Of a stretch of 27,750 nt of DNA, positions 1-27,750 are shown one piece after another. Numbering within the stretch: position 1 is the first letter of the stretch; the number at the start of each line of letters is the position of its first letter. The notes under the pieces were generated by a model. That model was not told where the DNA came from. It ran no database searches and worked only from the letters and a program-made list of their open reading frames with translations. The position numbers were made by a program, and so were the translations under genes. The stretch is from a virus: the UHGV virus genome UHGV-0085994. One strand, given 5' to 3'.

Positions 1-53
1 TCATCGGGCATTATCTGAACATAAAACACTATCAATAAGTTGGAGTCATTACC
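1..53 (+). mobile_element. IS1 right-terminal fragment (last 53 bp of IS1; body of element lies outside the window)
   Basis: Positions 1-53 read TCATCGGGCATTATCTGAACATAAAACACTATCAATAAGTTGGAGTCATTACC, which I recognise as the 3' end of IS1 including the terminal inverted repeat; exact reverse complement is present at the other end of the window. Confidence 0.8.
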
Positions 54-324
54 AACTGATTGAAAGGGCATTGTTTACCTTACCCAGGAGTTCGCCAAAT
101 TCCCCCATCACTCTAGTAAGCCCGCGCCGCGCTTCCTCCTCCGTTGCATTCATCACAAAATGTTCAGCACTCCGCATGCTTTTAACGGGGAACGCAACAG
201 ATATCGAGTCGATATCAGGCATCCTATCGCTCAACTTTACGGTGACAATGACAGATGGCGACAGAATATTAGTGCTTACAGACAGCACTACATATTTTCC
301 GTCGATGTTGAAATCCTTTCTCAT
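49..324 (-). CDS. hypothetical protein immediately downstream of cre, C-terminally truncated by IS1 (stop codon lies inside the IS1 terminus); position corresponds to the cra/ref side of P1
   Basis: 91-aa ORF, ATG at 322-324, preceded by a C1-operator-like site at 341-357; reading frame runs into IS1 sequence at 49-53. Confidence 0.4.
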   Translation of the reverse strand: MRKDFNIDGKYVVLSVSTNILSPSVIVTVKLSDRMPDIDSISVAFPVKSMRSAEHFVMNATEEEARRGLTRVMGEFGELLGKVNNALSISW

Positions 325-340
325 ATGCCACCATAAATAT

Positions 341-357
341 CAAAAAATTAGAGCAAT
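341..357 (-). promoter_or_regulatory. C1 repressor operator-like site (13/17 match to ATTGCTCTAATAAATTT)
   Basis: Minus strand reads ATTGCTCTAATTTTTTG between cre stop and the next ORF start. Confidence 0.45.
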
Positions 358-374
358 CATTTACGTGTTAATGG

Positions 375-1406
375 CTAATTGCCATCTTCCAGCAGGCGCA
401 CCATTGCCCCTGTTTCACTATCCAGGTTACGGATATAGTTCATGACAATATTTACGTTGGTCCAGCCACCAGCTTGCATGATCTCCGGTATTGAAACTCC
501 GGCACGGGCCATATCTCGCGCGGCTCCGACACGGGCACTGTGTCCAGACCAGGCCAGGTACCTCTGTCCAGAGTCATCCTTAGCCCCGTAAATCAATCGG
601 TGAGTTGCTTCAAAAATCCCTTCTAGGGCGCGAGTTGATAGCTGGCTGGTGGGTGATGGCGAGGCAACACCATTTTTTCTGACCCGGCAAAACAGGTAGT
701 TATTCGGATCATCAGCCACACCAGAGACAGAAATCCATCGTTCGACCAGTTTAGTTACCCCCAGGCTAAGTGCCTTCTCTACACCTGCGGTGCTAACCAG
801 CGTTTTCGTTCTGCCAATATGGATTAACATTCTCCCACCGTCAGTACGTGAGATATCTTTAACCCTGATCCTGGCAATTTCGGCTATACGTAACAGGGTG
901 TTATAAGCAATCCCCAGAAATGCCAGATTACGTATATCCTGGCAGCGATCGCTATTTTCCATGAGTGAACGAACCTGGTCGAAATCAGTGCGTTCGAACG
1001 CTAGTGCCTGTTTTGCACGTTCACCGGCATCAACGTTTTCTTTTCGGATCCGCCGCATAACCAGTGAAACAGCATTGCTATCACTTGGTCGCTGCAGCCC
1101 GGACCGACGATGAAGCATGTTTAGCTGGCCCAAATGTTGCTGGATAGTTTTTACTGCCAGACCGCGCGCCTGAAGATATAGAAGATAATCGCGAACATCT
1201 TCAGGTTCTGCGGGAAACCATTTCCGGTTATTCAACTTGCACCATGCCGCCCACGACCGGCAAACGGACAGAAGCATTTTCCAGGTATGCTCAGAAAACG
1301 CCTGGCGATCCCTGAACATGTCCATCAGGTTCTTGCGAACCTCATCACTCGTTGCATCGACCGGCAATGCAGGCAAATTTTGGTGTACGGTCAGTAAATT
1401 GGACAT
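375..1406 (-). CDS. cre: Cre site-specific tyrosine recombinase (P1 Cre, near-identical)
   Basis: 343-aa translation matches the P1 Cre sequence as I recall it, with a few substitutions (e.g. C-terminus LEDGN); loxP lies about 420 bp upstream. Confidence 0.98.
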   Translation of the reverse strand: MSNLLTVHQNLPALPVDATSDEVRKNLMDMFRDRQAFSEHTWKMLLSVCRSWAAWCKLNNRKWFPAEPEDVRDYLLYLQARGLAVKTIQQHLGQLNMLHRRSGLQRPSDSNAVSLVMRRIRKENVDAGERAKQALAFERTDFDQVRSLMENSDRCQDIRNLAFLGIAYNTLLRIAEIARIRVKDISRTDGGRMLIHIGRTKTLVSTAGVEKALSLGVTKLVERWISVSGVADDPNNYLFCRVRKNGVASPSPTSQLSTRALEGIFEATHRLIYGAKDDSGQRYLAWSGHSARVGAARDMARAGVSIPEIMQAGGWTNVNIVMNYIRNLDSETGAMVRLLEDGN

Positions 1407-1413
1407 TTGACAC

Positions 1414-1635
1414 TCAGATAATGGTTTTAAGTAAAGTGTACAGGATCGGCTCTGCCTTTACCTGTTTATGGTTCTCGTCATAGAAACGCCAACGACCGCG
1501 ACTGCGTTCTATCTTTTCTTCACCGCGCGATAATGACAGTTGACAACTATCACGATCAAACCCTTTTGCCCGCCAGTAACCACGATTTTTCTCAAGCTCA
1601 AGATGAGTGGACACTTTAGCAGCTGAATATCCCAT
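1414..1635 (-). CDS. small hypothetical ORF between loxP and cre (73 aa); may be non-coding cre leader
   Basis: ORF with strong Shine-Dalgarno (AGAGGTGA, then ATG); ends 8 bp before cre start; no recognisable domain. Confidence 0.25.
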   Translation of the reverse strand: MGYSAAKVSTHLELEKNRGYWRAKGFDRDSCQLSLSRGEEKIERSRGRWRFYDENHKQVKAEPILYTLLKTII

Positions 1636-1730
1636 TTTTCACCTCTGATTGATTGGTGGTGCTAAGTGCGCTACGCGAAATCTGGAGCATTAACACTGCC
1701 AACATTTCGCAGATTTTACGTAGCGCAACC

Positions 1731-1754
1731 TTGATCAAATGATCAAGTGATCAC
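1731..1754. promoter_or_regulatory. cluster of three Dam (GATC) sites as TGATCA hexamers at 8-bp spacing in the cre upstream region
   Basis: TGATCA at 1732-1737, 1740-1745, 1748-1753, plus another at 1801-1806; P1 cre promoters are known to be Dam-methylation sensitive. Confidence 0.5.
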
Positions 1755-1824
1755 TATTTGACCTGATAAGGTATTGAACTGTATGGATTTACAGCTAAAT
1801 TGATCATGTTCAATAACCCTTAAT

Positions 1825-1858
1825 ATAACTTCGTATAATGTATGCTATACGAAGTTAT
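1825..1858 (+). other. loxP recombination site (34 bp: 13-bp inverted repeats flanking 8-bp spacer ATGTATGC)
   Basis: Exact ATAACTTCGTATAATGTATGCTATACGAAGTTAT. Confidence 0.98.
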
Positions 1859-1901
1859 TAGGTCTGAAGAGGAGTTTACGTCCAGCTGCGCATAAAAATC
1901 A

Positions 1902-1918
1902 AGAATTATTAGAGCAAT
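1902..1918 (-). promoter_or_regulatory. C1 operator (Op99-type), 15/17 match
   Basis: Plus strand AGAATTATTAGAGCAAT = reverse complement of the operator consensus. Confidence 0.6.
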
Positions 1919-1984
1919 AAATTTTGAGAGAAAAATCCCATTCCACCAGCCAAAAACTGGATTGTTTTTCATAGTTGTTTGACA

Positions 1985-2001
1985 ATTGCTCTAATAAATT
2001 A
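1985..2001 (+). promoter_or_regulatory. C1 operator (Op99-type), 16/17 match
   Basis: ATTGCTCTAATAAATTA. Confidence 0.7.
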
Positions 2002-2239
2002 TAGTTTTGCCGCCGTTACGTAATACGACTTTGGATTCACTATTTAATGTGTCTTCAGCGTTGTAGAGCGGCTCAGAAGGAAATGAGCAAACAGGGAAAC
2101 CTTATACAACGGCATTACAGCTATGCATTGCTCATCTTACACACAGCGCAATGTTGTTAGATTACCCCAGCATGGATCATGGGTGAAACAGTAGGTCAGA
2201 GCTTCAGGCTCTGTGTTGTCAATACAGTGAGGCATAATT

Positions 2240-2438
2240 ATGGCTTTCATTCAACCAACCATCGACGACGTTAGACATTGCTCTAACGCTTTATCTGTAG
2301 ACCCTGCCGAAACCGACGCTGCCCGCGCCATTGCTGAACACTACTCAAAGATATCCAAGCATCACCCAAGACGACCTGGATGACCTCACTGACACAATCG
2401 AATATCTCATGGCAACTAACCAGTTGGACTCACAATAA
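2240..2438 (+). CDS. coi-like small ORF (C1 inactivator position) upstream of c1; apparent frameshift (47-codon frame 2240-2383, protein-like continuation in +1 frame to TAA at 2436-2438)
   Basis: ATG at 2240 with GAGG Shine-Dalgarno; location between the operator cluster and c1 matches P1 coi; combined length about 66-70 aa versus 69 aa for P1 Coi. Confidence 0.35.
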
Positions 2439-2454
2439 ATGCACTAATAAATCT
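2438..2454 (+). promoter_or_regulatory. C1 operator-like site upstream of c1 (14/17)
   Basis: AATGCACTAATAAATCT about 95 bp upstream of the c1 start. Confidence 0.4.
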
Positions 2455-2548
2455 ATTATTTTTGTTTGATCCCTCTATAATATAGGTCAGTAATGACCGG
2501 TTTTCTCAGCCGGGCGTTATTGACCATGTCAATTCTGGAGGAGGATCA

Positions 2549-3400
2549 ATGATAAATTATGTCTACGGCGAACAACTGTACCAGGAGTTCGTCAGCTTCA
2601 GGGATCTCTTTCTAAAAAAAGCTGTTGCACGCGCCCAACACGTTGATACAGCCAGCGACGGTCGTCCTGTACGCCCGGTTGTCGTTCTACCGTTCAAAGA
2701 AACTGACAGCATTCAGGCTGAAATTGATAAATGGACTTTAATGGCGCGGGAACTGGAACAGTACCCAGACCTCAATATCCCAAAGACTATTTTATATCCA
2801 GTGCCTAACATCCTTCGCGGTGTGCGCAAGGTTACAACTTATCAGACAGAAGCTGTGAACAGCGTCAATATGACCGCTGGCCGTATTATTCATCTGATTG
2901 ATAAGGACATTCGCATCCAAAAAAGCGCGGGGATCAATGAGCACAGTGCGAAATACATAGAGAACCTGGAAGCAACAAAAGAGCTAATGAGGCAGTACCC
3001 GGAGGATGAAAAATTCCGTATGCGTGTACACGGCTTTAGCGAAACAATGCTGCGCGTCCACTACATCTCCAGTAGCCCTAACTACAATGATGGTAAATCA
3101 GTTAGTTACCATGTACCGCTGTGTGGCGTGTTTATCTGCGATGAAACTCTCCGTGATGGAATCATCATCAACGGTGAATTCGAGAAAGCAAAATTTAGCC
3201 TTTATGACTCTATAGAACCGATCATCTGCGACCGCTGGCCGCAGGCAAAAATATATCGCCTGGCAGATATTGAAAATGTAAAAAAACAAATTGCCATCAC
3301 TCGCGAAGAGAAAAAGGTTAAGTCAGCCGCATCAGTTACGCGCAGCCGTAAAACCAAGAAGGGGCAGCCAGTAAACGACAACCCCGAAAGCGCGCAATAA
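2549..3400 (+). CDS. c1: C1 repressor of lysogeny (P1 immC)
   Basis: 283 aa, the length of P1 C1; N-terminus MINYVYGEQLYQEF; preceded by GGAGGA Shine-Dalgarno and an operator cluster; cognate 17-bp operators occur throughout the window. Confidence 0.9.
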   Translation: MINYVYGEQLYQEFVSFRDLFLKKAVARAQHVDTASDGRPVRPVVVLPFKETDSIQAEIDKWTLMARELEQYPDLNIPKTILYPVPNILRGVRKVTTYQTEAVNSVNMTAGRIIHLIDKDIRIQKSAGINEHSAKYIENLEATKELMRQYPEDEKFRMRVHGFSETMLRVHYISSSPNYNDGKSVSYHVPLCGVFICDETLRDGIIINGEFEKAKFSLYDSIEPIICDRWPQAKIYRLADIENVKKQIAITREEKKVKSAASVTRSRKTKKGQPVNDNPESAQ

Positions 3401-3404
3401 ATTA

Positions 3405-3424
3405 TGCCCGGCATCAACCGGGCA
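3405..3424. terminator. bidirectional stem-loop between convergent c1 and ant
   Basis: TGCCCGG-CATCAA-CCGGGCA hairpin flanked by A/T-rich sequence. Confidence 0.45.
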
Positions 3425-3432
3425 TTCTTCCA

Positions 3433-4548
3433 TTATTCAGCCGCCACCGGTTTTAACAAGCCAGCATCGAGCAGTTTACGCGTCAACCACTGCTGGCCTT
3501 TACCCGTTAATTGAGGCGTCAACCGTATCTGGTAGCCATCTTCATCATCCAGCACCACTTCTTTCACCGTGAAATACCCCGCGTTGATGTACTGCTGGAA
3601 CGGCACATTTTTACGTCCACCGGACGCTATCAGGATGCCGTTCTCCCGTAACCAGGCAAACAGCGCGTTTTGCTTAAGTCCAACAACCTTTGCAAAATTC
3701 CCAATCAGGATCCCTTTAGCTACTGATACCCGGTCGGCAAAATCGACTTTAGGAGCGGCGGCCACCAGCTGCTGATTTAGCTGGTGGGCTTTCTGTTCCA
3801 GAAGCTGCTTTTGTTCAGCCAGTTCGGCAGCCAGGCGCAGAGCTTCTGGAAGCGTCTGGGGGATTGCAACCGGTTGCTGTTCTTTTTGTCGGAAGTAGCT
3901 GTCTTCCAGTTTTTCAAAGAATGCCCATGCCTGATCGGTTTCGATCATTTTAGCGTGGCGGGCTGCGCCGCGTTCCGTCCAGAGGATGAGTGAGCGGGCT
4001 TTAGGAGAGATAGGATTTTGTGAGTTACTTAAAGTCACTCGCAAATTGTTCAAATCATCTCCAATAACTTTATAGAAATGCTTGCCTTCACAAAAACGTT
4101 CAGCATTACGGGAAAAGTTCTTCTTGATGTTATCCGCATCTGTCCCATACCCCTTAGCAAGGATCTTAGTTGTCACTACACGCACTCCCAGCCATTCCAG
4201 AACGGGAATTTCATCAGACTGATTCTGAACAACCACCAGCTCCGATTCCTGAACTGAAGGTGCATGAGTTTTTTCTGATTTAACGTTAGTTGCTTTCATT
4301 CTGTGTGCCTCCTTGCGTGTTTCGGCTGCGACGGTTGCGTAATTCAGATGCCCCTGTTCGAGCAGGTATTCGCGGATATCAGACAACAGAATGCGGTGAA
4401 CAGCGTTCTTGTCCTTTCTCCGGTAAAGTTGTTTGGTGATCATGAAGTAGTTGGCAATAACGCCCGGTATATCCCTGGTACTGATACAGGATGTGTGCTG
4501 TTCAATTGCCTCAATCATTTCTTCACGGGTGACTAATGACGTTCTCAT
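3433..4548 (-). CDS. ant: antirepressor Ant (Bro-N/KilA-N-like N-terminal region, KilAC/ANT-like C-terminal domain)
   Basis: 371 aa; translationally coupled to the upstream 73-aa ORF (4-bp overlap); sits downstream of a c4-like antisense arrangement, as in the P1 immI operon. Confidence 0.65.
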   Translation of the reverse strand: MRTSLVTREEMIEAIEQHTSCISTRDIPGVIANYFMITKQLYRRKDKNAVHRILLSDIREYLLEQGHLNYATVAAETRKEAHRMKATNVKSEKTHAPSVQESELVVVQNQSDEIPVLEWLGVRVVTTKILAKGYGTDADNIKKNFSRNAERFCEGKHFYKVIGDDLNNLRVTLSNSQNPISPKARSLILWTERGAARHAKMIETDQAWAFFEKLEDSYFRQKEQQPVAIPQTLPEALRLAAELAEQKQLLEQKAHQLNQQLVAAAPKVDFADRVSVAKGILIGNFAKVVGLKQNALFAWLRENGILIASGGRKNVPFQQYINAGYFTVKEVVLDDEDGYQIRLTPQLTGKGQQWLTRKLLDAGLLKPVAAE

Positions 4549-4766
4549 AGTCCCTCCTGAGCAGAAGCGTTAACAGGGAGGCACCAGTAACTGAGAGAGT
4601 TGCGCGAATCAGTGGAAAAGCGGGCAGAGAAAATGCAGGGAGCGTCAGGAAGCTGAGAACGGGCCTCATCTTCTGTCGGTGCAATAACGAAGTGATAGTG
4701 ACGTTTCTGGCAGGAATAGAAGCGCCAGATGAATTCAGGATGAGTTGGGGTAGGGACAGTAGCCAT
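4545..4766 (-). CDS. icd: Icd-like small protein (immI operon leader gene)
   Basis: 73-aa ORF overlapping ant start; Shine-Dalgarno AAGGAGG coincides with a sequence complementary to the upstream antisense element. Confidence 0.5.
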   Translation of the reverse strand: MATVPTPTHPEFIWRFYSCQKRHYHFVIAPTEDEARSQLPDAPCIFSARFSTDSRNSLSYWCLPVNASAQEGL

Positions 4767-4799
4767 AATGGCAGCCTCCTTTGACTAAGTTAAGGAGCT

Positions 4800-4890
4800 A
4801 CCGCGTGAGGTCTCAATCTCAATGGCGGTAGCACTGACTGGGTTGAGACTACCGGCGTCAAAGGGAACCGGCCTGCCTTTCGGCAGCCCA
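4800..4890 (-). ncRNA. c4: c4-type antisense RNA (candidate), with loops complementary to the icd leader
   Basis: Minus-strand elements GUCUCAA (4843-4849) and CCUUUGAC (4857-4864) lie in two predicted hairpin loops and are complementary to UUGAGA(C) repeats (4810-4823) and GUCAAAGGAGG (4776-4786, icd RBS); same-sense copies lie upstream at 5000-5006 and 4981-4988, giving the a1/b1 - a'/b' - a2/b2 layout described for P1 c4. Boundaries are approximate. Confidence 0.4.
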
Positions 4891-4950
4891 GCCAGCACTA
4901 CCATTGATTTCGGAGCTAAACGCTACGTATGGCTGTGCGATGGCATGACA

Positions 4951-4975
4951 CAAAAAAAGACGCTTTCGGCGTCTG
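4951..4975 (-). terminator. rho-independent terminator (minus strand) downstream of pacB
   Basis: AGACGC-loop-GCGTCT hairpin followed by U7 on the minus strand. Confidence 0.5.
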
Positions 4976-5105
4976 TGTCGCCTTTGACATTATCCGGGGT
5001 CTCAATCCCGGCACCCGTTTTAATGAGGTGCCTGATAAGCATAAACCGAAAATGCCTCAAGGCGCAAGAGGTCAGGTTCAATGTAACATCGGTAGTTAAA
5101 AAACA

Positions 5106-5122
5106 CAATTTATTAGAGCAAA
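5106..5122 (-). promoter_or_regulatory. C1 operator (Op51-like, upstream of c4/icd/ant), 15/17
   Basis: Plus strand CAATTTATTAGAGCAAA. Confidence 0.6.
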
Positions 5123-5125
5123 TAT

Positions 5126-6610
5126 TCATTCATTAAGCCATGCCAGAGCTTCATCAACCTGCGCTTCGTCTTCGACGCTAAGCACTTCATCCTGGGGAAC
5201 ATAATCCGCCAGCATAGCGAAACAATATGTATCCCAATGGTCTGGTGAGTGCAGGTTGAGTTTTTTCTTCATATCCTCCTTACTCATCACCTTCCATTGA
5301 CCTGCGGAGTTAATCCCTACAGGGATTTTCGACGCTTCCTCAATAGTTTCATTACCCTTATCCAGTCTCATACGACCAGATTTTACGGCCTCTGCGGCTT
5401 GAACGTTGGCATAAGCACGTTTATCAAAGTACAGGCTCTTATCTTCACGGCTATGCATCTTTTTACCCCAGCGTATACGCTGTACGGTAATACCATAATA
5501 CTCGTACATCAGATCCGCCGTTGCTTTACCCAGGCCATCGCCGTCTATCGCTATGGTGATATTTGGGAATCGCTCAGGATTACATTCTGCGAAAATTTTG
5601 GCGGCAAGCTGCGTTTCTGTAACGTCTGTGTATTCCAGCATTCGATAGTTGATTACACGGCGTTTATTTCGCTGGCCGGACACCATCATGATATTGATAA
5701 CGGACTTATCCCGTCCCGTACCACCAGCAACGTCCACACATGCAAGCCAGCCCCATCCTTTGGCAATCTTGACTTTCCGCCGCGTCGCACGTTCAACCTC
5801 ATCACGTCCAAGAAGGAAGCCATCCTGTGATTTAGGGAATAGTCCGCGTACCTTAATCATGTACATAGGGTTATCACGCCCGCCGTACTCCGCCAGCTTC
5901 ATTTTGATAAATGCTGGCGTTACCAGCGGTGATTCCTCACTGTTAAGCGTGATCGCCGTATAAACGCCATCAGGGTTACCAGGACGCTTGGCCAGTTTAT
6001 GGTGAGTATCGTAGAAATAGCCGCTTGGGCGTGTAGGCTGTGACAGTAATAAGATGCGGTTATCCTGTCCGGTAAGAGCACCAGTGATGATACCGAAAGC
6101 TCTATCACTGACACCGGAGGCTTCATCGATAATATACAGAAGATGATCTGCGTGTTCACCGGCGAGAGCTTCTTCACTTCCCAGACGAAAGCCCTTCGGT
6201 ACTACAGTCCATACACCTTTACCAGTAACCTCATATAAAGCGGTTTCTGTCAGAACAAAATAATCAGCAAGCCATGGAAAACGGCTGGTGGCAGTAGCCC
6301 AGTTTATCTTGATGTACTTGAATATACCGGTCATTACCTGCTGAATTTTGTTCGCAACGATAATGGCACGGGCACCGGGATACATGATTATGAACAACAT
6401 GATCATGATAGAAGTCATGTCTGATTTCCCGGTACCGTGGCCAGACGAAACAGATGTCTTGCTACCCTGTTCCTGCACAGACTCAATAATCAGATCCTGC
6501 TGCCAGGTAGGTGTTTTGCCGAACAAAACATCAGCGGCCGCAATCCAGTCATAACGATATAGCGCCACCAGCTCGCGCCAACGTGGATCCGTTACGCAAC
6601 TTCTGGCCAT
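5126..6610 (-). CDS. pacB: terminase large subunit (PacB-like)
   Basis: 494 aa, the length of P1 PacB as I recall it; Walker A-like SGHGTGKS; directly downstream of the small-terminase-like ORF. Confidence 0.8.
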
Positions 6611-7278
6611 TAATCATCATCCCCGTATAGCTTGCGGGTAACTTCTTCGTCTTCCTCCTCGTCTTCGTCCAGGTCTTGTTCCAGCCATGGGTCGTTTGAT
6701 ACACCTTCAGTATCAACATCTCCATAACCGCCTGTATCAACGATATCGGCGATTTCTTCCCTACGCTGCTCAATCCACAATGCGGCATCGGCGCGGCGGT
6801 TGGCGGCCCGTTCTCGCGCGATTTTATCCAGATCTTCAAGTGATGGAGCGCCAGATGCTGTTTGGTTTTCCTCATCATCGGTATTGGTCTTAGGAGCACG
6901 CAGATCGGCTTTGATTTGCTCCAGCATCAGGGGCGGCACTTTCCCGCCATGCGCCTCGATGAATTCAGCTGCTTCCAGCACTGACCAGTTATTTTCACGC
7001 TTTCGTTCGTATGCCAGCTTAACAATGCCAGCTTGCCCCATAGACAAAGCGTGCTTTTCCGCCTCCCGGCTTTCTTTTCGATAGTTATTCCGGATGCTGT
7101 AAATGGTGTTGATCAGGCTGCTTATCTGCGCGGAACAGCTGTTTAGCATGCTCGCGATACGGTATTCAGGCGGAGTACCTTCATCATCGTCTTTTTGCTG
7201 ATCGCGCATTTCCTGCACCAGGCGAATACACGTAAACATCGCGCTTATCGACATCCAGATGCGGGTATTCCTTTTCAA
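6610..7278 (-). CDS. terminase small subunit-like (PacA-like), downstream frame; acidic C-terminal tail
   Basis: 222-aa ORF overlapping the upstream 73-aa ORF in a different frame; C-terminus DEDEEEDEE typical of small terminase; stop overlaps pacB start. Confidence 0.45.
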
Positions 7279-7405
7279 GGATTGCTGCGAGTTCTTTCGC
7301 TGATAGAAGAGATTTAGTGCGGATCATGTAATCCGCAATCTCGTACGATGTTATTCGTGAGTGATTTATTTCCATGAAGTGGCGTCCCTGCCAGTTAAGT
7401 AACAT
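7184..7405 (-). CDS. terminase small subunit-like, upstream frame (probable N-terminal part of a split pacA-like gene)
   Basis: 73-aa ORF with an HTH-like segment; overlaps 6610..7278 by 95 nt in another frame; C1 operator-like site just upstream. Confidence 0.35.
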
Positions 7406-7475
7406 CCTGTCACCTACTGATTAGCCCATGTCAACTAATCAACGTGGAATATAATACCCTCGATTAAAGAAATAG

Positions 7476-7492
7476 CAATACATTAGAGCAAT
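7476..7492 (-). promoter_or_regulatory. C1 operator-like site upstream of the pacA-like gene (14/17)
   Basis: Plus strand CAATACATTAGAGCAAT. Confidence 0.4.
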
Positions 7493-7493
7493 T

Positions 7494-8537
7494 TTATCTA
7501 ACACTCGACGAGTAACTTGTGATAGCGCCGACTCCAAGCGCGTAATCAAAGAACAATCGTTGATGCATCGCCAGCCTACCGTGCGTCTTCTCCCAATTAT
7601 CGCGGTCACGCTCAATATCACGCTGGCATGACTGGCACAGAGGAATTGCGTAAATGTCATGCGCGCATAATCGACTATGACGAACGATATAAGGCGTAAT
7701 GTAAGCGCCAGCTCCCGCCGCTCCACACCCACAGCATGGACGGGAAGCAACAAAGTCCATGTACTCAGGTAATTTTAGCGATTGCAGTTTTGGTATTTTG
7801 AAATGCGCCATGCCAGGGTCGGAGTCAACATCCACAGGGCATACTTTTGCACGCATCGGCGCGGCGCGTTCTTCCATCATCTGAACATATGCTGTAGCGC
7901 GATCGTCATACGGGCGAATATCCGCCTCTTTCAGAGGTCCGCTATCCTGCGTTGCGGCTTTCATCTTATTTATTGATATACGGCAAACTTCTTCCGGCAT
8001 CAGGTGCATCATGTTGCGCATGAAAGCCCACCAGCACAGTTCTTGAATACTTAAATCATGGCCATCTGAAAGCCCCATTTCCTGACGGGCGACATCCAGT
8101 ATCCAGTTAACGCGATTATTATGCAGCGTTTCTTTCAGCTCATTAAAACCACGCATCCGGTAATGGTTATCGTGATGCCAGCACAACAACACCGCGCTAT
8201 TGTCTCGTTCTGCGTGGACAATATGGTTGTCACACCAGCTACGATCTGCGGCCTGGCATTGCCCCTCTTTCCTGCGCAACCACGCCACCAGCGCGTCAAT
8301 TCCACCAATACGGCGAAACAGTTCATCGCTGTTAAAAAACGGCTGCAACGCCTCATTTGTTGCCATAGTTTGCTCGGAAACAACGAGGCCGTCGTCCATG
8401 TGCTCGATTAACTCACGCGGCACCGGCTCCATAATAAATTTACGGCCAGCCTCCACCAGCTTTCTGACTTCCTGATCCACTTTAAATGTGGCGACGCCAA
8501 GCTCTTTTTGTACAAAGGGAGTAATTACGGCTTTCAC
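7494..8537 (-). CDS. hypothetical Cys/His-rich protein (possible HNH-like or zinc-binding nuclease next to terminase)
   Basis: 347 aa; motifs CWHHDNH and CCGCG...HSRLCAHD...CQSCQ; no domain confidently recognised. Confidence 0.55.
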
Positions 8538-8564
8538 ATCACACCTTTCATCACTGATTGGGCT

Positions 8565-8765
8565 TTATCTGCTGCCCGGCATTCTCTGTTTAAGCACAAC
8601 CATTTCCTGACGGCATAACACAGCAATAGCGGTCCTGGCACCAATTTGCTTACCAACCAGGTATTGCTTTACCTCGCGGCGACTCACGCCATCAAGAAGC
8701 ATCTTTAACGCTTCACGGGACAACTTGTTGTATTTACGTGCCATTAATCTACTCCGCGGAACCAT
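8565..8765 (-). CDS. small protein with possible LuxR/GerE-like helix-turn-helix (66 aa)
   Basis: [32 protein letters not shown] pattern; overlaps doc 3' end by 17 nt. Confidence 0.35.
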
Positions 8766-9129
8766 ACAATCTACGTAACGTGTCGGCGACAGAAGATACA
8801 GATATCTCTCCGGTCGCAGCCCCTACGGTAAGGTCTGCCAGTTCTGGTGAATCAAATACCTGCACCCCGTTACGGCGTAGAAATAGCAGCGCACTGTTTA
8901 GCGCGGTACGCTTATTGGCATCATTGAATATATGCCCTCTCGCAGTAGCCACCAGGTAGGTGGCGGAGACTTCGAAAAGGTCGGTGATATCTTCGTAGGC
9001 AACTCTGGCCTGAACTCTCCCGATAATGGCCTCTGCCCTACCCGGATCTGACATTCCCGGCAGGCCGCCGTAGCGGCTTATATTCGCATCATGAAGCGCA
9101 ATAAGTTCTTCCGGTGATATATGCCTCAT
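8749..9129 (-). CDS. doc: Doc toxin (Fic-fold kinase, death on curing)
   Basis: 126 aa; near-identical to P1 Doc as recalled; Fic motif HIFNDANKR. Confidence 0.95.
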
Positions 9130-9350
9130 TATCGGTTAACCAGTTCCTTGTTGGTGGAGTCCAGAGTGTCAAACAGGGATGCAAATTCAGCATCCAGCGC
9201 CGCTTTTTTGTAGGCTTCGAAAGTAGCCTTGCTGACAATTACTGCTGGCTCACGGCCTCTGCGGGTGATTTCAACCTCTTCCCCGGCCTCAACATTGTTG
9301 AGCACTTCAGAAAGGTTGCCGCGCGCGGTACGGAAGTTAATGGATTGCAT
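9129..9350 (-). CDS. phd: Phd antitoxin (prevents host death)
   Basis: 73 aa from the internal Met ([13 protein letters not shown]...), matching P1 Phd; the ORF track starts two codons earlier. Confidence 0.95.
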
Positions 9351-9355
9351 AAACA

Positions 9356-9385
9356 CCTCGTGTACTCGTTATGTGTACACAATTA
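9356..9385 (-). promoter_or_regulatory. phd-doc promoter/operator region with GTGTAC palindromes
   Basis: GTGTAC at 9360-9365 and GTGTACAC at 9373-9380 just upstream of phd; Phd/Doc autoregulate via palindromic sites. Confidence 0.45.
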
Positions 9386-9422
9386 TAAACTTCACAGGCA
9401 TAAAGCACCAGCACTTTGCAGC

Positions 9423-9812
9423 TTAAATCACCGGACAATCATCAAATTCCCCACTTCGGGCATCATTAATGACATGAGTGATCACACCAAACACAGCATT
9501 ACTGCCCGTGCATCCATCGTCATCTACTGGTAACGCCTCTTTCTTCCCGGTGCTTAAATCCTCCAGATGCTGACGTGGATACTTCCGGTATCTTTTTACG
9601 CGATATTCCCCATCCAGAGCGCATACAAGCAGAGAACCATCAACCGGGGTAAGTGAGGAATCAACCACCAGCAATGCACCCTGTAATATTCCCTCACGAT
9701 GATGACTATCAGCTGCCCTCATGAAGTAGGTCGCTGAAGGATGTCTAATTATCTGCTGATCAAGAGAAATACGGCTCTCAGCATAATCCGCCGCAGGAGA
9801 AGGGAAGCCCAT
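9423..9812 (-). CDS. humD: HumD (UmuD'-like SOS mutagenesis protein homolog)
   Basis: 129 aa, UmuD C-terminal-domain-like; LexA box immediately upstream. Confidence 0.8.
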   Translation of the reverse strand: MGFPSPAADYAESRISLDQQIIRHPSATYFMRAADSHHREGILQGALLVVDSSLTPVDGSLLVCALDGEYRVKRYRKYPRQHLEDLSTGKKEALPVDDDGCTGSNAVFGVITHVINDARSGEFDDCPVI

Positions 9813-9830
9813 AGCGTTTTCACCTCAGAG

Positions 9831-9850
9831 TACTGTTTATCCATACAGTA
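9831..9850. promoter_or_regulatory. LexA box (SOS box) upstream of humD
   Basis: TACTGTTTATCCATACAGTA = CTGT-N8-ACAG, 19 bp upstream of the humD start codon. Confidence 0.65.
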
Positions 9851-9910
9851 TACATTAAAGATGCTTGAAGTGTGCAATAGCGCGATGCTTTGCGCTCGCC
9901 TGGTGGCGCG

Positions 9911-10162
9911 TTATTTTTTGGCTATATCTTCTTTCTGATATACCGGATCGTTTCCTTTTGGCAGCAGGAGGCTTAACTGCCGGTAGTGCCGTAGCCGTTC
10001 CATGAAATAGGTGCGCAGGTTCTCAGGTTGCTCACGGGCTACCTGTTCCGCTATGACGGGTATGTTCAATCGCTCTTTGTAGGCAACCCCCCTGGCAGCC
10101 AGGTCAACGTTAACTTTATTCCTTTCTTCCTGGCTTTTAGCTGCTATGTTCCAGTTGCTCAT
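9911..10162 (-). CDS. hot: Hot, homolog of DNA polymerase III theta subunit (HolE)
   Basis: 83 aa; [35 protein letters not shown] aligns with E. coli theta. Confidence 0.8.
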
Positions 10163-10164
10163 GT

Positions 10165-10380
10165 TTAAGGCTCACATTTCCAGATGGTATTCTGAACACC
10201 CGAACCGGGCGTAAGATGAGGGTTAGCGTTCGCACTATGCTGATATACAGCTTTGGACTTTCCATATTGCTGACAGGCTTTGTCTGCGGTTTTTTGCAGG
10301 CTGTCCAGCCCATACCAGCCATCTGACTGGATGCTAACATTTTCGCCGTCATTGTATTGCACCATCGCACACCCAGACAT
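10165..10380 (-). CDS. small hypothetical protein, possibly a lipoprotein with an unannotated start
   Basis: 71-aa ORF; in-frame upstream codons encode a hydrophobic signal-like stretch ending ILAMSGC but no ATG/GTG/TTG start before the stop. Confidence 0.3.
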
Positions 10381-10513
10381 AGCTAAAATCGCACCGACAA
10401 TACCGCTTTTCCAAAAAGCTCTAATTAGGTCATTCGTTGCCTAATGTCCGAACTGCTAAAGCATCCAAGTTGCTGTAGAATCACCGCCAATTACATAAGC
10501 CTGAAATAAGTGG

Positions 10514-12076
10514 ATGAAAATGACAAGTATTCAACAACGTGCAGAGCTTCATCGTCAAATCTGGCAAATTGCTAACGATGTCAGGGGTTCGGTCGATGGA
10601 TGGGATTTTAAGCAATACGTTCTGGGCGCACTTTTCTACCGTTTTATCAGCGAAAATTTTTCCAGCTATATTGAAGCCGGTGATGACAGTATCTGTTATG
10701 CGAAACTGGATGACAGCGTAATTACTGATGACATTAAAGACGATGCCATCAAAACCAAAGGTTACTTCATCTACCCAAGTCAGCTTTTCTGCAACGTAGC
10801 TGCGAAAGCAAATACCAATGACAGACTGAATGCAGATTTAAACAGTATCTTCGTTGCTATCGAAAGTTCTGCTTACGGTTATCCTTCAGAAGCTGACATC
10901 AAAGGTTTGTTTGCTGATTTCGATACCACCAGTAACCGCCTGGGTAACACCGTTAAAGATAAAAATGCCCGCCTGGCTGCGGTTCTGAAAGGGGTTGAAG
11001 GGTTAAAACTTGGTGACTTCAACGAACATCAGATTGACCTGTTCGGTGATGCCTATGAGTTCCTGATTTCTAACTATGCGGCAAATGCCGGTAAGTCAGG
11101 CGGTGAGTTCTTTACACCGCAGCACGTCTCCAAGCTGATTGCACAACTGGCTATGCACGGGCAGACCAGCGTTAACAAAATCTACGACCCGGCAGCGGGT
11201 TCCGGCTCACTGTTGTTGCAGGCGAAAAAACAGTTTGATAACCACATCATCGAAGAAGGCTTTTTCGGTCAGGAAATCAACCATACGACCTATAACCTGG
11301 CGCGTATGAACATGTTTTTGCACAACATCAACTACGACAAGTTTGATATCAAGCTGGGCAATACGCTGACTGAACCGCACTTCAGAGATGAAAAACCGTT
11401 TGATGCCATCGTTTCTAACCCGCCGTATTCGGTGAAATGGATTGGCAGCGATGACCCGACGCTGATTAACGATGAGCGTTTTGCCCCGGCTGGCGTTCTG
11501 GCCCCCAAATCCAAAGCTGACTTTGCGTTTGTATTACATGCGCTGAACTATCTTTCGGCCAAAGGTCGTGCTGCGATTGTCTGCTTCCCGGGTATTTTTT
11601 ACCGTGGCGGCGCAGAGCAGAAAATCCGTCAGTATCTGGTCGATAATAACTATGTCGAAACCGTAATTTCACTGGCTCCGAACCTGTTCTTTGGCACCAC
11701 CATTGCCGTAAACATTCTGGTTCTGTCCAAACATAAAACGGATACCAACGTTCAGTTTATTGATGCCAGCGAACTGTTCAAAAAAGAGACCAACAACAAT
11801 ATCCTGACCGATGCCCATATCGAACAAATTATGCAGGTATTCACCAGCAAGGAAGATGTTGCTCATCTGGCAAAATCTGTCGCGTTTGAAGCCGTTGTAG
11901 CGAATGACTATAACCTGTCGGTGAGCAGCTATGTAGAATCGAAAGATAACCGCGAAATTATCGATATTGCTGAGCTGAATGCGGAACTGAAAACCACGGT
12001 CAGCAAAATCGACCAGTTGCGCAAAGATATTGATGCGATTGTGGCTGAAATTGAAGGCTGCGAGGTACAGAAATGA
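10514..12076 (+). CDS. hsdM: type I restriction-modification system, DNA methyltransferase subunit HsdM (type IC, EcoR124-like)
   Basis: 520 aa; N6-adenine methyltransferase motif NPPY(SVKW); followed by hsdS with 4-bp overlap. Confidence 0.95.
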
Positions 12077-13221
12077 GCGAGTTGAGTTATCTGGAAAAAT
12101 TGCTGGATGGAGTTAAGGTTGAGTGGAAAACACTAGAGAAAGTGCTTAAACGAACTAAAGGCACAAAAATAACCGCTGGGCAGATGAAAGCTCTTCACAA
12201 AGATAATGCGCCGCTTAAAATTTTTGCAGGGGGAAAAACAGTAGCCTTTGTTGACTTTAAAGATATTCCAGAGAAAGATATTAATAGAGAGCCATCGATC
12301 ATTGTTAAATCCAGAGGTATTATCGAATTCGAGTATTACGATAAACCATTCTCTCACAAAAATGAGATGTGGTCATATCACTCAAATAATGATGCGATAA
12401 GCATAAAGTATATTTATTACTTCCTAAAAATAAATGAAGGATATTTCCAGAAAATTGGGGGTAAAATGCAAATGCCACAAATTGCAACTCCTGATACAGA
12501 TAAGTTTGAAGTTCCAATCCCTTGCCCGGATAATCCGGAAAAATCCCTTGCCATCCAGTCTGAAATCGTTCGGATTCTGGATAAATTTACTGCAGTTACC
12601 GCTGAGCTTACCGCTGAGCTTAACATGCGTAAAAAACAGTACAACTACTATCGCGACCAGTTACTGAATCTTGAGGGCAGGGAAAATACTCGAGAAATGA
12701 GGATAGGTGATATTTATGATTTTCAGTATGGAACAGGCAATACAATTCCTAAATCTGGAGGGCAATATCCTGTTTATGGTAGCAACGGGATTGTAGGCTC
12801 CCATGACAAATATAACAGCGAAGACTCGCCTGTTATTGGTCATATAGGTGCTTACGCAGGAATCGTTAACTGGGGCCAAGGTAAGCATTTTGTTACATAC
12901 AACGGAGTTATTTGTAGGCACAAATCGAAGGAAGTTCTTCAAAAATACGCCTACTATTTATTACTTTTACAAGATTTCGGTTCAAAATCTAATAGTGCAT
13001 CACAGCCTTTTGTTTCATATAACATATTAAATGCTCCTATTGTTTTGGTTCCCCCTTTACAAGAGCAAGCTCGTATCGTCGCAATACTCGATAAATTCGA
13101 CACACTGACCAACTCCATCACCGAAGGTCTCCCGCGTGAAATCGAGTTGCGCCAGAAACAATACGAGTACTATCGTGATTTACTGTTCAGTTTCCCAAAA
13201 CCTGAAACAGCCAGTAATTAA
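12073..13221 (+). CDS. hsdS: type I R-M specificity subunit HsdS (two target-recognition domains; central TAELTAEL repeat)
   Basis: 382 aa; conserved repeats LDKF..(Q/K)QYxYYRD after each TRD; central TAEL x2 as in EcoR124I-type subunits. Confidence 0.95.
12598..12621 (+). repeat. 12-bp tandem direct repeat ACCGCTGAGCTT x2 encoding TAEL-TAEL in hsdS
   Basis: Directly visible; in the EcoR124 family the copy number of this repeat sets the spacer length of the recognition sequence. Confidence 0.75.
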
Positions 13222-13342
13222 TTGAGCATTTTTACAGACCGGACCACCTTAACATCCGGTCAGTATATAGACTATTTTCTACACGACGGAAGTCGCCCTT
13301 AACTCCCTTCCGGCCCTTGCCAGACGGCACAAAGGATGCGCT

Positions 13343-16300
13343 ATGACTCATCAAACACACACCATTGCTGAATCCAATAACTTTATCGTCCTTGATAAGT
13401 ACATCAAAGCTGAGCAAACAAGCGACAGCTACCAGAGCGAATCGGACCTGGAACGTGAACTGATTCAGGACCTGCGGAATCAGGGCTATGAATTTATATC
13501 CGTAAAATCACAGTCGGCGATGCTAGCCAATGTTCGGGAACAGCTTCAGAACCTCAATGGTGTGGTGTTTAATGACAGCGAGTGGCGGCGTTTCACGGAG
13601 CAGTATCTGGATAACCCGAGCGATGGCATTCTGGATAAGACCCGTAAAATCCATATCGACTATATTTGCGACTTTATTTTTGATGACGAGCGTCTTGAGA
13701 ACATCTATTTGATAGATAAAAAGAATCTCATGCGCAATAAGGTGCAGATTATCCAGCAGTTTGAACAGACGGGTTCTCATGCTAACCGTTATGACGTCAC
13801 GATCCTGGTTAATGGTTTACCGCTGGTGCAAATCGAACTAAAAAAACGCGGGGTGGCGATTCGTGAGGCTTTCAACCAGATACATCGTTACAGTAAAGAG
13901 AGTTTTAACAGCGAAAATTCCCTGTTTAAGTATCTGCAGCTGTTCGTCATTTCCAACGGCACTGATACCCGTTATTTTGCCAACACCACAAAGCGCGATA
14001 AAAACAGTTTTGACTTCACCATGAACTGGGCTAAATCAGACAATACACTGATTAAAGACCTCAAAGACTTTACCGCTACCTTTTTCCAGAAACATACTCT
14101 GCTTAATGTTCTGGTGAACTACAGCGTTTTTGACAGCAGTCAGACACTACTGGTAATGCGACCGTACCAGATTGCCGCCACCGAGCGCATTCTGTGGAAA
14201 ATTAAGAGTTCCTTTACAGCGAAGAACTGGTCAAAACCGGAAAGCGGTGGGTATATCTGGCACACTACCGGTTCTGGTAAAACCCTCACCAGCTTTAAAG
14301 CCGCGCGTCTGGCAACAGAGCTGGACTTTATTGATAAAGTCTTCTTTGTGGTCGACAGGAAAGACCTCGATTACCAGACCATGAAGGAATATCAGCGTTT
14401 TTCGCCAGACAGCGTCAACGGCTCGGAAAATACCGCAGGTCTTAAACGAAATCTGGATAAGGACGATAACAAAATTATCGTCACTACTATTCAGAAACTC
14501 AATAACCTGATGAAAGCAGAAAGCGATCTGCCTGTATATAATCAGCAAGTGGTGTTTATATTTGATGAATGCCACCGCAGCCAGTTTGGAGAAGCGCAGA
14601 AAAACCTGAAGAAGAAATTCAAACGCTATTATCAGTTTGGTTTTACCGGCACCCCTATTTTCCCGGAAAACGCCTTAGGCTCAGAAACAACCGCCAGCGT
14701 ATTTGGTCGTGAATTGCATTCGTATGTAATTACCGATGCGATTCGTGACGAAAAAGTGCTCAAATTCAAGGTGGACTACAACGATGTGCGGCCACAGTTT
14801 AAGTCTTTAGAGACAGAAACTGACGAGAAAAAACTGAGTGCGGCTGAAAATCAGCAGGCGTTTCTTCATCCCATGCGTATTCAGGAAATCACGCAATATA
14901 TTCTGAATAATTTCCGCCAGAAAACCCACCGTACCTTCCCTGGCTCAAAAGGTTTTAATGCTATGTTGGCAGTGAGCAGCGTGGATGCCGCGAAAGCCTA
15001 TTATGCGACGTTTAAACGGTTACAAGAAGAAGCCGCTAATAAATCGGCTACCTATAAACCGCTGCGTATTGCGACAATCTTCTCCTTTGCCGCCAATGAA
15101 GAACAAAATGCCATTGGTGAAATTTCCGATGAAACTTTTGATACCAGCGCAATGGACAGCAGTGCTAAAGAGTTTCTGGACGCTGCAATTCGTGAATATA
15201 ACAGCCATTTTAAAACTAACTTTAGCACCGACAGTAACGGTTTTCAGAACTACTATCGTGATTTAGCCCAGCGGGTTAAAAATCAGGATATCGATCTGCT
15301 AATTGTCGTGGGGATGTTTTTAACCGGCTTCGATGCTCCAACATTAAACACGCTATTCGTCGATAAAAACTTGCGTTTTCACGGCCTGATGCAGGCATTC
15401 TCCCGCACCAACCGCATTTATGACGCGACTAAAACCTTCGGTAATATTGTCACGTTCCGGGATCTGGAACGCTCAACCATTGATGCCATAACGCTGTTTG
15501 GTGACAAAAATACCAAAAATGTGGTTTTAGAAAAGAGTTATGCAGAGTATATGGAAGGCTTTACTGATGCTGCCACTGGTGAAGCTAAACGCGGCTTCAT
15601 GACAGTAGTTTCAGAACTGGAACAACGGTTCCCTGACCCTACCAGTATTGAAAGTGAAAAAGAGAAGAAAGACTTCGTTAAACTGTTTGGCGAATACCTG
15701 CGTGCCGAGAACATCCTGCAAAACTATGATGAATTTGCCACGCTAAAAGCCCTGCAACAAATCGATCTTAGCGATCCTGTTGCGGTAGAAAAATTCAAAG
15801 CAGAACATTATGTGGATAATGAAAAGTTCGCTGAATTGCAAACAATTCGTCTCCCTGCTGATCGCAAGATTCAGGATTATCGTTCTGCCTATAACGATAT
15901 TCGCGACTGGCAGCGCCGTGAGAAAGAAGCTGAGAAAAAAGAGAAATCAACCACTGACTGGGATGACGTAGTTTTTGAGGTCGATTTGCTGAAGTCTCAG
16001 GAAATAAACCTGGATTATATCCTTGGACTGATTTTCGAACACAATAGACAAAATAAAGGCAAGGGCGAAATGATCGAAGAGGTCAAACGCTTAATTCGTT
16101 CAAGCCTGGGGAACCGGGCGAAAGAGGGCCTGGTGGTCGATTTTATTCAGCAAACGAACCTGGATGATTTACCAGACAAAGCCAGTATCATTGAGGCATT
16201 CTTTACGTTTGCTCAACGCGAACAGCAACGTGAAGCAGAAGCATTGATAAAAGAAGAAAATCTCAATGAAGATGCAGCAAAACGCTATATTCGCACGTCT

Positions 16301-16459
16301 TTAAAACGCGAATACGCCACCGAAAATGGCACAGAATTAAACGAAACATTACCAAAACTTAGTCCGTTGAATCCGCAATATAAAACGAAAAAACAGGCAG
16401 TTTTCCAGAAAATCGTCTCGTTTATTGAGAAGTTTAAAGGCGTAGGCGGAAAAATATAG
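13343..16459 (+). CDS. hsdR: type I R-M restriction endonuclease/translocase subunit HsdR
   Basis: 1038 aa; helicase motif I TGSGKT and DECH box; gene order M-S-R typical of type IC. Confidence 0.95.
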
Positions 16460-16538
16460 CCCAATTCGTATTTTTCTTGCGGGTTCTTAATTAAACCCGC
16501 AAGAGACCGTGGGGTTCCAAATGGCTAATATACTCCCC

Positions 16539-16625
16539 TTACCCATGCGCGACAATGCTGCCAAAAGTGATAGAGAACAGCCAGAAATAGATCGCGGCCA
16601 TAATGATTTTGAATGCCGTGTTCAT
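16539..16625 (-). CDS. 28-aa hydrophobic peptide (MNTAFKIIMAAIYFWLFSITFGSIVAHG), candidate small membrane protein or type I toxin-like peptide
   Basis: ATG with AGGAG Shine-Dalgarno at 7-nt spacing; single predicted transmembrane helix; C1 operator about 85 bp upstream; below the ORF-track length cutoff. Confidence 0.4.
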   Translation of the reverse strand: MNTAFKIIMAAIYFWLFSITFGSIVAHG

Positions 16626-16653
16626 ATTTTCAGCTCCTGTGATTGATTGGATA

Positions 16654-16684
16654 CATGCCGCGCCTTGCGGCATGTTTTTATTTT
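16654..16684 (+). terminator. rho-independent terminator (plus strand), likely end of the hsdR transcript
   Basis: CATGCCGC-loop-GCGGCATG hairpin followed by TTTTTATTTT. Confidence 0.5.
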
Positions 16685-16707
16685 CACTTTCTCTGTTTTA
16701 AAAATCA

Positions 16708-16724
16708 AGATTTATTAGAGCAAT
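16708..16724 (-). promoter_or_regulatory. C1 operator, 16/17 match
   Basis: Plus strand AGATTTATTAGAGCAAT; lies between the HAD-like gene stop and the small peptide gene. Confidence 0.65.
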
Positions 16725-17230
16725 TATTGTTGATGGAGAAGCGCGTTTTCATACTCCCTGACCATTAACGTAAGTACGCCGTGACTCCTGAAAACACGCG
16801 CCACTTCAATCTTATCTTCCAGCGCGAACGCAATTTTACTTAGACCAATTTTCTTCAGGAGATCAATCTTTGCTGGACCGTCATTTCTGTCATCGGTGGC
16901 AGGACGCATAGATAGCAAAGGCTCAGCCCCATTTGTTACGTGCTTACGCAACCAGGCTCGTGTTTTATCCCTGGCTATCTCACAGCGCCCGGTTACAAAC
17001 CAGAGGGTGTAAATGCCGGACAACTGGCGCACCATATCAATAACTGGAGTGATGGGAGCATCAGTGTCACAGGCAAGGTTAAACTCGTTCCAGTGCTCTG
17101 TTAATGCACCTTTGCCAGGTGGTGGAAGTAAATGCAGCCTGTCTTCCGTTGCCTCTGATATCGTCCCATCAATATCTACTATGACGATGTACGGACGTTC
17201 CTGGTGTGCGTGTTTATTGAAAATACTCAA
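16724..17230 (-). CDS. HAD-superfamily phosphatase-like protein (DxDGT motif; 5'(3')-deoxyribonucleotidase or polynucleotide 3'-phosphatase-like)
   Basis: 168 aa; N-terminal VIVDIDGTIS matches HAD motif I; TTG start with GAGGAGG Shine-Dalgarno. Confidence 0.6.
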   Translation of the reverse strand: MSIFNKHAHQERPYIVIVDIDGTISEATEDRLHLLPPPGKGALTEHWNEFNLACDTDAPITPVIDMVRQLSGIYTLWFVTGRCEIARDKTRAWLRKHVTNGAEPLLSMRPATDDRNDGPAKIDLLKKIGLSKIAFALEDKIEVARVFRSHGVLTLMVREYENALLHQQ

Positions 17231-17302
17231 ATGCCCTCCTCATTGGACGAAAAAAATGCTGGTGGGAGCACTCCACCAGCATTAAAAGTGACACTGTAAC
17301 TA

Positions 17303-18565
17303 TCAGCGAACGTAAATAGTGCCGCCGTTCTCTTTTTCCCATGCATCGCTACGTGCATAGCAAACATCGAGAAGTCTTCTTGCCGCAGTTTCCTCTAAAC
17401 CCAATTCGACAACCAACTGCTCATGACGGCGGGTAACCACATCAAACAGGGTATGCAGCCCTTTAGTTGCCAGATCATCAATGAATTCCGGTTCGAACGG
17501 CAGCTCTGCATCTGCCAACATAACCTCTTGCGCCCACTCAACTCGACGGACCAGTTCCGGGCGGCGGCTTTCCATCTCTTTACAGATCAATTCATGGAAG
17601 AACTCTACCCAACCTTCCGGCTGAAACTCGCGGAAAATTGCCAACGGCTGGAAGTTTGGCATCAACCATTCGTTGATTCGGATATCAATGGCATAGCCCA
17701 TGTCGCAGCAGAACTGATAAGCAAAGTCCAGCTTAGAAACGATATAAGGACGCTCGTTATTGAACTCTTTAGGCGATGAGATCCCATAAGCCAGGAGGCG
17801 CGGGAAGAAGGAGATTTGCCCTAACGTCGGATGAAGTTTGCTTGCAGGGAAACGGCGCTCAGTAATGCCATACATTTCCTTCTTGAGCGTCGCAAATTTG
17901 GCATTCTCATTAACCAGCGCGGTAACCTCTGCTTTTTTATTAGCAAATGCCACGCGCGCTTCGCTTGCATCTTTAATAGTTTTTTTGAGCTGTTGGTTAA
18001 GGTCGGCGACCTGCTTACGCAGTTCCTGTCGCTCGCTTTTAGCTTTGTTATAGCGTTTCTCAAGGTTAAAAGGATCAAGTTTCATGATCTCTTTATATTG
18101 AGATTTTAGCGTTGAAATCTGTGAGTTCCGCAGTTCAACCATCGCGGTCATTTCATTGAGTTTTGTTTCCAGCTCAATGCTTATACGTTCGGCATTATCA
18201 GCACGCTGGTTGGCGTCATGCGTCGCATCGTCGATCGCGTCCTGTTGCTGGCGTTTCAAATGTTCAATTTGCAGCTGAAGCTCTTCAATTTCTTTACCCT
18301 TCAGACCGAGATCCAACTGCATATTTTCAGCTGCATCTACCAGGGAGTTATGGCTATCAGCTTCTGCGTTATAAACATCAATAAGCTGTGCGTGAAGCAT
18401 CTCCGCTGACTGAACCGCATTATCAAAAAAACGTGCTGTGAGGTCATCACAACTAACGCGGCGTTGCGCAGCCCGGATGTTCTGGATAATGGCCGGGATA
18501 CCGGCATTCAGGACATCAGGGATAGATACATTTTCGATTGATTGGTTTTGTGCTGAAGTGCTCAT
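17303..18565 (-). CDS. hypothetical protein: N-terminal coiled coil (about 230 aa) plus uncharacterised C-terminal globular domain
   Basis: 420 aa; heptad-like Q/E/K/L-rich N-terminal half; no recognisable catalytic motif in the C-terminal half. Confidence 0.65.
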   Translation of the reverse strand: MSTSAQNQSIENVSIPDVLNAGIPAIIQNIRAAQRRVSCDDLTARFFDNAVQSAEMLHAQLIDVYNAEADSHNSLVDAAENMQLDLGLKGKEIEELQLQIEHLKRQQQDAIDDATHDANQRADNAERISIELETKLNEMTAMVELRNSQISTLKSQYKEIMKLDPFNLEKRYNKAKSERQELRKQVADLNQQLKKTIKDASEARVAFANKKAEVTALVNENAKFATLKKEMYGITERRFPASKLHPTLGQISFFPRLLAYGISSPKEFNNERPYIVSKLDFAYQFCCDMGYAIDIRINEWLMPNFQPLAIFREFQPEGWVEFFHELICKEMESRRPELVRRVEWAQEVMLADAELPFEPEFIDDLATKGLHTLFDVVTRRHEQLVVELGLEETAARRLLDVCYARSDAWEKENGGTIYVR

Positions 18566-18566
18566 T

Positions 18567-18785
18567 TCAAAGTTCCGTATTAGCTTGTGCTTCGGTCATT
18601 TTTCCTAAGTATGAAGGTGGAAGGACTACGCAATTTGTATCCAGTCCCTCACCTATGGCAGCCTGTAAAATTCTGGCTAAGGTGAGTCTCTTGTTGCGAT
18701 ACCTGGTGATGACATGCCTGATACCGCCGGTCGGCGTAACAAAGGCGATCAGCCAGTAGTGATATTTCCGTCGGAATGGCCACAT
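18567..18785 (-). CDS. small hypothetical protein (72 aa) translationally coupled to the 420-aa ORF
   Basis: ORF ends at the 420-aa start; begins 15 bp from a C1 operator. Confidence 0.3.
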   Translation of the reverse strand: MWPFRRKYHYWLIAFVTPTGGIRHVITRYRNKRLTLARILQAAIGEGLDTNCVVLPPSYLGKMTEAQANTEL

Positions 18786-18799
18786 AGTGCACCTTATAG

Positions 18800-18816
18800 A
18801 TTGCTCTAATAAAAAA
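18800..18816 (+). promoter_or_regulatory. C1 operator-like site (14/17)
   Basis: ATTGCTCTAATAAAAAA. Confidence 0.5.
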
Positions 18817-18836
18817 CGTGATGAGTGTACATCACG
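18817..18836. terminator. bidirectional hairpin terminator between two minus-strand operons
   Basis: CGTGATG-AGTGTA-CATCACG flanked by an A-run upstream and a T-run downstream. Confidence 0.45.
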
Positions 18837-18848
18837 TTTTAAAAATAT

Positions 18849-18865
18849 GGAACTATTAGAGCAAT
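18849..18865 (-). promoter_or_regulatory. C1 operator-like site (13/17), inverted relative to 18800-18816
   Basis: Plus strand GGAACTATTAGAGCAAT. Confidence 0.4.
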
Positions 18866-18866
18866 A

Positions 18867-19568
18867 TTATTCTGATTCTCGCTCAAAAAATGAGCTGATA
18901 AGGGGAAGCCAATCCTCTGACACTTCGCGAGGTCGCGGTTTGCCGTGGAAAAAGATTATTCGGCAGTCTTTTGGTAATGCCCCATTCCCCCTGGAGTAAC
19001 GCGCGCTCGCATATTTCGAACCAGGTTCCACAACATCGGCCTTGTAACTTACAAACCATCCCGGATACAGATCCTGAAATGCTGGTGTATCATCACCCAT
19101 AACCTTCCGCAAAAACCCCTGCTCACCCCAGCATTCAGTAGTAACACAACGAGCAATCCAACCTTCCGGATCTTGCCAGAATGCACTCCAGATATGCGCT
19201 TTTACACTATTTGGTATCCACAGGGCACCGCTGCCACGATATTGTGGATGGTAAAAATCCCTAAGCATGGTGAAGCTGGTTGGTGGATTCTCTAGGATTG
19301 GGCGTATATCACCGGCAATAACCGTGTCCAAATCCAGATAGAACAGATCATCGGTTATATCCGGTCGGAACAACTCGATTTTCGCCCACCAGCCACGGCA
19401 CTTTTGCCACTGGTTGATCAATGGGACAACTTTGACGCCAGGTACATGTAAACGCTTCAGGTCTGTCAGGCAAATAATTTCATAGCCTTTTGGCAGTTGA
19501 TTAACCAGCCACTGCACATCGGAAGCGTTATAGTCACCACCAGAGCGAAGAACTAAAGCAATCTTCAT
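18867..19568 (-). CDS. hypothetical protein with DxD-like motif (possible nucleotide-sugar transferase fold), coupled to the phosphatase gene
   Basis: 233 aa; YLDLDTV motif; start overlaps the ppp stop. Confidence 0.6.
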
Positions 19569-20257
19569 GCTGCACCATCACCTTTCACTTTCATCAATGT
19601 CAGGTTTCCGCAAAATACGGCACCTGTGTCGATATAATGCTGATTCCAGAATGTCTTCGGGCTTTTCACCGGAGTGTGACCAAAGATAAAACGATCTGCG
19701 CCCGAAATTTCGCCACCAATATCATCCATCGAATCACTGATACGCTCGCGCGCCCAGACAACGTTGAAAAGCGGCACCTCCTTACCGAATTGGTATTCAT
19801 TATCCGGATAGTCGGCATGGGCTATAACGATAGTTTCTTGCCCGGTGTTCAACTCAATGATATAGGGCAGACGCTTTACCAGCTCCACCAGCGCCCAGGC
19901 TAATATTTCCTGATCAGTGTCCAGCATGAAGAACCATTGTCCGCCATTCATTAGCCAGTTATTCACGTTGCCATCTGGACTTAACGCATCAATCATCAGC
20001 CGCTCATGGTTCCCCATCACTGCCCTGAACCAGGGCATCTGCAATAGTTCCAGACATTCGACATTTTCAGTACCGCGATCGATAAGGTCTCCGAACGATA
20101 TCAGTAAATCCTGCGCCGGGTCAAAATCCACACGATGGAGTTCGGACATCAGTCTGGTGTAGCAACCATGCAGATCACCAACAACCCAGACATTCCTGTA
20201 TTTGGTACCGTCGATACGGTGATAAATTGTGGGTGCCATCATGTATTCTTCAGCCAT
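19565..20257 (-). CDS. ppp: serine/threonine protein phosphatase, lambda-PP/PrpA family metallophosphatase
   Basis: 230 aa; motifs GDLHGC, GDLIDRG, GNHE; symbol by analogy with what I recall as P1 ppp. Confidence 0.85.
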
Positions 20258-20391
20258 TCTTTAAGAGTCATCTGCGGAATACCTCCCATTTTCCCGCATG
20301 AAACAACGTCAATCTGTTCACGCGCAGACTGGAATAACAAAGGCAGGTGACTTAGATTTTTTGGCGTGCCGCCGGAGTGAACGCGTGGTTC

Positions 20392-21211
20392 GGCACTGTT
20401 GCAAAGTTAGCGATGAGGCAGCCTTTTGTCTTATTCAAAGGCCTTACATTTCAAAAACTCTGCTTACCAGGCGCATTTCGCCCAGGGGATCACCATAATA
20501 AAATGCTGAGGCCTGGCCTTTGCGTAGTGCTCGCATCACCTCAATACCTTTGATGGTGGCGTAAGCCGTCTTCATGGATTTAAATCCCAGCGTGGCGCCG
20601 ATTATCCGTTTCAGTTTGCCATGATCGCATTCAATCACGTTGTTCCGGTACTTAATCTGTCGGTGTTCAACGTCAGACGGGCACCGGCCTTCGCGTTTGA
20701 GCAGAGCAAGCGCGCGACCATAGGCGGGCGCTTTATCCGTGTTGATGAATCGCGGGATCTGCCACTTCTTCACGTTGTTGAGGATTTTACCCAGAAACCG
20801 GTATGCAGCTTTGCTGTTACGACGGGAGGAGAGATAAAAATCGACAGTGCGGCCCCGGCTGTCGACGGCCCGGTACAGATACGCCCAGCGGCCATTGACC
20901 TTCACGTAGGTTTCATCCATGTGCCACGGGCAAAGATCGGAAGGGTTACGCCAGTACCAGCGCAGCCGTTTTTCCATTTCAGGCGCATAACGCTGAACCC
21001 AGCGGTAAATCGTGGAGTGATCGACATTCACTCCGCGTTCAGCCAGCATCTCCTGCAGCTCACGGTAACTGATGCCGTATTTGCAGTACCAGCGTACGGC
21101 CCACAGAATGATGTCACGCTGAAAATGCCGGCCTTTGAATGGGTTCATGTGCAGCTCCATCAGCAAAAGGGGATGATAAGTTTATCACCACCGACTATTT
21201 GCAACAGTGCC
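20392..21211 (-). mobile_element. IS26 (IS6 family), complete 820-bp element
   Basis: 14-bp terminal inverted repeats GGCACTGTTGCAAA at 20392-20405 and 21198-21211; encodes Tnp26; no 8-bp target-site duplication in the flanks. Confidence 0.95.
20444..21148 (-). CDS. tnpA: IS26 transposase Tnp26
   Basis: 234 aa from MNPFKGRHFQRDIILWAVRWY...; matches IS26 transposase as recalled. Confidence 0.95.
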   Translation of the reverse strand: MNPFKGRHFQRDIILWAVRWYCKYGISYRELQEMLAERGVNVDHSTIYRWVQRYAPEMEKRLRWYWRNPSDLCPWHMDETYVKVNGRWAYLYRAVDSRGRTVDFYLSSRRNSKAAYRFLGKILNNVKKWQIPRFINTDKAPAYGRALALLKREGRCPSDVEHRQIKYRNNVIECDHGKLKRIIGATLGFKSMKTAYATIKGIEVMRALRKGQASAFYYGDPLGEMRLVSRVFEM

Positions 21212-24200
21212 AATAACCTGTCCGTCTATCTGCATACGACCGGTTGGTTGCTGCAAATCGTTGGCGGCAGTCGTCACCTGGGACGTGGAGGCTGGTTCAG
21301 GCGCATTATTTTTCCGCATCCCCGGCGAGTTGCGGAGTTTATCAAATAGCCCATCAATCCCCATTTGTGCGCCGAGTTGGTCAAAGTAACTTGAGTTGCT
21401 GGCCACCGGACGCGCCTCTTCAACTGGCATCGGAGTATCAACATACACATTGCCAGCTGCTGTTGCGGTCCCCTTCCCTCGTGCACGTTCTTCGAGCGTT
21501 CCCTGAACGACTTCCCGACGCATACCCCGGCCATTCATGAATTTGTTGACCAGATCGTTAACGCCAACAGCATTGCCAATTTTGTCTACCAGACCGCCTT
21601 TCTCAAACGGGCTATCACCAGGGGTAAACGCCAGGCCAGTAGACTGATCGATAACAGCGTTATCAGGCAGTGGTCCCCTCACTCCATATTGCGCCCCACC
21701 CTGTGCTCCTGCTCCAGGTGTATAGATTTCACCACCTAAATAGCGAGCACGATGAGTATTGACCTTGATCGCGTACTCACGGTTTTCTTTCGATAAGTCA
21801 CCTGTGCCTTTTTTCCACTTATTGATAGTGCCAAACCCAGCATTATATGCAGTGATGGCCTCGTTTAAGTCTCCATTGGCTTGCTTCAGATATTTGCTCA
21901 TGAGAAGAGCCGCAGCTTCTGCCGATTTCACAGGATCAAACGATTCACCTTCAGCTAAGCCAGTCTCTTCACGAGCAATCCCCGTGAACTGAAACATCCC
22001 CAGAGCACCGGTTTGGGATTTTGCATACGGATTACCACCAGATTCAGTTGCAGCAATCGCGTAAAGAGTGCCTTCTGGAAGACCGTATTTATTCTCTAGT
22101 TCGGCAAAATACGGAGCCAACTTATCGAGATTTGCCTTACCTTCAGCGCCAAGACTTCCGACTTTTACATCCAAGTTGCCATTGTTGTAGGTATCCGCAG
22201 CTTTCTGAATGTCATTCCTGGTGCCAGTGGTATTAAGCGACGATGATGACGAGCTATTTTGACCAATAGCTTTATCAATTTTCTGCAACGCGCTATTGCC
22301 CGTTTCTACGGCATTTGCATTGATAATCTGATTAGCAGTTTCTTTAACTGTTTTATTGCTATCTTTCGCCGTGTCCAGTGCCGCATTTATCACGCGGGTA
22401 ACAATATTAGTCTGTTTGGCATCGGATTCAGTTTTAGAATCAGATGTCTCCTGGTGGCTATTAACCGGAGCTTTTAACTCTGGAGTGATTTCTTTCGCAT
22501 TAGCCTCGCCGATCGGATTGGGTATTTTTGATACAATCATTGCCGCAGGGGTATTTTTAACGGCATCAACCGCTGCATCTAATGCTTTACCTGGTAAATT
22601 TTTAACCCCATCCCAAATATTACCAGCCGCCTCTTTAATGTGTTTCCCTGGGTTCTTAATGAAATCAATTGCACTATCAATTGCATCACTGAAAACCTGT
22701 TTCAGGTTATCGACAGTAAAGAAGTCTTTGATGGCATCCAGCTTTTCAAGCAGCTTATTAGATGTATCGCTAAACCATGCTGAAACAGCATCACCAATCT
22801 TTGCTGTGTAATCATCGAACTTGGTAGAAATGGTGTCGCCAAGGTTAGAAATATATGTTTCTAAGTTGGTAATCCCACTATCAATGGCATGGGCAATACT
22901 TTCCGTCGAAAATGATTGCAACATATTGCCGATATCCTCAAATCCAAGTGATTTGAGAACCTCACCAATGGCGCTGCTAATACCAGATACCAGTCCCCCC
23001 ATATCAAGAATATTAGCTAACGTATAAGCGGCTTTTTGCTGGAATGATGGATCTTGTCCTGATTTAAGCCCAAACGCTCGACGTTGCGCTTCTGTATCAT
23101 TCCAACCGGTTACCGCATCATAAATACCTCCAACCACTGTGCCGACTAGGGGAATTGCGCGTAACGCCCCTTTACCAACTGCCTTTAATCCAAGTTTACC
23201 TGCTGCCCGGGCAGCCAAATCTCCGCCTTCATGGGCGAGAGTCTTCTTACCACCACCGCGTAGCATTCCTACAAGTTTCTTTGCCCCCAGAGCGCCAAAA
23301 GCGAGTGCTCCAGCTTTTTTCAGCATGCCACGCCCCATTAACAACGACGCGATGCCACCGGCCCCCTTCCCTAACAGGCTAAATAGTTTGGACAGCAAGC
23401 CGCCCTTCTTTTTCCCGGTGTTTTTGGCTATCTGATCAAGGGCGCTGAGAATCTTGTCATTGCCCTCTTTAATTTCGCTGGTCTGCTCCTGAAGTTCCTG
23501 AACCGTCCGTTTTTGGGTGTTAACCTGAACGACATCGGCACTATTTTGCGATTTACGCCTAAAAAAACCTTTTCTACGGCTGTTATCGTCATTGCCACGA
23601 ATCACATCGGCAATAGACTTTCTGGCACCATTAAGCGATCCGCCAACTTCTTTTGATATCCCGCCAAGCTCCTTCCCTGCTGCCCACAATGGACCTGCAA
23701 CGGCATAACCTAACGCATCGACAGCACGAGTCTCTGAAGGGTTACCTATGCCTTCAGCTACTTTTGACAGTTTTTTTAATAAACCTGATTCAGCATTTAG
23801 ACGCTCATCATCCTCTTTTCGCCTGGCCTTTTCTGCTCGTTCAGCACGGGCATCTTCCGCTGCGGCCTTACTCCCTGACTTTCCAATAAAACGACCACGC
23901 GCATCGCGTTGGTTTTGGCTTTTTTGCGCACCGCCTTTTTGACCGAACATTTCGCGAGCGTGTTCGGCTGCTTCGGTCCGTTGTGCCTTTACATCCTCTG
24001 GTATAGCCTTCCTGCGTCGTTTTTTACCCTTTGGTGTGGTTGATTTGGCCCGCTGTTCCTGTTGAGCAACATCTTCCTGAACTACACGAGAAACGTCCCC
24101 TAAATTAAGCCGTTTCATTGCCTCAACAATAGGGTCCACTGATGGCGCATTGGCCACAAAGTCTGGCCGGGAATTTTCGATTGTGCGATTTAATGCCGAC

Positions 24201-24352
24201 ACACTGCGAGAGACAGGATCAACAGTTGCAACGCGTCCCCCTTTCAAATCTTCAACAGCTTCCCGGATACCTGCAAGCTCTTCCAGCTCTTTTGCACTGG
24301 CGGTTTCAACTGTCCTTATAACATCGTCAATGTTGGCGTTTTTTCTTTCCAT
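21185..24352 (-). CDS. sit: Sit-like structural injection transglycosylase (tape-measure-like), 3'-truncated by IS26
   Basis: 1055-aa ORF; lytic transglycosylase motif AIAATESGG..GALGMFQF; the last codons of the ORF read into IS26 (element ends at 21211), and P1 Sit is longer as I recall it. Confidence 0.8.
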   Translation of the reverse strand: MERKNANIDDVIRTVETASAKELEELAGIREAVEDLKGGRVATVDPVSRSVSALNRTIENSRPDFVANAPSVDPIVEAMKRLNLGDVSRVVQEDVAQQEQRAKSTTPKGKKRRRKAIPEDVKAQRTEAAEHAREMFGQKGGAQKSQNQRDARGRFIGKSGSKAAAEDARAERAEKARRKEDDERLNAESGLLKKLSKVAEGIGNPSETRAVDALGYAVAGPLWAAGKELGGISKEVGGSLNGARKSIADVIRGNDDNSRRKGFFRRKSQNSADVVQVNTQKRTVQELQEQTSEIKEGNDKILSALDQIAKNTGKKKGGLLSKLFSLLGKGAGGIASLLMGRGMLKKAGALAFGALGAKKLVGMLRGGGKKTLAHEGGDLAARAAGKLGLKAVGKGALRAIPLVGTVVGGIYDAVTGWNDTEAQRRAFGLKSGQDPSFQQKAAYTLANILDMGGLVSGISSAIGEVLKSLGFEDIGNMLQSFSTESIAHAIDSGITNLETYISNLGDTISTKFDDYTAKIGDAVSAWFSDTSNKLLEKLDAIKDFFTVDNLKQVFSDAIDSAIDFIKNPGKHIKEAAGNIWDGVKNLPGKALDAAVDAVKNTPAAMIVSKIPNPIGEANAKEITPELKAPVNSHQETSDSKTESDAKQTNIVTRVINAALDTAKDSNKTVKETANQIINANAVETGNSALQKIDKAIGQNSSSSSSLNTTGTRNDIQKAADTYNNGNLDVKVGSLGAEGKANLDKLAPYFAELENKYGLPEGTLYAIAATESGGNPYAKSQTGALGMFQFTGIAREETGLAEGESFDPVKSAEAAALLMSKYLKQANGDLNEAITAYNAGFGTINKWKKGTGDLSKENREYAIKVNTHRARYLGGEIYTPGAGAQGGAQYGVRGPLPDNAVIDQSTGLAFTPGDSPFEKGGLVDKIGNAVGVNDLVNKFMNGRGMRREVVQGTLEERARGKGTATAAGNVYVDTPMPVEEARPVASNSSYFDQLGAQMGIDGLFDKLRNSPGMRKNNAPEPASTSQVTTAANDLQQPTGRMQIDGQVIGTVANSRW

Positions 24353-24433
24353 GATCTTATCGCCTACCGTTTCGGTTTAAGTTTTTCTTCCAGTTTCTCC
24401 AACAGGAAAAACGCATAGGATTCAGTAAGCCTT

Positions 24434-25315
24434 TCAGCGTCCTGAATCGGTATACCCCCATACAAAACCAGGTTGGACACTAAGGTCTGATAGCTTTTCA
24501 ATCCCCACCTGTGGAATGAAGTCGGTAGCCCGAAAGGGCACCCACAGACGGGTATACGCACCCTCTGTGGACTCCTTTTTATCCTGATTTGGGCATTTAT
24601 GCGGCGGGAGACGAAGACGCATTTCACCTTTATCGATGTAGCACGGTAAACCATGTTCGAGCTTTTCATGAGCCAGTCGGATGTGTGCCGCCAGCTTCAT
24701 AAATTCAGTATCAATGGCCATCCGTTTAATCGTTTCATAACGACGCTCAGCCTGATCTTCACGAGTACCGCTAACATCGTTATAAAGCTCACACTGATAA
24801 GCGAATTCCCAAAAACGCAAATCAACGATCGCTTCTTTGAATTCCGCGTCGTCTTCAGGTGGCAATGCTGCACGGCGCATCTCCAGCATTTCCATTGCCC
24901 AACCATCAAGCGGCACGATACGCCATTGATAAGGTACTCCCTCTACAGACACCTCAATATCGTCAATGAAAGGTTCCACTTCCAGGACCTGGATATCTTC
25001 AGCCAGAGCATTCATATCGCAATCGTAATAATGCTCTTTACCGCAATGTTTACAGGTGTAAGTGAATGTCTCGACCGGTGTTTCACGGGAGCCGGTAAAT
25101 ATCCACCATAACGCGGTAATCCGGTCCTGCGCCGTCCATGTCAGGGGATCATGTTTCGCGGGTTCAGCCAGCAAGGCTTTTAAATACGCCGTTGTCTGTT
25201 GTTCTTGTTCCTCCGGTGTTATCGAGTTGAAACGCATCGCATCAGCAATATTTGGCTGACGGAACTGGATCAATTCAGTTGGCCGCGATGGTAGCGGGAA
25301 AAGGGGTAAAAGCAT
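24434..25315 (-). CDS. hypothetical tail-module protein upstream of sit (possible tail assembly protein)
   Basis: 293 aa; position between putative tube gene and sit; no domain recognised. Confidence 0.55.
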   Translation of the reverse strand: MLLPLFPLPSRPTELIQFRQPNIADAMRFNSITPEEQEQQTTAYLKALLAEPAKHDPLTWTAQDRITALWWIFTGSRETPVETFTYTCKHCGKEHYYDCDMNALAEDIQVLEVEPFIDDIEVSVEGVPYQWRIVPLDGWAMEMLEMRRAALPPEDDAEFKEAIVDLRFWEFAYQCELYNDVSGTREDQAERRYETIKRMAIDTEFMKLAAHIRLAHEKLEHGLPCYIDKGEMRLRLPPHKCPNQDKKESTEGAYTRLWVPFRATDFIPQVGIEKLSDLSVQPGFVWGYTDSGR

Positions 25316-25329
25316 CCTTGCTCCTTAAT

Positions 25330-25941
25330 TCAAAGAGAAAAACTAAAGCCCAGAAGGGAAGCCAAAGAACTTGAGGATTGGTTAAACGTGCTGTGCAATG
25401 CGAAGGTCATTGGGAATGACTTAAATTCCGTAACCTGATCCCGCGCATAGGTGACATCGCCGGTAGTGACCGGGAATACAGTCATCTCATTTTCCAGTTT
25501 GGTTAAGCCGGAAGACAGCAACCGATAAATACGCACATTGAGCAAATATTTAGACGGTATATTCCCGGTACCGTCTGGATTAATCACCCGACTTTTTGCC
25601 GTCTTAAACCAGTCCAAAACGAGGCCATCAACGGTATCCCTGACCATCATTGTTATCTGCCCTGGCGAACGCTCCGTTGGTTGAAGGATATTCCCTCCGC
25701 CGATTTTAATCGTTTCATATTCGATGCTGTAATCGTGGTAGGTAATATCTTTGGCAAAGAAGTCTGCTCCCTCCAGTCCATCAACTTCGACAGAGAACTG
25801 CCATCCTTGCGCGAACAGCATTTTGTTCATGATGATTGACGTCAGCTTACCAACTTCCCGCTCACCAACGCCGGAGCCAAATAATGTCGTCGTTAATGCC
25901 GAAGATACATAAGACTTTACTGAAGCAACATTAAGCCCCAT
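25330..25941 (-). CDS. putative tail tube protein
   Basis: 203 aa; size and position (upstream of chaperone-like gene and tape-measure-like sit) typical of myovirus tube proteins. Confidence 0.45.
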   Translation of the reverse strand: MGLNVASVKSYVSSALTTTLFGSGVGEREVGKLTSIIMNKMLFAQGWQFSVEVDGLEGADFFAKDITYHDYSIEYETIKIGGGNILQPTERSPGQITMMVRDTVDGLVLDWFKTAKSRVINPDGTGNIPSKYLLNVRIYRLLSSGLTKLENEMTVFPVTTGDVTYARDQVTEFKSFPMTFALHSTFNQSSSSLASLLGFSFSL

Positions 25942-25951
25942 ATCAGCCCCC

Positions 25952-26559
<608 letters not shown>

Positions 26560-26671
26560 TAGTCATTTGTTCATTGAGTAGGAATATTGTTGTCTGGGGG
26601 GTAATCAGTGTAGGTGGAATGAGGGATATGATATGGTTATCACATAATCAGGTTGTTTTGAGTAAAACAAT

Positions 26672-26698
26672 AAAACGCCCTTTAATGGGCGTTTTTTT
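26672..26698. terminator. rho-independent terminator (hairpin AACGCCC-TTTAAT-GGGCGTT plus T7), bidirectional context
   Basis: Directly downstream of the 270-aa minus-strand ORF. Confidence 0.6.
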
Positions 26699-26727
26699 AA
26701 AACTTAAATTGACTATCCTTTCAAATA

Positions 26728-27540
26728 CTATTTTAATTCTATGTAATTTTTAAATTCTCCCTCATATTTATACATGATGCTATCAAATCCTTCCATTACA
26801 TCAACGAATTGTTGTGAACATTCCGGCTTCCAAGGCGTACACTTACGAACCATATCCATTTTTTTCTTATCCTTCGTTGTATCGACTAAGGATAGGTACC
26901 CTATAAAATTCATCATCTGAACAGGATCTTGATTTGTGAATATATATTTGACGTTTTGCTTAGTAGGCGAAAAAGAATCAAAAGCAGGGAACATATATTC
27001 ACCAGAAAAAGAGAGTGCAGCATCAATGACGTCTGTTGCAGGAGTGCAGTTGCTCAGAATTGGCACTAAGCTAAAATTAGCACCTGAGCACACTGCATAT
27101 ATATCATCCCCTTTTTTTAGTTTTAACAGAGAGTCTTGCTTTGAATCCAATATTTTCAATTTGATATAATTTAGTGGCGTTGCATTTTCCCCTGGAGTAA
27201 ATAACTCTACAATTGGTTTATTATTCACCATTCTTATGGATTTTATTTCACCATACACAATTGGAATTGTGTTCCATTTTTCCTGAGCAGCAAATTCATT
27301 ATCTTTAAAATCATTAACCAACTCAGATGGCAAATGATAACCAAATTGATTGTTCATTGCTTTCGAAGCAAATCCAGACAAATAGAATGCCCTTACTAAA
27401 TCATAATCTTTCTTTGAGGTAGAAAGCCAATCTGGCAATTTATTATCAGCTATCGCGCTTCCAGCAAAAATAGCACAACAAAATGTTATTACATTAAATA
27501 ATTTCATTTTCCATTCACTCATTAATCGGTTTAAACTCAC
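26728..27540 (-). CDS. hypothetical secreted/periplasmic protein (N-terminal signal peptide), AT-rich cargo gene
   Basis: 270 aa; hydrophobic signal MKLFNVITFCCAIFAGSAIA; region strongly AT-rich compared with the phage backbone. Confidence 0.55.
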   Translation of the reverse strand: MSLNRLMSEWKMKLFNVITFCCAIFAGSAIADNKLPDWLSTSKKDYDLVRAFYLSGFASKAMNNQFGYHLPSELVNDFKDNEFAAQEKWNTIPIVYGEIKSIRMVNNKPIVELFTPGENATPLNYIKLKILDSKQDSLLKLKKGDDIYAVCSGANFSLVPILSNCTPATDVIDAALSFSGEYMFPAFDSFSPTKQNVKYIFTNQDPVQMMNFIGYLSLVDTTKDKKKMDMVRKCTPWKPECSQQFVDVMEGFDSIMYKYEGEFKNYIELK

Positions 27541-27709
27541 TAATTAATTCACCAAGACTATTTGGGTATGCTTTATAAATAACATACTCCGAAGAGCCAT
27601 CTGAATATTGGTAAGCCCCATAACAGATCAGTTTATTTATTCCTTTCTGAATAGTTTTTTGATTATAAGAATCAACCACTGTTATTCCATATGACGGTAA
27701 TGACTCCAA
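27515..27709 (-). CDS. hypothetical ORF fragment, 5' end disrupted by IS1 (only in-frame start is a TTG inside the IS1 terminus)
   Basis: 64-aa ORF with no internal Met; its 3' end overlaps the start of the 270-aa gene. Confidence 0.3.
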   Translation of the reverse strand: MESLPSYGITVVDSYNQKTIQKGINKLICYGAYQYSDGSSEYVIYKAYPNSLGELISEFKPINE

Positions 27710-27750
27710 CTTATTGATAGTGTTTTATGTTCAGATAATGCCCGATGACT
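27696..27750 (-). mobile_element. IS1 right-terminal fragment (55 bp), inverted relative to the copy at 1-53
   Basis: GGTAATGACTCCAACTTATTGATAGTGTTTTATGTTCAGATAATGCCCGATGACT, recognised as the IS1 terminus. Confidence 0.8.

Follow-up and report, generated by a model that had tools for sequence, protein, structure and literature searches.

Predicted C1 operators dispersed over a rearranged P1-like plasmid prophage

Gene content and lesions of the element

The 27,750-nucleotide stretch of DNA analyzed here (the window) is, judged from its sequence, a rearranged P1-like plasmid prophage, reversed in orientation relative to P1 and 94-98% identical to it across most of its length. Its c1 gene (2549-3400, + strand) encodes the repressor expected to read the sites described below, a protein of 283 residues, 280 of them identical in P1 C1.100. 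The gene for the C1 inactivator, coi (2240-2449, +), is frameshifted by an 11-bp deletion: set against P1, P7 and phiW39, the gene lacks TCAGGAGTACC, the translation stops after about 47 codons, and the deletion is private to this element, being found in none of 69 related loci. The open reading frame downstream of cre, left unnamed in the original prediction, is c8 (49-324, -), a putative lysogeny-establishment gene. It is cut near its 3' end by an IS1 element whose end occupies positions 1-53 (junction 53/54), and 83 of its 90 residues match P1 C8 (103 aa).

Other units have been reshaped more deeply. What had been described as a pacA-like gene is actually a truncated lpa, the late promoter activator gene (7184-7405, -), whose product matches Pfam BPP1_LPA and shares 58 of 59 residues with the N-terminal end of P1 Lpa (150 aa) before running out of frame. 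A 934-bp deletion (P1 90164-91097) has removed part of lpa, the pac site and the 5' part of pacA, fusing lpa, cut to 59 residues, to the 3' part of pacA. The supposed HAD/coiled-coil operon is pmgR-pmgS-pap (16724-18785, -; pmgR 18567-18785, pmgS 17303-18565, pap 16724-17230), 98% identical to P1 84482-80626. The P1 genes pmgT-pmgU-pmgV are replaced by hsdMSR, and an IS26 junction joins pmgP to sit. The window also holds phd-doc and humD; the latter carries a LexA box at 9833-9848.

Between c1 and pacB is inserted a second immI-type module, immI-2 (3433-5031, -). It comprises an isrK-like leader RNA (4953-5031; Rfam isrK, 60.2 bits), a C4 antisense RNA (4821-4908; RF01695, 75.4 bits where the gathering score is 45) upstream of icd-ant, an icd homolog (4545-4766) and, overlapping it by 4 nt, ant (3433-4548), with ANT/KilAC and ORF6N domains; the c4-icd-ant assignment made from the sequence alone is thereby borne out. 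Nucleotide identity to P1 icd-ant is 64-81% for the module and 70-81% for icd and ant. The module is 99.6% identical to that of RCS47, and 26 carry it among the 61 related loci that reach from c1 to pacB.

Operator sites at P1 positions

Both the 17-base asymmetric consensus ATTGCTCTAATAAATTT, which is the motif of the original prediction and the one to which all matches below are counted, and the dispersed-operator model have been published for P1 C1 (PMC8546580). The original prediction spoke of about 13 copies and listed ten; all ten are present at the positions given, save that 2277-2294 should read 2277-2293, and adding Oc1b (2449-2465, -) brings the total to eleven, the rest being at chance level. 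We scored the window with a weight matrix derived from 11 annotated P1 operators, none of which is homologous to any part of the window and which themselves score 18-28 bits. Nine sites reach 15-23 bits, far above background: with the threshold set at 14 bits, 200 first-order Markov randomizations yielded a chance expectation of 0.25 sites and never more than 3; the mean best score of random sequence is 12.4 bits. Seven sites lie within three mismatches of the consensus, against 0.24 expected, and the exact 11-mer ATTGCTCTAAT occurs seven times, with about 0.01 copies expected for equiprobable bases. The matrix scan found no further site above chance in the window, the next best scores being 11-12.5 bits at 12985, 27488, 16833, 23459 and 27534. 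In agreement with the prediction, no site above chance accompanies humD, hsdMSR or phd-doc; upstream of hsdM, 10415-10431 matches at 11/17, which is chance level.

Nine of the eleven sites, a set that differs from the nine strong ones, coincide with 'phage repressor C1' protein_bind features of the P1 genome record (GenBank AF234172), namely Oc1e, Oc1d, Oc1c, Oc1a, Oc1b, Olpa, OpmgT, OpmgRb and OpmgRa. Transfer of the P1 promoter annotation places Oc1e, Oc1d, Oc1ab, Olpa, OpmgT and OpmgRa over or next to sigma-70 promoters.

Five of these sites belong to the Oc1 series. Oc1e (former Op99e; 1902-1918, -, 15/17), on the cra-cre side of lox, adjoins the -35 of P4cre and is identical to the P1 site at the same position; across 70 loci, variation is confined to one of the 11 core columns (minor-base frequency 0.003). 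Oc1d (former Op99d; 1985-2001, +, 16/17, 22.6 bits), also identical to P1, lies between the -35 TTGACA (1979-1984) and the -10 of P1coi, controls imcA-imcB-coi-c1 according to the P1 annotation, and has a core that is invariant in 71 loci. Oc1a (former Op99a; 2438-2454, +, 14/17, 20.7 bits), identical to P1 and invariant in 70 loci, pairs with Oc1b as the bivalent operator Oc1ab, which lies over Pc1, the promoter of c1. Oc1b (former Op99b; 2449-2465, -, 10/17), the weak half overlapping Oc1a, reads ACAAAAATAATAGATTT here and ACGAAAATAATAGATTT at the homologous position in P1. Oc1c (former Op99c; 2277-2293, +, 12/17) lies in the imcB/coi coding region within a 7-bp inverted repeat and is invariant in 70 loci, although it is coding sequence. 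By the matrix, Oc1c (5.2 bits) and Oc1b are at background level and are counted by homology only; for Oc1c this means that it shares both sequence and position with the operator annotated under that name in P1. Both are as weak as their P1 counterparts, P1 Oc1b itself scoring -0.6 bits.

The remaining four sites precede lpa, the former pmgT unit and pmgR. Olpa (former Op94; 7476-7492, -, 14/17), identical to P1, would control the truncated lpa and overlaps the -35 of Plpa (TTGCTA-16-TATTAT, 7478-7451), a promoter pattern found independently of the P1 annotation. A 'c1 repressor binding site' is annotated at the matching position of GenBank M95666 too, and in 62 loci 3 of the 11 core columns vary, at a mean minor-base frequency of 0.007. 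OpmgT (former Op88; 16708-16724, -, 16/17, 22.8 bits) directly follows pap, is identical to P1, and in P1 controls pmgT-pmgU-pmgV. The 28-aa peptide proposed as its target is encoded by a hydrophobic 28-codon frame (16539-16625, -; MNTAFKIIMAAIYFWLFSITFGSIVAHG) that does lie downstream and is the only reading frame left there, but its position is that of the pmgT 5' leader of P1, where the same frame is open and unannotated (84392-84475, one Ser/Gly change). OpmgRb (former Op86b; 18800-18816, +, 14/17, 18.3 bits), identical to P1, sits just upstream of the pmgR start and downstream of PpmgR. OpmgRa (former Op86a; 18849-18865, -, 13/17, 15.2 bits) overlaps the -35 of PpmgR, would control pmgR-pmgS-pap and differs from P1 by one change (ATTGCTCTAATAGTTCC versus ...AATTCC). 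This last pair is the only one to flank a hairpin, an 11-bp perfect inverted repeat (18813-18823/18830-18840). The sites were said to be often so arranged, but only A/T-run repeats separate 1902-1918 from 1985-2001.

Conservation across 26-80 related contigs follows the motif: 7 of 77 columns vary in the operator cores versus 144 of 560 in the flanks (Fisher p = 9e-4). Chance matches of an A+T-rich pattern in A+T-rich intergenic DNA, which would account for the random-like scores of 2277-2293 and Oc1b and for the 11/17 match at 10415-10431, deserve practically no credence as a general explanation, being refuted for the nine strong sites by the motif excess (the consensus matches and the scores with the independent matrix) and by core conservation against variable flanks, and opposed by the seven exact 11-mers and the positional identity of nine sites with annotated P1 operators. 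Taken together, the consensus, the synteny with P1, the 280/283 match of C1 and the nine annotated counterparts make it very probable that, as originally proposed, C1 of a P1-type plasmid prophage has its operators at these sites, dispersed in both orientations before early or lytic units. The motif set also identifies the window securely as such a prophage. The dispersed C1 operator network is a known, textbook feature of P1, to which nine of the eleven sites plainly belong; what goes beyond it are two copies, 341-357 and 5106-5122, that have no positional P1 operator homolog and are missing from the P1, P7 and RCS47 annotations.

Two sites outside the reference annotations

The first, ATTGCTCTAATTTTTTG (341-357, -, 13/17, 17.0 bits), lies in the interval that separates the c8 start (324) from the cre stop (375). 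Of 80 related loci, 72 retain its core, ATTGCTCTAAT, while the sequence upstream of it comes in 22 different versions. No other site displays so strong a contrast between core and flank: mean minor-base frequency is 0.008 in the core columns versus 0.28 in the 17-nt spacer that separates the site from the cre stop. The counterpart in P1 and P7 is ATTGCTATAAT, with a C-to-A change in the core, and no operator is annotated there in either genome record. As to a promoter, only a near extended -10 is found, within the site itself.

We tentatively propose, giving it slightly less than an even chance, that 341-357 is a genuine C1 operator overlooked in the reference annotations, one that may put c8 under C1 in most natural P1-like plasmids, and that a single C-to-A in laboratory P1 and P7 has turned the operator core TGCTCTAAT into the consensus extended -10 TGCTATAAT. 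The sequence could instead be conserved as a c8 promoter element to which C1 may not bind at all. We regard this as unlikely, though several observations suit it: the core is one base off an extended -10 (TGnTATAAT) that P1 and P7 carry exactly, its distance of about 20 nt from the c8 start codon suits a short-leader mRNA, neither phage has an annotated operator at this place, and the 3' half (TTTTTG) matches the consensus poorly. Against it, the C retained in 72 of 80 loci falls on the most critical A of the -10 hexamer, which requires A there, a pattern that fits selection on an operator core rather than on promoter strength; moreover, all 11 core bases are conserved, including the ATTG that is dispensable for a -10 element. 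The two explanations are also compatible, as an operator overlapping a weak promoter. The candidate operator before c8 is conserved, unannotated and different in the two laboratory reference phages; if the operator proposal is true, c8 regulation in the model phages P1 and P7 is atypical of the family.

The second site, TTTGCTCTAATAAATTG (5106-5122, -, 15/17, 22.3 bits), precedes immI-2 and is the counterpart of P1 Oc4/Op51. It shares bases with the -35 (TTGTGT) of a promoter that resembles P51a and has an extended -10 (TGTTACATT), and together with the next ~25 nt it aligns with the Oc4/P51a promoter region of P1. All 26 loci that have the module also have the site, which differs among them at positions 1 and 12 only; the RCS47 record has no annotated operator. 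In P1, icd is a cell-division inhibitor and ant an antirepressor; in immI-2, Ant would antagonize C1 and the C4 RNA would block icd-ant translation. Accessory antirepressor modules of the P1-like family arrive with a predicted C1 operator of their own.

Proposed regulation and relation to known phages

C1 binding is documented for the P1 sites (GenBank notes in AF234172, and literature cited in PMC8546580), and the lytic switch induces C1-controlled genes (PMC4713147). In the present element, binding and repression at each site are inferred, and this holds especially for 341-357 and 5106-5122, which lack a P1 annotation. C1 would bind the asymmetric 17-bp sequence as single sites or at the overlapping pair Oc1ab, and would block the sigma-70 promoters that the sites overlap or adjoin, a TTGCTC inside the site serving in several cases as the -35 hexamer. 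During lysogeny, C1 would thereby silence the imcA-imcB-coi-c1 transcript and, by autoregulation, c1 itself, together with cra-cre, pmgR-pmgS-pap, the pmgT unit and lpa, whose product activates every late promoter. In this lineage repression would extend to the second antirepressor module (C4 RNA-icd-ant) between c1 and pacB, and probably to c8.

On sequence grounds the element is decayed, with a C1 regulon that is partly vestigial. Part of the regulon is a relic because of the coi frameshift, the lpa-pacA deletion and the IS1 and IS26 junctions; several downstream genes are inactivated, and repression at their sites is therefore without present function. The window represents a prophage remnant that kept its repressor and operators and lost induction, late-transcription and packaging functions. 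A stronger form of this view is that the operators persist by descent and lie idle, the C1 circuit of a decaying remnant no longer controlling a lytic programme. We hold it possible, though somewhat doubtful: the private lesions (the coi frameshift, the lpa-pac-pacA deletion, the IS1-cut c8, the IS26 pmgP-sit junction and hsdMSR in place of pmgT-V) speak for it, whereas c1 is intact, the operator cores are unmutated, and immI-2 and pmgR-pmgS-pap are undamaged units for which repression is still needed. The lesions, besides, are those of the window alone, and the element extends outside it.

The closest known system is that of P1 and P7, which have the asymmetric 17-bp consensus and the repressor (99% identical) in common with the element. 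AF234172 lists Oref, Omat, Ossb, Oc4, OrepL, Orlf, Odmt, Obanab, O26, Oppp, OpmgRa/b, OpmgT, Olpa and Oc1a-e; nine sites here match those of P1 in their placement and in the genes and promoters next to them, seven being identical in sequence as well. Compared with P1, the element has two extra sites, upstream of c8 and upstream of immI-2. Truncation or replacement has affected the units behind Olpa and OpmgT, the latter operator being kept despite the loss of its operon, and Oppp and O26, expected after pmgP, have been cut away by the IS26 junction. A type I restriction locus in place of pmgT-V is also found in vB_EcoM-673R5, which has the same phd-doc ... hsdMSR ... Op88-pap arrangement, and the P1 annotation, by noting the flanks of the EcoDXXI and R124/3 hsd loci, indicates a comparable placement for these.

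The immI-2 module follows the part order of P1 immI (Oc4/Op51 - P51a/P51b - c4 RNA - icd - ant1/ant2): in both, a C1 operator overlapping the first promoter at its -35 is followed by a leader, a C4 RNA, icd and a KilAC/ANT antirepressor. They differ in location, immI-2 lying between c1 and pacB and P1 immI between sim and kilA, and in their leaders, which match Rfam isrK in the former and have a c4-a1b1 element in the latter. The C4 loop sequences of immI-2 also differ from those of P1, so that the module is probably heteroimmune. The c4/icd part of immI-2 is 86% identical to the immI region of phage D6, icd-ant homologs have been noted at a similar place in pSvP1 (PMC6906374), and the same module is found in RCS47, JL22 and vB_EcoM-673R5.

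The C1 operator network

Eleven sites predicted to bind the phage P1 repressor C1 are found in the window. The original prediction had listed ten operator-like sites and read them as C1 operators of a P1-type phage, which is essentially right: its motif is the published consensus of the asymmetric 17-bp operator that P1 carries at scattered genomic positions (PMC8546580), and the sites correspond to the known C1 operator network of P1. All ten lie at their predicted positions, with 12 to 16 of 17 matches to ATTGCTCTAATAAATTT; seven sites show three mismatches or fewer, against 0.24 expected. To avoid circularity, the matrix used for scanning both strands was restricted to the eleven operators without a homologue in the window (Oref, Omat, Ossb, Oc4, OrepL, Orlf, Odmt, Obana, Obanb, O26 and Oppp) among the 20 monovalent C1 operators annotated in AF234172. 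Nine sites scored 15.0-22.8 bits, above the random expectation (at a 14-bit threshold, 0.25 sites on average and a maximum of three over 200 first-order Markov randomisations of the window). The predicted site at 2277-2293 is present but reaches only 5.2 bits with this independent matrix, so that sequence alone cannot tell it from background; an eleventh site, overlooked in the prediction (2449-2465, minus strand), is equally weak. Two matrices applied to the whole window retrieved nothing above chance beyond these eleven, the rest being no better than random sequence, and the anticipated count of about thirteen is thus reduced to eleven. Candidates at 12985-13001, 27488-27504, 27534-27550, 16833-16849 and 23459-23475 were rejected: they score 8-12.5 bits, and random sequence gives a best score of 12.4 bits on average.

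Nine of the eleven sites match, in position and orientation, features of the P1 record annotated as binding sites of phage repressor C1: Oc1e (formerly Op99e; 1902-1918, minus strand), Oc1d (Op99d; 1985-2001, plus), Oc1c (Op99c; 2277-2293, plus), Oc1a (Op99a; 2438-2454, plus), Oc1b (Op99b; 2449-2465, minus), Olpa (Op94; 7476-7492, minus), OpmgT (Op88; 16708-16724, minus), OpmgRb (Op86b; 18800-18816, plus) and OpmgRa (Op86a; 18849-18865, minus). Seven are identical in sequence to their P1 counterparts, Oc1b and OpmgRa differing by one base each, and c1 itself is intact, with a product identical to P1 C1.100 at 280 of 283 residues. Conservation was assessed in 80 related IMG/VR contigs, fetched with a Cre probe and extending 10 kb on each side, by aligning the sequence around the seven sites lying within this range. 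Variable columns amount to 7/77 in the operator core (ATTGCTCTAAT) versus 144/560 in flanks within 40 nt (Fisher p = 9e-4), a test made conservative by the coding nature of some flanks. The notion that paired sites bracket hairpins holds only for Op86a/b, which encloses a strong inverted repeat, but is not a general feature of pairs. Oc1c lies within a 7-bp perfect inverted repeat (CGTTAGA / TCTAACG; 2269-2288) in the imcB/coi coding region; the repeat is kept in 70/70 related loci, which is uninformative because the region is coding.

In P1, the switch to lytic growth induces C1-controlled genes (PMC4713147). With promoter assignments transferred from the P1 annotation or read from sequence, C1 bound at each site would occlude, or adjoin, a sigma-70 promoter. 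According to the P1 annotation, Oc1d would lie between the -35 box (TTGACA, 1979-1984) and the -10 box of P1coi, Oc1e would abut the -35 of P4cre, and Oc1ab would cover Pc1, leading to autoregulation; Olpa and OpmgRa would overlap the -35 boxes of Plpa and PpmgR, respectively, and OpmgT the pmgT promoters. Plpa was also found independently by a pattern scan (TTGCTA-16-TATTAT at 7478-7451). In several cases the operator TTGCTC may itself provide the -35 hexamer. Orientation is that of the controlled transcript for 9/11 sites, the exceptions being Oc1b and OpmgRb, both second members of pairs.

Rearrangement and decay of the prophage

By sequence comparison, the window is part of a P1-like plasmid prophage that has been rearranged, and it runs in the opposite direction to the P1 reference. 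P1-family phages match most of it in megablast searches against phage genomes: vB_EcoM-673R5 covers 90% at 96.7% identity, RCS47 59% at 98.1%, and P1 about 50% at 94%. Direct blastn against AF234172 gives the following order. Between IS1 ends (1-53 and 27696-27750) lie c8, cre, cra and half of lox (54-1841; P1 1788 down to 1), immC and c1 (1842-3399; P1 94800 down to 93232), a segment absent at this place in P1 (3433-5125), pacB with the 3' part of pacA (5128-7234), the 5' part of lpa with Olpa, pdcB, pdcA, doc, phd and humD (7233-9861), hot (9926-10153), hsdM, hsdS and hsdR (10514-16459), a block containing Op88, pap, pmgS, pmgR, Op86a/b, pmgQ, ppp and part of pmgP (16535-20391; P1 84482 down to 80626), IS26 (20392-21211), and finally sit without its 3' end, pmgB, tub, pmgC, simC and part of simB (21212-27701; P1 41240 up to 47759). 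IS1 cuts c8; the same IS1 end is found at either extremity of the window, in inverted orientation. The complete IS26 (transposase 20444-21166) joins P1 position 80626, in pmgP, to 41240, in sit, with inverted relative orientation; sit loses its last 84 codons, and the stretch where P1 operators Oppp and O26 would lie is removed. This ppp-IS26 junction is common to several Escherichia fergusonii plasmids.

The type I restriction-modification genes hsdM-hsdS-hsdR, with their flanks (9926-10380 and 16460-16535), take the place of P1 lxr, upfM-O and pmgT-V; the arrangement is the same in vB_EcoM-673R5, and the P1 annotation already records, for sequences at these borders, a match to DNA flanking the EcoDXXI and R124/3 hsd loci. 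As predicted, hsdMSR, phd-doc and humD lack C1 operators. One sequence 83 nt upstream of hsdM (10415-10431, plus strand; AAAGCTCTAATTAGGTC) contains the operator core GCTCTAAT, and was rejected at 11/17 matches and 7 bits, which is chance level; it lies about 45-60 nt upstream of the likely extended -10 of hsdM (TGTAGAAT, at about 10475-10482), with no overlap. A LexA box is found upstream of humD (9833-9848) and a second beside lox (1779-1794), where P1 annotates a LexA site over P2coi. Both are perfect CTGT-N8-ACAG boxes, two being observed versus 0.31 expected by chance.

Since pmgT-V are replaced by hsdMSR, OpmgT faces only a 28-codon frame and the 3' end of hsdR. The 28-aa peptide proposed for this place does correspond to an ORF (16539-16625, minus strand), in a region that forms the pmgT leader of P1. 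This hydrophobic ORF (MNTAFKIIMAAIYFWLFSITFGSIVAHG) has a good ribosome-binding site and is also open, unannotated, in P1 (84392-84475); it could encode a small membrane peptide or be only a leader. A 9-bp G+C-rich hairpin (16653-16675) precedes it, with a T-run on the plus strand only. The predicted 'HAD/coiled-coil' operon, for its part, is pmgR-pmgS-pap.

The gene behind the site at 7476-7492 is lpa, and not one resembling pacA. Within 6610-7405, a deletion of 934 bp (P1 90164-91097; junction at 7233/7234) fuses the first 59 lpa codons to the 3' part of pacA; LPpac, a late promoter, is lost with it, as are the pac cleavage site and about 190 codons from the start of pacA. The gene coi (2240-2449) carries an 11-bp deletion at 2358/2359, where P1, P7 and phiW39 have TCAGGAGTACC; the resulting frameshift occurs after about 40 codons, next to an intact c1. 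The coi deletion was seen in 0/69 related loci, and the lpa-pacA junction is spanned by 0/80 IMG/VR loci and 0/682 matching PLSDB plasmids; the locus L008, with a 100% Cre match and 96.9% identity to the window, is without the lpa-pacA deletion. Either lesion may possibly be an assembly artefact. Repressor and operators are intact, in contrast to the C1 inactivator, the late activator and the packaging site. Taken at face value, the sequence indicates that late-gene activation and DNA packaging should be lost, and the element appears to be a prophage remnant held permanently under repression.

A candidate operator upstream of c8

Two sites go beyond the reference annotation, each a modest point: a candidate operator before c8, and the operator of a second immI-type module. 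The former (341-357) sits between the stop codon of cre (375) and the start codon of c8 (324). Its sequence is ATTGCTCTAATTTTTTG in the window, ATTGCTCTAATTCTTTG in the majority of relatives and ATTGCTATAATTATTTG in P1 and P7, where ATTGCTATAAT is found upstream of c8 (positions 1485-1501 of both genomes). The P1 and P7 records annotate no operator before c8, and a search for 'Oc8', whose reach did not extend to the P1 genome paper, returned no match. The 11-base core ATTGCTCTAAT is present in 72/80 loci, beside 22 different versions of the upstream 18 nt; the other versions are the P1/P7 type (5 loci) and ATTGCTCTGAT (3 loci). Mean minor-base frequency is 0.008 in the core versus 0.28 over the 17 nt separating the cre stop from the site, a contrast that clearly marks the core as under selection.

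Conservation of this site as part of a c8 promoter also fits, the two readings being compatible. The sequence TGCTCTAAT is one base short of an extended -10, and the P1/P7 change, which occurs on both P1-type and P7-type flank backgrounds, yields exactly the consensus TGCTATAAT, about 20 nt before the c8 start; the laboratory phages thus differ by the one base that would create a promoter. However, one position of the -10 hexamer most needs an A, and most relatives keep a C there; most also keep ATTG, which is superfluous for a -10. Retention of these bases favours the operator reading, and we regard 341-357 as a candidate C1 operator.

A second immI-type module

The 1.7-kb segment between c1 and pacB (3433-5125) is a second immI-type antirepressor module, which we call immI-2, on the minus strand. 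The operator (5122 down to 5106) comes first, followed by an isrK-like RNA (5031 down to 4953; Rfam, 60 bits) and a C4 antisense RNA (4908 down to 4821), which scores 75 bits for a gathering score of 45. Next are icd (4766 down to 4545) and, last, an antirepressor gene (4548 down to 3433), which encodes a protein with ANT/KilAC and ORF6N domains. The gene set is already known: identity is 99.6% to RCS47, 91% to JL22 and 89% to vB_EcoM-673R5 over the module, and 86% to phage D6 over its c4-icd part; icd-ant homologues have been noted at a similar place in pSvP1 (PMC6906374). Of the 61 related contigs spanning the c1-pacB junction, 26 carry the module, and all 26 copies keep the operator, where positions 1 and 12 alone change. 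The RCS47 record annotates no operator at the module. Additional matching places were observed in RCS47 during the module search, so that genome probably carries the usual immI as well.

An alignment with the leader of P1 immI pairs the operator and the next 25 nt with Oc4/Op51 and promoter P51a. By this clear homology to Op51, the sequence at 5106-5122 is taken as a new member of the operator set; the predicted promoter has its -35 (TTGTGT) under the operator and an extended -10, TGTTACATT. The module's icd-ant shares 64-81% identity with P1 icd-ant1/2, whereas its leader RNA matches the isrK family (Rfam), that of P1 matching c4-a1b1, and its C4 loop sequences are unlike those of P1, differences from which we infer that immI-2 and P1 immI are probably heteroimmune.

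Follow-up and report, generated by a model that had tools for sequence, protein, structure and literature searches.

A c4-icd-ant cassette with its own RNA recognition elements in the c1-pacB spacer of P1-like phage-plasmids

Introduction

In E. coli and Salmonella, ESBL, mcr-1 and other resistance genes are often carried by P1-like phage-plasmids, and superinfection, induction and exclusion among these elements determine how such genes spread. In P1 and P7, the immI region is flanked by sim and kilA-repL, and the lytic replicon follows ant; its antirepressor, Ant, binds and inactivates C1, and its antisense RNA, C4, is matured by RNase P. A C1 operator overlaps the first promoter of the region, C4 carries one recognition element (b') in a loop and another (a') in an unpaired stretch, and each element has two target copies, one upstream and one over the icd ribosome-binding site. 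The heteroimmunity of P1 and P7 runs through c4 (PMC12197685; PMC6906374).

Two other systems bear a close resemblance to the locus described here. Phage D6 has two c4-icd-ant modules, the second of which (NC_050154, ~74.0-75.5 kb, orf82-84) sits between pmgF-like and ref-like genes. Gifsy-1 of Salmonella produces both a short, terminated IsrK transcript and an mRNA that reads through; a processed RNA of ~80 nt is complementary to IsrK, and IsrK supplied in trans switches on antirepressor translation downstream via translational coupling (PMC4825925). This action of the leader RNA in trans, like Hfq binding, is known from experiments in Salmonella (PMC4825925).

Venturini et al. 2019 reported an ant insertion between pacB and c1 in the P1-like elements pTZ20_1P and RCS47 (PMC6906374). 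Their account concerns the same locus and genes, treated as an ORF insertion; the C4 RNA, IsrK-type leader, operator, a/b targets and specificity types are described here. In our view this insertion is probably an immI-type cassette, self-contained and equipped with its own RNA lock-and-key, and second to the canonical immI-kilA-repL region in complete relatives.

Results

The window analysed here is a stretch of 27,750 nucleotides of the virus genome UHGV-0085994. In the P1 reference (NC_005856) the c1-pacB spacer is just 24 bp and icd/ant lie at 48.5-49.7 kb, ~45 kb from c1/pacB, without c1-ant adjacency; an earlier note on this DNA, which had placed c1 and c4-icd-ant far apart in P1, was therefore right about the map. 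In the window, a 1.69 kb cassette (3433-5125, exactly the span singled out in that note) stands in place of the 24-bp spacer, stop codon to stop codon. ORFs, Rfam matches and BLASTP bear out the reported position of ant beside the c1 stop codon and of the c4 region against the pacB stop codon, although the c1-ant spacer (3401-3432 in the ORF listing) measures 32 bp and not 33 bp. The matches that identify the genes far exceed chance, and the assignment of Ant, Icd and the RNAs is unambiguous. From the plus-strand to the minus-strand flank, the order is c1, the 32-bp spacer, ant, icd, the C4 RNA, a leader with the C1 operator-like site, and the pacB stop codon (5126). The flanks and the protein-coding part comprise the following features.

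2549-3400, plus strand: c1 repressor gene (immC), left flank; ORF of 283 aa, with c1 annotated in RCS47 and P1 under the match
3404-3425, minus strand: G+C-rich hairpin between the convergent c1 and ant, terminator-like, ATGCCCGGTTGATGCCGGGCAT then AATTTATT
3433-4548, minus strand: ant (Ant1-like), 371 aa; P1 Ant1 match with E=1e-128 (BLASTP), 54% overall
3433-4299, minus strand: Ant2-like product from an in-frame internal start at Met84, AAGGAGG upstream (Shine-Dalgarno and ATG at 4314-4297)
4545-4766, minus strand: icd, 73 aa; 80% identity to P1 Icd, E=3e-41; NCBIfam NF033153
5126-6610, minus strand: pacB (terminase B subunit), right flank, co-oriented with the cassette; ORF and RCS47/P1 match

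The icd stop and ant start codons overlap as ATGA (4545-4548), which implies translational coupling. The P1 ant2 start (L006:2138, codon 84) lines up with Met84 and the RKEAHRM motif. Icd, the icd/ant overlap, the Ant2 start and a KilAC C-terminus are all retained from the P1/P7 arrangement. The putative bidirectional terminator at 3404-3425 would close the cassette; ant runs into this hairpin and the convergent c1, and kilA-repL is absent from the cassette.

Ant itself is a chimera, its N-terminus being of the P1 Ant1 type, its middle an ORF6N domain and its C-terminus a P1-like KilAC region. Residues 1-85 resemble the N-terminus of P1 Ant1, residues 117-201 match the ORF6N domain (Pfam PF10543, 3.9e-18) and residues 259-360 the KilAC/ANT domain (Pfam PF03374, 1.8e-31). 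A P1-like stretch spans residues 228-369, the C-terminal third being nearly identical to P1 Ant1 (~140 residues, ~90%, BLASTP), and the middle part has ~71% DNA identity to Ant/Roi genes of Stx and lambdoid phages. Because this lambdoid-type ORF6N domain replaces the P1 sequence in the central third, binding of Ant to C1 is not guaranteed. Ant might instead be aimed, via ORF6N, at repressors made by other prophages in the same cell, such as lambdoid ones, and serve as a weapon against unrelated phages or a sensor for them. Such a role would suit the origin of the middle part and the second D6 module, in which an RNA part of the same type is joined to a Rha/Roi-type Ant, so that the effector is interchangeable; both Ant ends nevertheless remain P1 Ant-like and expression is wired to a C1 operator, as in P1 immI, and we regard this alternative as unlikely. 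Inactivation of C1 is the reading retained below.

The leader and RNA part was compared position by position with the P1 immI feature table, and contains the following elements.

5106-5122, minus strand: C1 operator-like TTTGCTCTAATAAATTG, 15/17 consensus matches, 3 nt from the pacB stop codon; aligned with P1 Op51
5080-5108, minus strand: P51a-like promoter TTGTGT-N17-TACATT, aligned with P1 P2c4/P51a and Oc4/Op51; the -35 hexamer overlaps the C1 operator-like site
5038-5067, minus strand: P51b-like promoter TTGCGC-N18-TATGCT, by positional alignment with P1 P1c4/P51b
4953-5031, minus strand: IsrK-type leader RNA, Rfam RF01394, 60.2 bits (gathering 50)
5005-4999, minus strand: leader a1, TTGAGAC, in a hairpin loop
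4988-4981, minus strand: leader b1, GTCAAAGG, in the IsrK-type leader
4974-4958, minus strand: leader terminator hairpin and seven-U run, a terminator-like site at the end of the IsrK-type leader
4821-4908, minus strand: C4 antisense RNA, Rfam RF01695, 75.4 bits (gathering 45), E=2.8e-13, full length
4864-4857, minus strand: C4 b', CCTTTGAC, in the loop of the second hairpin
4849-4843, minus strand: C4 a', GTCTCAA, in an unpaired stretch
4810-4816, minus strand: a2 target, TTGAGAC, a perfect complement of a'
4778-4785, minus strand: b2 target, GTCAAAGG, overlapping the icd Shine-Dalgarno; a perfect complement of b', in the same relative position as the annotated P1 b2

The cassette carries a predicted C1 operator overlapping its upstream promoter, as Op51 does in P1; seven operator-like sites were found in the window, against 0.24 expected by chance. 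A strict sigma-70 consensus scan found no promoter in the leader, and both promoters are therefore assigned by alignment to P1 only; the predicted start of the P51b-like promoter falls near 5031, where the IsrK-type match begins. Most transcripts could end at the leader terminator and not reach c4. The C4 sequence reproduces the family consensus fold (MFE -46.5 kcal/mol, z = -5.3), belongs to the same Rfam family as the C4 RNAs of P1 and P7, and keeps b' in the loop and a' unpaired as they do. The leaders differ in family: those of P1 and P7 match c4-a1b1 (RF03163, 51-55 bits), whereas cassette leaders match isrK. Pairing by Watson-Crick rules is exact throughout, a' matching both a1 and a2 at 7/7 positions and b' matching both b1 and b2 at 8/8, and, as in immI, one copy of each target lies upstream and the other at the icd ribosome-binding site.

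The recognition sequences themselves are unlike those of P1, where a is TTGACAG and b is GTTAGTGA, compared with TTGAGAC and GTCAAAGG in the window. Pairing was read by anchor-based extraction and a cross-pairing matrix, given that a MAFFT joint alignment of cassette and canonical leaders left the a/b motifs out of register. The window C4 pairs with P1 targets at 5/7 and 6/8 positions and with P7 targets at 4/7 and 4/8, which is no better than the cross-pairing between P1 and P7 (6/7 and 6/8). Since its recognition elements differ from those of P1 and P7, the cassette should provide a second immunity/anti-immunity specificity, orthogonal to both. Among 36 cassette copies at the c1-pacB site, four specificity types were found.

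Type W (window): a TTGAGAC, b GTCAAAGG
Type J: a TTGAGAC, b GCAAAAGG
Type K: a TTGGAAC, b GCAAAAGG
Type R: a TTGGCCT or TTGGTCT, b GTCTAAGG

Full pairing is kept in each type, the three copies of each element (a1/a'/a2 and b1/b'/b2) changing together across the four types. W and J have the same a, and their b elements are 2 nt apart, so some pairs of types may lack mutual orthogonality. Types beyond these occur at the canonical immI locus, which showed at least five types.

Without selection on RNA-RNA pairing, compensatory co-variation of this kind would hardly arise, and it bears on the reading of the cassette as a moron remnant, an inert or decaying passenger without regulatory role. The cassette is dispensable, since P1 and P7 lack it, and among the IMG/VR copies several (L025, L041, L024) are disrupted or duplicated; against this, icd and ant are intact and translationally coupled, the internal Ant2 start and the operator are conserved, and the passenger reading is very unlikely. 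The cassette is most likely a second, orthogonal, C1-controlled antirepressor/immunity switch.

A search of related genomes located the cassette in 281 PLSDB plasmids, the P1-type c1-pacB junction being present in 314. Its borders coincide precisely with the stop codons of c1 and pacB in these 281 plasmids, in 3 phages and in 32 IMG/VR contigs. RCS47 is 99.6% identical over the cassette, yet its own annotation marks ant alone at this slot. The c1-pacB cassette is a common polymorphism, of which the ant insertion has been mentioned before (Venturini et al. 2019; PMC6906374).

The earlier note had proposed either a different genome organisation or a rearrangement uniting the two immunity loci, and suggested looking for kilA-repL elsewhere. 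Four complete relatives that carry the same cassette were examined, and all four also retain canonical immI with kilA-repL in its normal position: RCS47, JL22 and 673R5 keep canonical immI with 96-97.7% identity over 99-100% of the P1 Op51-to-repL region, and pB3-L has, besides the cassette, an ant-kilA-repL region at 62.1-65.0 kb. Of 33 cassette carriers drawn as a spread sample from PLSDB, ~26 (~80%) had P1 kilA. The organisation does differ from that of P1, but the cassette is a divergent paralogue of immI, an extra copy in complete relatives without relocation of immI.

Translocation of a single immI locus to a place beside immC, with kilA-repL and the old site separated or lost, has some appeal for the window itself, whose replicon is visibly rearranged. 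An IS1 element cuts simB ~385 bp before the canonical Op51 position, which puts the canonical immI site out of view, and the pmgP side is connected to a truncated sit through an IS26 element (20392-21211); the ~7 of 33 carriers without P1 kilA by megablast could also be read in this way. The cassette is not the canonical sequence, however, having ~75% DNA identity to P1 icd/ant, another leader family, other recognition loops and a chimeric Ant, and identical stop-codon borders in so many plasmids, phages and contigs are unlike a one-off IS-mediated event. Together with the presence of both loci in the four complete relatives, this makes translocation extremely improbable, and leaves the cassette as an additional copy in those relatives. 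The window's parent replicon is IS-rearranged and could represent a defective prophage for which the switch has lost its importance. When nearly the entire window was compared by megablast with PLSDB and with every complete E. coli genome, no record covered >85% of it; the ATCC 98082 plasmid NZ_CP034659 has the identical simB::IS1 junction and another arrangement elsewhere.

Discussion

By analogy with P1 immI and Gifsy-1 IsrK, the RNA processing, repression, Ant-C1 interaction and immunity phenotype of the cassette can be envisaged as follows. In a lysogen, C4 would be processed from the leader transcript and its a' and b' would pair with a2 and b2, blocking icd translation and therefore Ant synthesis, while the leader a1 and b1 would be decoys able to titrate C4. 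Where C4 is absent or mismatched, as upon infection of a cell with a different resident C4, Icd and Ant would be made and Ant would then inactivate C1. At the sequence level, the termini of Ant are homologous to those of P1 Ant and C4 has the fold of its family. The cassette differs from P1/P7 immI in its location in the c1-pacB spacer, its lack of kilA-repL, its recognition sequences and the ORF6N region of Ant.

The closest relative of the RNA part is the second D6 module, which has 86-94% DNA identity to the cassette over the leader, c4 and the start of icd, with the same isrK-type leader and C4 matches. Its recognition type is J, identical to that of the JL22 cassette and 2 nt from the window's in b. 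The resemblance ends at its different genomic location and its Ant, which is of the Rha/HTH type without KilAC, and no C1-operator sequence could be aligned upstream of the D6 module. Going by its published description, the Gifsy-1 IsrK-orf45/STnc1160-AnrP system shares with the cassette a leader sRNA of the same Rfam family, followed by a complementary RNA and a coupled antirepressor, and the cassette has the defining arrangement of an IsrK module, an RF01394 sRNA that ends in a Rho-independent terminator of its own and lies immediately upstream of icd-ant. Gifsy-1 is a lambdoid prophage without a C1 operator, and its output is AntQ-mediated antitermination, whereas the cassette is proposed to inactivate C1. 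The cassette links the P1 c4 and Salmonella IsrK systems as one modular design of leader decoy, antisense RNA and coupled antirepressor.

No direct repeats, target duplications or recombinase genes were found at the cassette borders, and transposition was accordingly rejected as the mechanism of gain. Instead of a later insertion into the 24-bp spacer, the cassette may be ancestral to the P1-like backbone, with P1, P7 and SJ46 as deletion derivatives. Borders free of transposase genes, repeats and target duplications would fit this history, as would the roughly equal numbers of carriers and non-carriers (281 vs 314); cassette types are ~9-11% apart while the flanks of the same phages are ~3% from the window, which suggests long residence, and NZ_CP070907.1 retains a partial remnant of roughly 400 bp, with a KilAC fragment between c1 and pacB, so deletions do occur. 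SJ46, phiW39 and 813R1, on the other hand, lack the cassette although their c1/pacB is ~97% identical to the window, and presence/absence therefore changes on short time scales; homologous exchange via the conserved flanks explains either direction, and the 24-bp P1 spacer has no clear leftover of the cassette ends save a 7-nt CCGGCAT match. We regard an ancestral cassette as possible but rather doubtful.

Slot and canonical types occur in different combinations in RCS47, JL22, 673R5, pB3-L and D6 (at least four slot and at least five canonical types). A tentative proposal, to which we give a little less than an even chance, is that canonical immI and the c1-pacB slot are two independently diversifying RNA lock-and-key loci that form a combinatorial immunity barcode, swapped via the c1/pacB flanks under negative frequency-dependent selection. 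Co-infecting elements would exchange the slot by homologous recombination through these flanks, and selection would be frequency-dependent because a rare c4 type would escape resident immunity and exclude fewer competitors. Such a barcode, if true, would explain the presence of the cassette in ~40% of P1-like plasmids, as well as patterns of co-residence and exclusion not predicted by c1 or replicon type. If the cassette is a second orthogonal switch, immunity groups would depend on two RNA specificities instead of the one P1-versus-P7 distinction in use since the 1990s, and this would have to be considered in typing schemes and P1-based delivery vectors.

Two plus-strand ORFs in the RNA part of the cassette (4929-5099 and 4822-5136), labelled 'ash family protein' or 'probable transcriptional regulator' in other annotations, had no Pfam or NCBIfam match and are probable artefacts over the RNA genes. 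A 39-codon ORF over the cassette c4 occupies the position of orf45 in Gifsy-1.

Gene order and anatomy of the c1-pacB cassette

The window, part of a P1-like phage-plasmid, is collinear with P1 on both sides of an interval that runs from the c1 stop codon to the pacB stop codon. In this interval a 1.69-kb cassette, encompassing a c4 antisense RNA, icd and ant, substitutes for only the 24 bp that separate both stop codons in P1 (NC_005856). The gene order c1-ant-icd-c4-pacB put forward in the earlier note is borne out by the ORF list, Ant and Icd homology, Rfam matches and the operator scan. The limits proposed there, 3433-5125, are exactly those of the cassette, and the adjacency of ant and c1 holds, with a measured gap of 32 bp instead of 33 bp. 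The order of elements was derived from alignment with the annotated P1 immI locus and from motif coordinates.

Features of the c1-pacB region
2549-3400 (+): c1 (ORF list)
3425-3404 (-): ant-c1 intergenic hairpin
3433-4548 (-): ant, 371 codons (ORF list); protein matches P1 Ant1 at E=1e-128; start overlaps icd stop (ATGA)
4314-4297 (-): Ant2-like internal start, Met84, preceded by AAGGAGG; residue equals the P1 ant2 start
4545-4766 (-): icd, 73 codons (ORF list); 80% identity to P1 Icd; NCBIfam phage_ICD_like match
4785-4778 (-): b2 GTCAAAGG, over the icd Shine-Dalgarno sequence
4816-4810 (-): a2 TTGAGAC
4849-4843 (-): a' GTCTCAA, in an unpaired stretch of C4
4864-4857 (-): b' CCTTTGAC, in the second hairpin loop of C4
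4908-4821 (-): C4 antisense RNA; full-length Rfam match, 75.4 bits (gathering 45); fold computed
4974-4958 (-): leader terminator hairpin followed by seven U (terminator search)
4988-4981 (-): b1 GTCAAAGG
5005-4999 (-): a1 TTGAGAC, in a hairpin loop
5031-4953 (-): IsrK-type leader; Rfam isrK family, 60.2 bits (gathering 50)
5067-5038 (-): P51b-like promoter TTGCGC-N18-TATGCT (P1 homology)
5108-5080 (-): P51a-like promoter TTGTGT-N17-TACATT (P1 homology); -35 overlaps the operator
5122-5106 (-): C1 operator-like 17-mer TTTGCTCTAATAAATTG, 15/17 to consensus, three bases from the pacB stop codon
5126-6610 (-): pacB (ORF list)

C1 operator-like sites number seven in the window, against 0.24 expected by chance. 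A strict promoter scan detected neither the P51a-like nor the P51b-like promoter, so both are assigned solely by homology to P1; the isrK match begins where transcription from the P51b-like promoter is expected to start (~5031).

A 39-codon ORF (MVVLAGLPKGRPVPFDAGSLNPVSATAIEIETSRGSSLT; 4785-4904, -) begins with an AUG within the 5' end of c4 and stops within b2, just upstream of icd. It occupies the same position as "orf45" in the Gifsy-1 isrK locus, of which the nucleotide but not the amino-acid sequence was reported to be conserved, and which may really be a C4-like RNA. Two ORFs antisense to the leader and c4 (4929-5099 and 4822-5136, both +) are labelled "ash family protein" or "probable transcriptional regulator" in other database entries; they overlie two conserved RNA genes, have no match in Pfam or NCBIfam, and are probably annotation artefacts.

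An additional immunity locus in a common slot

As the earlier note had stated, P1 carries its c1 and ant loci far apart: icd-ant is at 48.5-49.7 kb, with Op51, two promoters, a1, b1, c4, a2 and b2 on its upstream side and kilA and repL downstream. The organization of the window thus differs from that of P1, and the note had considered a rearrangement uniting both immunity loci. The cassette occupies the same place in phages RCS47 (99.6% identity), JL22 (91%) and vB_EcoM-673R5 (89%), and in plasmid pB3-L (100%). The three phages also retain the full canonical Op51-to-repL stretch (96-97.7% identity, 99-100% coverage), and pB3-L retains ant, kilA and repL at 62.1-65.0 kb. Cassette and canonical icd-ant DNA are only ~75% identical.

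To survey plasmids, we queried PLSDB with a chimera of the cassette-specific 5' part of ant and P1 kilA, which gave matches at 948 places in 578 records. Among 60 evenly spread records, kilA occurred together with the cassette part in 26 (scored as kilA with one or more additional matching places, a few records having three or four places), kilA alone in 26 and the cassette part alone in 7, so that about four in five carriers retain the canonical locus. Together with the presence of both loci in relatives and their ~75% identity, this does not support a rearrangement joining the immunity loci. The cassette is an extra locus and nothing has been relocated, as shown in the relatives; in the window the canonical site would fall beyond the right-hand IS1. 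Window positions 26742-27701 are 99% identical to P1 46800-47759 (simC, simB'), and this IS1 interrupts simB at approximately P1 coordinate 47,759, ~385 bp short of the expected Op51 start. No record matching the whole window was found in PLSDB or among complete E. coli genomes.

The slot, as we term the c1-pacB spacer, is a known and common site, and the cassette there is a second immunity locus. In PLSDB, 281 plasmids have the full stretch from c1 end through the cassette to pacB end and 314, counted with a synthetic junction query, have the P1-type cassette-less junction, of 703 having the flanks; 32 IMG/VR contigs contain the junction of pacB stop and operator. Insertion of ant in this spacer, with RCS47 among the cases, was described by Venturini et al. 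(PMC6906374), and the RCS47 record itself annotates ant there. The polymorphism is therefore frequent and previously noted; our literature search found no account of the slot cassette as a complete RNA-controlled module.

SJ46, phiW39 and 813R1 have c1/pacB backbones ~97% identical without the cassette, and in plasmid NZ_CP070907.1 the c1-pacB spacer holds no more than a ~400-bp remnant that includes a piece of KilAC. Neither repeats nor recombinase genes were seen at the cassette borders. Homologous recombination via the conserved flanks, generating gains, losses and type swaps, fits best; P1 may have lost the cassette, or the others may have gained it. Structural variants were observed in three IMG/VR contigs: a tandem duplication of part of the cassette's front, its junctions separated by 1566 bp (L025), a ~1.3 kb insert between icd and ant (L041), and a second, inverted partial ant-icd copy (L024).

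Recognition sequences and their co-variation

The targets of C4 in P1 are a = TTGACAG and b = GTTAGTGA/C; in P7, and at the canonical site in RCS47 and pB3-L, they are a = TTAGCAG and b = GATTGTGA/C. The recognition sequences of the window cassette differ from both, and its a' and b' elements pair at 7/7 and 8/8 positions with the upstream and downstream copies alike. Typing of the 36 cassette copies readable at the c1-pacB site yielded four types.

Cassette types at the c1-pacB site
Type W: a TTGAGAC, b GTCAAAGG; window, RCS47, pB3-L and 4 IMG/VR contigs
Type J: a TTGAGAC, b GCAAAAGG; JL22 and 6 contigs, also D6 module 2 at its own site
Type K: a TTGGAAC, b GCAAAAGG; 2 contigs
Type R (commonest): a1 TTGGCCT, a2 TTGGTCT, b GTCTAAGG; 673R5 and 19 other copies on 18 IMG/VR contigs

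Perfect pairing is kept in types W, J and K, where the three copies of each element have changed together; in type R, G-U wobbles sustain the pairing of a' with a2 and of b' with each of its two targets. This three-way compensatory variation provides the strongest evidence for selection on the RNA switch. The canonical locus is itself diverse beyond the P1 and P7 types: in JL22 (L047) the a element is that of P1 and the b element that of P7; in 673R5 (L048) the a element is that of P7, the b' loop TCATTCGT is new and the upstream b1 copy is imperfect; and in D6 module 1 another new b' loop accompanies the a element of P1.

In register, the window C4 would pair with P1 targets at 5/7 + 6/8 positions and with P7 targets at 4/7 + 4/8, no better than the 6/7 + 6/8 between P1 and P7, which are heteroimmune via c4 (PMC12197685; PMC6906374). 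The compensatory variation also indicates a cassette switch predicted to operate without cross-talk to the canonical switch in the same genome, and the cassette is probably orthogonal to the canonical immunity locus. More interesting than the gene order is the possibility that P1-like phage-plasmids carry a combinatorial immunity code spread over two loci.

Comparison with canonical immI and phage D6

The cassette belongs to the known c4/IsrK-icd-ant class of antisense-RNA-controlled antirepressor modules. The leader falls in Rfam family c4-a1b1 (RF03163) in P1 and P7, and in isrK (RF01394) in cassette types W, J and K. The type R leader of 673R5 (L009) scores below gathering for both families; 21 nt are deleted between it and c4, and a1, b1 and the terminator are retained. 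The cassette Ant is P1 Ant1-like over residues 1-85 (~62% identity), carries an ORF6N domain at residues 117-201, where the DNA is ~71% like lambdoid/Stx-phage ant/roi genes, and is ~90% identical to the P1 Ant KilAC region over residues 228-369. Unlike canonical immI, the cassette lacks kilA-repL downstream of ant.

Phage D6 has two c4-icd-ant modules (L045, 18.3-23.7 kb; L007, 71.0-79.5 kb) with unlike Ant proteins, Roi-like and Rha-like. The module beside repL shares its leader type and a' element with P1 and has the new b' loop TCGTAAGT; the second is of type J, with an isrK (RF01394) leader like those of cassette types W, J and K.

Proposed mechanism

The antirepressor complex of P1 is formed by Ant proteins, and their synthesis is repressed by the antisense RNA c4 (PMC8546580). 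By analogy, the cassette C4 would pair with a2 and b2, blocking icd translation and, via coupling, synthesis of the Ant1/Ant2-like proteins. The cassette leader resembles Gifsy-1 IsrK. That system yields a short, terminated transcript as well as a read-through mRNA; a processed RNA of ~80 nt shows complementarity to IsrK, which activates coupled antirepressor translation in trans (PMC4825925). Following this logic, the leader with a1/b1 could titrate C4, and operator-bound C1 would reduce transcription from the upstream promoter. Since the cassette shares the orientation of pacA-pacB and the pacB stop is not followed by a terminator ahead of the operator, late transcription may enter it as well. 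Given the P1-like Ant termini, the output is presumably C1 inactivation; the swapped middle domain allows for another target. A genome with two c4 types should repress incoming relatives bearing either type and, as an invader, should express at least one Ant in residents missing either type.

Other features of the window

The same terminal ~53 bp of IS1 lie in inverted orientation at window positions 1-53 and 27696-27750, indicating a 27.6-kb P1-derived segment bracketed by inverted IS1 copies. The ATCC 98082 plasmid NZ_CP034659 has an identical simB::IS1 junction, followed by corA. An apparently complete IS26 (20392-21211; 820 bp, 99.4% identity to the pB3-L IS26-transposase region) connects the late-gene region, on its pmgP side, with a sit gene truncated at the 5' end (ORF for a transglycosylase, 21185-24352, 1055 aa). 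The P1 backbone is thus rearranged or deleted at this point, and the window's element may be defective. A type I restriction-modification system (hsdM, hsdS, hsdR; 10514-12076, +, and downstream to ~17.6 kb) sits between phd-doc/humD-like genes and pmg genes. Its hsdS part (~12126-13114) is unmatched in pB3-L and its hsdM only ~95% identical to that of pB3-L, suggesting that hsdS may be a variable specificity subunit.

Follow-up and report, generated by a model that had tools for sequence, protein, structure and literature searches.

In the immI region of phages P1 and P7, the operator (Oc4/Op51), the promoters P51a/P51b, the sites a1 and b1, the antisense RNA gene c4, the sites a2 and b2, and the genes icd and ant1/ant2 follow each other in this order. 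The C1 operator overlaps the upstream promoter, b2 lies on the icd Shine–Dalgarno (SD) sequence, the two coding regions overlap as ATGA and ant has an internal ant2 start. The c4 RNA itself folds into three helices, with the b′ box in the loop of hairpin 2 and the a′ box in a junction. All of these traits recur in the locus studied here. Work on P1 in the Schuster laboratory is said to have established that c4 is processed by RNase P, which cuts the 5′ end at a conserved AU|GG, and that blocked icd translation causes Rho-dependent polarity and the loss of ant transcription. The P1 GenBank record describes a2 and b2 as C4 RNA target sites repressing translation of icd/ant and lists a1 and b1 as putative, and C4 antisense RNA is required for full ant repression in P1 (PMC8198154).

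Other described systems share parts of this arrangement. The IsrK/STnc1160/orf45-anrP region of Gifsy-1 (Salmonella; PMC4825925) resembles our locus in its leader of the isrK family with two hairpins, a single-stranded stretch and a terminator, in a c4-like processed RNA of ∼80 nt downstream, in the complementarity of the leader to the c4-like segment and in the regulation of an antirepressor. There, the antirepressor downstream is translationally activated in trans by short IsrK, which pairs with the region giving rise to the ∼80-nt RNA, and within the isrK family, Hfq binding and such trans-activation are known only for Gifsy-1 (PMC4825925). Our locus differs from Gifsy-1 in having icd between c4 and the antirepressor, an extra, C1-controlled promoter upstream and a plasmid prophage as the host replicon. 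The c4/a2/b2 logic of P1 was not described in the Gifsy-1 work, which compared IsrK with SeqA of the satellite phage P4 and called it a structural homologue (Hershko-Shalev 2016, PMC4825925). P4 is similar in placing a processed antisense RNA, CI, between complementary upstream and downstream sites (seqA/seqC), but its CI causes transcription termination and icd and ant are absent; the likeness is drawn from descriptions of P4. Finally, phage D6 and D6-like plasmid prophages contain two c4-icd regions (PMC6799933). Over the leader, c4 and icd, our locus and the D6 region at 75 kb share 86% identity; the a box is the same in both, and the leader in D6 is likewise IsrK-type. The D6 region differs in having no upstream P1 C1 operator/P51a segment, in the boxes b (GCAAAAGG) and b′ (CCUUUUGC), in an antirepressor of the Rha/Roi type and in a site other than pacB–c1; D6 also has a second module, of the P1 lineage.

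We analyzed a window of 27,750 nucleotides, the whole stretch available from the virus genome UHGV-0085994, and found that positions 4767–5125 and the genes downstream make up a complete, extra c4 antisense-RNA switch of the phage P1 type that silences an antirepressor gene (Table 1). The core of this assignment is that a C1 operator governs a c4-type antisense RNA preceded by a1/b1 and followed by a2/b2 on the ribosome-binding site of icd. It is supported by the Rfam C4 match, the fold, the covariation of four intermolecular helices and the operator score; the same evidence bears out the P1-like a1/b1–c4–a2/b2 logic that an earlier, sequence-only reading had proposed for the region. We consider the locus to be a second immunity module of the immI type, complete in itself, in a P1-like phage-plasmid, with a probability of about 0.85. 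The element type is well understood and common in P1-like plasmids, and its own recognition sequences are unlike those of P1 and P7. As the biology is that of textbook P1 immunity, the find is not surprising.

Table 1. Features of the c4 module and its surroundings, in window coordinates
Feature	Position	Strand	Details
C1 repressor operator TTTGCTCTAATAAATTG	5122–5106	minus	homologous to P1 Oc4/Op51; flank aligns with P1 Oc4-P2c4
Upstream promoter, P51a/P2c4-like (putative)	5108–5080	minus	−35 TTGTGT 5108–5103, 17-nt spacer, −10 TACATT 5085–5080
Second promoter, P51b/PisrK-like (putative)	5067–5038	minus	−35 TTGCGC 5067–5062, −10 TATGCT 5043–5038, start near 5031
IsrK-type leader RNA	5031–4953	minus	Rfam RF01394, 60.2 bits (cutoff 50); carries a1, b1 and terminator
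a1 UUGAGAC	5005–4999	minus	in loop of leader hairpin 2
b1 GUCAAAGG	4988–4981	minus	in leader
Leader intrinsic terminator	stem 4974–4958, U-run 4957–4951	minus	terminator scan
c4 antisense RNA gene	4908–4821	minus	Rfam RF01695, 75.4 bits (cutoff 45); model positions 1–87, full-length
Mature c4 (predicted)	4902–4824	minus	79 nt, by alignment to annotated 77-nt P1 c4
b′ CCUUUGAC	4864–4857	minus	loop of c4 hairpin 2
a′ GUCUCAA	4849–4843	minus	single-stranded c4 junction
a2 UUGAGAC	4816–4810	minus	icd leader; within longer UUGAGAUUGAGAC 4822–4810
b2 GUCAAAGGAGG	4785–4775	minus	GUCAAAGG 4785–4778 overlaps icd SD GGAGG 4779–4775
icd homologue	4766–4545	minus	73 aa, 80% identical to P1 Icd; NCBIfam phage_ICD_like 49.8 bits
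ant antirepressor	4548–3433	minus	371 aa; Pfam ANT/KilAC 1.8e-31, ORF6N 3.9e-18
8-bp GC-rich hairpin ATGCCCGG-TTGATG-CCGGGCAT	3404–3425		between convergent ant and c1 stops; read from sequence

The c4 region folds into a 16-bp closing stem enclosing two hairpins (minimum free energy [MFE] −46.7 kcal/mol, z −5.6) and has the traits of the RF01695 family, a long stem with two hairpins and compensatory changes and two exposed boxes with complementary sites on both sides. Both a′ and b′ had been placed in hairpin loops by the sequence-only reading. The Rfam match and the fold agree with this for b′, the only box in a loop, while a′ occupies an unpaired junction of 8 nt that links hairpin 2 to the closing stem. 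The conserved AU|GG and the 3′ GCCA are present, and c4 would be excised from a longer transcript with its 5′ end made by RNase P, as in P1. The further suggestion of a tRNA-like RNase P substrate draws only on the long stem and the 3′ GCCA; ARAGORN found no tRNA-like gene.

All six short sense/antisense elements reported earlier for the minus strand are present, including b2 over the SD sequence. The coordinates originally given were right for b1, b′ and a′ and off by one for a1 (5000–5006), the a2 stretch (4810–4823) and b2 (4776–4786). On the two strands of the window, GTCAAAGG occurs three times, each time within the module and in the predicted orientation, against a chance expectation of 0.74. 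TTGAGAC is likewise found three times, all in the module, but 3.4 occurrences are expected by chance and the count alone is thus unremarkable. Clustering, orientation and, above all, covariation in relatives nevertheless put the pattern far beyond chance. Within UUGAGAUUGAGAC, only the second unit covaries with a′; the first, UUGAGA, is part of an invariant AUUGAGA stretch also shared by relatives with a different a box.

For the covariation analysis, we used 120 related modules, representing nine a-box and six b-box types, and computed pair statistics for 15 representatives. In the module of the window, all 30 box pairs are Watson–Crick and all four duplexes are perfect. Across the 120 modules, a2 and b2 show no mismatches to c4, and the boxes change together yet stay complementary, a pattern of strong covariation. 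Among the representatives, the internal helices of c4 together with a2:a′ and b2:b′ were standard-paired in 99.8% of the cells and had changes on both sides in 24 of the 42 pairs; the covariation score was attained by none of 500 shuffled controls, and slid registers gave pairing of only 28–50%. The 27 internal stem pairs of c4 were 99.6–100% paired, with double-sided changes in 15, while a2:a′ and b2:b′ were both 100% paired, with both-sided changes in 5/7 and 4/8 pairs, respectively. The upstream sites were paired in 97% (a1:a′) and 100% (b1:b′) of the cells. In two natural recombinants (L100 and L088), the complementarity of a1 has been lost and that of a2, b1 and b2 kept, and the a2/b2 interaction therefore looks more tightly constrained. 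One near-identical backbone occurs with every combination of the two a boxes UUGAGAC and UUGGAAC and the two b boxes GUCAAAGG and GCAAAAGG, four in all, and the canonical c4 of JL22 is a hybrid that joins a P1-type a with a P7-type b.

The leader shows the traits of isrK (RF01394), two 5′ hairpins, a single-stranded stretch and a Rho-independent terminator, by score, fold and terminator scan. With the model of the P1-type leader, c4-a1b1 (RF03163), the window reached 22.3 bits against the cutoff of 46.7; the same model gives 51–56 bits in P1, P7, the canonical region of RCS47 and D6_B. Unless read-through is substantial, c4 synthesis would be held down by the terminator that separates it from b1. 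The C1 operator had been proposed at 5106–5122, over the promoter, and this was confirmed: 15 of the 17 positions of the sequence agree with the consensus for nine annotated P1 operators, and it scores 20.1 bits with a position weight matrix derived from them, the nine themselves ranging from 8.6 to 23.1 bits with eight at 14.8 or above. It thus scores like genuine P1 operators, and binding of C1 is predicted. The upstream promoter, whose −35 box overlaps the operator, is homologous by position to the annotated P2c4 of P1 (TTGTAT-17-TATCTT), and the second promoter aligns by column with near-consensus relatives (TTGACT-17-TATATT in Stx phages and TTGCGC-17-TATATT in D6). Both are weak by consensus and neither was found in a strict consensus promoter scan, and they were therefore assigned by positional homology only. 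The alignment to P1 immI suggested earlier was carried out with MAFFT and was informative at the operator only; Rfam-anchored extraction was used instead.

Downstream of c4, icd and ant are both intact and, as in P1, the stop of the former and the start of the latter overlap as ATGA. The icd product is predicted to be a cell-division inhibitor, and icd probably serves as the upstream cistron needed for ant expression. Ant consists of an Ant1-like N terminus, a middle ORF6N domain and a C-terminal KilAC domain; it is 54% identical to P1 Ant1 overall and nearly identical (about 90%) over the C-terminal ∼140 residues. With the middle third replaced by the ORF6N domain, it could act on a target other than that of P1 Ant. 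An internal SD and AUG of the ant2 type lie at Met84 (4299–4297), and their context, AAGGAGGCACACAGAATG, is conserved with P1 ant2. Three other open reading frames (ORFs) were rejected as genes, as they had no significant family match and overlap the RNA elements: those of 104 aa (4822–5136) and 56 aa (4929–5099, a "probable transcriptional regulator" in pB2-L) on the plus strand and one of 68 aa (4923–5129) on the minus strand.

The module occupies ∼1.7 kb between pacB and c1, where P1 has a spacer of 24 bp, and it is found at this site in 281 of the 803 matching plasmid records. An insertion of ant between pacB and c1 is already in print for pTZ20_1P and RCS47, described as "two short hypothetical orfs and ant" (Venturini 2019, PMC6906374); the c4 RNA, the leader RNA, the operator and the target boxes are unannotated in that paper and in the records of RCS47, JL22 and pB2-L. 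Most database records label the region as hypothetical ORFs plus ant, and the label "ash family protein" is also in use. RCS47 is 99.8% identical to the window over 4540–5135, and pB2-L (LC257586.1) is 100% identical over 3250–5300, though not collinear with the window as a whole. The right end of the window is flanked by IS26/IS1, and no plasmid record spans it.

The sequence-only reading had asked whether the specificity is that of P1 or of P7, and by box sequences and cross-duplex energies it is neither. The a and b boxes are UUGAGAC/GUCAAAGG in the window, UUGACAG/GUUAGUG in P1 and UUAGCAG/GAUUGUG in P7; those of the window differ from P1 at two and two in-register positions and from P7 at three and four. 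Cognate box duplexes have energies of −16 to −17 kcal/mol. For the c4 of the window, the value of −17.4 kcal/mol for the cognate pair compares with −4.8 kcal/mol on P1 targets and +0.9 kcal/mol on P7 targets; for the experimentally heteroimmune P1/P7 pair, the same calculation gave −6.1/−4.8. With a recognition pair of its own, the module should work independently of a canonical immI in the same phage, and since a P7-type immI is present as well in the closest replicons, the two switches are expected to be orthogonal.

By analogy with P1, the minus strand would be transcribed from two promoters, a downstream one without an operator and an upstream one that, being overlapped by the C1 operator, should be shut in lysogens. 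The transcript would first yield the IsrK-type leader, with a1 and b1, and end at the intrinsic terminator, and read-through would then produce c4 and the icd–ant message, c4 being excised as an RNA of ∼79 nt. Using b′ in the hairpin loop and a′ in the junction, c4 would pair with b2 and a2 in the icd leader and cover the SD, repressing icd translation in the manner annotated for P1. With icd untranslated, the translationally coupled ant would not be made, and C1, the putative binding partner of Ant, would stay active. The leader could pair with the same boxes of c4, either in cis, as the MFE fold of the precursor has it, or in trans, in the form of a short terminated RNA; we infer that a1/b1 most likely act as an anti-antisense decoy, lifting the repression once the promoter under C1 control becomes active.

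The gene order (operator, leader, c4, icd, ant), the C1 operator and the homology of Icd and Ant to the P1 proteins might suggest that the locus is simply the canonical immI of P1 or P7 (sim/upf50.5–c4–icd–ant1/2–kilA–repL), with the specificity of one or the other. Position and sequence refute this identity, to which we attach next to no credence. The canonical locus extends from sim or upf50.5 to kilA–repL, whereas the module lies between pacB and c1 with no kilA–repL after it, and at the opposite end of the window lies the simC–pmgC sequence that flanks the canonical site. The leader matches isrK instead of c4-a1b1, the boxes differ from both P1 and P7, the Ant of P1/P7 lacks the middle ORF6N domain and their c4 is 77 nt long rather than the 79 nt predicted here. 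Among the replicons compared for their canonical immI type (RCS47, pB2-L, JL22, 673R5 and D6), the nearest two, RCS47 and pB2-L, moreover have a separate, P7-type canonical immI elsewhere. The earlier description of the region as the P1 immI switch thus holds for the c4 logic but not for the locus, which is a second module. The weak promoters and the many records showing only hypothetical ORFs plus ant would also fit an inactive recombination remnant with no current function. We find this highly improbable, as every part is intact down to the last box pair, icd and ant are open with their coupling and internal start conserved, and the module has been kept at the same site in the 281 plasmid records, with covarying specificity variants.

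More serious alternatives concern the mode of control. As in Gifsy-1, the c4-like segment could be part of a translated leader ORF (orf45/"Ash"-like, 4904–4785) instead of a free antisense RNA, with the mRNA switching between inactive and active folds and a short IsrK-like RNA, an activator, as the sole regulator in trans. The leader does belong to the isrK family, and in the MFE structure computed for the 281-nt precursor, a1/b1 and a′/b′ are base-paired, which resembles "structure A" of IsrK (PMC4825925). The ORF across c4, of 39 codons, matches Pfam Phage_ASH with 28.3 bits (cutoff 26), is open in 120/120 modules and runs in frame into the downstream gene in ∼50 of them, and experiments on IsrK-type leaders, all in Gifsy-1, point to control via alternative mRNA structures and the translated orf45 and not a free processed antisense RNA. 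However, the compensatory changes in 15/27 c4 stem pairs show selection on RNA structure, and a2/b2, downstream of c4, covary perfectly with a′/b′, which is what antisense targeting of the icd SD would predict. The ORF would start without an SD at an AUG (4904–4902) that lies in the base of the 16-bp stem and is split by RNase P in P1, and a processed RNA of ∼80 nt, STnc1160, exists in Gifsy-1 too (PMC4825925). We thus hold such control to be improbable as the whole explanation, although it can coexist with the c4 antisense model. Alternatively, c4 could act like the CI RNA of P4, pairing with nascent a1/b1 and enforcing termination at 4974–4951, so that regulation is mainly transcriptional autoregulation and not a translational block at icd. 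The position of b1 only 6 nt upstream of the terminator stem, the covariation of a1/b1 with c4, the placement of C4 in the Rfam clan CL00128 and the same idea raised for STnc1160 by Hershko-Shalev et al. (PMC4825925) argue for this. It is still rather unlikely: b2 overlaps the SD, a2/b2 never mismatch, the recombinants L100 and L088 have kept a2, b1 and b2 without the complementarity of a1, and, against the prediction, constitutive STnc1160 in Gifsy-1 did not relieve the IsrK-mediated growth arrest, which was more pronounced (PMC4825925).

Extending the c4 antisense reading, we tentatively suggest that P1-like phage-plasmids may run two orthogonal antisense-RNA locks on two antirepressors, with a two-box code in which a and b are swapped independently and the leader as a C1-controlled sponge. 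Loss of C1 would then let the operator-bound promoter fire, the leader would titrate c4, and the Ant produced would inactivate more C1. If true, this would be an RNA-level positive-feedback trigger and would at last give a function to the long-"putative" a1/b1 sites of P1; the IsrK-type leader ties these sites to Gifsy-1 IsrK and suggests a testable function for them. Among P1-like plasmids that circulate together, prophage induction and superinfection exclusion may be influenced by a further antirepressor with RNA control of its own. The unannotated RNA switch is present in about one-third of the P1-like plasmid records matching the region, and many such plasmids carry resistance genes. The approximately nine a-box and six b-box types with perfect three-way covariation form an unusually clean natural data set, usable for designing orthogonal antisense regulators or for predicting heteroimmune P1-like elements.

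At the far end of the module, the GC-rich hairpin between ant and c1 is likely to be a bidirectional terminator, and it is conserved in JL22 and 673R5.

The sequence-only reading had described short boxes recurring in sense and antisense orientation on the minus strand, and this pattern proved to be real, with six elements located there; three of the six coordinate pairs it gave were right and three were shifted by one base. The 8-mer b box has three copies in the whole window, counting both strands, against 0.74 expected, and all three lie in the module in the predicted orientations. The three copies of the 7-mer a box (3.4 expected in the whole window) are unremarkable as a count alone; none lies outside the module. 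At the 3' end of the array, b2 overlaps the Shine–Dalgarno sequence GGAGG (4779-4775), and the icd AUG follows at 4766.

Features of the extra c4-icd-ant module and C1 operator matches in the window
Feature	Sequence	Coordinates	Strand	Basis
C1 operator	TTTGCTCTAATAAATTG	5122-5106	minus	15/17 to consensus of nine annotated P1 C1 operators
Putative upstream promoter	TTGTGT-17-TACATT	5108-5080	minus	homology only; aligns with P1 P2c4/P51a
Putative second promoter	TTGCGC-18-TATGCT	5067-5038	minus	homology only; aligns with near-consensus promoters of relatives
isrK leader RNA (RF01394)		5031-4953	minus	Rfam, 60.2 bits, above threshold
a1	UUGAGAC	5005-4999	minus	read from sequence
b1	GUCAAAGG	4988-4981	minus	read from sequence
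Leader intrinsic terminator		stem 4974-4958, U-run 4957-4951	minus	terminator scan and fold
C4 antisense RNA (RF01695)		4908-4821	minus	Rfam, 75.4 bits, above threshold
b'	CCUUUGAC	4864-4857	minus	read from sequence
a'	GUCUCAA	4849-4843	minus	read from sequence
a2	UUGAGAC	4816-4810	minus	read from sequence
b2	GUCAAAGG	4785-4778	minus	read from sequence
GC-rich hairpin, between ant end and convergent c1 (3400)		3425-3404		sequence
Further operator matches, five sites		341-357, 1902-1918, 1985-2001, 2277-2293, 2438-2454		C1 matrix
Further operator matches, four sites		7476-7492, 16708-16724, 18800-18816, 18849-18865		C1 matrix

We scanned the window against Rfam, judging matches by the curated thresholds, and recovered both a C4 antisense RNA and an isrK leader. 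A 16-bp stem closes the c4 fold (–46.7 kcal/mol, z –5.6), which also has a GAAA-capped hairpin and another hairpin carrying b' in its loop; the complementary boxes had been assigned to two hairpin loops, which holds for b' but not for a', placed by the fold in an 8-nt single-stranded junction. From alignment with the annotated 77-nt P1 c4, the mature RNA should span 4902-4824 (79 nt). The leader comprises, from 5' to 3', two hairpins with a1 in the second loop, b1 and the intrinsic terminator. The P1-type leader model c4-a1b1 (RF03163) scores 22.3 bits at the same place (4953-5044), below its cutoff of 46.7. The module leader is a diverged, IsrK-type form of the a1/b1 leader. As the window leader is matched by both models and the P1, P7 and D6_B leaders by c4-a1b1 only, isrK, which has no membership in Rfam clan CL00128, looks like the a1/b1 leader belonging to one c4 lineage.

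A pattern scan of viral contigs gave 120 usable modules of this lineage, with nine a-box and six b-box types. In all 120, a2:a' and b2:b' were free of mismatches, the pairs being Watson–Crick or G–U only. The a1/b1 pairing also held, except in two modules (L100:19-321 and L088:5042-5344) in which a1 shows one mismatch and one G–U against a' while a2, b1 and b2 pair perfectly. These are evidently natural recombinants in which a1 alone has drifted, which suggests a crossover between leader and c4 and a less tightly constrained a1. In an alignment of 15 representative modules, 99.8% of cells in the c4 internal helices, a2:a' and b2:b' were standard pairs, and 24 of the 42 pairs had changed on both sides; none of 500 shuffles scored as high, and pairing fell to 28-50% when the register was displaced. 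For a1:a' the figures were 97% and five of seven pairs, and for b1:b' 100% and four of eight. We consider this about as strong as comparative support for an RNA–RNA interaction can be. With the Rfam match, the fold and this covariation, the proposed c4-type logic of a1/b1, a'/b' and a2/b2 is essentially right, although in the UUGAGAUUGAGAC assigned to a2 the covariation is confined to the second unit, the first belonging to a constant AUUGAGA segment. In a Stx-phage-type module (L084, upstream of 6125), a 7-nt unit, CACCAAT, is expanded about tenfold between a2 and b2, multiplying partial copies of the b2 box.

The c4 region can also be read as protein. A 39-codon ORF across c4 (4904-4785, minus strand) scores 28.3 bits with the Pfam model PF10554 Phage_ASH, for which the cutoff is 26. 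It begins at the AUG of a conserved AU|GG. In every one of the 120 related modules it stays open for 37 codons or more, and in about 50 it reads through without a frame change into the gene downstream; the P1/P7 counterpart stops after 14 codons. PGAP calls of "ash family protein" on related plasmids map to the c4 region. Either the protein family was modelled on an RNA gene, or this is a leader ORF like orf45 of the Salmonella Gifsy-1 locus; on both readings the stem covariation shows an RNA structure under selection. Three further ORFs overlapping the leader and c4 RNAs, of 104 aa (4822-5136, plus strand), 56 aa (4929-5099, plus) and 68 aa (4923-5129, minus), had no significant family match and are probably not genes; some records give them a label, "probable transcriptional regulator" in pB2-L and "hypothetical protein" for JL22 gp120.

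It had been left to determine whether the specificity is of P1 or P7 type, and the boxes match neither: the a and b boxes are UUGACAG and GUUAGUG in P1, UUAGCAG and GAUUGUG in P7, and UUGAGAC and GUCAAAGG here. By nearest-neighbour calculation, cognate pairs form the two box duplexes at –16 to –17 kcal/mol, and the window c4 gives –4.8 kcal/mol against P1 targets and +0.9 kcal/mol against P7 targets; the experimentally heteroimmune P1/P7 pair gave –6.1/–4.8 kcal/mol in the same calculation. The related replicons RCS47 and pB2-L carry the module at 99.8-100% identity plus a separate canonical P7-type immI, and JL22, 673R5 and D6 each hold two modules differing in both boxes. Given the weak cross duplexes and these differences within one element, its two switches should not cross-talk. 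Canonical-lineage modules also shuffle boxes: the JL22 immI (L134) has the a box of P1 (UUGACAG) and the b box of P7 (GAUUGUG), and that of 673R5 (L135) has the a box of P7 and a b box that is new, ACGAAUG (b' CAUUCGU), its b1 copy looking imperfect (ACGGGAAUG).

The predicted C1 operator scores 20.1 bits, within the range of genuine P1 sites, and its proposed position over a promoter was borne out, as it overlaps the –35 of the putative upstream, P2c4/P51a-like promoter. Both promoters are assigned from homology because a consensus scan found neither. Nine more operator-matrix matches (16.7-23.1 bits) occur in the window. Five have the exact sequence of annotated P1 operators, namely immC Oc1e, Oc1d, Oc1c and Oc1a (four sites within 1902-2454) and Olpa (7476-7492); the others are 341-357, 16708-16724 and the two within 18800-18865.

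The icd product (73 aa) is 80% identical to P1 Icd, and icd and ant share an ATGA overlap as they do in P1. The ant product (371 aa; 3433-4548, minus strand; 54% identity to P1 Ant1) is a mosaic, with a P1 Ant1-like N terminus, a KilAC C terminus nearly identical to that of P1 Ant1 and a central ORF6N domain (residues ~100-227) absent from it; the ant2-type internal Shine–Dalgarno and AUG are conserved at Met84 (4299-4297).

In P1, C1 keeps the upstream promoter repressed, and c4, excised from the operon transcript, pairs with a2/b2 and blocks icd translation; ant, which needs icd translation, is unexpressed (GenBank annotation; PMC8198154; and work of the Schuster laboratory). Every sequence requirement of this mechanism is present in the window module, and by analogy we put the probability that the P1-type core operates here at roughly 85%. 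C1 on the operator would shut the upstream promoter, and c4 cut from the operon transcript would pair with a2/b2, leaving icd untranslated and ant off. The leader a1/b1 would most likely serve as a decoy (anti-antisense) for c4; for P1, the a1/b1 sites carry the label "putative". The short terminated form of IsrK is a trans activator in Gifsy-1: it promotes translation of the antirepressor encoded downstream by pairing with a segment from which a ~80-nt processed RNA also derives (PMC4825925). Together with the minimum free energy fold of the 281-nt precursor, in which a1/b1 pair with a'/b' in cis, this trans-activation favours the decoy role; an effect on termination at the leader terminator, like that of the satellite phage P4 CI RNA, is a secondary possibility ranked below it. 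A tentative further picture, which we think rather doubtful, has two RNA locks that are orthogonal to each other and addressed by a combinatorial code of two boxes, with the leader as a sponge under C1 control.

The module is not at the canonical immI position, which was ruled out, but between pacB and c1, whose stop codons are 24 bp apart in P1. In the window, pacB (6610-5126) is directly followed by the operator and the entire module, with ant ending at 3433: an extra module of ~1.7 kb. The same arrangement is found in phage RCS47 (99.8% identity), JL22 and 673R5, and in 281 of 803 plasmid records matching the region. "Two short hypothetical orfs and ant" have been described there (Venturini et al. 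2019, PMC6906374), and two c4-icd regions are reported for D6-like prophages (PMC6799933); the RNAs, boxes and operator are unannotated in PMC6906374 and in the RCS47, JL22 and pB2-L records. The system is known and Rfam-curated and its insertion site known but under-annotated, the box specificity being new. The leader-c4-icd part is 86% identical to D6 and ~70% to Stx phages, and the module is a mosaic: its operator and upstream promoter are of P1 type, its leader, c4 and icd of D6/Stx-phage type, and its ant is chimeric.

No plasmid record was collinear with the window's replicon, which is rearranged by IS elements. The canonical immI flank, pmgC and simC, lies at the right end (25952-27750; 98-99% identity to P1), and the terminus just past simC (27696-27750) is presumably an IS1 terminal repeat. 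At a 240-aa ORF (20444-21166), relatives annotate an IS26 transposase.

Follow-up and report, generated by a model that had tools for sequence, protein, structure and literature searches.

A deletion scar joining lpa to pacA in a P1-like phage-plasmid that is very probably now a plain plasmid

A P1-like element from a human gut sample carries, beside an intact pacB gene, two overlapping open reading frames (ORFs) on the minus strand, and we asked whether these are one broken small-terminase gene or the remains of something else. The window, i.e. the whole stretch of 27,750 nucleotides analysed, is phage-plasmid DNA of the RCS47/SJ46 type (Punavirus). High nucleotide identity and synteny with P1, P7, and RCS47 extend over cre-lox, c1, pacB, pdcB, doc-phd, humD, the pmg genes, sit, and tub, and the accessories for replication and maintenance (cre/lox, c1, phd-doc, and a type I restriction-modification system) are intact. 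The closest known system is the lpa-pacA-pacB region of P1 with its pac site (NC_005856, nt 89991-93206), and the closest backbones are RCS47 (FO818745) and Salmonella phage SJ46. The gene order pdcB-lpa-pacA-pacB is common to the window, P1, and RCS47, as are the lpa promoter and operator, pacB, and the PacA C-terminus. An immI-type module (C4 RNA, isrK, icd, and ant) lies between pacB and c1 in the window, RCS47, and SJ46, but not in P1. The features of the locus are as follows.

5126-6610, minus strand: pacB, intact, 494 aa (98.8% nucleotide identity to RCS47)
6610-7278, minus strand: pacA remnant, ORF of 222 aa with a TTG start and an acidic tail (ORF list, translation, and BLAST to pacA of P1 and RCS47)
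6721-6749: position to which PpacB, predicted in the pacA 3' end by the P1 annotators, maps
7184-7405, minus strand: lpa remnant, ORF of 73 aa (Pfam PF25716, BPP1_LPA, 70.3 bits, profile positions 1-45 of 131)
7233-7234, no strand: deletion junction (in BLAST, left homology stops at 7234 and right homology begins at 7233)
7451-7492, minus strand: lpa control region, intact, consisting of the two elements below (P1 annotation, L001 3408-3449, transferred by BLAST offset)
7478-7451, minus strand: promoter Plpa (TTGCTA-16-TATTAT, promoter scan), intact
7476-7492: Olpa, C1 operator, intact
7494-8537, minus strand: pdcB (DUF968), intact (Pfam PF06147, 167 bits; synteny with P1 and RCS47)

The gene pdcB is the upstream neighbour of lpa and lies on the undisturbed side of the deletion. 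A Pfam search of PacB gave no matches.

The window was compared by BLAST with four reference elements (L001-L004), and the P1 annotation supplied the coordinates of lpa, LPpac, pacA, the pac cleavage sites, and the IHF site. Alignment to the P1 locus located the break point at 7233/7234, where 936 bp that are present in P1 (about nt 90162-91097 of NC_005856) and RCS47 are missing. In megablast, every relative with both flanks matched in two pieces, spanning 2537 bases where the query has 1601 (or 2457 where it has 1521). The 936 bp are retained by all 16 full-length phage relatives and by the 540 plasmid records that span most of the query. The earlier note had named functional phages with such an arrangement as grounds for refutation, and none was found: 0 of the 16 phage records with both flanks carry the deletion. 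The flanks of the deletion are 98.6% identical to RCS47 and 96.5% to P1. The deleted segment was sought elsewhere within the window and was not found. At the joint, the overlap is a 2-nt TA common to both parental sequences, clean and free of homopolymers. The deletion runs from lpa codon 58 to pacA codon 190, joining lpa codon 57/58 to pacA codon 190. Lost with it are the C-terminal two thirds of Lpa (residues 58-150), the spacer between lpa and pacA together with the late promoter LPpac that it holds, the first 189 residues of PacA, and, inside pacA, the entire pac site with its seven Dam-methylatable TGATCA/G hexamers, IHF site, and cleavage points. Because lpa is read in another frame than pacA, the joint left two ORFs that overlap and carry junk tails. 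Taken together, these data make it very probable that a P1-like phage-plasmid lost 936 bp here, that the two ORFs are the scar of this loss, and that the element is now a plain plasmid.

Lpa activates the late promoters of P1 together with host SspA. The 73-aa ORF begins at the start codon annotated for lpa in P1 and consists of Lpa residues 1-57 (7235-7405) followed by 16 out-of-frame residues from pacA DNA and a stop codon. While intact Lpa matches profile positions 1-130 with 193 bits, the 73-aa ORF matches positions 1-45 only. An AF2 model of Lpa, with a pLDDT of about 90 over residues 21-90, shows a winged helix-turn-helix (HTH) in which helix 3, the recognition helix, spans residues 54-66 and the wing residues 70-88; the top Foldseek matches of the model were MarR, Fur/PerR, and forkhead winged helices. 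According to this model, truncation at residue 57 falls inside the recognition helix, and most of the helix and the wing are gone. We also considered whether the fragment keeps the DNA-binding domain and serves as a dominant negative or in superinfection exclusion, the deletion hot spot described below then marking a domain boundary, and rejected this idea since the modelled cut lies inside the domain.

The 222-aa ORF consists of 14 junk codons and PacA residues 190-397 (6613-7233), with its stop codon at 6610-6612 and its TTG start in lpa-derived DNA. An ATG at 7239, in lpa bases read in another frame, gives a 209-aa product (MFTCIRLV...) that is the gene caller's choice. Whereas full-length PacA is about 397 aa and colinear with P1, only residues 190-397 are encoded here. 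A Pfam search of the 222-aa ORF gave no matches; intact RCS47 PacA has a weak HTH_23 match at residues 10-44, within the deleted part. pac is a 161-bp site inside pacA with seven TGATCA/G hexamers (PMC10028697), and the layout by which we judged a P1-type site has four hexamers and three on either side of an IHF site and of the points of cleavage (PMC10028697; P1 annotation). Seven TGATCR hexamers lie within 170 bp in both P1 and RCS47, at 2445-2626 of the P1 locus, all of them within the deleted interval (2256-3191); no such site is present in the window. The hexamers that remain relevant are as follows.

7110-7115 and 7199-7204, no strand: two isolated TGATCR hexamers, corresponding to P1 locus 2131 and 2220, outside pac in P1 too
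1732-1806: best hexamer cluster of the whole window, with four hexamers (a known Dam cluster)
1825-1858: loxP, exact match, adjoining this cluster

The window has 41 strand matches to TGATCR, with 33 ± 7 expected, and the isolated pair is at background density. Besides the Dam cluster beside loxP, no hexamer cluster that could substitute for pac was found in the window.

The observation that the 73-aa fusion recurs bears on whether the junction is real. An exact-protein look-up in ENA and Logan found the fusion on seven contigs, including ERZ909642 (ENA, identical to the window), SRR31599358 (Logan), and ERZ1742652 (ENA), and the identical junction string was checked in these three. The SRR31599358 contig is 98.3% identical to the window and has a different gene order. 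The junction evidence consists of assemblies, one of which (L005) is the same contig as the window. As far as these sequences can tell, the same junction is present in at least three independent assemblies and on two backbones, and on this ground we hold an assembly error to be very unlikely. This look-up was the only search that recovered the allele; the junction was not found in exact 32-mer scans of IMG/VR, GTDB representative genomes, and JGI metagenomes, nor by 200-nt megablast against 647 PLSDB records and 646 E. coli RefSeq records; since it is absent from these collections, it is a rare allele. Each flank of the window differs from that of the L006 allele at 9-14 positions, and for both alleles there are other elements that are equally close or closer. 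The allele may therefore have had a single origin followed by recombination, or two origins, on the evidence of these flanks.

How the two ORFs arose can be explained in other ways, which we weighed against the deletion. Taken literally, the earlier note makes them one small terminase whose N-terminus is the 73-aa ORF and whose gene was disrupted by a frameshift, or only seems so through an error in sequencing. The two ORFs do overlap (7184-7405 and 6610-7278, by 95 nt) in different frames, as described there together with the acidic tail, and an HTH is present in the parent protein of the upstream ORF. However, this parent is Lpa, as identified by PF25716, by position, and by the lpa start codon; the ORF does not align to PacA residues 1-73, and the weak HTH of PacA is deleted. 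Furthermore, 936 bp rather than 1-2 bp are missing, and the homopolymer error that the note proposed to exclude is contradicted by the clean TA joint and its reproduction in independent assemblies. We give this explanation practically no credence. The shortfall of about 100 codons from P1 PacA turns out to be a coincidence, with 189 PacA codons missing, and the internal pacA deletion proposed as its cause was right in that a deletion removed pac and put the frames out of register, but wrong in its extent, which reaches from lpa into pacA. The lack of a P1-type hexamer cluster was correctly seen (at most four in the window, beside loxP), whereas the hexamers are not wholly absent from 6610-7800, where the isolated pair that matches P1 hexamers outside pac remains. 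A collapse or mis-join of the lpa-pacA interval by a metagenome assembler, with the real molecule intact, would fit the match of the window to a short-read metagenome contig and the absence of the junction from all complete plasmid and genome collections searched. It is hard to reconcile with an identical junction in three assemblies from different samples and pipelines, one of them on the different, 98.3%-identical backbone, with break points that offer no misleading repeats and overlap by 2 nt only, or with analogous clean deletions in the finished plasmids L008, L009, and L017, and its chances are very slim.

The arrangement could also be a functional natural variant in which the small terminase is shorter, pac is a different site or has been relocated, and late control does without full-length Lpa. 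The intact pacB, the ATG-initiated 209-aa ORF for the PacA C-terminus, and the persistence of the allele in more than one sample are consistent with this, but the arrangement is in no phage record, and flanks 97-99% identical to elements with the full lpa-pacA interval indicate a recent loss rather than a diverged design. In addition, the window offers no alternative hexamer cluster apart from that beside loxP, Lpa is cut inside its predicted recognition helix, and sit is broken too, so that we regard a functional variant as very improbable. Pac-disabled P1 lysogens have been built for phagemid packaging (PMC10028697), and an engineered helper from which pac was deliberately removed for phagemid delivery was considered as well. 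The engineered pacA*::npt lysogen (Huan et al. 2023, PMC10028697) resembles the window in that its seven hexamers are disabled and its DNA is poorly packageable. In that construct, however, synonymous changes keep PacA and Lpa working and particles are made; such constructs keep the coding capacity of lpa and pacA and carry a marker, whereas the natural deletion destroys both genes, and loss of lpa would abolish helper function. Neither scar nor marker is present here, and the wild RCS47-type backbone, with IS26 and type I restriction-modification, comes from gut metagenomes. An engineered origin is barely conceivable. The preferred reading thus remains a natural 936-bp deletion across lpa and pacA.

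Lpa acts at 11 late promoters in P1, and lpa, pacA, pacB, and sit are essential there, with an efficiency of plating below 1.2e-7 (PMC10695390). In the 27.7 kb window, lpa and pacA are truncated and sit lacks its last 84 codons, so the element does not have the makeup of a functional inducible phage-plasmid. The lesion in sit involves an insertion sequence.

20389-21213, no strand: IS26 copy (BLAST to L003, 99.9% identical, and L004)

IS26 joins a truncated pmgP (P1 coordinate 80626) to sit in inverted orientation, and sit is without its last 252 nt (the match starts at L003 27290, within the gene at 27038-30412). As read from the sequence, the element thus carries a second lesion, the IS26-truncated sit, that also hits a lytic gene essential in P1. 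The structure model and the essentiality of lpa suggest that Lpa has lost its activity. By analogy with P1, the C1-controlled lpa promoter would still fire upon derepression, yielding a 73-aa fragment unable to activate the 11 late promoters. Because the fragment could not activate them, the head, tail, lysis, and terminase genes would stay silent. Lpa supplied by a helper would bring no rescue, as the DNA has neither a pac site nor full PacA. pacB is now without its late promoter LPpac; its own promoter may be constitutive, and the PacA C-terminal fragment may have activity. Given that P1 cannot do without lpa, pacA, or pacB, the element would be unable to grow lytically and not just to package. 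The packaging defect suspected in the earlier note holds in outline, but the consequence is broader, with the activator of all late promoters destroyed. P1 genetics points to a loss of function of the element, which probably persists only as a plasmid.

Both end points of the deletion lie in small quasi-palindromes, which are reused by at least 22 independent lpa deletion alleles in a census that is a protein-cluster sample (90% clustering), checked in part at the DNA level. The lpa quasi-palindrome is the hairpin TAAGCGCGAT-GTTT-ATC(T)GCGCTTA, with an energy of -9.2 kcal/mol (z = -2.2), and that of pacA is CCAGGGATAC-GT-GTATTCGCCTGG. The stems are short and their fold z-scores modest (-2.2 and -1.7), 7 and 13 of 200 shuffles folding equally well. 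The pacA end point of the window (L003 8706) recurs in L010 with a different lpa end point, the lpa end point (L003 9641) recurs in L012 with a different partner, and about 10 alleles end at L003 9631, 10 nt from the lpa end point of the window. Among 644 PLSDB records, 73 have a break in a stretch of 200 nt around this part of lpa. The other alleles include P0003 (806 contigs), P0004 (227 contigs), and the L008 and L009 plasmids pHI1B-o111 and pYLMB64a; the finished plasmids L008, L009, and L017 have clean deletions with neighbouring end points. As in the window, the lpa 5' end and pdcB are kept, downstream DNA including pac is deleted, the end points lie in one 25-nt lpa hairpin, and the microhomology is mostly TA. 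Unlike in the window, the distal ends lie in the pacA 3' end, pacB, icd, and ant, and most deletions are larger (1.4-4.6 kb), the window allele being the smallest of those seen in which pac is completely gone. We rejected the hot spot as an artefact of 90% clustering, since codon 61 is also the break in five separate homology-search clusters and the DNA of three alleles was checked. An adjacent deletion mediated by an IS was likewise rejected as the origin of the fixed end, since the junctions are without IS; in L012, an IS3-family fragment is the partner and not the anchor. By-eye inspection of the break points gave no convincing match to Chi, loxP-like, cix/hix-like, dif-like, IHF, integron core-site, or IS-end motifs.

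We suggest with low confidence that the deletion was formed by illegitimate recombination or template switching between the lpa and pacA quasi-palindromes. A wider reading, which we put forward tentatively and hold to be somewhat doubtful, is that P1-like phage-plasmids carry fragile quasi-palindromic sites in lpa and pacA at which deletions recur to the nucleotide, the window allele joining two of them, possibly with multiple origins. The fragility could stem from hairpin-induced template switching or from a putative structure- or site-specific nuclease. The window allele may have arisen repeatedly, because each of its two backbones is at least as close to intact relatives as to the other backbone, and loss of lpa may be favoured because it removes a lethal late programme. 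A literature search found no account of the present deletion or of the lpa hot spot.

Decayed P1-backbone plasmids described in 2019 (PMC6906374) likewise keep plasmid and accessory functions, have lost essential lytic functions, and show IS26-mediated rearrangement. By comparison, the window is at an early stage of decay, with one 936-bp deletion and one IS26 event seen in 27.7 kb; no description of the joint loss of late activator and pac was found in the literature on such plasmids. What we describe is ordinary phage-plasmid decay, the recurring end points being its one unexpected feature. The annotation is corrected in that a deletion scar had the look of a split terminase. The element is better handled as a plasmid that is not inducible than as a phage, which bears on the calling of prophages and phage-plasmids in metagenomes and on estimates of the spread of resistance-bearing P1-like elements. 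If the fragile-site reading is true, inactivation of P1-like phage-plasmids would be non-random, with lpa struck repeatedly at a few nucleotides; late activation and packaging would be lost in a stereotyped way at high frequency, and the transition from phage to plasmid would be predictable and experimentally tractable.

Megablast of positions 6400-8000 matched 711 plasmid records and, with 95-99% identity, 21 phage records (P1, P7, RCS47, SJ46, JL22 and others); the annotations beneath the match were pacB, pacA, lpa and pdcB. In all records covering both flanks, the 1601-base query was spread across 2537 bases in two pieces, indicating that the window lacks 936 bp present in its relatives; in P1 and P7, 1521 matched query bases were spread across 2457 bases. 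The anatomy of the junction was determined from annotation, alignment and BLAST of the P1 and RCS47 loci. Homology on the left stops at 7234 and homology on the right starts at 7233, with an overlap of the TA dinucleotide only. The junction reads ...GGCGAATACACGTA/AACATCGCG..., and the P1 sequences are ...CACGTA/TCCCTGG on the left and ...GCAGATA/AACATCG on the right. The missing interval (approximately 90162-91097 in P1 coordinates), which was not found relocated anywhere else in the window, contains the following features.

Features in the missing interval, P1 coordinates
lpa codons 58-150 (lpa, 89991-90443)
90475-90493: late promoter LPpac
pacA codons 1-189 (pacA, 90529-91722)
90784-90796: IHF site
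90804-90813: four mapped pac cleavage positions

An earlier note had read two ORFs at this locus as one small terminase broken by a frameshift, possibly through an internal deletion that removed pac. The loss of pac was correctly recognized, since its cleavage positions and hexamer cluster lie in the missing interval, but the deletion was misplaced: it runs from lpa codon 58 to pacA codon 189. No frameshift or homopolymer error is involved: 936 bases are missing and the overlap is TA only.

Genes at the locus, window coordinates
5126-6610, minus strand: pacB, 494 aa
6610-7278, minus strand: 222-aa ORF with a TTG start and an acidic tail
7184-7405, minus strand: 73-aa ORF
7494-8537, minus strand: DUF968 gene, 347 aa
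8749-9356, minus strand: doc and phd
9423-9812, minus strand: humD

Both ORFs are present and overlap by 95 nt, but the upstream one is not part of a terminase. It begins with the start codon annotated for lpa and consists of Lpa residues 1-57 followed by 16 out-of-frame residues from pacA DNA. It matched the Pfam family PF25716 (BPP1_LPA) with 70 bits over profile positions 1-45 of 131, whereas intact Lpa scores 193 bits over positions 1-130. The 222-aa ORF comprises 14 codons of lpa DNA in another frame and PacA residues 190-397; an ATG at 7239, made of lpa bases, yields the 209-aa product called by gene callers. The weak N-terminal HTH of PacA (residues 10-44) falls within the deleted part, and between pdcB and the PacA C-terminus the window retains only the 73-aa ORF. 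In the 3' part of pacA, a short mosaic patch at 6820-6866 is exact to P1 and carries about 14 differences from RCS47 and the Logan contig SRR31599358_116, evidence of recombination among P1-like lineages inside the pacA remnant.

The pac site is a 161-bp region within pacA containing seven Dam-methylatable hexamers (PMC10028697). The P1 and RCS47 loci carry seven TGATCR hexamers within 170 bp and an eighth nearby, all inside the missing interval. The absence of clustered hexamers from 6610-7800, given in the earlier note, holds; two isolated copies (7110 and 7199), both also outside pac in P1, are still there. Across the whole window, hexamers occur about as often as chance predicts (41 strand matches versus 33 +/- 7 expected). 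The only cluster in the window consists of four TGATCA hexamers at 1732, 1740, 1748 (8-bp spacing) and 1801, which adjoin an exact loxP (1825-1858); it is half-pac-like, but located in the cre-lox control region.

The junction was absent from 647 PLSDB and 646 E. coli RefSeq records matching the flanks, and from IMG/VR, GTDB representative genomes and JGI metagenomes. Seven contigs on record, however, encode the exact 73-aa fusion protein. Among them are ERZ909642, an ENA human gut metagenome contig of 27,894 bp that is 100% identical to window 1-17405, Logan assembly SRR31599358 and the 638-bp ENA contig ERZ1742652, and the junction string is identical in all three. In the Logan contig, the junction lies at 4229-4260 on a backbone that differs from that of the window (98.3% identity): c1 is directly beside pacB, the ant module is absent, and other genes stand where the window has its type I R-M system, with no hsd nearby. 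This second backbone, the lack of repeats at the break points and the analogous clean deletions in three finished plasmids (L008, L009 and L017) make an assembly artefact at the junction very unlikely. In flank comparisons, the window and the Logan contig were not mutual nearest relatives, and the Logan flanks were no nearer to the window than to intact relatives, suggesting that the shared junction may have arisen twice or spread by recombination.

Further alleles were gathered via the fusion-protein cluster and a search with full-length Lpa, and their tails were mapped onto an intact E. fergusonii plasmid (L003). Approximately 22 distinct deletion alleles were obtained, every one of which keeps the lpa 5' end and loses downstream DNA including pac. 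Their lpa-side end points were far from random, and several were confirmed at the DNA level.

Last kept Lpa codon in the deletion alleles
47: 2 alleles
49: 1 allele
53: 1 allele (P0003, 806 contigs)
57/58: 3 alleles, the window included
61/62 boundary: about 10 alleles, breaking just past CTGCGCTTA; the distal ends lie in pacB, icd, ant or the 3' end of pacA
66: 1 allele
78: 2 alleles
101: 1 allele
126: 1 allele

End points confirmed at the DNA level, L003 coordinates
L008 and L009 (plasmids pHI1B-o111 and pYLMB64a): lpa 9631 joined to icd 6224
L011: lpa ~9631 joined to pacA 8208
L015 and L016: lpa 9631 joined to pacA ~8481
L017: lpa ~9655 joined to pacB 7394
L012: lpa 9641, the same lpa end point as in the window, joined to an IS3-family fragment
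L010: lpa 9581 joined to pacA 8706, the same pacA end point as in the window

The end points recurring to the nucleotide, in many independent alleles of public data, are lpa 9631, 9641 and 9655, and pacA 8702-8706 and 8479-8481. Three alleles share the lpa end point of the window and four its pacA end point; the pacA site, ARDT/CIRLV, also ends P0017 (an in-frame PacA deletion) and P0067 (a pacA-ant deletion). Protein clustering as the source of shared end points was rejected, since the break codon is shared by distinct clusters. Selection for a retained Lpa domain is unlikely, because the structural model places the break within a helix rather than at the edge of a domain. Three of the lpa end points, at codons 53, 58 and 61, correspond to the 5' foot, loop and 3' foot of a single hairpin, TAAGCGCGAT-GTTT-ATC(T)GCGCTTA (-9.2 kcal/mol, z = -2.2), and the pacA end point is the apex of an imperfect palindrome, CCAGGGATAC-GT-GTATTCGCCTGG (z = -1.7). 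This geometry would be compatible with template switching at hairpins, proceeding in the same direction as lpa transcription. No description of these recurrent end points was found in the searchable literature.

The commonest truncated allele, P0003, contains two deletions: the first joins codon 53 of lpa to pacB, and the second, 74 nt on, joins pacB to ant. It is carried at ~3430-3580 by L017 (E. coli plasmid p2017.20.01CC_2, IncHI1B), which is 111 kb and mobilizable and keeps cre, c1, pdcB and phd-doc. In PLSDB, 73 of 644 records were broken within 200 nt around the lpa site, some by Tn1722 insertions rather than deletions. In a sampled class of the plasmid records, the lpa fragment ends at L003 9687. 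In one of them, the Salmonella IncF plasmid pSAL4445-1 (2331-2872), this fragment abuts sequence that contains the Tn1722 primer from Venturini et al. and lies beside IS26. This location indicates that lpa fragments move outside P1 backbones.

P1 lpa, pacA, pacB and sit are each essential for plaque formation (EOP < 1.2e-7), and Lpa activates the 11 P1 late promoters (PMC10695390). AlphaFold2 modelled Lpa (mean pLDDT 74; ~90 across residues 21-90) as a winged helix with helices at 20-30, 36-46 and 54-66, wing strands at 70-75 and 82-88, and then a long C-terminal helix. The best Foldseek PDB matches were winged-helix regulators (MarR/MepR, Fur/PerR and forkhead), with weak E-values of 0.01-0.1 and a consistent fold class. 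In the model, the cut at residue 57 takes away the wing and the greater part of the recognition helix; the fragment is therefore expected neither to bind nor to activate. Both the promoter and the C1 operator of lpa have been preserved (7451-7492), and the remnant is thus probably still transcribed on derepression. From P1 genetics, late transcription, PacA, pac and LPpac-driven pacB are all predicted to be lost, leaving the element lytic-dead. Its earlier description as packaging-defective agrees with the loss of pac and PacA but would be too narrow.

A second lesion points to the same lytic-dead outcome: an IS26 at 20389-21213 joins truncated pmgP (P1 80626) to a sit gene short of its final 252 nt (84 codons). 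At this joint (20389-21213 and 21185-24352) the two P1 segments are in opposite orientation, suggesting that IS26 mediated the inversion of roughly P1 41.7-80.6 kb, with the other junction beyond the window. An internal sit segment (21667-22294) is unmatched in the otherwise 98% identical E. fergusonii plasmid, and this part of the tape-measure/transglycosylase gene is apparently mosaic or variable. Plasmid and accessory functions that look intact in the window are cre, loxP, c1, C4 RNA, icd, ant, phd-doc, humD and the type I R-M operon. This operon (hsdM, hsdS, hsdR; 10514-16459) stands between hot and pap in place of the P1 lxr...pmgT-V interval; the hsdS part (~12126-13048) is unmatched in the closest plasmid, suggesting that the specificity subunit differs. 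An immI-type module (3433-5031) lies between c1 and pacB, a position that is empty in P1, and is found in the same arrangement (C4 RNA, isrK-like sRNA, icd, antirepressor) in the E. fergusonii plasmid L003.

Elements of the immI-type module, window coordinates
3433-4548: ORF6N/ANT antirepressor, 371 aa
4821-4908: C4 antisense RNA
4953-5031: isrK-like sRNA

A split pacA is annotated in Escherichia phage vB_EcoM-673R5 (ON470615.2, 511-1702), as Pac1 (148 aa) and Pac2 (199 aa). Compared with its relatives, that locus is short by 2 nt, reflecting a frameshift or sequencing error, and unlike the window it retains pac and all pacA sequence. By identity and synteny the window has a P1-like backbone; it has no intact PacA, P1-type pac site or intact Lpa, and does not represent a functional phage-plasmid. 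A route by which P1-like phage-plasmids become plasmids via gene loss has been described (PMC10879196; PMC6906374), and the lesions in the window match it. The deletion is a new allele of a known decay type, and the finding as such is therefore ordinary; the part that a specialist might not expect is the recurrence of nucleotide-precise end points.

Follow-up and report, generated by a model that had tools for sequence, protein, structure and literature searches.

What is encoded between doc and the terminase genes of the viral genome UHGV-0085994, and do these products act in DNA packaging or in late gene control? Two minus-strand open reading frames, of 347 and 66 codons, occupy this interval in the 27,750-nt stretch of DNA that was analysed (hereafter, the window). 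The original prediction read the larger one as a possible metal-binding nuclease or HNH-like protein encoded immediately upstream of the terminase, and the smaller one as a LuxR/GerE-like helix-turn-helix (HTH) protein that could regulate late genes. Both reading frames (7494-8537 and 8565-8765) are indeed present, and they are conserved genes rather than chance ORFs. The window is a P1-like phage-plasmid whose positions 7300-8900 are, by megablast, 97-99% identical in DNA to P1, P7, RCS47, SJ46 and other punaviruses, the features annotated beneath this match being PdcB, PdcA, Doc and Lpa. The 347-aa ORF is pdcB (P1 gp107), and its product is 96-99% identical over 347 aa to the PdcB proteins of P1, RCS47 and vB_EcoM-673R5; the small ORF is pdcA (P1 gp106). 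In P7 the same genes are named Upf95.7 and Fdc. The gene order around pdcB, with PdcB between doc/pdcA and lpa, is shared by P1 and 17 other loci, and the P1 record runs humD-phd-doc-pdcA-pdcB-[Olpa/Plpa]-lpa-[LPpac]-pacA (containing pac)-pacB. While pdcA and pdcB are intact in both P1 and the window, a 934-bp deletion downstream of pdcB is found only in the latter. The homology to P1 is clear and leads to proteins that are themselves uncharacterised, so that it does not by itself speak against a nuclease or a regulatory function. The literature that was covered treats pdcA and pdcB as non-essential and assigns no function to either. The pair of ORFs is therefore an ordinary finding, namely two already annotated P1 genes, and what is added here are refinements of their annotation and not a new system. 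The features of the locus are as follows:

8752-8755, minus strand: GGAG ribosome-binding site, read from the sequence, 7 nt upstream of the second ATG (8744) of pdcA.
8565-8744, minus strand: pdcA, coding for the probable 59-aa form; when read as 66 aa it reaches 8765 and overlaps doc (8749-9129).
7494-8537, minus strand: pdcB coding sequence, 347 aa, GTG start; orthologue of P1 gp107.
7476-7492, minus strand: Olpa, C1 operator (ATTGCTCTAATGTATTG), P1 annotation transferred by alignment.
7478-7473 (-35) and 7456-7451 (-10), minus strand: Plpa, with hexamers TTGCTA and TATTAT, from a promoter scan.
7184-7405, minus strand: truncated lpa, made of Lpa residues 1-57 and an out-of-frame tail; it matches positions 1-45 of 131 of BPP1_LPA (E 2.6e-19).

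Contrary to what had been proposed, the two ORFs do not overlap each other: a 27-nt spacer separates them, and it is the 66-aa reading of pdcA that overlaps, by 17 nt, the 3' end of doc. Olpa, which begins two bases past the stop codon of pdcB, shares sequence with the -35 hexamer of Plpa. The latter was the only minus-strand promoter in the scan, and no terminator was detected between doc and pdcB, counts in both scans not being above those of shuffled controls. A search of Rfam returned no RNA family for positions 7000-9600, PADLOC gave no defence-system match for PdcA or PdcB at E up to 0.1, and neither protein was assigned to a family in NCBIfam. Elsewhere in the window, positions 10514-13221 (plus strand) carry hsdM (520 aa) and hsdS (382 aa) of a type I restriction-modification system in place of the P1 lxr, hot and upf genes; the resulting junction of hsd with phd-doc-pdcA also exists in phage vB_EcoM-673R5 and in the IncF plasmid pKF3-140.

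PdcB belongs to the YdfU family. Against Pfam DUF968 (PF06147), which has a gathering threshold of 27.8 bits, the protein scores 167.1 bits (E 4.7e-49), its residues 161-337 covering profile positions 1-171 of 171, and PHROG 96, named 'HNH endonuclease', matches it over its full length (E 3e-127). Within the His-Me finger superfamily, DUF968 and DUF1364/YbcO constitute group 7 (PMC5714182). An exhaustive profile search with E values up to 0.001 retrieved 799 cluster representatives, about 35 of which share the ~330-350-aa architecture of PdcB. Structure prediction with AlphaFold2 yielded two beta-beta-alpha units, that is, the HNH-like fold that had been anticipated, and the fold of the model matches other HNH domains. 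A Foldseek search of the model against the PDB gave nothing significant, the best weak matches being HNH proteins, and the PdcB sequence had zero matches in the PDB at E up to 10. Taken together, alignment, model and fold search demonstrate that PdcB is a DUF968/YdfU-family protein composed of three parts: an N-terminal stretch of ~60 residues that is poorly modelled, a central beta-beta-alpha domain with a putative zinc staple and a C-terminal His-Me finger. When, to look for an internal duplication, the central and the C-terminal domains were aligned to each other with hhalign, the alignment was topologically sensible (E 0.003, probability 10.6%). As a separate observation, the N-terminal ~160-260 residues of YdfU-type proteins also open longer proteins of 400-807 aa (P0186, P0231, P0234, P0195 and P0196), which may represent fused genes or errors of gene calling in E. 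coli prophages. The segments of pdcB that encode the two folded domains and the first of its motifs are the following:

8163-8258, minus strand: PdcB codons 94-125, with C94, C102 and C119-W-H-H-D-N-H125 (the first motif), read from the sequence.
7953-8357, minus strand: PdcB central domain (~aa 61-195), AlphaFold2 pLDDT ~88-94.
7518-7772, minus strand: degenerate His-Me finger of PdcB (aa 256-340), from alignments and model.

All the Cys/His motifs on which a nuclease had been proposed are found in the protein: CWHHDNH corresponds to residues 119-125, CCGCG to 268-272, HSRLCAHD to 287-294 and CQSCQ to 301-305. The first of them lies in the central domain, whose beta-beta-alpha unit is modelled as two strands (106-111, 114-119) and a helix (120-129). 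Among 134 relatives, C119 is universal and C94 is found in 127, whereas H and C alternate at position 102 (71 H, 57 C) and at position 122 (87 H, 47 C). This alternation, together with the fixed cysteines at 94 and 119, makes these four positions look like zinc ligands, so that CWHHDNH with C94 and C102 looks like a structural zinc site formed by C94, C102, C119 and H122. W120, D123, N124, N141, E166, W169 and W170 are further conserved in the central domain of the 134 relatives, and a conserved histidine is absent from its first strand. Up to residue 160, PdcB has no match to a Pfam model or to a PDB sequence, and when a profile of the central domain was searched against Pfam and the PDB, the matches were at chance level, S100-A9 being an example.

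The closest parallels to this architecture are the YdfU-type DUF968 proteins of lambdoid phages and prophages (Qin YdfU, Stx phages, SfV, mEp390). Like PdcB, they have ~330-350 aa in a three-part arrangement, carry the central zinc motif CQ...LCW(H)[H/C]DN along with an ELCWW helix, and are encoded by the last early gene before the late regulator. Unlike PdcB, with which they share 24-31% identity, they keep an HH pair and a C-x-x-[C/H]-H...H helix, and the gene downstream is Q instead of lpa. YbcO/DUF1364 (PDB 3g27) and P1 Ref (PDB 3plw) are single-domain proteins of ~80-190 aa with 10-14% identity to PdcB; PdcB has ~250 extra residues upstream and has lost the catalytic histidines. P1 Ref has been shown experimentally to be a RecA-dependent HNH nuclease.

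The fate of these histidines is what distinguishes the C-terminal domain of PdcB from those of its relatives. In the model, residues 280-284 and 297-301 of this unit form strands, and residues 302-310 a helix. C268, C271, C301 and C304, which belong to the 'CCGCG...CAHD...CQSCQ' stretch, make up a predicted four-cysteine zinc site flanking the hairpin; they are kept in the P1 clade, as is the H293-D294 pair. The lambdoid consensus for the same region reads 'C..CG..ADDPHHIIGHGQGGMxTKAHDxFxIPLCRxx[H/C]HxxLH'. In 133 aligned C-terminal domains, the HH of strand 1, which provides the general base, is present in nearly all relatives outside the P1-type clade. At this site PdcB has Tyr/Ile, corresponding to Y279 or to Y283-I284 depending on the alignment, and in either register it offers zero histidine; a nearby histidine, H287, is not conserved within the P1 clade. 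The metal-ligand histidine of the helix is also gone, the family pattern C-x-x-[C/H]-H...H being represented in PdcB by C301-Q-S-C304-Q305...E309. Both catalytic histidines are thus replaced in every P1-type sequence, whereas they are kept in more than 100 relatives. A profile alignment with the HNH domain of IscB, although weak, puts the HH of the family on the HH of IscB, and D294, which is invariant, on the Asn that braces the hairpin and is the 'N' of HNH. One of the aligned IscB histidines is the residue mutated to inactivate the IscB HNH domain. In agreement with a degenerate domain, when 28 C-terminal domains were scanned singly against Pfam, 20 of the 28 matched HNHc_6, 12 the Ref family, 7 YbcO, 5 HNH_5 and 4 HNH, while the domain encoded in the window matched DUF968 only, and HNHc_6, Ref, YbcO, HNH_5 and HNH were absent from its hits. 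The original prediction of a metal-binding nuclease or HNH-like fold is therefore borne out for the fold and for the Cys/His clusters (by DUF968, PHROG 96 and AlphaFold2), and not for a working nuclease, since both family catalytic histidines are replaced in P1-type PdcB and the clusters behave as structural zinc ligands.

The distribution of the loss points to a single event of considerable age. In a neighbour-joining tree, all sequences without the HH form one clade. The P1 type and the D6/L021 type (38% identical) belong to it, as does P0155, and its members are all encoded on P1-like elements of ~90-95 kb. Regarding the third of these lineages, the contig that encodes P0155 (L086/L087) has 94.8 kb and carries Ref-like, hot-like and humD-like genes; the neighbours of the P0155 gene are Ead/Ea22, DUF4752, DUF1382 and a metallophosphatase gene, and lpa is not adjacent to it. 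After the loss, PdcB has not been left to decay. Within P1 proper its pN/pS ratio is 0.11, next to values of 0.106 (PacA) and 0.09 (Doc); the degenerate C-terminal domain shows the same degree of conservation as the remainder of PdcB when relatives that are 64-70% identical are compared; and in the time for which PdcB has been retained, PacA has fallen to 53% identity. The simplest reading of these patterns is a single catalytic loss followed by retention in another role, and PdcB would most likely be a non-catalytic relic of a nin-region nuclease. In lambdoid phages, as synteny shows, the family is a canonical HNH-type protein whose gene closes the early nin-type region, behind RusA and immediately ahead of Q. 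In this scenario, the ~90-95 kb P1-type phage-plasmid lineage would have lost the strand-1 His pair and the helix His once, after which PdcB would have stayed under purifying selection. Most probably, the protein would no longer cut DNA and would act as an accessory DNA- or protein-binding factor.

The genomic position of pdcB is compatible with such an origin. Among 60 lambdoid loci, the antiterminator gene Q (recognised by one of three Pfam families) lies directly downstream of the DUF968 gene in 49, RusA is found upstream in 35, and KilA-N or ANT antirepressor genes are directly upstream in 30, a nin-region arrangement of DUF968 genes that agrees with previous work (PMC5714182). The order PdcB-Lpa-PacA-PacB is maintained even where the identity of PdcB has dropped to 67% or 38%. 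The gene thus closes the early region, with the late regulator gene (lpa in P1-like elements, Q in lambdoid phages) coming next, and its place is not a terminase-associated one. As pdcB always lies directly before the late activator gene, PdcB could possibly bind DNA structures or a partner at the early-to-late switch. Whatever it does, PdcB is dispensable for plaque formation and lysogeny in the laboratory. CRISPRi knock-down of pdcB gave an EOP of 0.68 and was scored as non-essential (PMC10695390), pdcB and pdcA both appear as non-essential in a deletion survey cited in the same paper (PMC10695390), and pdcB::kan phages are viable and form stable lysogens (PMC10067587, PMC10999674). At the same time, pdcB serves as a PCR marker and is one of the 21 genes that are best conserved across P1-like phage-plasmids (PMC9603915).

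It has to be considered whether PdcB is instead an active HNH/His-Me endonuclease that uses non-canonical residues to process recombination or replication intermediates in the manner of Rap/NinG and RusA. The P1 clade has an invariant H293-D294 pair and also conserves Y283, Q305 and acidic helix residues, a set that may be compatible with a non-canonical active site. The intact zinc site, the membership in DUF968 with its His-Me fold, the strong purifying selection on the protein and the fact that relatives adjoin RusA (PMC5714182) also fit with an active enzyme. However, both of the histidines that define the family in more than 100 relatives are replaced in all P1-type sequences, the only nearby candidate, H287, varies within the clade, and DUF968 is the sole model that the C-terminal domain of the window matches among the HNH models of Pfam, so that a cutting enzyme is unlikely. 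Searches of the literature on pdcA, pdcB, ydfU and DUF968 yielded no functional study, and no nuclease assay of PdcB or YdfU. The reading of PdcB as a non-cutting descendant of a nuclease is preferred here, and the RefSeq label 'HNH endonuclease' seems to overstate the likely capacity of P1 PdcB, in which the fold is kept and the catalytic histidines are gone.

The small ORF poses a different problem, beginning with its extent. Translation of pdcA most likely starts at the second ATG (8744, Met-8), giving a protein of 59 aa rather than 66 aa: a GGAG is placed 7 nt upstream of this codon, just before the doc stop codon (8749-8751), the 59-aa form is the one used in most database entries, and PHROG 3345 covers residues 8-66 of the longer reading. 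The 98 PdcA relatives retrieved from the database are nearly all called as 59 aa, and all of them are at least 75% identical and come from P1-like DNA. The gene was found in 1161 plasmid records, and in 1135 of these at least 80% of its length is covered. The product is strongly basic (pI 11.0, net charge about +9.5), and its AlphaFold2 model (pLDDT 75.6) consists of three helices, the second and the third being joined by a short turn. Constraint on the gene is weak, since its pN/pS of 0.285 is the highest of the eight genes tested and its variable sites are distributed 4/6/6 by codon position. As an observation apart, several database variants of PdcA are frameshifted into a 40-codon frame (window 8534-8656, minus strand), so that the product has 69 aa and its TGA stop codon overlaps the GTG with which pdcB starts; these may be real variants or assembly errors. 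Altogether, PdcA appears to be a very basic three-helix protein of 59 aa under weak constraint.

A functional pairing of pdcA with pdcB was entertained and rejected because each of them occurs without the other nearby. In phage D6, phd-doc-pdcA lies ~5 kb away from the PdcB homologue; two further loci (L018 and L021) have PdcB without phd, doc and pdcA; and the IncF plasmid pKF3-140 contains hsdM/phd-doc-pdcA with the first 114 codons of pdcB only. PdcA appears to travel with phd-doc and not to be a partner of PdcB.

Given the weak constraint, pdcA might be a non-functional spacer ORF that is carried along with the 3' end of the phd-doc module. The absence of an excess of variable sites at third codon positions, the highest pN/pS of the genes tested, the 69-aa frameshifted variants and the lack of homologues in searches outside P1-like DNA would all be expected of such a passenger. 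Against it, the ORF is intact in most of the 1161 plasmid records, it is preceded by a good ribosome-binding site, its pN/pS is below 1 and its predicted structure is coherently helical, features that make a mere spacer rather improbable.

Even less probable is that PdcA is an HTH regulator, either of the late genes, as originally predicted, or, in a weaker version, of phd-doc or pdcB. Its charge and its three helices, with the short turn between the second and the third, are compatible with DNA binding, and its linkage to phd-doc is constant. Nevertheless, the LuxR/GerE-like pattern found no counterpart in any family. With Pfam at E up to 1, PdcA matched Abhydrolase_11 (E 0.12) only, and HTH, LuxR and GerE were absent; with NCBIfam it matched a transposase N-terminal domain (E 0.033) only, and HTH was again absent; and its sequence had only chance-level matches in the PDB. 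The weak selection on the gene, its frameshifted database variants and its score as non-essential in what PMC10695390 relates of the deletion survey also speak against a regulator. As for the late genes, their transcription in P1 is already explained by Lpa, and BPP1_LPA matches the neighbouring truncated ORF at 7184-7405, where the remnant of this late regulator is located, and not PdcA. The preferred view is thus that of a small basic protein belonging to the phd-doc module.

The apparent proximity of pdcB to the terminase genes is explained by the deletion. With respect to P1, the alignment places the 934 missing bp at junction 7233/7234, affecting the ORFs at window positions 7184-7405 and 6610-7278; lpa has lost its last ~93 codons, about two-thirds of the gene, and pacA its first ~189 codons, while LPpac and pac are missing as well. 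The junction was spanned by none of the 655 PLSDB plasmids that match the region. As lpa and pacA are essential in P1 (PMC10695390), the element should be unable to express its late genes or to package DNA. A different deletion, ~208 bp larger (window 7024-7233), exists in a P1-like IMG/VR contig (L005, IMGVR_UViG_2778261417_000008, ~7300-7305); it shares the lpa-side end point at window 7233, which suggests a recurrent break point or a former insertion there. Further along, PacB (window 5126-6610) has two allelic forms in P1-like elements, ~88% and ~99.8% identical to the window protein, and the pS of pacB (0.23) far exceeds the values of the genes around it, a sign of a mosaic boundary close to where pacA meets pacB.

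In P1, pdcB is not immediately upstream of the terminase: Olpa, Plpa, lpa, LPpac and pac separate it from pacA. HNH proteins of the HK97 gp74 type are encoded beside the terminase genes and are needed for DNA cutting. PdcB is like them in being phage-encoded and in its HNH-like fold; it differs in that lpa separates pdcB from pacA and in that pdcB is non-essential (PMC10695390). That PdcB is a nuclease of this kind, aiding PacA/PacB at pac, is very hard to sustain. In its favour are the fold and a distance of less than 900 bp to pacB in the window, but the 934-bp deletion created this proximity, and in P1 lpa, two promoters and pac intervene. Against it, pdcB is dispensable where lpa, pacA and pacB are not (PMC10695390), the viability of pdcB::kan phages points against a packaging role (PMC10067587), relatives precede Q or lpa in the early region and not terminase genes, and the catalytic histidines are missing.

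The explanation as a whole, comprising the identity of pdcA and pdcB, PdcB as the non-cutting relic of a nuclease and PdcA as a basic three-helix protein of the phd-doc module, is given a probability of roughly 0.6. P1 is a workhorse phage, and P1-like phage-plasmids commonly carry resistance genes. For the wider family, the 'CWHHDNH' motif belongs to a previously undescribed predicted zinc domain that is common to YdfU-type prophage proteins. For the P1-type phage-plasmids themselves, the chances are about even that they have long kept a catalytically dead descendant of a lambdoid nin-region HNH nuclease, whose zinc-stabilised binding surfaces, those of the central domain included, would carry its function.

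Follow-up and report, generated by a model that had tools for sequence, protein, structure and literature searches.

Positions 10514–16459 of the window (the whole 27,750-nucleotide stretch analysed here) hold an intact type IC restriction–modification gene set of the EcoR124 family, ordinary for that family. We judge it highly probable (roughly 85%) that this is a functional-looking EcoR124-family system with two TAEL units, carried as cargo by a P1-like plasmid prophage. The arrangement is already known, both the P1-flanked type IC hsd loci and the TAEL spacer switch being textbook, and the locus is of little importance beyond annotation.

Integrity and family assignment of the hsd genes

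The three genes lie on the plus strand in the order hsdM–hsdS–hsdR. The ORF call, Pfam (N6_Mtase, HsdM_N) and NCBIfam (TIGR00497) agree on hsdM (10514–12076, 520 aa), whose product aligns over its full length with EcoR124 HsdM (7bst_D) with four substitutions; RefSeq relatives begin at the second ATG (10520), giving 518 aa. Following with a 4-bp overlap, hsdS (12073–13221, 382 aa) matches Pfam Methylase_S and none of the NCBIfam models, and a 121-bp spacer (13222–13342, plus strand), presumed from the EcoR124 literature to contain a separate hsdR promoter, divides it from hsdR (13343–16459, 1038 aa). HsdR matches 2w00_A ungapped from residue 1 to 1038. Type I families are defined via complementation and cross-hybridisation; the sequence proxy used here is the full-length, ungapped alignment of HsdM and HsdR, at ~99% identity, to 7bst_D and 2w00_A. 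The initial annotation had claimed a complete type IC system with the gene order and 520/1038-aa subunits of the EcoR124 family, and the three intact ORFs, the Pfam/NCBIfam matches and the ~99% identity to EcoR124 subunits bear this out at the coordinates given.

Inactivating mutations in hsdR or hsdM had been named as grounds for abandoning that assignment; we find both ORFs whole and every catalytic motif present. HsdM retains DPAAGSG (at 225) and NPPY (at 302), and HsdR retains Asp151, Glu165, Lys167, QxxxY (179–183), Lys220, GSGKT (310) and DECH (408). The domain make-up of HsdR (HSDR_N, SWI2_SNF2, T1R_D3-like and EcoR124_C in Pfam, TIGR00348 in NCBIfam) is that of a type IC subunit, with a PD-(D/E)xK nuclease and its QxxxY motif, an SF2 motor and the EcoR124_C helical/C-terminal domains. 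By analogy with the family, an M2S1 assembly would methylate N6-adenine on both strands of a bipartite target, and R2M2S1 would translocate and cut unmodified DNA at a distance in an ATP-dependent manner.

HsdS, identical protein copies of which occur on 34 public contigs, alternates variable and conserved regions. The first variable target-recognition domain (TRD1, 12135–12513, plus strand; residues 21–147) is delimited by the loss of homology to phage vB_EcoM-673R5 between 12134 and 12514; it matches EcoR124 TRD1 weakly and is common to two survey loci (L010 and L028), each of which pairs it with another second TRD. The homology map and comparison with 7bst_A place the central conserved region (helix D1, which holds the repeat) at 12514–12662 and TRD2 at 12663–13062 (residues 197–330), and the C-terminal conserved region (13063–13221) is near-identical to the EcoR124 HsdS C-terminus (all on the plus strand). 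Relative to 7bst_A, the conserved regions match and both TRDs are divergent, such that HsdS has the composition of a type IC specificity subunit: two variable TRDs, conserved central and C-terminal helices, and TAEL in the central one. A recognition sequence is not assignable from these comparisons; the PDB offers EcoR124 HsdS only, with different TRDs, and the 120 best database relatives all carry generic names.

The TAEL repeat and its copy number

The central helix contains two tandem ACCGCTGAGCTT units (12598–12621, plus strand), encoding TAEL-TAEL within a periodic tract at 12596–12622. The unit occurs exactly twice and in the hsdS frame (12598 − 12073 = 525, or 175 codons), and Tandem Repeats Finder reports the tract (period 12, 2.2 copies, 100% match, score 54), in agreement with the initial count of exactly two TAEL-coding repeats. 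For a gene of 1.15 kb, the chance expectation of a perfect 12-bp tandem duplication is about 1149/4^12 (~7e-5). Directly 5′ of the repeat the window allele has GTT (Val) for CTT (Leu), and the periodic tract is thereby 26 bp long in place of 27. Perfect, in-frame 12-bp units within the HsdS central conserved region are the form that the spacer switch takes in this family, for which the TAEL rule and methylated positions 7 or 8 bp apart have been described (Loenen et al, 2014; PMC3874165); the 1-bp effect of unit number on the spacer has been demonstrated in EcoR124I/II and in EcoR124/EcoDXXI hybrids (PMC3874165). Under the TAEL rule, an allele with two units would have its methylated adenines 7 bp apart, and we infer that the spacer of the window allele is one base shorter than that of three-unit alleles. 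Slippage or unequal crossing-over that adds or removes one unit would change the spacer by 1 bp, and hence create a new specificity.

Natural alleles that share a TRD pair and differ in unit number are observed directly. The hsdS gene of pHYEC7-mcr1 (two units) differs from that of p2017.15.03CC and pPE15-92K (three units) solely by one 12-bp unit, and the 11 kb around hsdS in a pair of this type differ by three SNPs and the 12-bp gap; judged from these sequences, recent gain or loss of a unit has happened in sister plasmids of the window element. Among 54 loci surveyed in IMG/VR, 36 have two copies and 18 have three. Twelve allele groups share their TRDs; three of these mix two and three copies (L003 against L004/L005, which differ by 12 bp, and two further groups), and the remaining nine are uniform. 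A scan of species-representative genomes returned more distant loci only (HsdM identity ≤93%) and was used for repeat counts alone. One-unit alleles occur only in a locus with hsdM deleted, and because of that deletion we rejected a single unit as a third functional state.

How readily the window locus would switch is a separate matter. It is conceivable, if rather doubtful, that the two-unit allele is fixed in an intact locus, with copy change a rare evolutionary event and the phrase “poised for specificity switching” an overstatement. The repeat tract is just 24–26 bp long, two copies are the commonest state, most same-TRD groups are uniform, and a single assembly cannot reveal heterogeneity within the sample; the polymorphism is seen between isolates as opposed to within one culture. 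Fixation is harder to reconcile with near-isogenic plasmids that differ by one unit across 11 kb with three SNPs, with mixed groups that arose three times independently, and with the documented interconversion of EcoR124I and EcoR124II (PMC3874165). We retain a system capable of switching as the preferred reading, and the initial description of the locus as poised finds support in the natural two- and three-unit alleles of the same TRD pair.

Insertion site, carrier and expression

The hsd module stands in place of P1 pmgT–upfO, between hot/humD/phd-doc and pap. The left flank (9423–10162, minus strand) comprises humD (9423–9812, Peptidase_S24) and hot (9911–10162, DNA_pol3_theta), both with P1 homology, and lxr is absent from it. 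Between hot and the module the homology map places a non-P1 remnant (10165–10414, minus strand), a lipoprotein-like ORF without a start, which is common to survey locus L051 and four others; the homology boundary at 10415 recurs in 29 loci and in pHYEC7-mcr1. On the right, the ORF list and P1 homology identify pap (16724–17230, minus strand). Tyndall et al are said to have connected hsd loci of type IC with precisely these flanking P1 sequences in 1997, and P1's own annotation already records such loci with these flanks. In the deposited phage records phi456 and vB_EcoM-673R5, hsd occupies the equivalent position. At a coverage of 80% or more, the hsd locus is matched by 579 plasmid records; the module is found in more than a thousand plasmid records and in about one in four complete E. 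coli genomes.

The backbone was correctly described as P1-like (94.6–98% identity to P1, P7, RCS47 and SJ46), with c1, coi, C1 operators, C4/icd/ant, cre, phd-doc, pac and morphogenetic genes syntenic as in a Punavirus plasmid prophage. The carrier is not an intact phage: lpa, pacA, sit and pmgP are truncated and the pac site is missing. Its damage comprises an IS26-associated inversion (with IS26 truncating pmgP and sit), a 934-bp lpa–pacA deletion and an IS1 insertion adjoining cre. Carriage on so degraded a P1-like element makes the hsd genes plasmid cargo and not part of a viable phage. The initial annotation also reported that EcoP1I res/mod is not visible and that an IS1 junction occupies its position. 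The IS1 end is real (window 1–53, 100% identity to annotated IS1 copies); absence of res/mod does not follow, because the window stops inside IS1 at position 1, 321 bp beyond cre, and res/mod is expected downstream of cre–ref–mat. In three P1-like variants res-mod is reported to be absent (Venturini et al, 2019; PMC6906374). A 91-aa, InsA-sized ORF at 49–324 was rejected as IS1 InsA, having no Pfam match; it is the IS1-shortened homologue of a 103-aa hypothetical gene beside cre in pHYEC7.

Two further explanations concern the history and the state of the module. It may be ancestral at the P1-lineage site and lost from P1 itself, as opposed to recently acquired here: P1 retains ~220 bp (84263–84482) homologous to sequence 3′ of EcoDXXI and R124/3 hsdR, a terminator-like hairpin within that remnant is oriented for hsdR and not for pmgT, and P1 phd-doc is homologous to sequence upstream of EcoDXXI hsd. 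We regard this as unlikely, given several left junctions (10415, 10165, 9424 and about 10517), a right junction that coincides exactly with the hsdR stop codon outside P1 contexts, and the occurrence of the module in chromosomes and conjugative plasmids; the varied junctions and these other locations are consistent with recombinational exchange of a mobile cassette. That the system is silent or non-restricting, and at most a methyltransferase or plasmid-addiction module in a decaying prophage, strikes us as improbable. The damaged backbone, with its deletion and IS insertions, would suit such decay, as would relatives with degraded hsd genes (a frameshifted hsdS in pNCYU-26-73-2, and the hsdM-deleted locus with the one-unit allele). 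In the window, however, none of the three ORFs is disrupted, the catalytic motifs are all present, 10415–16534 contains no insertion or deletion, and conservation of hsdR argues for selection, such that a functional-looking system remains the reading we favour, its activity being a prediction from gene content.

Expression was considered from promoter, operator and terminator candidates. The region upstream of hsdM (10415–10513, plus strand), presumed to contain the hsdM–hsdS promoter, is common to most P1-like hsd carriers, and a candidate hsdR promoter (TTAACA-18-TATTTT) lies at 13249–13278. A scan for the sigma-70 consensus gave 14 matches against 13 expected from shuffled sequence, with nothing convincing upstream of hsdM, and for this reason no promoter was called. 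A scan for C1 operators, validated by its recovery of positions corresponding to annotated P1 operators, found none in the hsd promoter regions (10163–10513 and 13222–13342), as first proposed. Lacking a C1 operator in its promoter regions, hsd would most likely be constitutive in the lysogen or plasmid state, serving as defence and plasmid-stabilising cargo.

One C1 operator does lie 3′ of hsdR (16708–16724, minus strand; one mismatch to consensus), the homologue of P1 OpmgT (Op88; P1 84293–84309). Situated ~250 bp downstream of hsdR, it overlaps pmgT promoters that point into the hsdR 3′ end; downstream of these promoters is a small hydrophobic ORF of 28 aa (16538–16624, minus strand), whose counterpart in SJ46 and pHYEC7 is annotated “membrane protein” or “hypothetical”. 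A terminator-like hairpin with a T-run (16653–16685, on the hsdR strand) sits inside P1-shared sequence and is the better terminator candidate; the hairpin just 3′ of hsdR (16477–16503) lacks a following T-run and was for that reason rejected as a canonical terminator in both orientations. It is a long shot that the C1-controlled pmgT promoters, 220–250 bp 3′ of hsdR, serve as an antisense brake on hsdR in the lytic phase, in which case inactivation of C1 would bring convergent transcription and less restriction while genome replication outpaces methylation; the antisense transcripts would start near 16675–16690. Less exotic than this brake is the reading that slippage between two and three TAEL units may genuinely switch specificity at the population level in P1-like phage-plasmids.

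Comparison with known systems

P1 (NC_005856) shares cre, c1, coi, pacB, pdcB, doc, phd, humD and hot with the window, as well as pap, pmgS, pmgQ, ppp, sit and tub, all at 85–98% identity, with C1 operators at homologous positions. Where the window has hsdMSR, P1 carries pmgT-pmgU-pmgV-upfMNO (and lxr); the window element additionally has the immI module (C4 RNA, icd and ant), located between c1 and pacB, as well as IS1, IS26 and the lpa–pacA deletion. The type IC systems EcoDXXI and EcoprrI belong to the same family and have three TAEL units (PMC3874165). According to the P1 annotation, the EcoDXXI locus has phd-doc on one side and pap–pmgT intergenic sequence on the other; prrC of the prr locus is absent from the window.

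The type IC prototype EcoR124I/EcoR124II (plasmids R124 and R124/3) has the same gene order, 520/1038-aa subunits with ~99% identical HsdM and HsdR, and near-identical HsdS N-terminal, central and C-terminal conserved regions, and EcoR124I likewise has two copies of the same 12-bp TAEL unit. Both TRDs differ, however, and EcoR124 HsdS has 404 aa against 382 in the window, which predicts recognition half-sites other than GAA/RTCG. Immediately before the repeat EcoR124 has Leu and the window Val, and the carrier of EcoR124 is plasmid R124 whereas that of the window system is a P1-like plasmid prophage. Also among the closest systems are the hsd modules of the P1-like IncY plasmids pHYEC7-mcr1 (NZ_KX518745), p2017.15.03CC (NZ_LC511659) and pPE15-92K (NZ_CP041630), which have the window's TRD pair (99.4% DNA identity), the same HsdM and HsdR and the same right flank (pap, pmgS and beyond). 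In these plasmids the module borders directly on phd at 10415, whereas in the window humD, hot and the lipoprotein-gene remnant intervene; p2017.15.03CC and pPE15-92K also have three TAEL units against the window's two. Near-isogenic P1-like mcr-1 plasmids thus form a natural EcoR124I/II-like pair, pHYEC7-mcr1 with two units and p2017.15.03CC with three, which could gauge the effect of one TAEL unit on new specificity and on plasmid and phage spread.

Type IC genes and their target-recognition domains

The initial annotation had placed a type IC restriction–modification system of the EcoR124 family in this region, and ORF calling bore out its three reading frames exactly in coordinates and size: on the plus strand, hsdM (10514-12076, 520 aa) overlaps hsdS (12073-13221, 382 aa) by 4 bp, and a 121-bp spacer separates hsdS from hsdR (13343-16459, 1038 aa). 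The family assignment agrees both with the domains recovered from Pfam and NCBIfam (HsdM_N, N6_Mtase and TIGR00497 in HsdM; Methylase_S in HsdS; HSDR_N, SWI2_SNF2, T1R_D3-like, EcoR124_C and TIGR00348 in HsdR) and with the near-identity of HsdM and HsdR to the solved EcoR124 subunits. HsdM aligns ungapped to the M subunit (7bst_D) over residues 1-520 with four substitutions, and HsdR to 2w00_A over residues 1-1038 with ~8 substitutions in the portion of the alignment displayed. None of the changes in HsdM or HsdR relative to these subunits falls at a catalytic residue; HsdM keeps DPAAGSG(225) and NPPY(302), and HsdR keeps D151, E165, K167, Q179-Y183, K220, GSGKT(310) and DECH(408).

HsdS matches its EcoR124 equivalent (7bst_A) near-perfectly over its first 20 residues, its central helix and its last 50 residues, whereas both target-recognition domains (TRDs) match weakly or not at all. 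The enzyme thus belongs to the EcoR124 family but differs in specificity, which is uncharacterised. On 34 public contigs an identical HsdS occurs, under a generic name only. A further natural HsdS (P0020, 415 aa), found on 40 contigs, E. coli chromosomes included, has the first TRD of the window at each of its two TRD positions (TRD1-TRD1). In this it corresponds, as a natural protein, to the engineered symmetric EcoR124I-NT, and its target is presumably a palindromic site.

TAEL unit number and possible specificity switching

The two 12-bp TAEL copies noted earlier are present: two tandem copies of ACCGCTGAGCTT lie at 12598-12621, in frame with hsdS, and encode TAEL-TAEL (Tandem Repeats Finder: 12596-12622, period 12, 2.2 copies, 100% match). 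The codon preceding the first TAEL (12595-12597) is GTT (Val) in the window and in the related locus L051; EcoR124 and every other relative examined have CTT (Leu) there. The exchange leaves the perfectly periodic tract one base shorter.

In EcoR124I, two TAEL units go with the target GAA N6 RTCG and an interval of 7 bp between the methylated adenines; in EcoR124II, three units go with an N7 spacer, and in EcoDXXI and EcoprrI three units go with an 8-bp interval. Changes in unit number originate from unequal crossing-over at the 12-bp repeat (Loenen et al., PMC3874165). The TRD pair of the window likewise occurs naturally in both states, with two units in the hsdS of pHYEC7-mcr1, NZ_CP059290 and an E. 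coli J2 chromosomal locus, and with three in that of p2017.15.03CC, pPE15-92K and pNCYU-26-73-2 (frameshifted in the last). The 12-bp unit is the sole difference between the hsdS genes of pHYEC7-mcr1 and p2017.15.03CC, and 11 kb around hsdS differ by three SNPs and the 12-bp gap.

A wider survey covered 160 loci fetched with an HsdM query. Of the IMG/VR loci, 36 carried two units and 18 carried three; the species-representative genomes gave counts of 14 with two, 7 with three, 2 with one and 1 with none. Both two- and three-unit alleles occurred in 3 of 12 same-TRD groups. A one-unit allele of the window's TRD pair (P0032, 378 aa) lies at 5849-7137 of locus L174 (GCA_012683645.1), flanked by CbtA/CbeA and IS elements, with hsdR intact; we discount it as a working state because hsdM is deleted there apart from its last 51 codons. 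The initial description of the hsdS locus as poised for specificity switching is reasonable, its support being drawn from comparisons between isolates.

Position in the P1 backbone and state of the carrier

Mapping onto P1 places the equivalent of P1 90163-87534 (part of lpa, pdcB, pdcA, doc, phd, humD) at 7233-9861, hot (90% identity) at 9926-10153, the hsd module at 10415-16534 and the equivalent of P1 84482-80626 (pmgT promoter region, pap, pmgS, pmgR, pmgQ, ppp, part of pmgP) at 16535-20391. On this map, hsd takes the place of pmgT-pmgU-pmgV-upfM-upfN-upfO. The gene lxr, which in P1 lies between hot and humD, is absent at 9862-9925, and humD and its upstream region are kept. Between hot and the module lies a non-P1 lipoprotein-like gene remnant (10165-10414, minus strand), with an ILAMSGC lipobox and no usable start codon, which is common to L051 and four other loci and is found in neither P1 nor pHYEC7; L051 has ~800 bp extra at this position.

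In the P1 annotation, 84263-84482 matches DNA downstream of the EcoDXXI and R124/3 hsdR genes, and phd-doc matches DNA upstream of the EcoDXXI hsd locus. The link of type IC hsd to P1 flanks is credited to Tyndall et al. 1997, as cited in PMC12707154 (ref 364) and PMC2853133 (ref 24), and the P1-like plasmid pSvP1 has a type I system in place of pmg genes (Venturini et al. 2019, PMC6906374). A 6.4-kb hsd query matched 1503 plasmid records, 579 of them over at least 80% of its length, and hsdS matched 1309 of 5426 complete E. coli genomes. Most of the fetched loci have their left junction at 10415 or directly at the start of hsdM; on the right, either the junction coincides exactly with the hsdR stop or P1 sequence runs on.

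The carrier is not an intact phage. Its truncated pmgP is joined by a complete IS26 (20392-21211, 820 bp, perfect GGCACTGTTGCAAA terminal repeats; transposase 20444-21166, minus strand) to P1 41240-47759 (sit', pmgB, tub, pmgC, simC), which stands in inverted relative orientation; this implies an IS26-associated inversion truncating pmgP and sit. At 7233/7234 the element lacks 934 bp of P1 (P1 90164-91097), a deletion that cuts lpa after ~57 codons, with its 3' two-thirds gone, and removes the pac cleavage site and the first ~190 codons of pacA; lpa and pacA are intact in the close relatives L051 and L170-L173. With these losses, neither late-gene activation nor DNA packaging should be possible for the element. 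An immI-type module (3433-5031) comprising Ant (3433-4548), the C4 antisense RNA (4821-4908, 75 bits) and isrK (4953-5031), all on the minus strand, sits between c1 and pacB, whereas pHYEC7-mcr1 has icd-ant on the other side of cre.

At the left end, positions 1-53 are a 100% match to an IS1 end that several records annotate, RCS47 and P1 among them, with the junction at 53/54, 321 bp past the cre stop. The IS1 junction reported near cre stands; because the window ends at IS1, it gives no basis for concluding that type III res/mod is absent. A 91-aa ORF (49-324) was rejected as InsA.

C1 operators and relation to known systems

We scanned for the C1 operator consensus (ATTGCTCTAATAAATTT), allowing up to three mismatches. 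Seven matches were returned against 0.24 expected, and the scan is validated by three of them, whose positions map to Olpa, OpmgT and OpmgRb in the P1 annotation. It found no operator in 10163-10513 or 13222-13342, in keeping with the earlier statement that the hsd promoter regions lack them, and from this absence we infer that hsd would be expressed constitutively in the lysogen; a promoter scan was uninformative (14 matches, 13 expected). The OpmgT homologue (16708-16724, minus strand, one mismatch) and two predicted pmgT promoters are kept though pmgT is gone, and aim, through a hydrophobic 28-aa ORF (16538-16624, minus strand, MNTAFKIIMAAIYFWLFSITFGSIVAHG), at the 3' end of hsdR. That derepressed pmgT promoters might give convergent transcription or RNA antisense to hsdR after induction is speculation. 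A hairpin with a T-run (16653-16685, plus strand) is a plausible hsdR terminator.

The observation behind the initial annotation, and most of its interpretation, are correct. Only two items are modestly new. One is the natural plasmid pair that carries this uncharacterised specificity with two and with three units; the other is the C1 operator that lies downstream of hsdR and faces it. The locus is otherwise of little interest, since the hsd system, where it sits in P1-like elements and how its repeat works are all established knowledge.

Follow-up and report, generated by a model that had tools for sequence, protein, structure and literature searches.

Results

Genes and regulatory elements of the locus

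The window analysed here is a 27,750-nucleotide stretch of the virus genome UHGV-0085994, and the locus under study occupies its positions 16460-18866. Four minus-strand open reading frames (ORFs) had been claimed for this region in a preliminary description, and all of them were present at the coordinates given (Table 1). Taken in order, the block would comprise the operators Op86a and Op86b, the promoter PpmgR, the pmgR-pmgS pair and a terminator, then pap, and lastly Op88, the promoter PpmgT, a leader with a hairpin and the gene of a small membrane peptide. The gene that adjoins the block is pmgQ, and not ppp, which had been named as the neighbour.

Table 1. Coordinates of the features found in the locus and at its junction with the hsd genes.
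Feature	Position	Strand	Remarks
C1 operator Op86a (OpmgRa)	18849..18865	-	1 base off the P1 feature annotated in AF234172
Hairpin and T run after the pmgQ stop, between Op86a and Op86b	18816..18840	-	sequence reading, RNAfold
C1 operator Op86b (OpmgRb)	18800..18816	+	identical to P1; inverted relative to Op86a
pmgR, 72 aa	18567..18785	-	72/72 identical to P1 PmgR; phrog_3177
pmgS, 420 aa	17303..18565	-	419/420 identical to P1 PmgS
Intrinsic terminator after pmgS	17255..17283	-	11-bp stem, then T7
pap, 168 aa	16724..17230	-	160/168 identical to P1 Pap
C1 operator Op88 (OpmgT)	16708..16724	-	identical to P1
Leader hairpin of the Op88-controlled transcript	16653..16675	-	followed by conserved AATCAATCA and GGAG ribosome-binding site
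28-aa hydrophobic peptide gene	16539..16625	-	MNTAFKIIMAAIYFWLFSITFGSIVAHG; AGGAG ribosome-binding site
End of P1 homology (about 16535) and GC-rich inverted repeat (16476-16503) before the convergent hsdR stop	16476..16535	.

Between positions 16535 and 19700 the window showed 98.1% DNA identity to P1, and in megablast searches the block matched P1, P7 and other Punavirus records at 97.6-98.6% identity. The encoded proteins were identical to those of P1 at 100% (PmgR), 99.8% (PmgS) and 95% (Pap) of their residues. A scan of genome contigs for related loci returned three loci only, from Escherichia and Pantoea. The block had been regarded as uncharacterised cargo in a variable region, whereas these protein identities place it in the P1 backbone. 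The variable region of P1-like phage-plasmids extends from pmgT to humD, downstream of Op88, and pmgR and pmgS belong to a set of 21 'extremely conserved' genes of these elements (PMC9603915); in the window, the variable region begins only past the peptide gene. The comparison with P1 backbone proteins that the preliminary description had proposed as a check returned full-length matches of high identity, of which PmgR alone has a tested phenotype. The block can be identified as the catalogued P1 genes pmgR, pmgS and pap with their C1 operators, and as such it is already known. A conserved P1 early block, carried by a P1-like phage-plasmid, is the best explanation of the locus, with a probability of about 0.9.

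C1 operators, promoters and transcription units

The three C1 operator motifs that had been claimed were present and correspond to Op86a, Op86b and Op88 of P1, and the P1 record annotates these operators and the promoters at positions matching the window. A scan with the query ATTGCTCTAATAAATTT, in which up to three mismatches were allowed, gave seven matches in the window compared with 0.24 expected, and this number was reached in 0/100 shuffles. Op88 (one mismatch) and Op86b (three mismatches) were among these matches; the Op86a motif has four mismatches to the consensus, yet differs from the annotated P1 operator at a single base. Both Op86a and Op88 overlap -35 hexamers of predicted promoters, that of PpmgR (TTGCTC) in the first case and those of P1pmgT and P2pmgT in the second; the -10 elements of the two pmgT promoters are located at 16695-16700 and 16680-16685. 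By analogy with P1, C1 bound to these operators would block both promoters in the lysogen, and C1 inactivation would cause both units to fire early. Since the genes appear to be governed by C1 operators, they should stay silent in the lysogen and be switched on early upon induction, an expectation of the preliminary description that the P1-annotated Op86a/b and Op88 support; from the sequence identity with P1, C1 control is presumed for this element as well. The genes of the pmgR/pmgS/pap region are without mention in the DksA transcriptome paper. Elsewhere in the window, a candidate c1 gene of 283 aa is located at 2549-3400.

The arrangement as a single four-gene operon, which had been assumed, does not hold: the 420-aa gene is followed by a terminator ahead of the 168-aa gene, and the phosphatase gene is set apart from the peptide gene by Op88, which has predicted promoters of its own. 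The terminator after pmgS is kept in a Cronobacter locus (L011) with a compensatory G-C to A-T change. Because pap is located behind this terminator, its expression probably relies on read-through and is lower. The hairpin that follows the pmgQ stop is terminator-like and may act on the upstream ppp-pmgQ transcript; according to the P1 promoter annotation, its 5' arm is overlapped by the predicted -10 hexamer of PpmgR (TAAAAC, 18836-18841).

The pmgR-pmgS pair

In P1, pmgR is an essential gene, the deletion of which leads to tails and incomplete heads that remain unjoined and can be complemented in trans (PMC9024508). This published work shows that joined, complete virions require PmgR. The gap between the pmgR stop and the pmgS ATG is 1 nt, and PmgS would be translationally coupled to pmgR. 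Homologues of pmgR are found directly upstream of PmgS homologues, even where PmgS identity is only 24-53%. The small ORF upstream of a distant PmgS homologue (P0050) proved unrelated to PmgR, and P0050 used as a query gave no related loci in viral contigs. Deletion of pmgS causes no plaquing defect (PMC9024508 supplement), and both pmgS and pap are non-essential by CRISPRi (PMC10695390). An obligate PmgR-PmgS complex is argued against by the fact that PmgS is non-essential while PmgR is essential.

The original annotation treats PmgR and PmgS as morphogenetic or structural proteins of the virion. The P1 label is 'putative morphogenetic function', the P7 proteins ShtA/ShtB are labelled 'sheath structure or assembly' and 'sheath contraction', and the PHROG label of PmgS is 'PmgS-like head morphogenesis'. 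Apart from this family label, the annotation agrees with the unjoined heads and tails of the pmgR deletion and with the neighbourhood in P1 and P7, which consists of other pmg genes and of tail and baseplate genes. However, plaquing is unimpaired by either deletion or knock-down of pmgS, and the virion-proteome paper nowhere names 'pmgS' in its main text and did not detect PmgR in virions. The promoter of the unit is of the sigma-70 type and under C1 control, no late promoter is annotated upstream, and PmgS is composed of a coiled coil and an HhH2 domain, with no recognisable virion fold. A virion role of this kind for PmgR and PmgS is considered rather unlikely.

PmgS begins with a helix, which is followed by a long coiled coil, by a beta/alpha domain at about residues 238-347 and, towards the C-terminus, by an (HhH)2 domain at about 355-412. 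The long coiled coil, already recognised in the preliminary description, is seen in the AlphaFold model as helices 42-160 and 166-232, broken at an invariant LDP (163-165). A structure search with the beta/alpha domain against PDB and BFVD gave no match. The C-terminal domain was modelled as a five-helix (HhH)2 fold (pLDDT 92.7, pTM 0.87), and the family profile matched the RAD51 NTD at E 2e-7 and αCTD at 2e-6. Among PmgS relatives, Pfam matches to HHH_5 and RNA_pol_A_CTD were obtained for 15/36 and 10/36, respectively; for P1-type PmgS itself, the Pfam search matched neither. By its predicted structure, the C-terminal end of PmgS is a (HhH)2 domain like those of the RAD51 NTD, RNAP αCTD and NusA-AR. 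In the P1 clade, the first hairpin of this domain (KGLHTLFD) is kept, the second is degenerate (VELGLEET vs family KGIGxKTA), and the net charge is -6 compared with a family median of 0; the domain does not have the canonical pair of G-h-G hairpins with a basic DNA-backbone-binding surface. Owing to this charge and to the degenerate second hairpin, DNA binding is doubtful for P1-clade PmgS.

No conserved acidic, His or Cys columns of catalytic type were found in PmgS across 72 homologues. An assignment to the PD-(D/E)xK nucleases through 'DIRINEW' was dropped, as the residues are not conserved in the family, and matches to TPR, SMC, Rad50 and LmuB in Pfam, NCBIfam and PADLOC were rejected as homology, being coiled-coil noise. 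PmgS is most readily seen as a putative non-enzymatic coiled-coil adaptor, the (HhH)2 module of which would have nucleic acid as its ligand or, with greater likelihood in the acidic P1 clade, another protein. In this capacity PmgS, which is dispensable in the laboratory, may assist the PmgR-dependent step or another early DNA transaction.

Pap

The pap gene starts with TTG behind an AGGAGG ribosome-binding site, and the HAD DxDGT signature reported for its product was found as VDIDGT. Pap matched the Pfam family HAD_PNKP (PF25109) with 44.1 bits (E 3e-11; cut-off 27.6) and phrog_415 at 6e-56, and the Pap family profile matched Pnkp1 at 2.6e-6 and T4 Pnkp at 5e-6. Residues D19, D21, T23, R31, T80, R82, R115, D117, K121, E138 and D139 were invariant over the 11 homologues compared, down to 58% identity. 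Motifs I (D19-I-D21-G-T23), II (T80-G-R82), III (R115-x-D117...K121) and IV (E138-D139) align to those of T4 Pnkp and Pnkp1. With every catalytic motif kept, Pap is, as judged from its sequence, a stand-alone HAD phosphatase of the PNKP 3'-phosphatase type. The phosphatase domain fills all 168 aa; no P-loop 5'-kinase domain and no kinase family match were found, and the record label '3'-phosphatase, 5'-polynucleotide kinase' is an over-annotation. Pap would be active as a DxDxT phosphatase of the same type as the 3'-phosphatase of T4 Pnkp. Its most likely activity is the removal of 3'-phosphates, either from the ends of nucleic acids or from 3'-nucleotides, and it has no kinase or ligase partner.

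The possibility that Pap instead serves the nucleotide pool, as a nucleotidase or 'acid phosphatase' with free mononucleotides and not nucleic-acid ends as its substrates, is raised by the P1 record name 'putative P1 acid phosphatase' and by a weak Pfam match to HAD class IIIB acid phosphatase (E 0.09). The T4 Pnkp phosphatase also acts on 3'-dNMPs. However, all significant matches of Pap were to PNKP-type phosphatase domains and the acid-phosphatase match lies far below threshold, and a nucleotide-pool role appears doubtful. Deletion of pap causes no plaquing defect (PMC9024508 supplement). The gene is missing in some P1-like lineages that keep pmgR-pmgS (L013/L014, L004), and therefore its link to the pair is loose.

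The properties of PmgS and Pap also bear on the proposal of an early anti-host or anti-defence module. In such a module, RNA or DNA ends left by host nucleases, anticodon nucleases among them, would for example be repaired by Pap, perhaps with the aid of the lambda-phosphatase-like Ppp, and the role of PmgS would be to neutralise a host factor. Early expression under C1 control, the dispensability of pmgS and pap in laboratory hosts and the homology of Pap to the T4 Pnkp phosphatase domain are all consistent with such a module. T4 Pnkp counters the PrrC anticodon nuclease. Moreover, in phage-plasmids, distant PmgS homologues have DNA methylase, SSB and DarB-like genes as neighbours, within regions that are early or accessory. 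However, pmgS shares its unit with the morphogenesis gene pmgR, and a healing-and-sealing pathway of the Pnkp/Rnl type is incomplete because neither a kinase domain nor a ligase accompanies Pap. No known defence family was matched in PADLOC, which covers defence models only; the search gave a weak match of PmgS to the LmuB coiled-coil region (E 1e-4) and nothing for the other proteins. Published data also speak against it, in that antirestriction activity was unchanged by pmgS or pap deletion (PMC9024508). A module of this kind is regarded as unlikely. The opinion that the locus is not a lysogen-expressed defence was borne out, as PADLOC returned coiled-coil noise only. The term 'accessory module' suits pmgS and pap, which are dispensable (PMC9024508 supplement, PMC10695390), and does not suit pmgR, which is an essential morphogenesis gene (PMC9024508).

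The Op88 unit and the hsd junction

The 28-aa gene is the first ORF of the Op88-controlled unit, and in P1 it is directly followed by pmgT. Its product is a single hydrophobic helix (Kyte-Doolittle 19-residue maximum 2.08). The ORF is kept in 107 contigs of IMG/VR, and diverged lineages keep the helix with different codons. This conservation marks it as a real membrane peptide gene, which appears to be controlled by a C1 operator. It is named 'membrane protein' in SJ46 and has no annotation in NC_005856. In the leader hairpin of the same transcript, pairing is kept with differing sequence in five lineages.

Normally, the Op88 unit would lead into the variable pmgT to lxr region. Past the peptide gene of the window, an EcoR124-type hsd system replaces P1 pmgT to lxr, and its insertion would have cut the unit to its first gene. 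The same hsdR junction was found in phi456, in vB_EcoM-673R5 and in about 23/107 IMG/VR contigs. The inverted repeat that separates the peptide gene from hsdR was not called as a terminator, because a T run is absent on both strands.

Two wider proposals are regarded as quite improbable: (a) PmgS is a host-directed adaptor, and (b) variable-region cargo is served by the Op88 unit as a conserved 'entry cassette'. Under (a), the acidic αCTD/NusA-AR-like domain would make contact with the transcription or recombination machinery of the host at an early stage of the lytic cycle, and a host-directed role, if true, would explain why PmgS is universally conserved yet dispensable in laboratory strains. 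Under (b), the operator-promoter, the covarying 5' hairpin, the AATCAATCA-GGAG start and the membrane peptide would drive whatever cargo occupies the P1 variable region, and the 28-aa peptide itself would serve the phage early, in a membrane function that has so far gone unrecognised.

Discussion

The assignment of the locus to the P1 early block leaves it with little discovery value, since the P1 genome record has listed the locus, together with its operators and gene names, from 2004 onwards. Systematic per-gene deletion and CRISPRi data already exist for pmgR, pmgS and pap. What is added here is the description of Pap as phosphatase-only, the domain description of PmgS and the 28-aa peptide gene. 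For PmgS, the labels 'head morphogenesis' and 'sheath contraction' can give way to that of a coiled-coil protein ending in a RAD51-NTD/αCTD-like (HhH)2 domain; Pap, as a relative of T4 Pnkp, can be annotated as a phosphatase alone and not as a kinase; and the conserved membrane-peptide gene heading the Op88 unit is absent from the reference P1 record. These annotation gains concern three of the unknowns that remain in the workhorse phage P1.

Among known systems, P1 itself (AF234172 / NC_005856, 82152-84482) shares gene order, coordinates, operators, predicted promoters, terminator and leader with the window. The two differ at both sides of the block: past the 28-aa ORF, P1 continues with pmgT-pmgU-pmgV, whereas in the window the 3' end of hsdR, which is convergent and of the EcoR124 type, comes next, and on the upstream side pmgP to pmgL, unlike in P1, were removed by IS26. 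The block is also shared, within the range of identity given above, by P7 (as shtA-shtB-pap) and by the Punavirus members phi456, SJ46, RCS47 and JL22. The Punavirus records disagree on the gene names and on the guessed functions ('sheath', 'head morphogenesis', '3'-phosphatase, 5'-polynucleotide kinase'), none of which is based on experiment with these proteins.

Pap has in common with T4 Pnkp (PDB 1LTQ, 5UJ0) and Capnocytophaga Pnkp1 (4XRP) the PF25109 HAD fold family and the DxDxT, T/S-G-R, R-x-D...K and acidic-pair motifs. Unlike these enzymes, it is a single domain of 168 aa without a P-loop kinase domain or an associated ligase, and the similarity is remote (family profile E about 1e-5 to 1e-6). 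The C-terminal domain of PmgS resembles the RAD51/RadA NTD, RNAP αCTD and NusA AR1/AR2; in PmgS, however, it follows a coiled coil of ~190 residues and an unmatched beta/alpha domain, and the acidic, degenerate P1-clade version is nearest in character to the NusA acidic repeats. As context only, the HsdR of the window is essentially identical to that of EcoR124 (2292 bits over 1-1038), and for the EcoDXXI and R124/3 hsd loci the P1 record notes that the flanking sequences match P1 at exactly this junction.

Identity of the locus and its place in the backbone

The locus is the already known pmgR-pmgS-pap block of phage P1, together with Op86a, Op86b and Op88, operators of the P1 repressor C1. 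The four minus-strand ORFs and C1 operator motifs that the preliminary description had placed in 16460-18866 were confirmed by ORF calls, a consensus scan and comparison with Op86a. It had also called the module uncharacterised, which is contradicted by the identity of its products to the P1 proteins (PmgR 72/72, PmgS 419/420, Pap 160/168). The C1 operator consensus was strongly enriched in a scan of the window with three mismatches at most (7 matches against 0.24 expected). Op86b and Op88 are among these seven matches and do not differ from the P1 sequences, and the Op86a motif differs from that of P1 by a single base. In a megablast search against phage genomes, 19 Punavirus records matched 16300-19700 at 97.6-98.6% identity. 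The reference P1 record gives the order pmgQ; Op86a, PpmgR, Op86b; pmgR, pmgS, pap; Op88; pmgT, where Op88 is also OpmgT and is annotated with the promoters P1pmgT and P2pmgT. The gene set of phage P7 matches the block, and the genes are named shtA, shtB and pap there.

Features of the block and its surroundings (window coordinates)
Feature	Position	Strand	Remark
hsdM-hsdS-hsdR	10514-16459	+	type IC
28-aa hydrophobic ORF	16539-16625	-	AGGAG ribosome-binding site
Leader hairpin	16653-16675	-	between Op88 and first ORF
Op88	16708-16724		consensus match
pap, 168-aa ORF	16724-17230	-	TTG start, AGGAGG ribosome-binding site, motif VDIDGT
Hairpin after pmgS	17255-17283		terminator
pmgS, 420-aa ORF	17303-18565	-	ATG 1 nt past stop of 72-aa ORF
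pmgR, 72-aa ORF	18567-18785	-	72/72 identical to P1
Op86b	18800-18816		consensus match
Hairpin and T run	18816-18840	-	between inverted Op86a and Op86b
Op86a	18849-18865		compared with P1 Op86a
pmgQ, 233 aa	18867-19568	-	
IS26	~20391-21211		99.9% identical
Sit tape-measure/transglycosylase gene, 1055 aa	21185-24352		

These genes have been studied in P1 itself. Of the 29 P1 genes deleted in frame by Gonzales et al. 2022 (PMC9024508), which include pmgR, pmgS, pmgQ, ppp and pap, 24 gave normal plaquing and unaltered antirestriction activity. The deletion of pmgR led to tails and incomplete heads and was complemented in trans; PmgR was not among the proteins detected in virions, and HHpred returned no match for it (PMC9024508). 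In a CRISPRi survey, pmgS, pap, pmgQ, ppp and pmgT were all non-essential (PMC10695390). In a comparison of 77 P1-like phage-plasmids, the 21 genes termed "extremely conserved" include pmgR and pmgS, and the variable region is delimited as pmgT to humD (PMC9603915). Therefore, the block, which had been assigned to variable cargo, belongs to the core backbone, and the cargo hot-spot starts only on its downstream side. The overall reading of an early, C1-controlled module that is not a defence system, with two dispensable genes, is retained; its novelty and its assignment to variable cargo are not.

Transcription units and flanking regions

The four genes had been described as a single operon, but a terminator with an 11-bp stem and a run of seven T residues follows pmgS, and Op88 with its own predicted promoters separates pap from the 28-aa peptide gene. 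The pmgS terminator is kept, with a compensatory stem change, in a Cronobacter P1-like element, and pap starts 10 nt past its T run. According to the window sequence and the P1 annotation, both promoters are alike in build, with the -35 element TTGCTC within the operator and the -10 element TAAAAC. In the P1 record, the genes of the block have no annotated late promoter. The hairpin lying between the two Op86 operators resembles a terminator, presumably for the ppp-pmgQ transcript that arrives from upstream. Its 5' arm overlaps the predicted -10 element of pmgR and also contains the predicted start site, so the pmgR transcript would escape it.

Further upstream, IS26 truncates pmgP just before ppp and abuts the Sit gene, the product of which covers positions 1-1050 of a 1130-position PHROG profile. 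The genes pmgO to pmgL, Op83 and genes 26/25 are missing from this junction; ppp-pmgQ has thus lost the C1-controlled promoter that drives it in P1, and this rearranged element may be defective. PmgQ matches a PHROG family labelled glycosyltransferase (4e-127) and has no Pfam match, and its neighbour pmgO is labelled sialyltransferase in SJ46; these labels hint at a sugar-modification function of the ppp operon.

Downstream, P1 homology ends at ~16535, a few bases beyond the stop of the 28-aa ORF, where P1 continues with pmgT, whereas the window continues with the end of the convergent hsdR. The hsd locus, whose HsdR is essentially identical to that of EcoR124, stands between humD and the peptide gene in place of the P1 variable region pmgT to lxr. 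According to the P1 record itself, the sequences bordering the EcoDXXI and R124/3 hsd loci agree with P1 at the hsdR junction, and this junction is common to phi456 and about 23 of the 107 IMG/VR P1-like contigs. It also occurs in vB_EcoM-673R5 and many plasmids.

The peptide gene, PmgS and Pap

What follows on the functions of PmgS, Pap and the 28-aa peptide we infer from sequence and predicted structure. The 28-aa ORF, which starts at an ATG further upstream and reaches 44 aa in a mechanical ORF list, has no annotation in the reference P1 record; it is labelled membrane protein in SJ46 and hypothetical protein in phi456. P1, P7 and phi456 carry it with little or no change, and in IMG/VR a scan with a degenerate pattern picked it up in 107 P1-like contigs, with ATG in every case. 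A C1 operator with two mismatches or fewer lies 95-102 nt upstream in 103 of these (99 nt in 92). The Kyte-Doolittle 19-residue maximum is 2.08, and the diverged lineages L011 (Cronobacter), L013 (Salmonella) and L060 keep the hydrophobic helix through different codons and conservative replacements, with longer tails giving 46-53 aa. The leader hairpin (also at L011:6884-6910, L013:6403-6423 and, in a further locus, L005:10184-10211) varies in sequence and preserves its pairing across five lineages, with changes on both sides in 8 of 23 predicted pairs in an imperfect alignment. Downstream of it come a conserved AATCAATCA and the ribosome-binding site GGAG; the hairpin may serve to stabilise the 5' end of the mRNA or act in translation. 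The 28-aa ORF is a real gene for a putative membrane peptide, the first of an Op88-controlled unit leading into the variable region.

A word-indexed search with PmgS returned P1-like relatives only, plus one protein at 27% identity with a precomputed Pfam HHH_5 match. A full search with the PmgS profile matched 119 of 1.84 billion cluster representatives at E ≤ 1e-3 (83 at E ≤ 1e-10), most of them 360-470 aa long and aligned across most of the profile. In the full-length model (pLDDT 72), an N-terminal helix is followed by two long ones (42-160 and 166-232) with a break at an invariant L-D-P (163-165), then by a beta-rich domain and a helical end. For the beta/alpha domain (about 238-347), neither PDB nor BFVD gave a match. 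Columns conserved at 80% or more within residues 228-420 (G233, W300, P303, P336, L338, R341, W344, L365, G389, W409) include no catalytic-looking residues. The family profile matches the RAD51 NTD (E 2e-7) and αCTD (2e-6), and 15/36 relatives match HHH_5 and 10/36 RNA_pol_A_CTD; P1 PmgS itself matches neither. The second hairpin has degenerated in the P1 clade (VELGLEET instead of the family hKGIGxKTA), and the net charge of the C-terminal (HhH)2 domain is -6 there, compared with 0 for the family median. Here, protein binding like that of the NusA acidic repeats would be no less likely than DNA binding. A PmgR homologue lies directly upstream of PmgS even at 24-53% PmgS identity, and the small ORF before still more remote homologues is unrelated to PmgR. 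Small ORFs, DNA methylases, SSB, a DarB-like giant protein and ParM/StbA surround the distant homologues, in phage-plasmid early or accessory regions.

The pap gene travels with the block less strictly than pmgR and pmgS do, since some P1-like lineages retain these two without it (L013/L014 6264-6900; L004 11288-12600); in the Salmonella elements L013/L014, pmgS is followed directly by an Op88-type operator and the peptide gene. Pap matches Pfam HAD_PNKP (44.1 bits, cut-off 27.6) and phrog_415 (6e-56), and an 11-sequence family profile matches Pnkp1 (2.6e-6) and T4 Pnkp (5e-6 and 3.5e-5) in their phosphatase domains. The motif residues D19, D21, T23, R31, T80, R82, R115, D117, K121, E138 and D139 are invariant. 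We infer that Pap would be an active 3'-phosphatase with nucleic-acid ends or 3'-nucleotides as its substrates. Some records label it "3'-phosphatase, 5'-polynucleotide kinase", which is half wrong, because the 168-aa protein has no kinase domain; nor is a kinase or ligase partner evident. T4 Pnkp and RNA ligase act against the PrrC anticodon nuclease, and the lambda phosphatase has 2',3'-cyclic phosphodiesterase activity; by analogy with these systems, an end-healing role of Pap together with Ppp is conceivable.

Follow-up and report, generated by a model that had tools for sequence, protein, structure and literature searches.

How did a complete IS26 come to lie between the remnants of pmgP and sit in a P1-like sequence, and what has become of the element that carries it? 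The window, that is, the whole 27.75-kb stretch of human gut metagenome DNA that we analyzed, holds one copy of IS26 (Table 1). As the preliminary description stated, this copy is complete, with intact inverted repeats and transposase. The repeats are 14 bp long and perfect, GGCACTGTTGCAAA; the 14-mer has two occurrences in the window, one at each IS26 terminus and on opposite strands, compared to a chance expectation of 0.01. The element is 99.9% identical to IS26 in public records and carries one private synonymous base, at nucleotide 681, relative to the other copies compared. Its Tnp26 is the same protein as that of a copy in the plasmid pLAO48, barring a G184N substitution in that pLAO48 copy (copy 1). 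The 8-bp sequences on either side, CGTGGTTC and AATAACCT, are neither direct nor reverse-complement repeats of each other, and shifts of 1-2 bp did not uncover a duplication concealed by miscounting, which bears out the earlier claim that none is present. Simple insertion or resolution of a cointegrate would be expected to leave an 8-bp direct duplication of the target. A missing 8-bp duplication is usual for IS26 and marks the event rather than the element (PMC4471558).

Table 1. Features of the window, with positions counted from its first nucleotide.
Feature	Position	Strand	Description
IS1 right end (IRR)	1-53	-	reverse complement GGTAATGACTCCAACTTATTGATAG...; IS1 continues leftwards beyond window
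ORF at cra / "lysogeny establishment" position	49-324	-	91-aa fusion ORF; 3' end cut by IS1
cre recombinase	375-1406	-	343 aa; relatives annotated Cre / site-specific integrase
c1 repressor	2549-3400	+	283 aa; PF27008
pacA 3' remnant	6610-7233	-	N-terminal ~185 aa gone; PHROG terminase profile matched from position 186 only
Truncated lpa	7184-7405	-	73-aa ORF; ~57 native codons + out-of-frame pacA sequence; PF25716 BPP1_LPA
Deletion junction	7233-7234		934 bp of P1 removed (P1 90164-91097 absent)
hsdM, hsdS, hsdR	10514-16459	+	type I restriction-modification
pmgS, pmgR, pmgQ	17303-19568	-	
ppp	19565-20257	-	NinI-like Ser/Thr phosphatase, Metallophos domain
pmgP 3' remnant	20239-20391	-	153 bp, 50 codons + stop; collinear with intact pmgP up to base abutting IS26
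Left 8-bp flank	20384-20391	+	CGTGGTTC
IS26	20392-21211	-	complete, 820 bp
IS26 IRR	20392-20405	+	14 bp
tnp26	20444-21148	-	intact 234-aa Tnp26; DDE_Tnp_IS240 domain, PF13610 E=2.4e-48
IS26 IRL	21198-21211	-	14 bp
Right 8-bp flank	21212-21219	+	AATAACCT
sit'::IS26 fusion ORF	24352->21185	-	1055 aa; 1047 native Sit codons, then 8 from IS26 IRL + stop
pmgB, tub, pmgC, rest of late sit operon	24434-26518	-	upstream of sit
Gene at simC position	26728-27540	-	function-unknown phrog_14355
Second IS1 IRR end	27697-27750	+	inverted relative to first; IS1 continues rightwards beyond window

On one side, IS26 severs the end of sit, the tail tape-measure gene of the phage. The frame was said to read into IS26 with loss of the C-terminus, and it does: the native codons are followed by an IS26-encoded tail, GTVANSRW, and a stop. 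Measured against P1 and intact relatives, sit is cut 252 bp short of its stop codon, a loss of 83 codons plus the stop, with the SLT domain (748-857) still present. Full-length Sit has 1130 aa in pPC6-mcr1 and 1140 aa in P1, and P1 and all intact P1-like plasmids compared carry the complete gene, which argues against a natural end at this point. Other assemblies, of which the functionality is not known, carry a nonsense allele at sit codon 1045 or an ISEcp1-blaCTX-M unit inserted 2 bp away from where IS26 cuts the gene. JL22 and P1-CTX, P1-like phages that carry blaCTX-M and have been reported to pass it on to new hosts, were considered for insertions at the same sit position, which would have marked the Sit C-terminus as dispensable; this was rejected, as their insertions are located elsewhere.

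On the other side, the 134 bp between ppp and IS26, previously described as the upstream region of ppp, are not merely upstream sequence: they belong to the 153-bp 3' end of pmgP, and this gene runs into the start of ppp here just as in P1. Intact pmgP in LT883139.1 reads ...CTACACAA/GAACCACG... across the breakpoint (slash). The genes expected upstream of ppp are indeed absent; pmgN, pmgO and most of pmgP are missing, and so is the operator (Oppp) and promoter region under C1 control. We also considered an outward hybrid promoter for ppp made by the IS26 IRR, an idea that was abandoned because a consensus scan gave no sigma-70-like site at the junction.

Both flanks were aligned with P1 and its relatives. 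Positions 21212-25000 of the window match P1 41240-45058 on the plus strand, while positions 1842-20391 match P1 80626-94800 on the minus strand. The same opposite-strand arrangement was seen relative to the phages that match both flanks (JL22, P7, RCS47, SJ46, 673R5 and 813R1) and to the complete plasmids NZ_CP075461, NZ_CP059290, NZ_CP035313 and CP047090. On each side, collinearity with intact relatives extends to the very base touching IS26, with nothing gained or lost. Within each arm, cre-c1-pacB...ppp to one side of IS26 and sit-pmgB-tub-pmgC to the other, the window shares ~95-100% nucleotide identity and gene order with P1 and P1-like phage-plasmids (Punavirus; NC_005856). IS26 deletion in cis keeps the backbone in its ancestral orientation, which the flanks here do not; a trans product has flanks that are oppositely oriented relative to the ancestral backbone and collinear with it to the IS end, as was found here. 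The preliminary reading was right that this is not a simple insertion, but its attribution to an adjacent deletion is not supported, given flanks on opposite strands relative to P1 and intact relatives. Judged from the alignments, the geometry is that of either a trans (inversion) event of IS26 or a cointegrate formed in inverted orientation.

The junction is probably the footprint of a replicative, inversion-type IS26 event, in which the IRL end of an IS26 resident in pmgP attacked sit on the opposite strand. IS26 would already have been present in pmgP of a P1-like phage-plasmid, with IRR-pmgP3' as its old flank. Attack on sit may then have followed by intramolecular transposition in trans, or by cointegration in inverted orientation with another P1-like molecule, which is topologically equivalent. 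Either route would have joined P1 80626 (minus), via IS26, to P1 41240 (plus), removing the end of sit and parting ppp-pmgQRS from its C1-controlled promoter region. He et al. 2015 described IS26 copies in their plasmids without matching duplications, and intramolecular trans events giving inversions bracketed by inverted IS26 copies and inverted 8-bp repeats (PMC4471558). Their trans cases pKPN-068, pKPC-727 and pKpQIL-234 likewise show no flanking duplication and have gene or operon halves inverted beside IS26, although they were diagnosed by matched inverted 8-bp repeats with two IS26 copies per replicon, whereas a second copy was not found here.

A direct precedent for IS26 inversion in sit of a P1-like plasmid is pLAO48 (NZ_OP242270.1, E. 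coli LA086), in which IS26 is joined to a 3'-truncated sit on a P1-like IncY backbone that is oppositely oriented on either side of IS26. As a complete plasmid, pLAO48 displays two inverted IS26 copies, with the intervening backbone inverted and the target 8-mer CGCCAGGC at both junctions in inverted orientation, while the window shows one junction only. The sit breakpoint of pLAO48 is also 417 bp deeper, and its partner site is close to ref/cra, next to a mer-transposon fragment.

The two junctions differ in their spread among public assemblies. The junction of IRR with GAACCACG-pmgP'-ppp is base-identical in the NCBI drafts GCA_050033045.1, GCA_902846605.1 and GCA_006237845.1 and in Logan SRR28598113 and ERR10124371. 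The exact Sit::IS26 fusion protein was found only in ENA and Logan assemblies, namely the Feng-2015 gut sample and Logan SRR28206348. Since the pmgP junction occurs in several independent assemblies and the sit junction in two sample sets only, the IS26 in pmgP is probably the older. The joined structure and either IS26 junction were absent from INPHARED phages, PLSDB, RefSeq complete E. coli and IMG/VR.

The junction could also have arisen from two independent simple insertions, in pmgP and sit, in inverted orientation and each with its own 8-bp duplication, followed by RecA-dependent recombination that inverted the segment and swapped the flanks. Such a route would match a one-step event in both geometry and 8-bp pattern, and the widespread pmgP junction makes a pre-existing IS26 in pmgP clear. 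It nevertheless takes one event more than one-step trans transposition, no assembly has IS26 at this sit position flanked on both sides by AATAACCT, and He et al. hold one-step events to be likelier for such patterns (PMC4471558), so we consider it improbable.

An inversion event must leave another IS26 copy, in inverted orientation, at the reciprocal junction, pmgP5'...GAACCACG/IS26/AGGTTATT...sit3', with ...GGTCACTAATAACCT/GGCACTGTTGCAAAG... and ...CTACACAAGAACCACG/GGCACTGTTGCAAATAG... as the predicted junction sequences. This junction is absent from the contig and would have been lost later; the inversion reading has to assume that loss, which is an undocumented second step. No PmgP-N::IS26 fusion was found among 231 PmgP homologue clusters with a designed fusion query, and four predicted exact fusion sequences and a 90-aa IRR-to-sit3' ORF were absent from a collection of 15 billion proteins. 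Exact look-ups of six predicted reciprocal-junction ORFs were negative, as were exact DNA scans for the junction in JGI metagenomes, IMG/VR and GTDB genomes, and contigs bearing a 72-aa Sit C-terminal ORF had it in other contexts. A second IS26 copy between different flanks, at comparable depth, would keep a de Bruijn assembler from crossing the element. Because the MEGAHIT contig k127_395 and the independent scaffold FENG15-1 scaffold_673 both pass uninterrupted through IS26, these data suggest that a single copy is now present, as judged from the 27.75-kb window of the replicon.

A single copy is also what an adjacent deletion in cis would leave, had IS26 at one site removed the DNA between pmgP and sit without creating a duplication. 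The lone IS26 of the window, the read-through assemblies and the unmatched flanks are all consistent with this, and IS26 adjacent deletions are known at the locus, with a junction 12 bp deeper, IS26/CACTCCGG, in ERZ21847175 and ERZ24911428. Cis deletions and translocatable units also share with the window a single IS26, unrelated flanks and lost neighbor genes, but orientation is kept there, whereas the flanks here are mutually inverted (Harmer & Hall PMC4894685; PMC7986276). With the two flanks matching opposite strands of P1 and of all ten intact relatives named above, a plain adjacent deletion cannot join these ends in the canonical P1 backbone, and it becomes workable only if something else had already inverted the backbone between the two sites. 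Tracing the IS1 ends yielded no consistent precursor: both window ends are IRR, and IS1 cannot invert the segment because the two IS1 copies would be direct repeats in canonical P1 coordinates, so an IS1-based route to a single-IS26 cis deletion fails. We therefore regard a cis deletion as unlikely.

Beyond the IS26 junction, the window carries other inactivating lesions. Most of lpa (its 3' part) and the 5' part of pacA are lost to the 934-bp deletion, along with the LPpac promoter and the pac cleavage sites; the deletion junction is in no PLSDB plasmid and is present in Logan SRR31599358. Both ends are truncated by IS1. The ENA contig has 72 nt more of IS1 past the left end of the window, where the IS1 junction is identical in NCBI CP055919.1, JABXQJ010000004.1 and CP056412.1; plasmid NZ_CP034659.1 of E. 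coli ATCC 98082 has the right IS1 junction at 100% identity. Positions 9427-10414, extra relative to p1506-2, were considered as an insertion, which was rejected, as they are native P1 humD, hot and a third small ORF with no Pfam match. The block also encodes Phd/Doc. Inside the window, which ends in IS1 on both sides, there is no repA/parAB or repL, and we found no replication, lysis, head or baseplate genes in the 27.6 kb and no resistance genes in the window.

Essential functions of P1 include lpa, pacA/pac and sit (PMC10695390). A functional P1-like phage-plasmid has intact lpa, a pac site with pacA/pacB, and sit, whereas in the window lpa, pacA/pac and sit are all disrupted. On these sequence features, the element is a predicted defective, decayed remnant of a P1-like phage-plasmid from a human gut metagenome, and the end state of the inversion-type event would be a 27.6-kb, IS1-bracketed P1 remnant, predicted to be non-inducible.

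The IS1-bracketed 27.6-kb block could instead be a retained, selected module that a gut E. coli lineage keeps on its chromosome or a large plasmid, a reading that we consider quite unlikely. Its cargo would be C1 immunity, the gene at the sim position, type I restriction-modification, Phd/Doc and HumD/Hot, with the late sit operon fused by IS26 head-to-tail with ppp-pmgQRS. The region of sit codon ~1047 would then be a recurrent landing site, hit by IS26, by ISEcp1-blaCTX-M 2 bp off and by the codon-1045 nonsense allele. An assembly chimera, with two IS26 copies of the metagenome collapsed and pmgP' and sit' falsely joined, is extremely unlikely. In its favor, the contig comes from short-read metagenome assembly, IS26 is notorious as a repeat, and assemblies other than those of the Feng-2015 sample confirm the junctions only one at a time. 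Against it, MEGAHIT unitigs halt at branching repeats and do not cross them, two different assemblies of the sample gave the same ~27.8 kb contig, with further "similar places" reported, and the contig ends exactly k=127 nt into IS1 on both sides, which shows that assembly did stop where a repeat was truly multi-copy.

Mechanism and element are both already known, the damage is of an ordinary IS26 kind rather than a new biological system, and the practical value of the finding is modest. It provides a worked example in which the orientation of IS26 flanks, beyond an absent duplication, separates inversion-type events from adjacent deletions. P1-like elements have been reported as resistance-gene carriers. 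A contig that resembles a P1-type phage-plasmid is here a predicted non-inducible remnant, which metagenome callers of prophages and phage-plasmids should not count as a phage, and it adds a further case in which P1-like elements are eroded by IS26 together with IS1.

The window is P1-like phage-plasmid sequence, and we compared it with bacteriophage P1 (NC_005856). Its IS26 is canonical; the terminal 14-mer GGCACTGTTGCAAA occurs in the window only at 20392-20405 (+) and 21198-21211 (-), with 0.01 chance matches expected. The preliminary description of a complete element with intact inverted repeats and transposase but no 8-bp target duplication was borne out, as the adjoining 8-mers, CGTGGTTC and AATAACCT, share no direct or inverted repeat, even with shifts of 1-2 bp to allow for a miscount. 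Nucleotide 681 of IS26 is a private synonymous base, A in place of the T of the other copies compared; even the IS26 copies of other assemblies that share the pmgP junction exactly do not have it.

Features of the window, with positions in nucleotides
Feature	Position	Strand	Description
IS1 IRR ends	1-53 and 27697-27750		right inverted-repeat ends of IS1, mutually inverted, at both window ends
hsdM, hsdS, hsdR	10514-16459		complete type I restriction-modification system
pmgP 3' remnant	20239-20391		last 50 codons of pmgP; overlaps the ppp start, as in P1
IS26	20392-21211		exactly 820 bp
tnp26	20444-21148	minus	intact ORF, 234-aa DDE transposase

On either side, collinearity with intact relatives extends to the base touching IS26. 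To the right, window 21212 corresponds to P1 41240, within sit (P1 40988-44410, minus strand), which encodes the tape-measure protein (PMC9024508). Among intact relatives, pPC6-mcr1 comes closest on this side (99.95% identical); compared with it, sit lacks 252 bp at its 3' end, or 83 codons plus the stop. The frame does run into IS26 with loss of the C-terminus, as first described: the Sit::IS26 ORF has 1047 native codons followed by GTVANSRW and a stop supplied by the left inverted repeat (IRL), and keeps the SLT domain (residues 748-857). To the left, window 20391 corresponds to P1 80626, within pmgP (P1 80152-80778). What had been called the ppp upstream region does adjoin ppp, but it is a remnant of pmgP rather than mere upstream DNA.

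The two flanks differ in orientation. Window 1842-20391 aligns to the P1 minus strand (94800 to 80626) and 21212-25000 to the plus strand (41240 to 45058), giving the junction P1 80626(-)-IS26-41240(+). Opposite strands were also found in the other phage genomes matching both flanks (JL22, P7, RCS47, SJ46, 673R5, and 813R1) and in the complete plasmids NZ_CP075461, NZ_CP059290, NZ_CP035313, and CP047090. Adjacent deletion, the cis type of IS26 event, leaves backbone orientation unchanged; since the flanks lie on opposite strands, the adjacent deletion initially proposed is excluded in a canonical P1 backbone. Three kinds of event have this geometry: trans intramolecular transposition, recombination of one IS26 copy with another in inverted orientation, and formation of an inverted-orientation cointegrate. 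He et al. 2015 described this class of inversion-type event for IS26, and the copies analysed there had no matching flanking duplications (PMC4471558).

The right inverted repeat (IRR) joined to GAACCACG-pmgP'-ppp recurs without a base change in three NCBI drafts (GCA_050033045.1, GCA_902846605.1, and GCA_006237845.1) and two Logan assemblies (SRR28598113 and ERR10124371). The Sit::IS26 fusion was found only in ENA and Logan assemblies, namely those of the Feng-2015 gut sample (ERZ909642 / ERR688562, PRJEB7774; exact protein on contig k127_395) and Logan SRR28206348, whose contig equals window 21185-27725 with zero mismatches. Because the pmgP junction recurs in several assemblies and the sit junction in two sample sets only, we infer that IS26 first resided in pmgP, its IRL end being joined to sit later. 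In ENA ERZ21847175 and ERZ24911428, the first ~45 nt join IRR to pmgP' 12 bp deeper (...CAGTGCC joined to CACTCCGG), and the downstream context differs, pmgS being followed by a DegP-like gene; a sister lineage seems to have undergone one more IS26 adjacent deletion.

A precedent comes from pLAO48 (NZ_OP242270.1), a complete P1-like plasmid with two inverted IS26 copies, both adjoined by the target 8-mer CGCCAGGC in inverted orientation. The inverted segment spans ref to the sit 3' end, and sit is split 417 bp deeper than in the window. pLAO48 thus shows that IS26 trans inversion into sit occurs in the P1-like plasmid family. The second copy has an aberrant end: at pLAO48 56418-56428, ATGATCAT stands where its inverted repeat should have the terminal GGC, and misassembly or damage to the IS end may account for this.

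A one-step inversion would also yield a reciprocal junction, pmgP5'...GAACCACG-IRL...IRR-AGGTTATT...sit3'. JGI metagenomes, IMG/VR, and GTDB genomes were scanned for this DNA with negative results, and no PmgP-N::IS26 fusion was present in 231 PmgP homologue clusters. Of six predicted reciprocal-junction ORFs looked up exactly, the one match was a generic 72-aa Sit C-terminal ORF, whose contigs have other contexts. One is a nonsense allele (Logan ERR1995424_43, 4892-8284): sit is full-length (3393 nt, no indels) with a premature stop after codon 1044, 3 codons ahead of the IS26 cut, and the separately called 72-aa ORF follows. Another is an ISEcp1-blaCTX-M-IS903 transposition unit in sit (Logan ERR3549687_26, ~5988-9966), with the duplication TATTA(G) at sit nt 3137-3143, <=2 bp from the IS26 breakpoint (sit nt 3141). 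Six independent contigs (1 NCBI, 5 Logan) share a boundary: they start on the ATG of this ORF or 1-2 nt ahead of it (sit nt ~3173-3175, ~31 nt beyond the breakpoint region), and their ends carry no IS sequence. De Bruijn contigs cross IS26 yet end at IS1, which argues that IS26 has one context in the Feng-2015 sample. Either the reciprocal copy was lost later or events took a more complex course than a single step.

We consider it probable that an inversion-type event from the IS26 copy resident in pmgP joined its IRL end to sit, with a presumed later loss of the reciprocal copy. Two independent insertions of IS26 in inverted orientation, followed by recombination between them, would match the geometry but seem unlikely. 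A cis deletion would require a backbone rearranged beforehand by something else, and we regard this as improbable. An assembly chimera is very unlikely; the Sit'-Tnp26-ppp order recurs when the Feng-2015 data are assembled independently (FENG15-1_SAMEA3136633 scaffold_673, 27,749 bp).

The window is the 27,894-bp MEGAHIT contig k127_395, from a human gut metagenome, less 72 nt per end, and that contig extends into IS1 by exactly 127 nt (= k) at either side before it ends. As both window ends are IS1 IRR ends, the P1-like 27.6 kb lies between two copies of IS1. The left junction (cra::IS1) is present base for base in NCBI CP055919.1, JABXQJ010000004.1, and the 5.1-Mb chromosome CP056412.1, where lacA'YZI comes after IS1. 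E. coli ATCC 98082 has the right junction on its 454-kb cointegrate plasmid, in which sit is intact.

A second lesion, at 7233/7234, removes 934 bp (P1 90164-91097). lpa thereby loses its last ~93 codons, most of the gene, and pacA its first 569 nt, and the LPpac promoter and pac cleavage sites are gone. No PLSDB plasmid has this deletion; Logan SRR31599358 carries the same deletion ORF on a different backbone. In P1, lpa, pacA, and sit are essential, while pmgP and ppp are not (PMC10695390). Because these three essential genes are damaged and the 27.6 kb holds no replication, partition, lysis, head, or baseplate genes, its gene content indicates that the element cannot be an inducible phage. 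The hsdMSR genes lie between hot/humD-phd/doc and a PNK-phosphatase gene at the pmgT position, as in many P1-like plasmids, and HsdS length varies among relatives (382 aa in the window, 418-422 aa in 673R5 and pLAO48).

The IS26 junction was not found in curated complete records. It represents nothing new in kind. The class of mechanism is well described (PMC4471558, PMC4894685, PMC7986276), and the P1-like phage-plasmids are a well-known family in which IS26 and resistance cargo are already reported (PMC9600943). Collectively, these findings refine the initial account in three ways: the event was probably of the inversion type rather than a deletion, what was taken for an upstream region is left over from pmgP, and the whole contig is a decayed P1 remnant bracketed by IS1.
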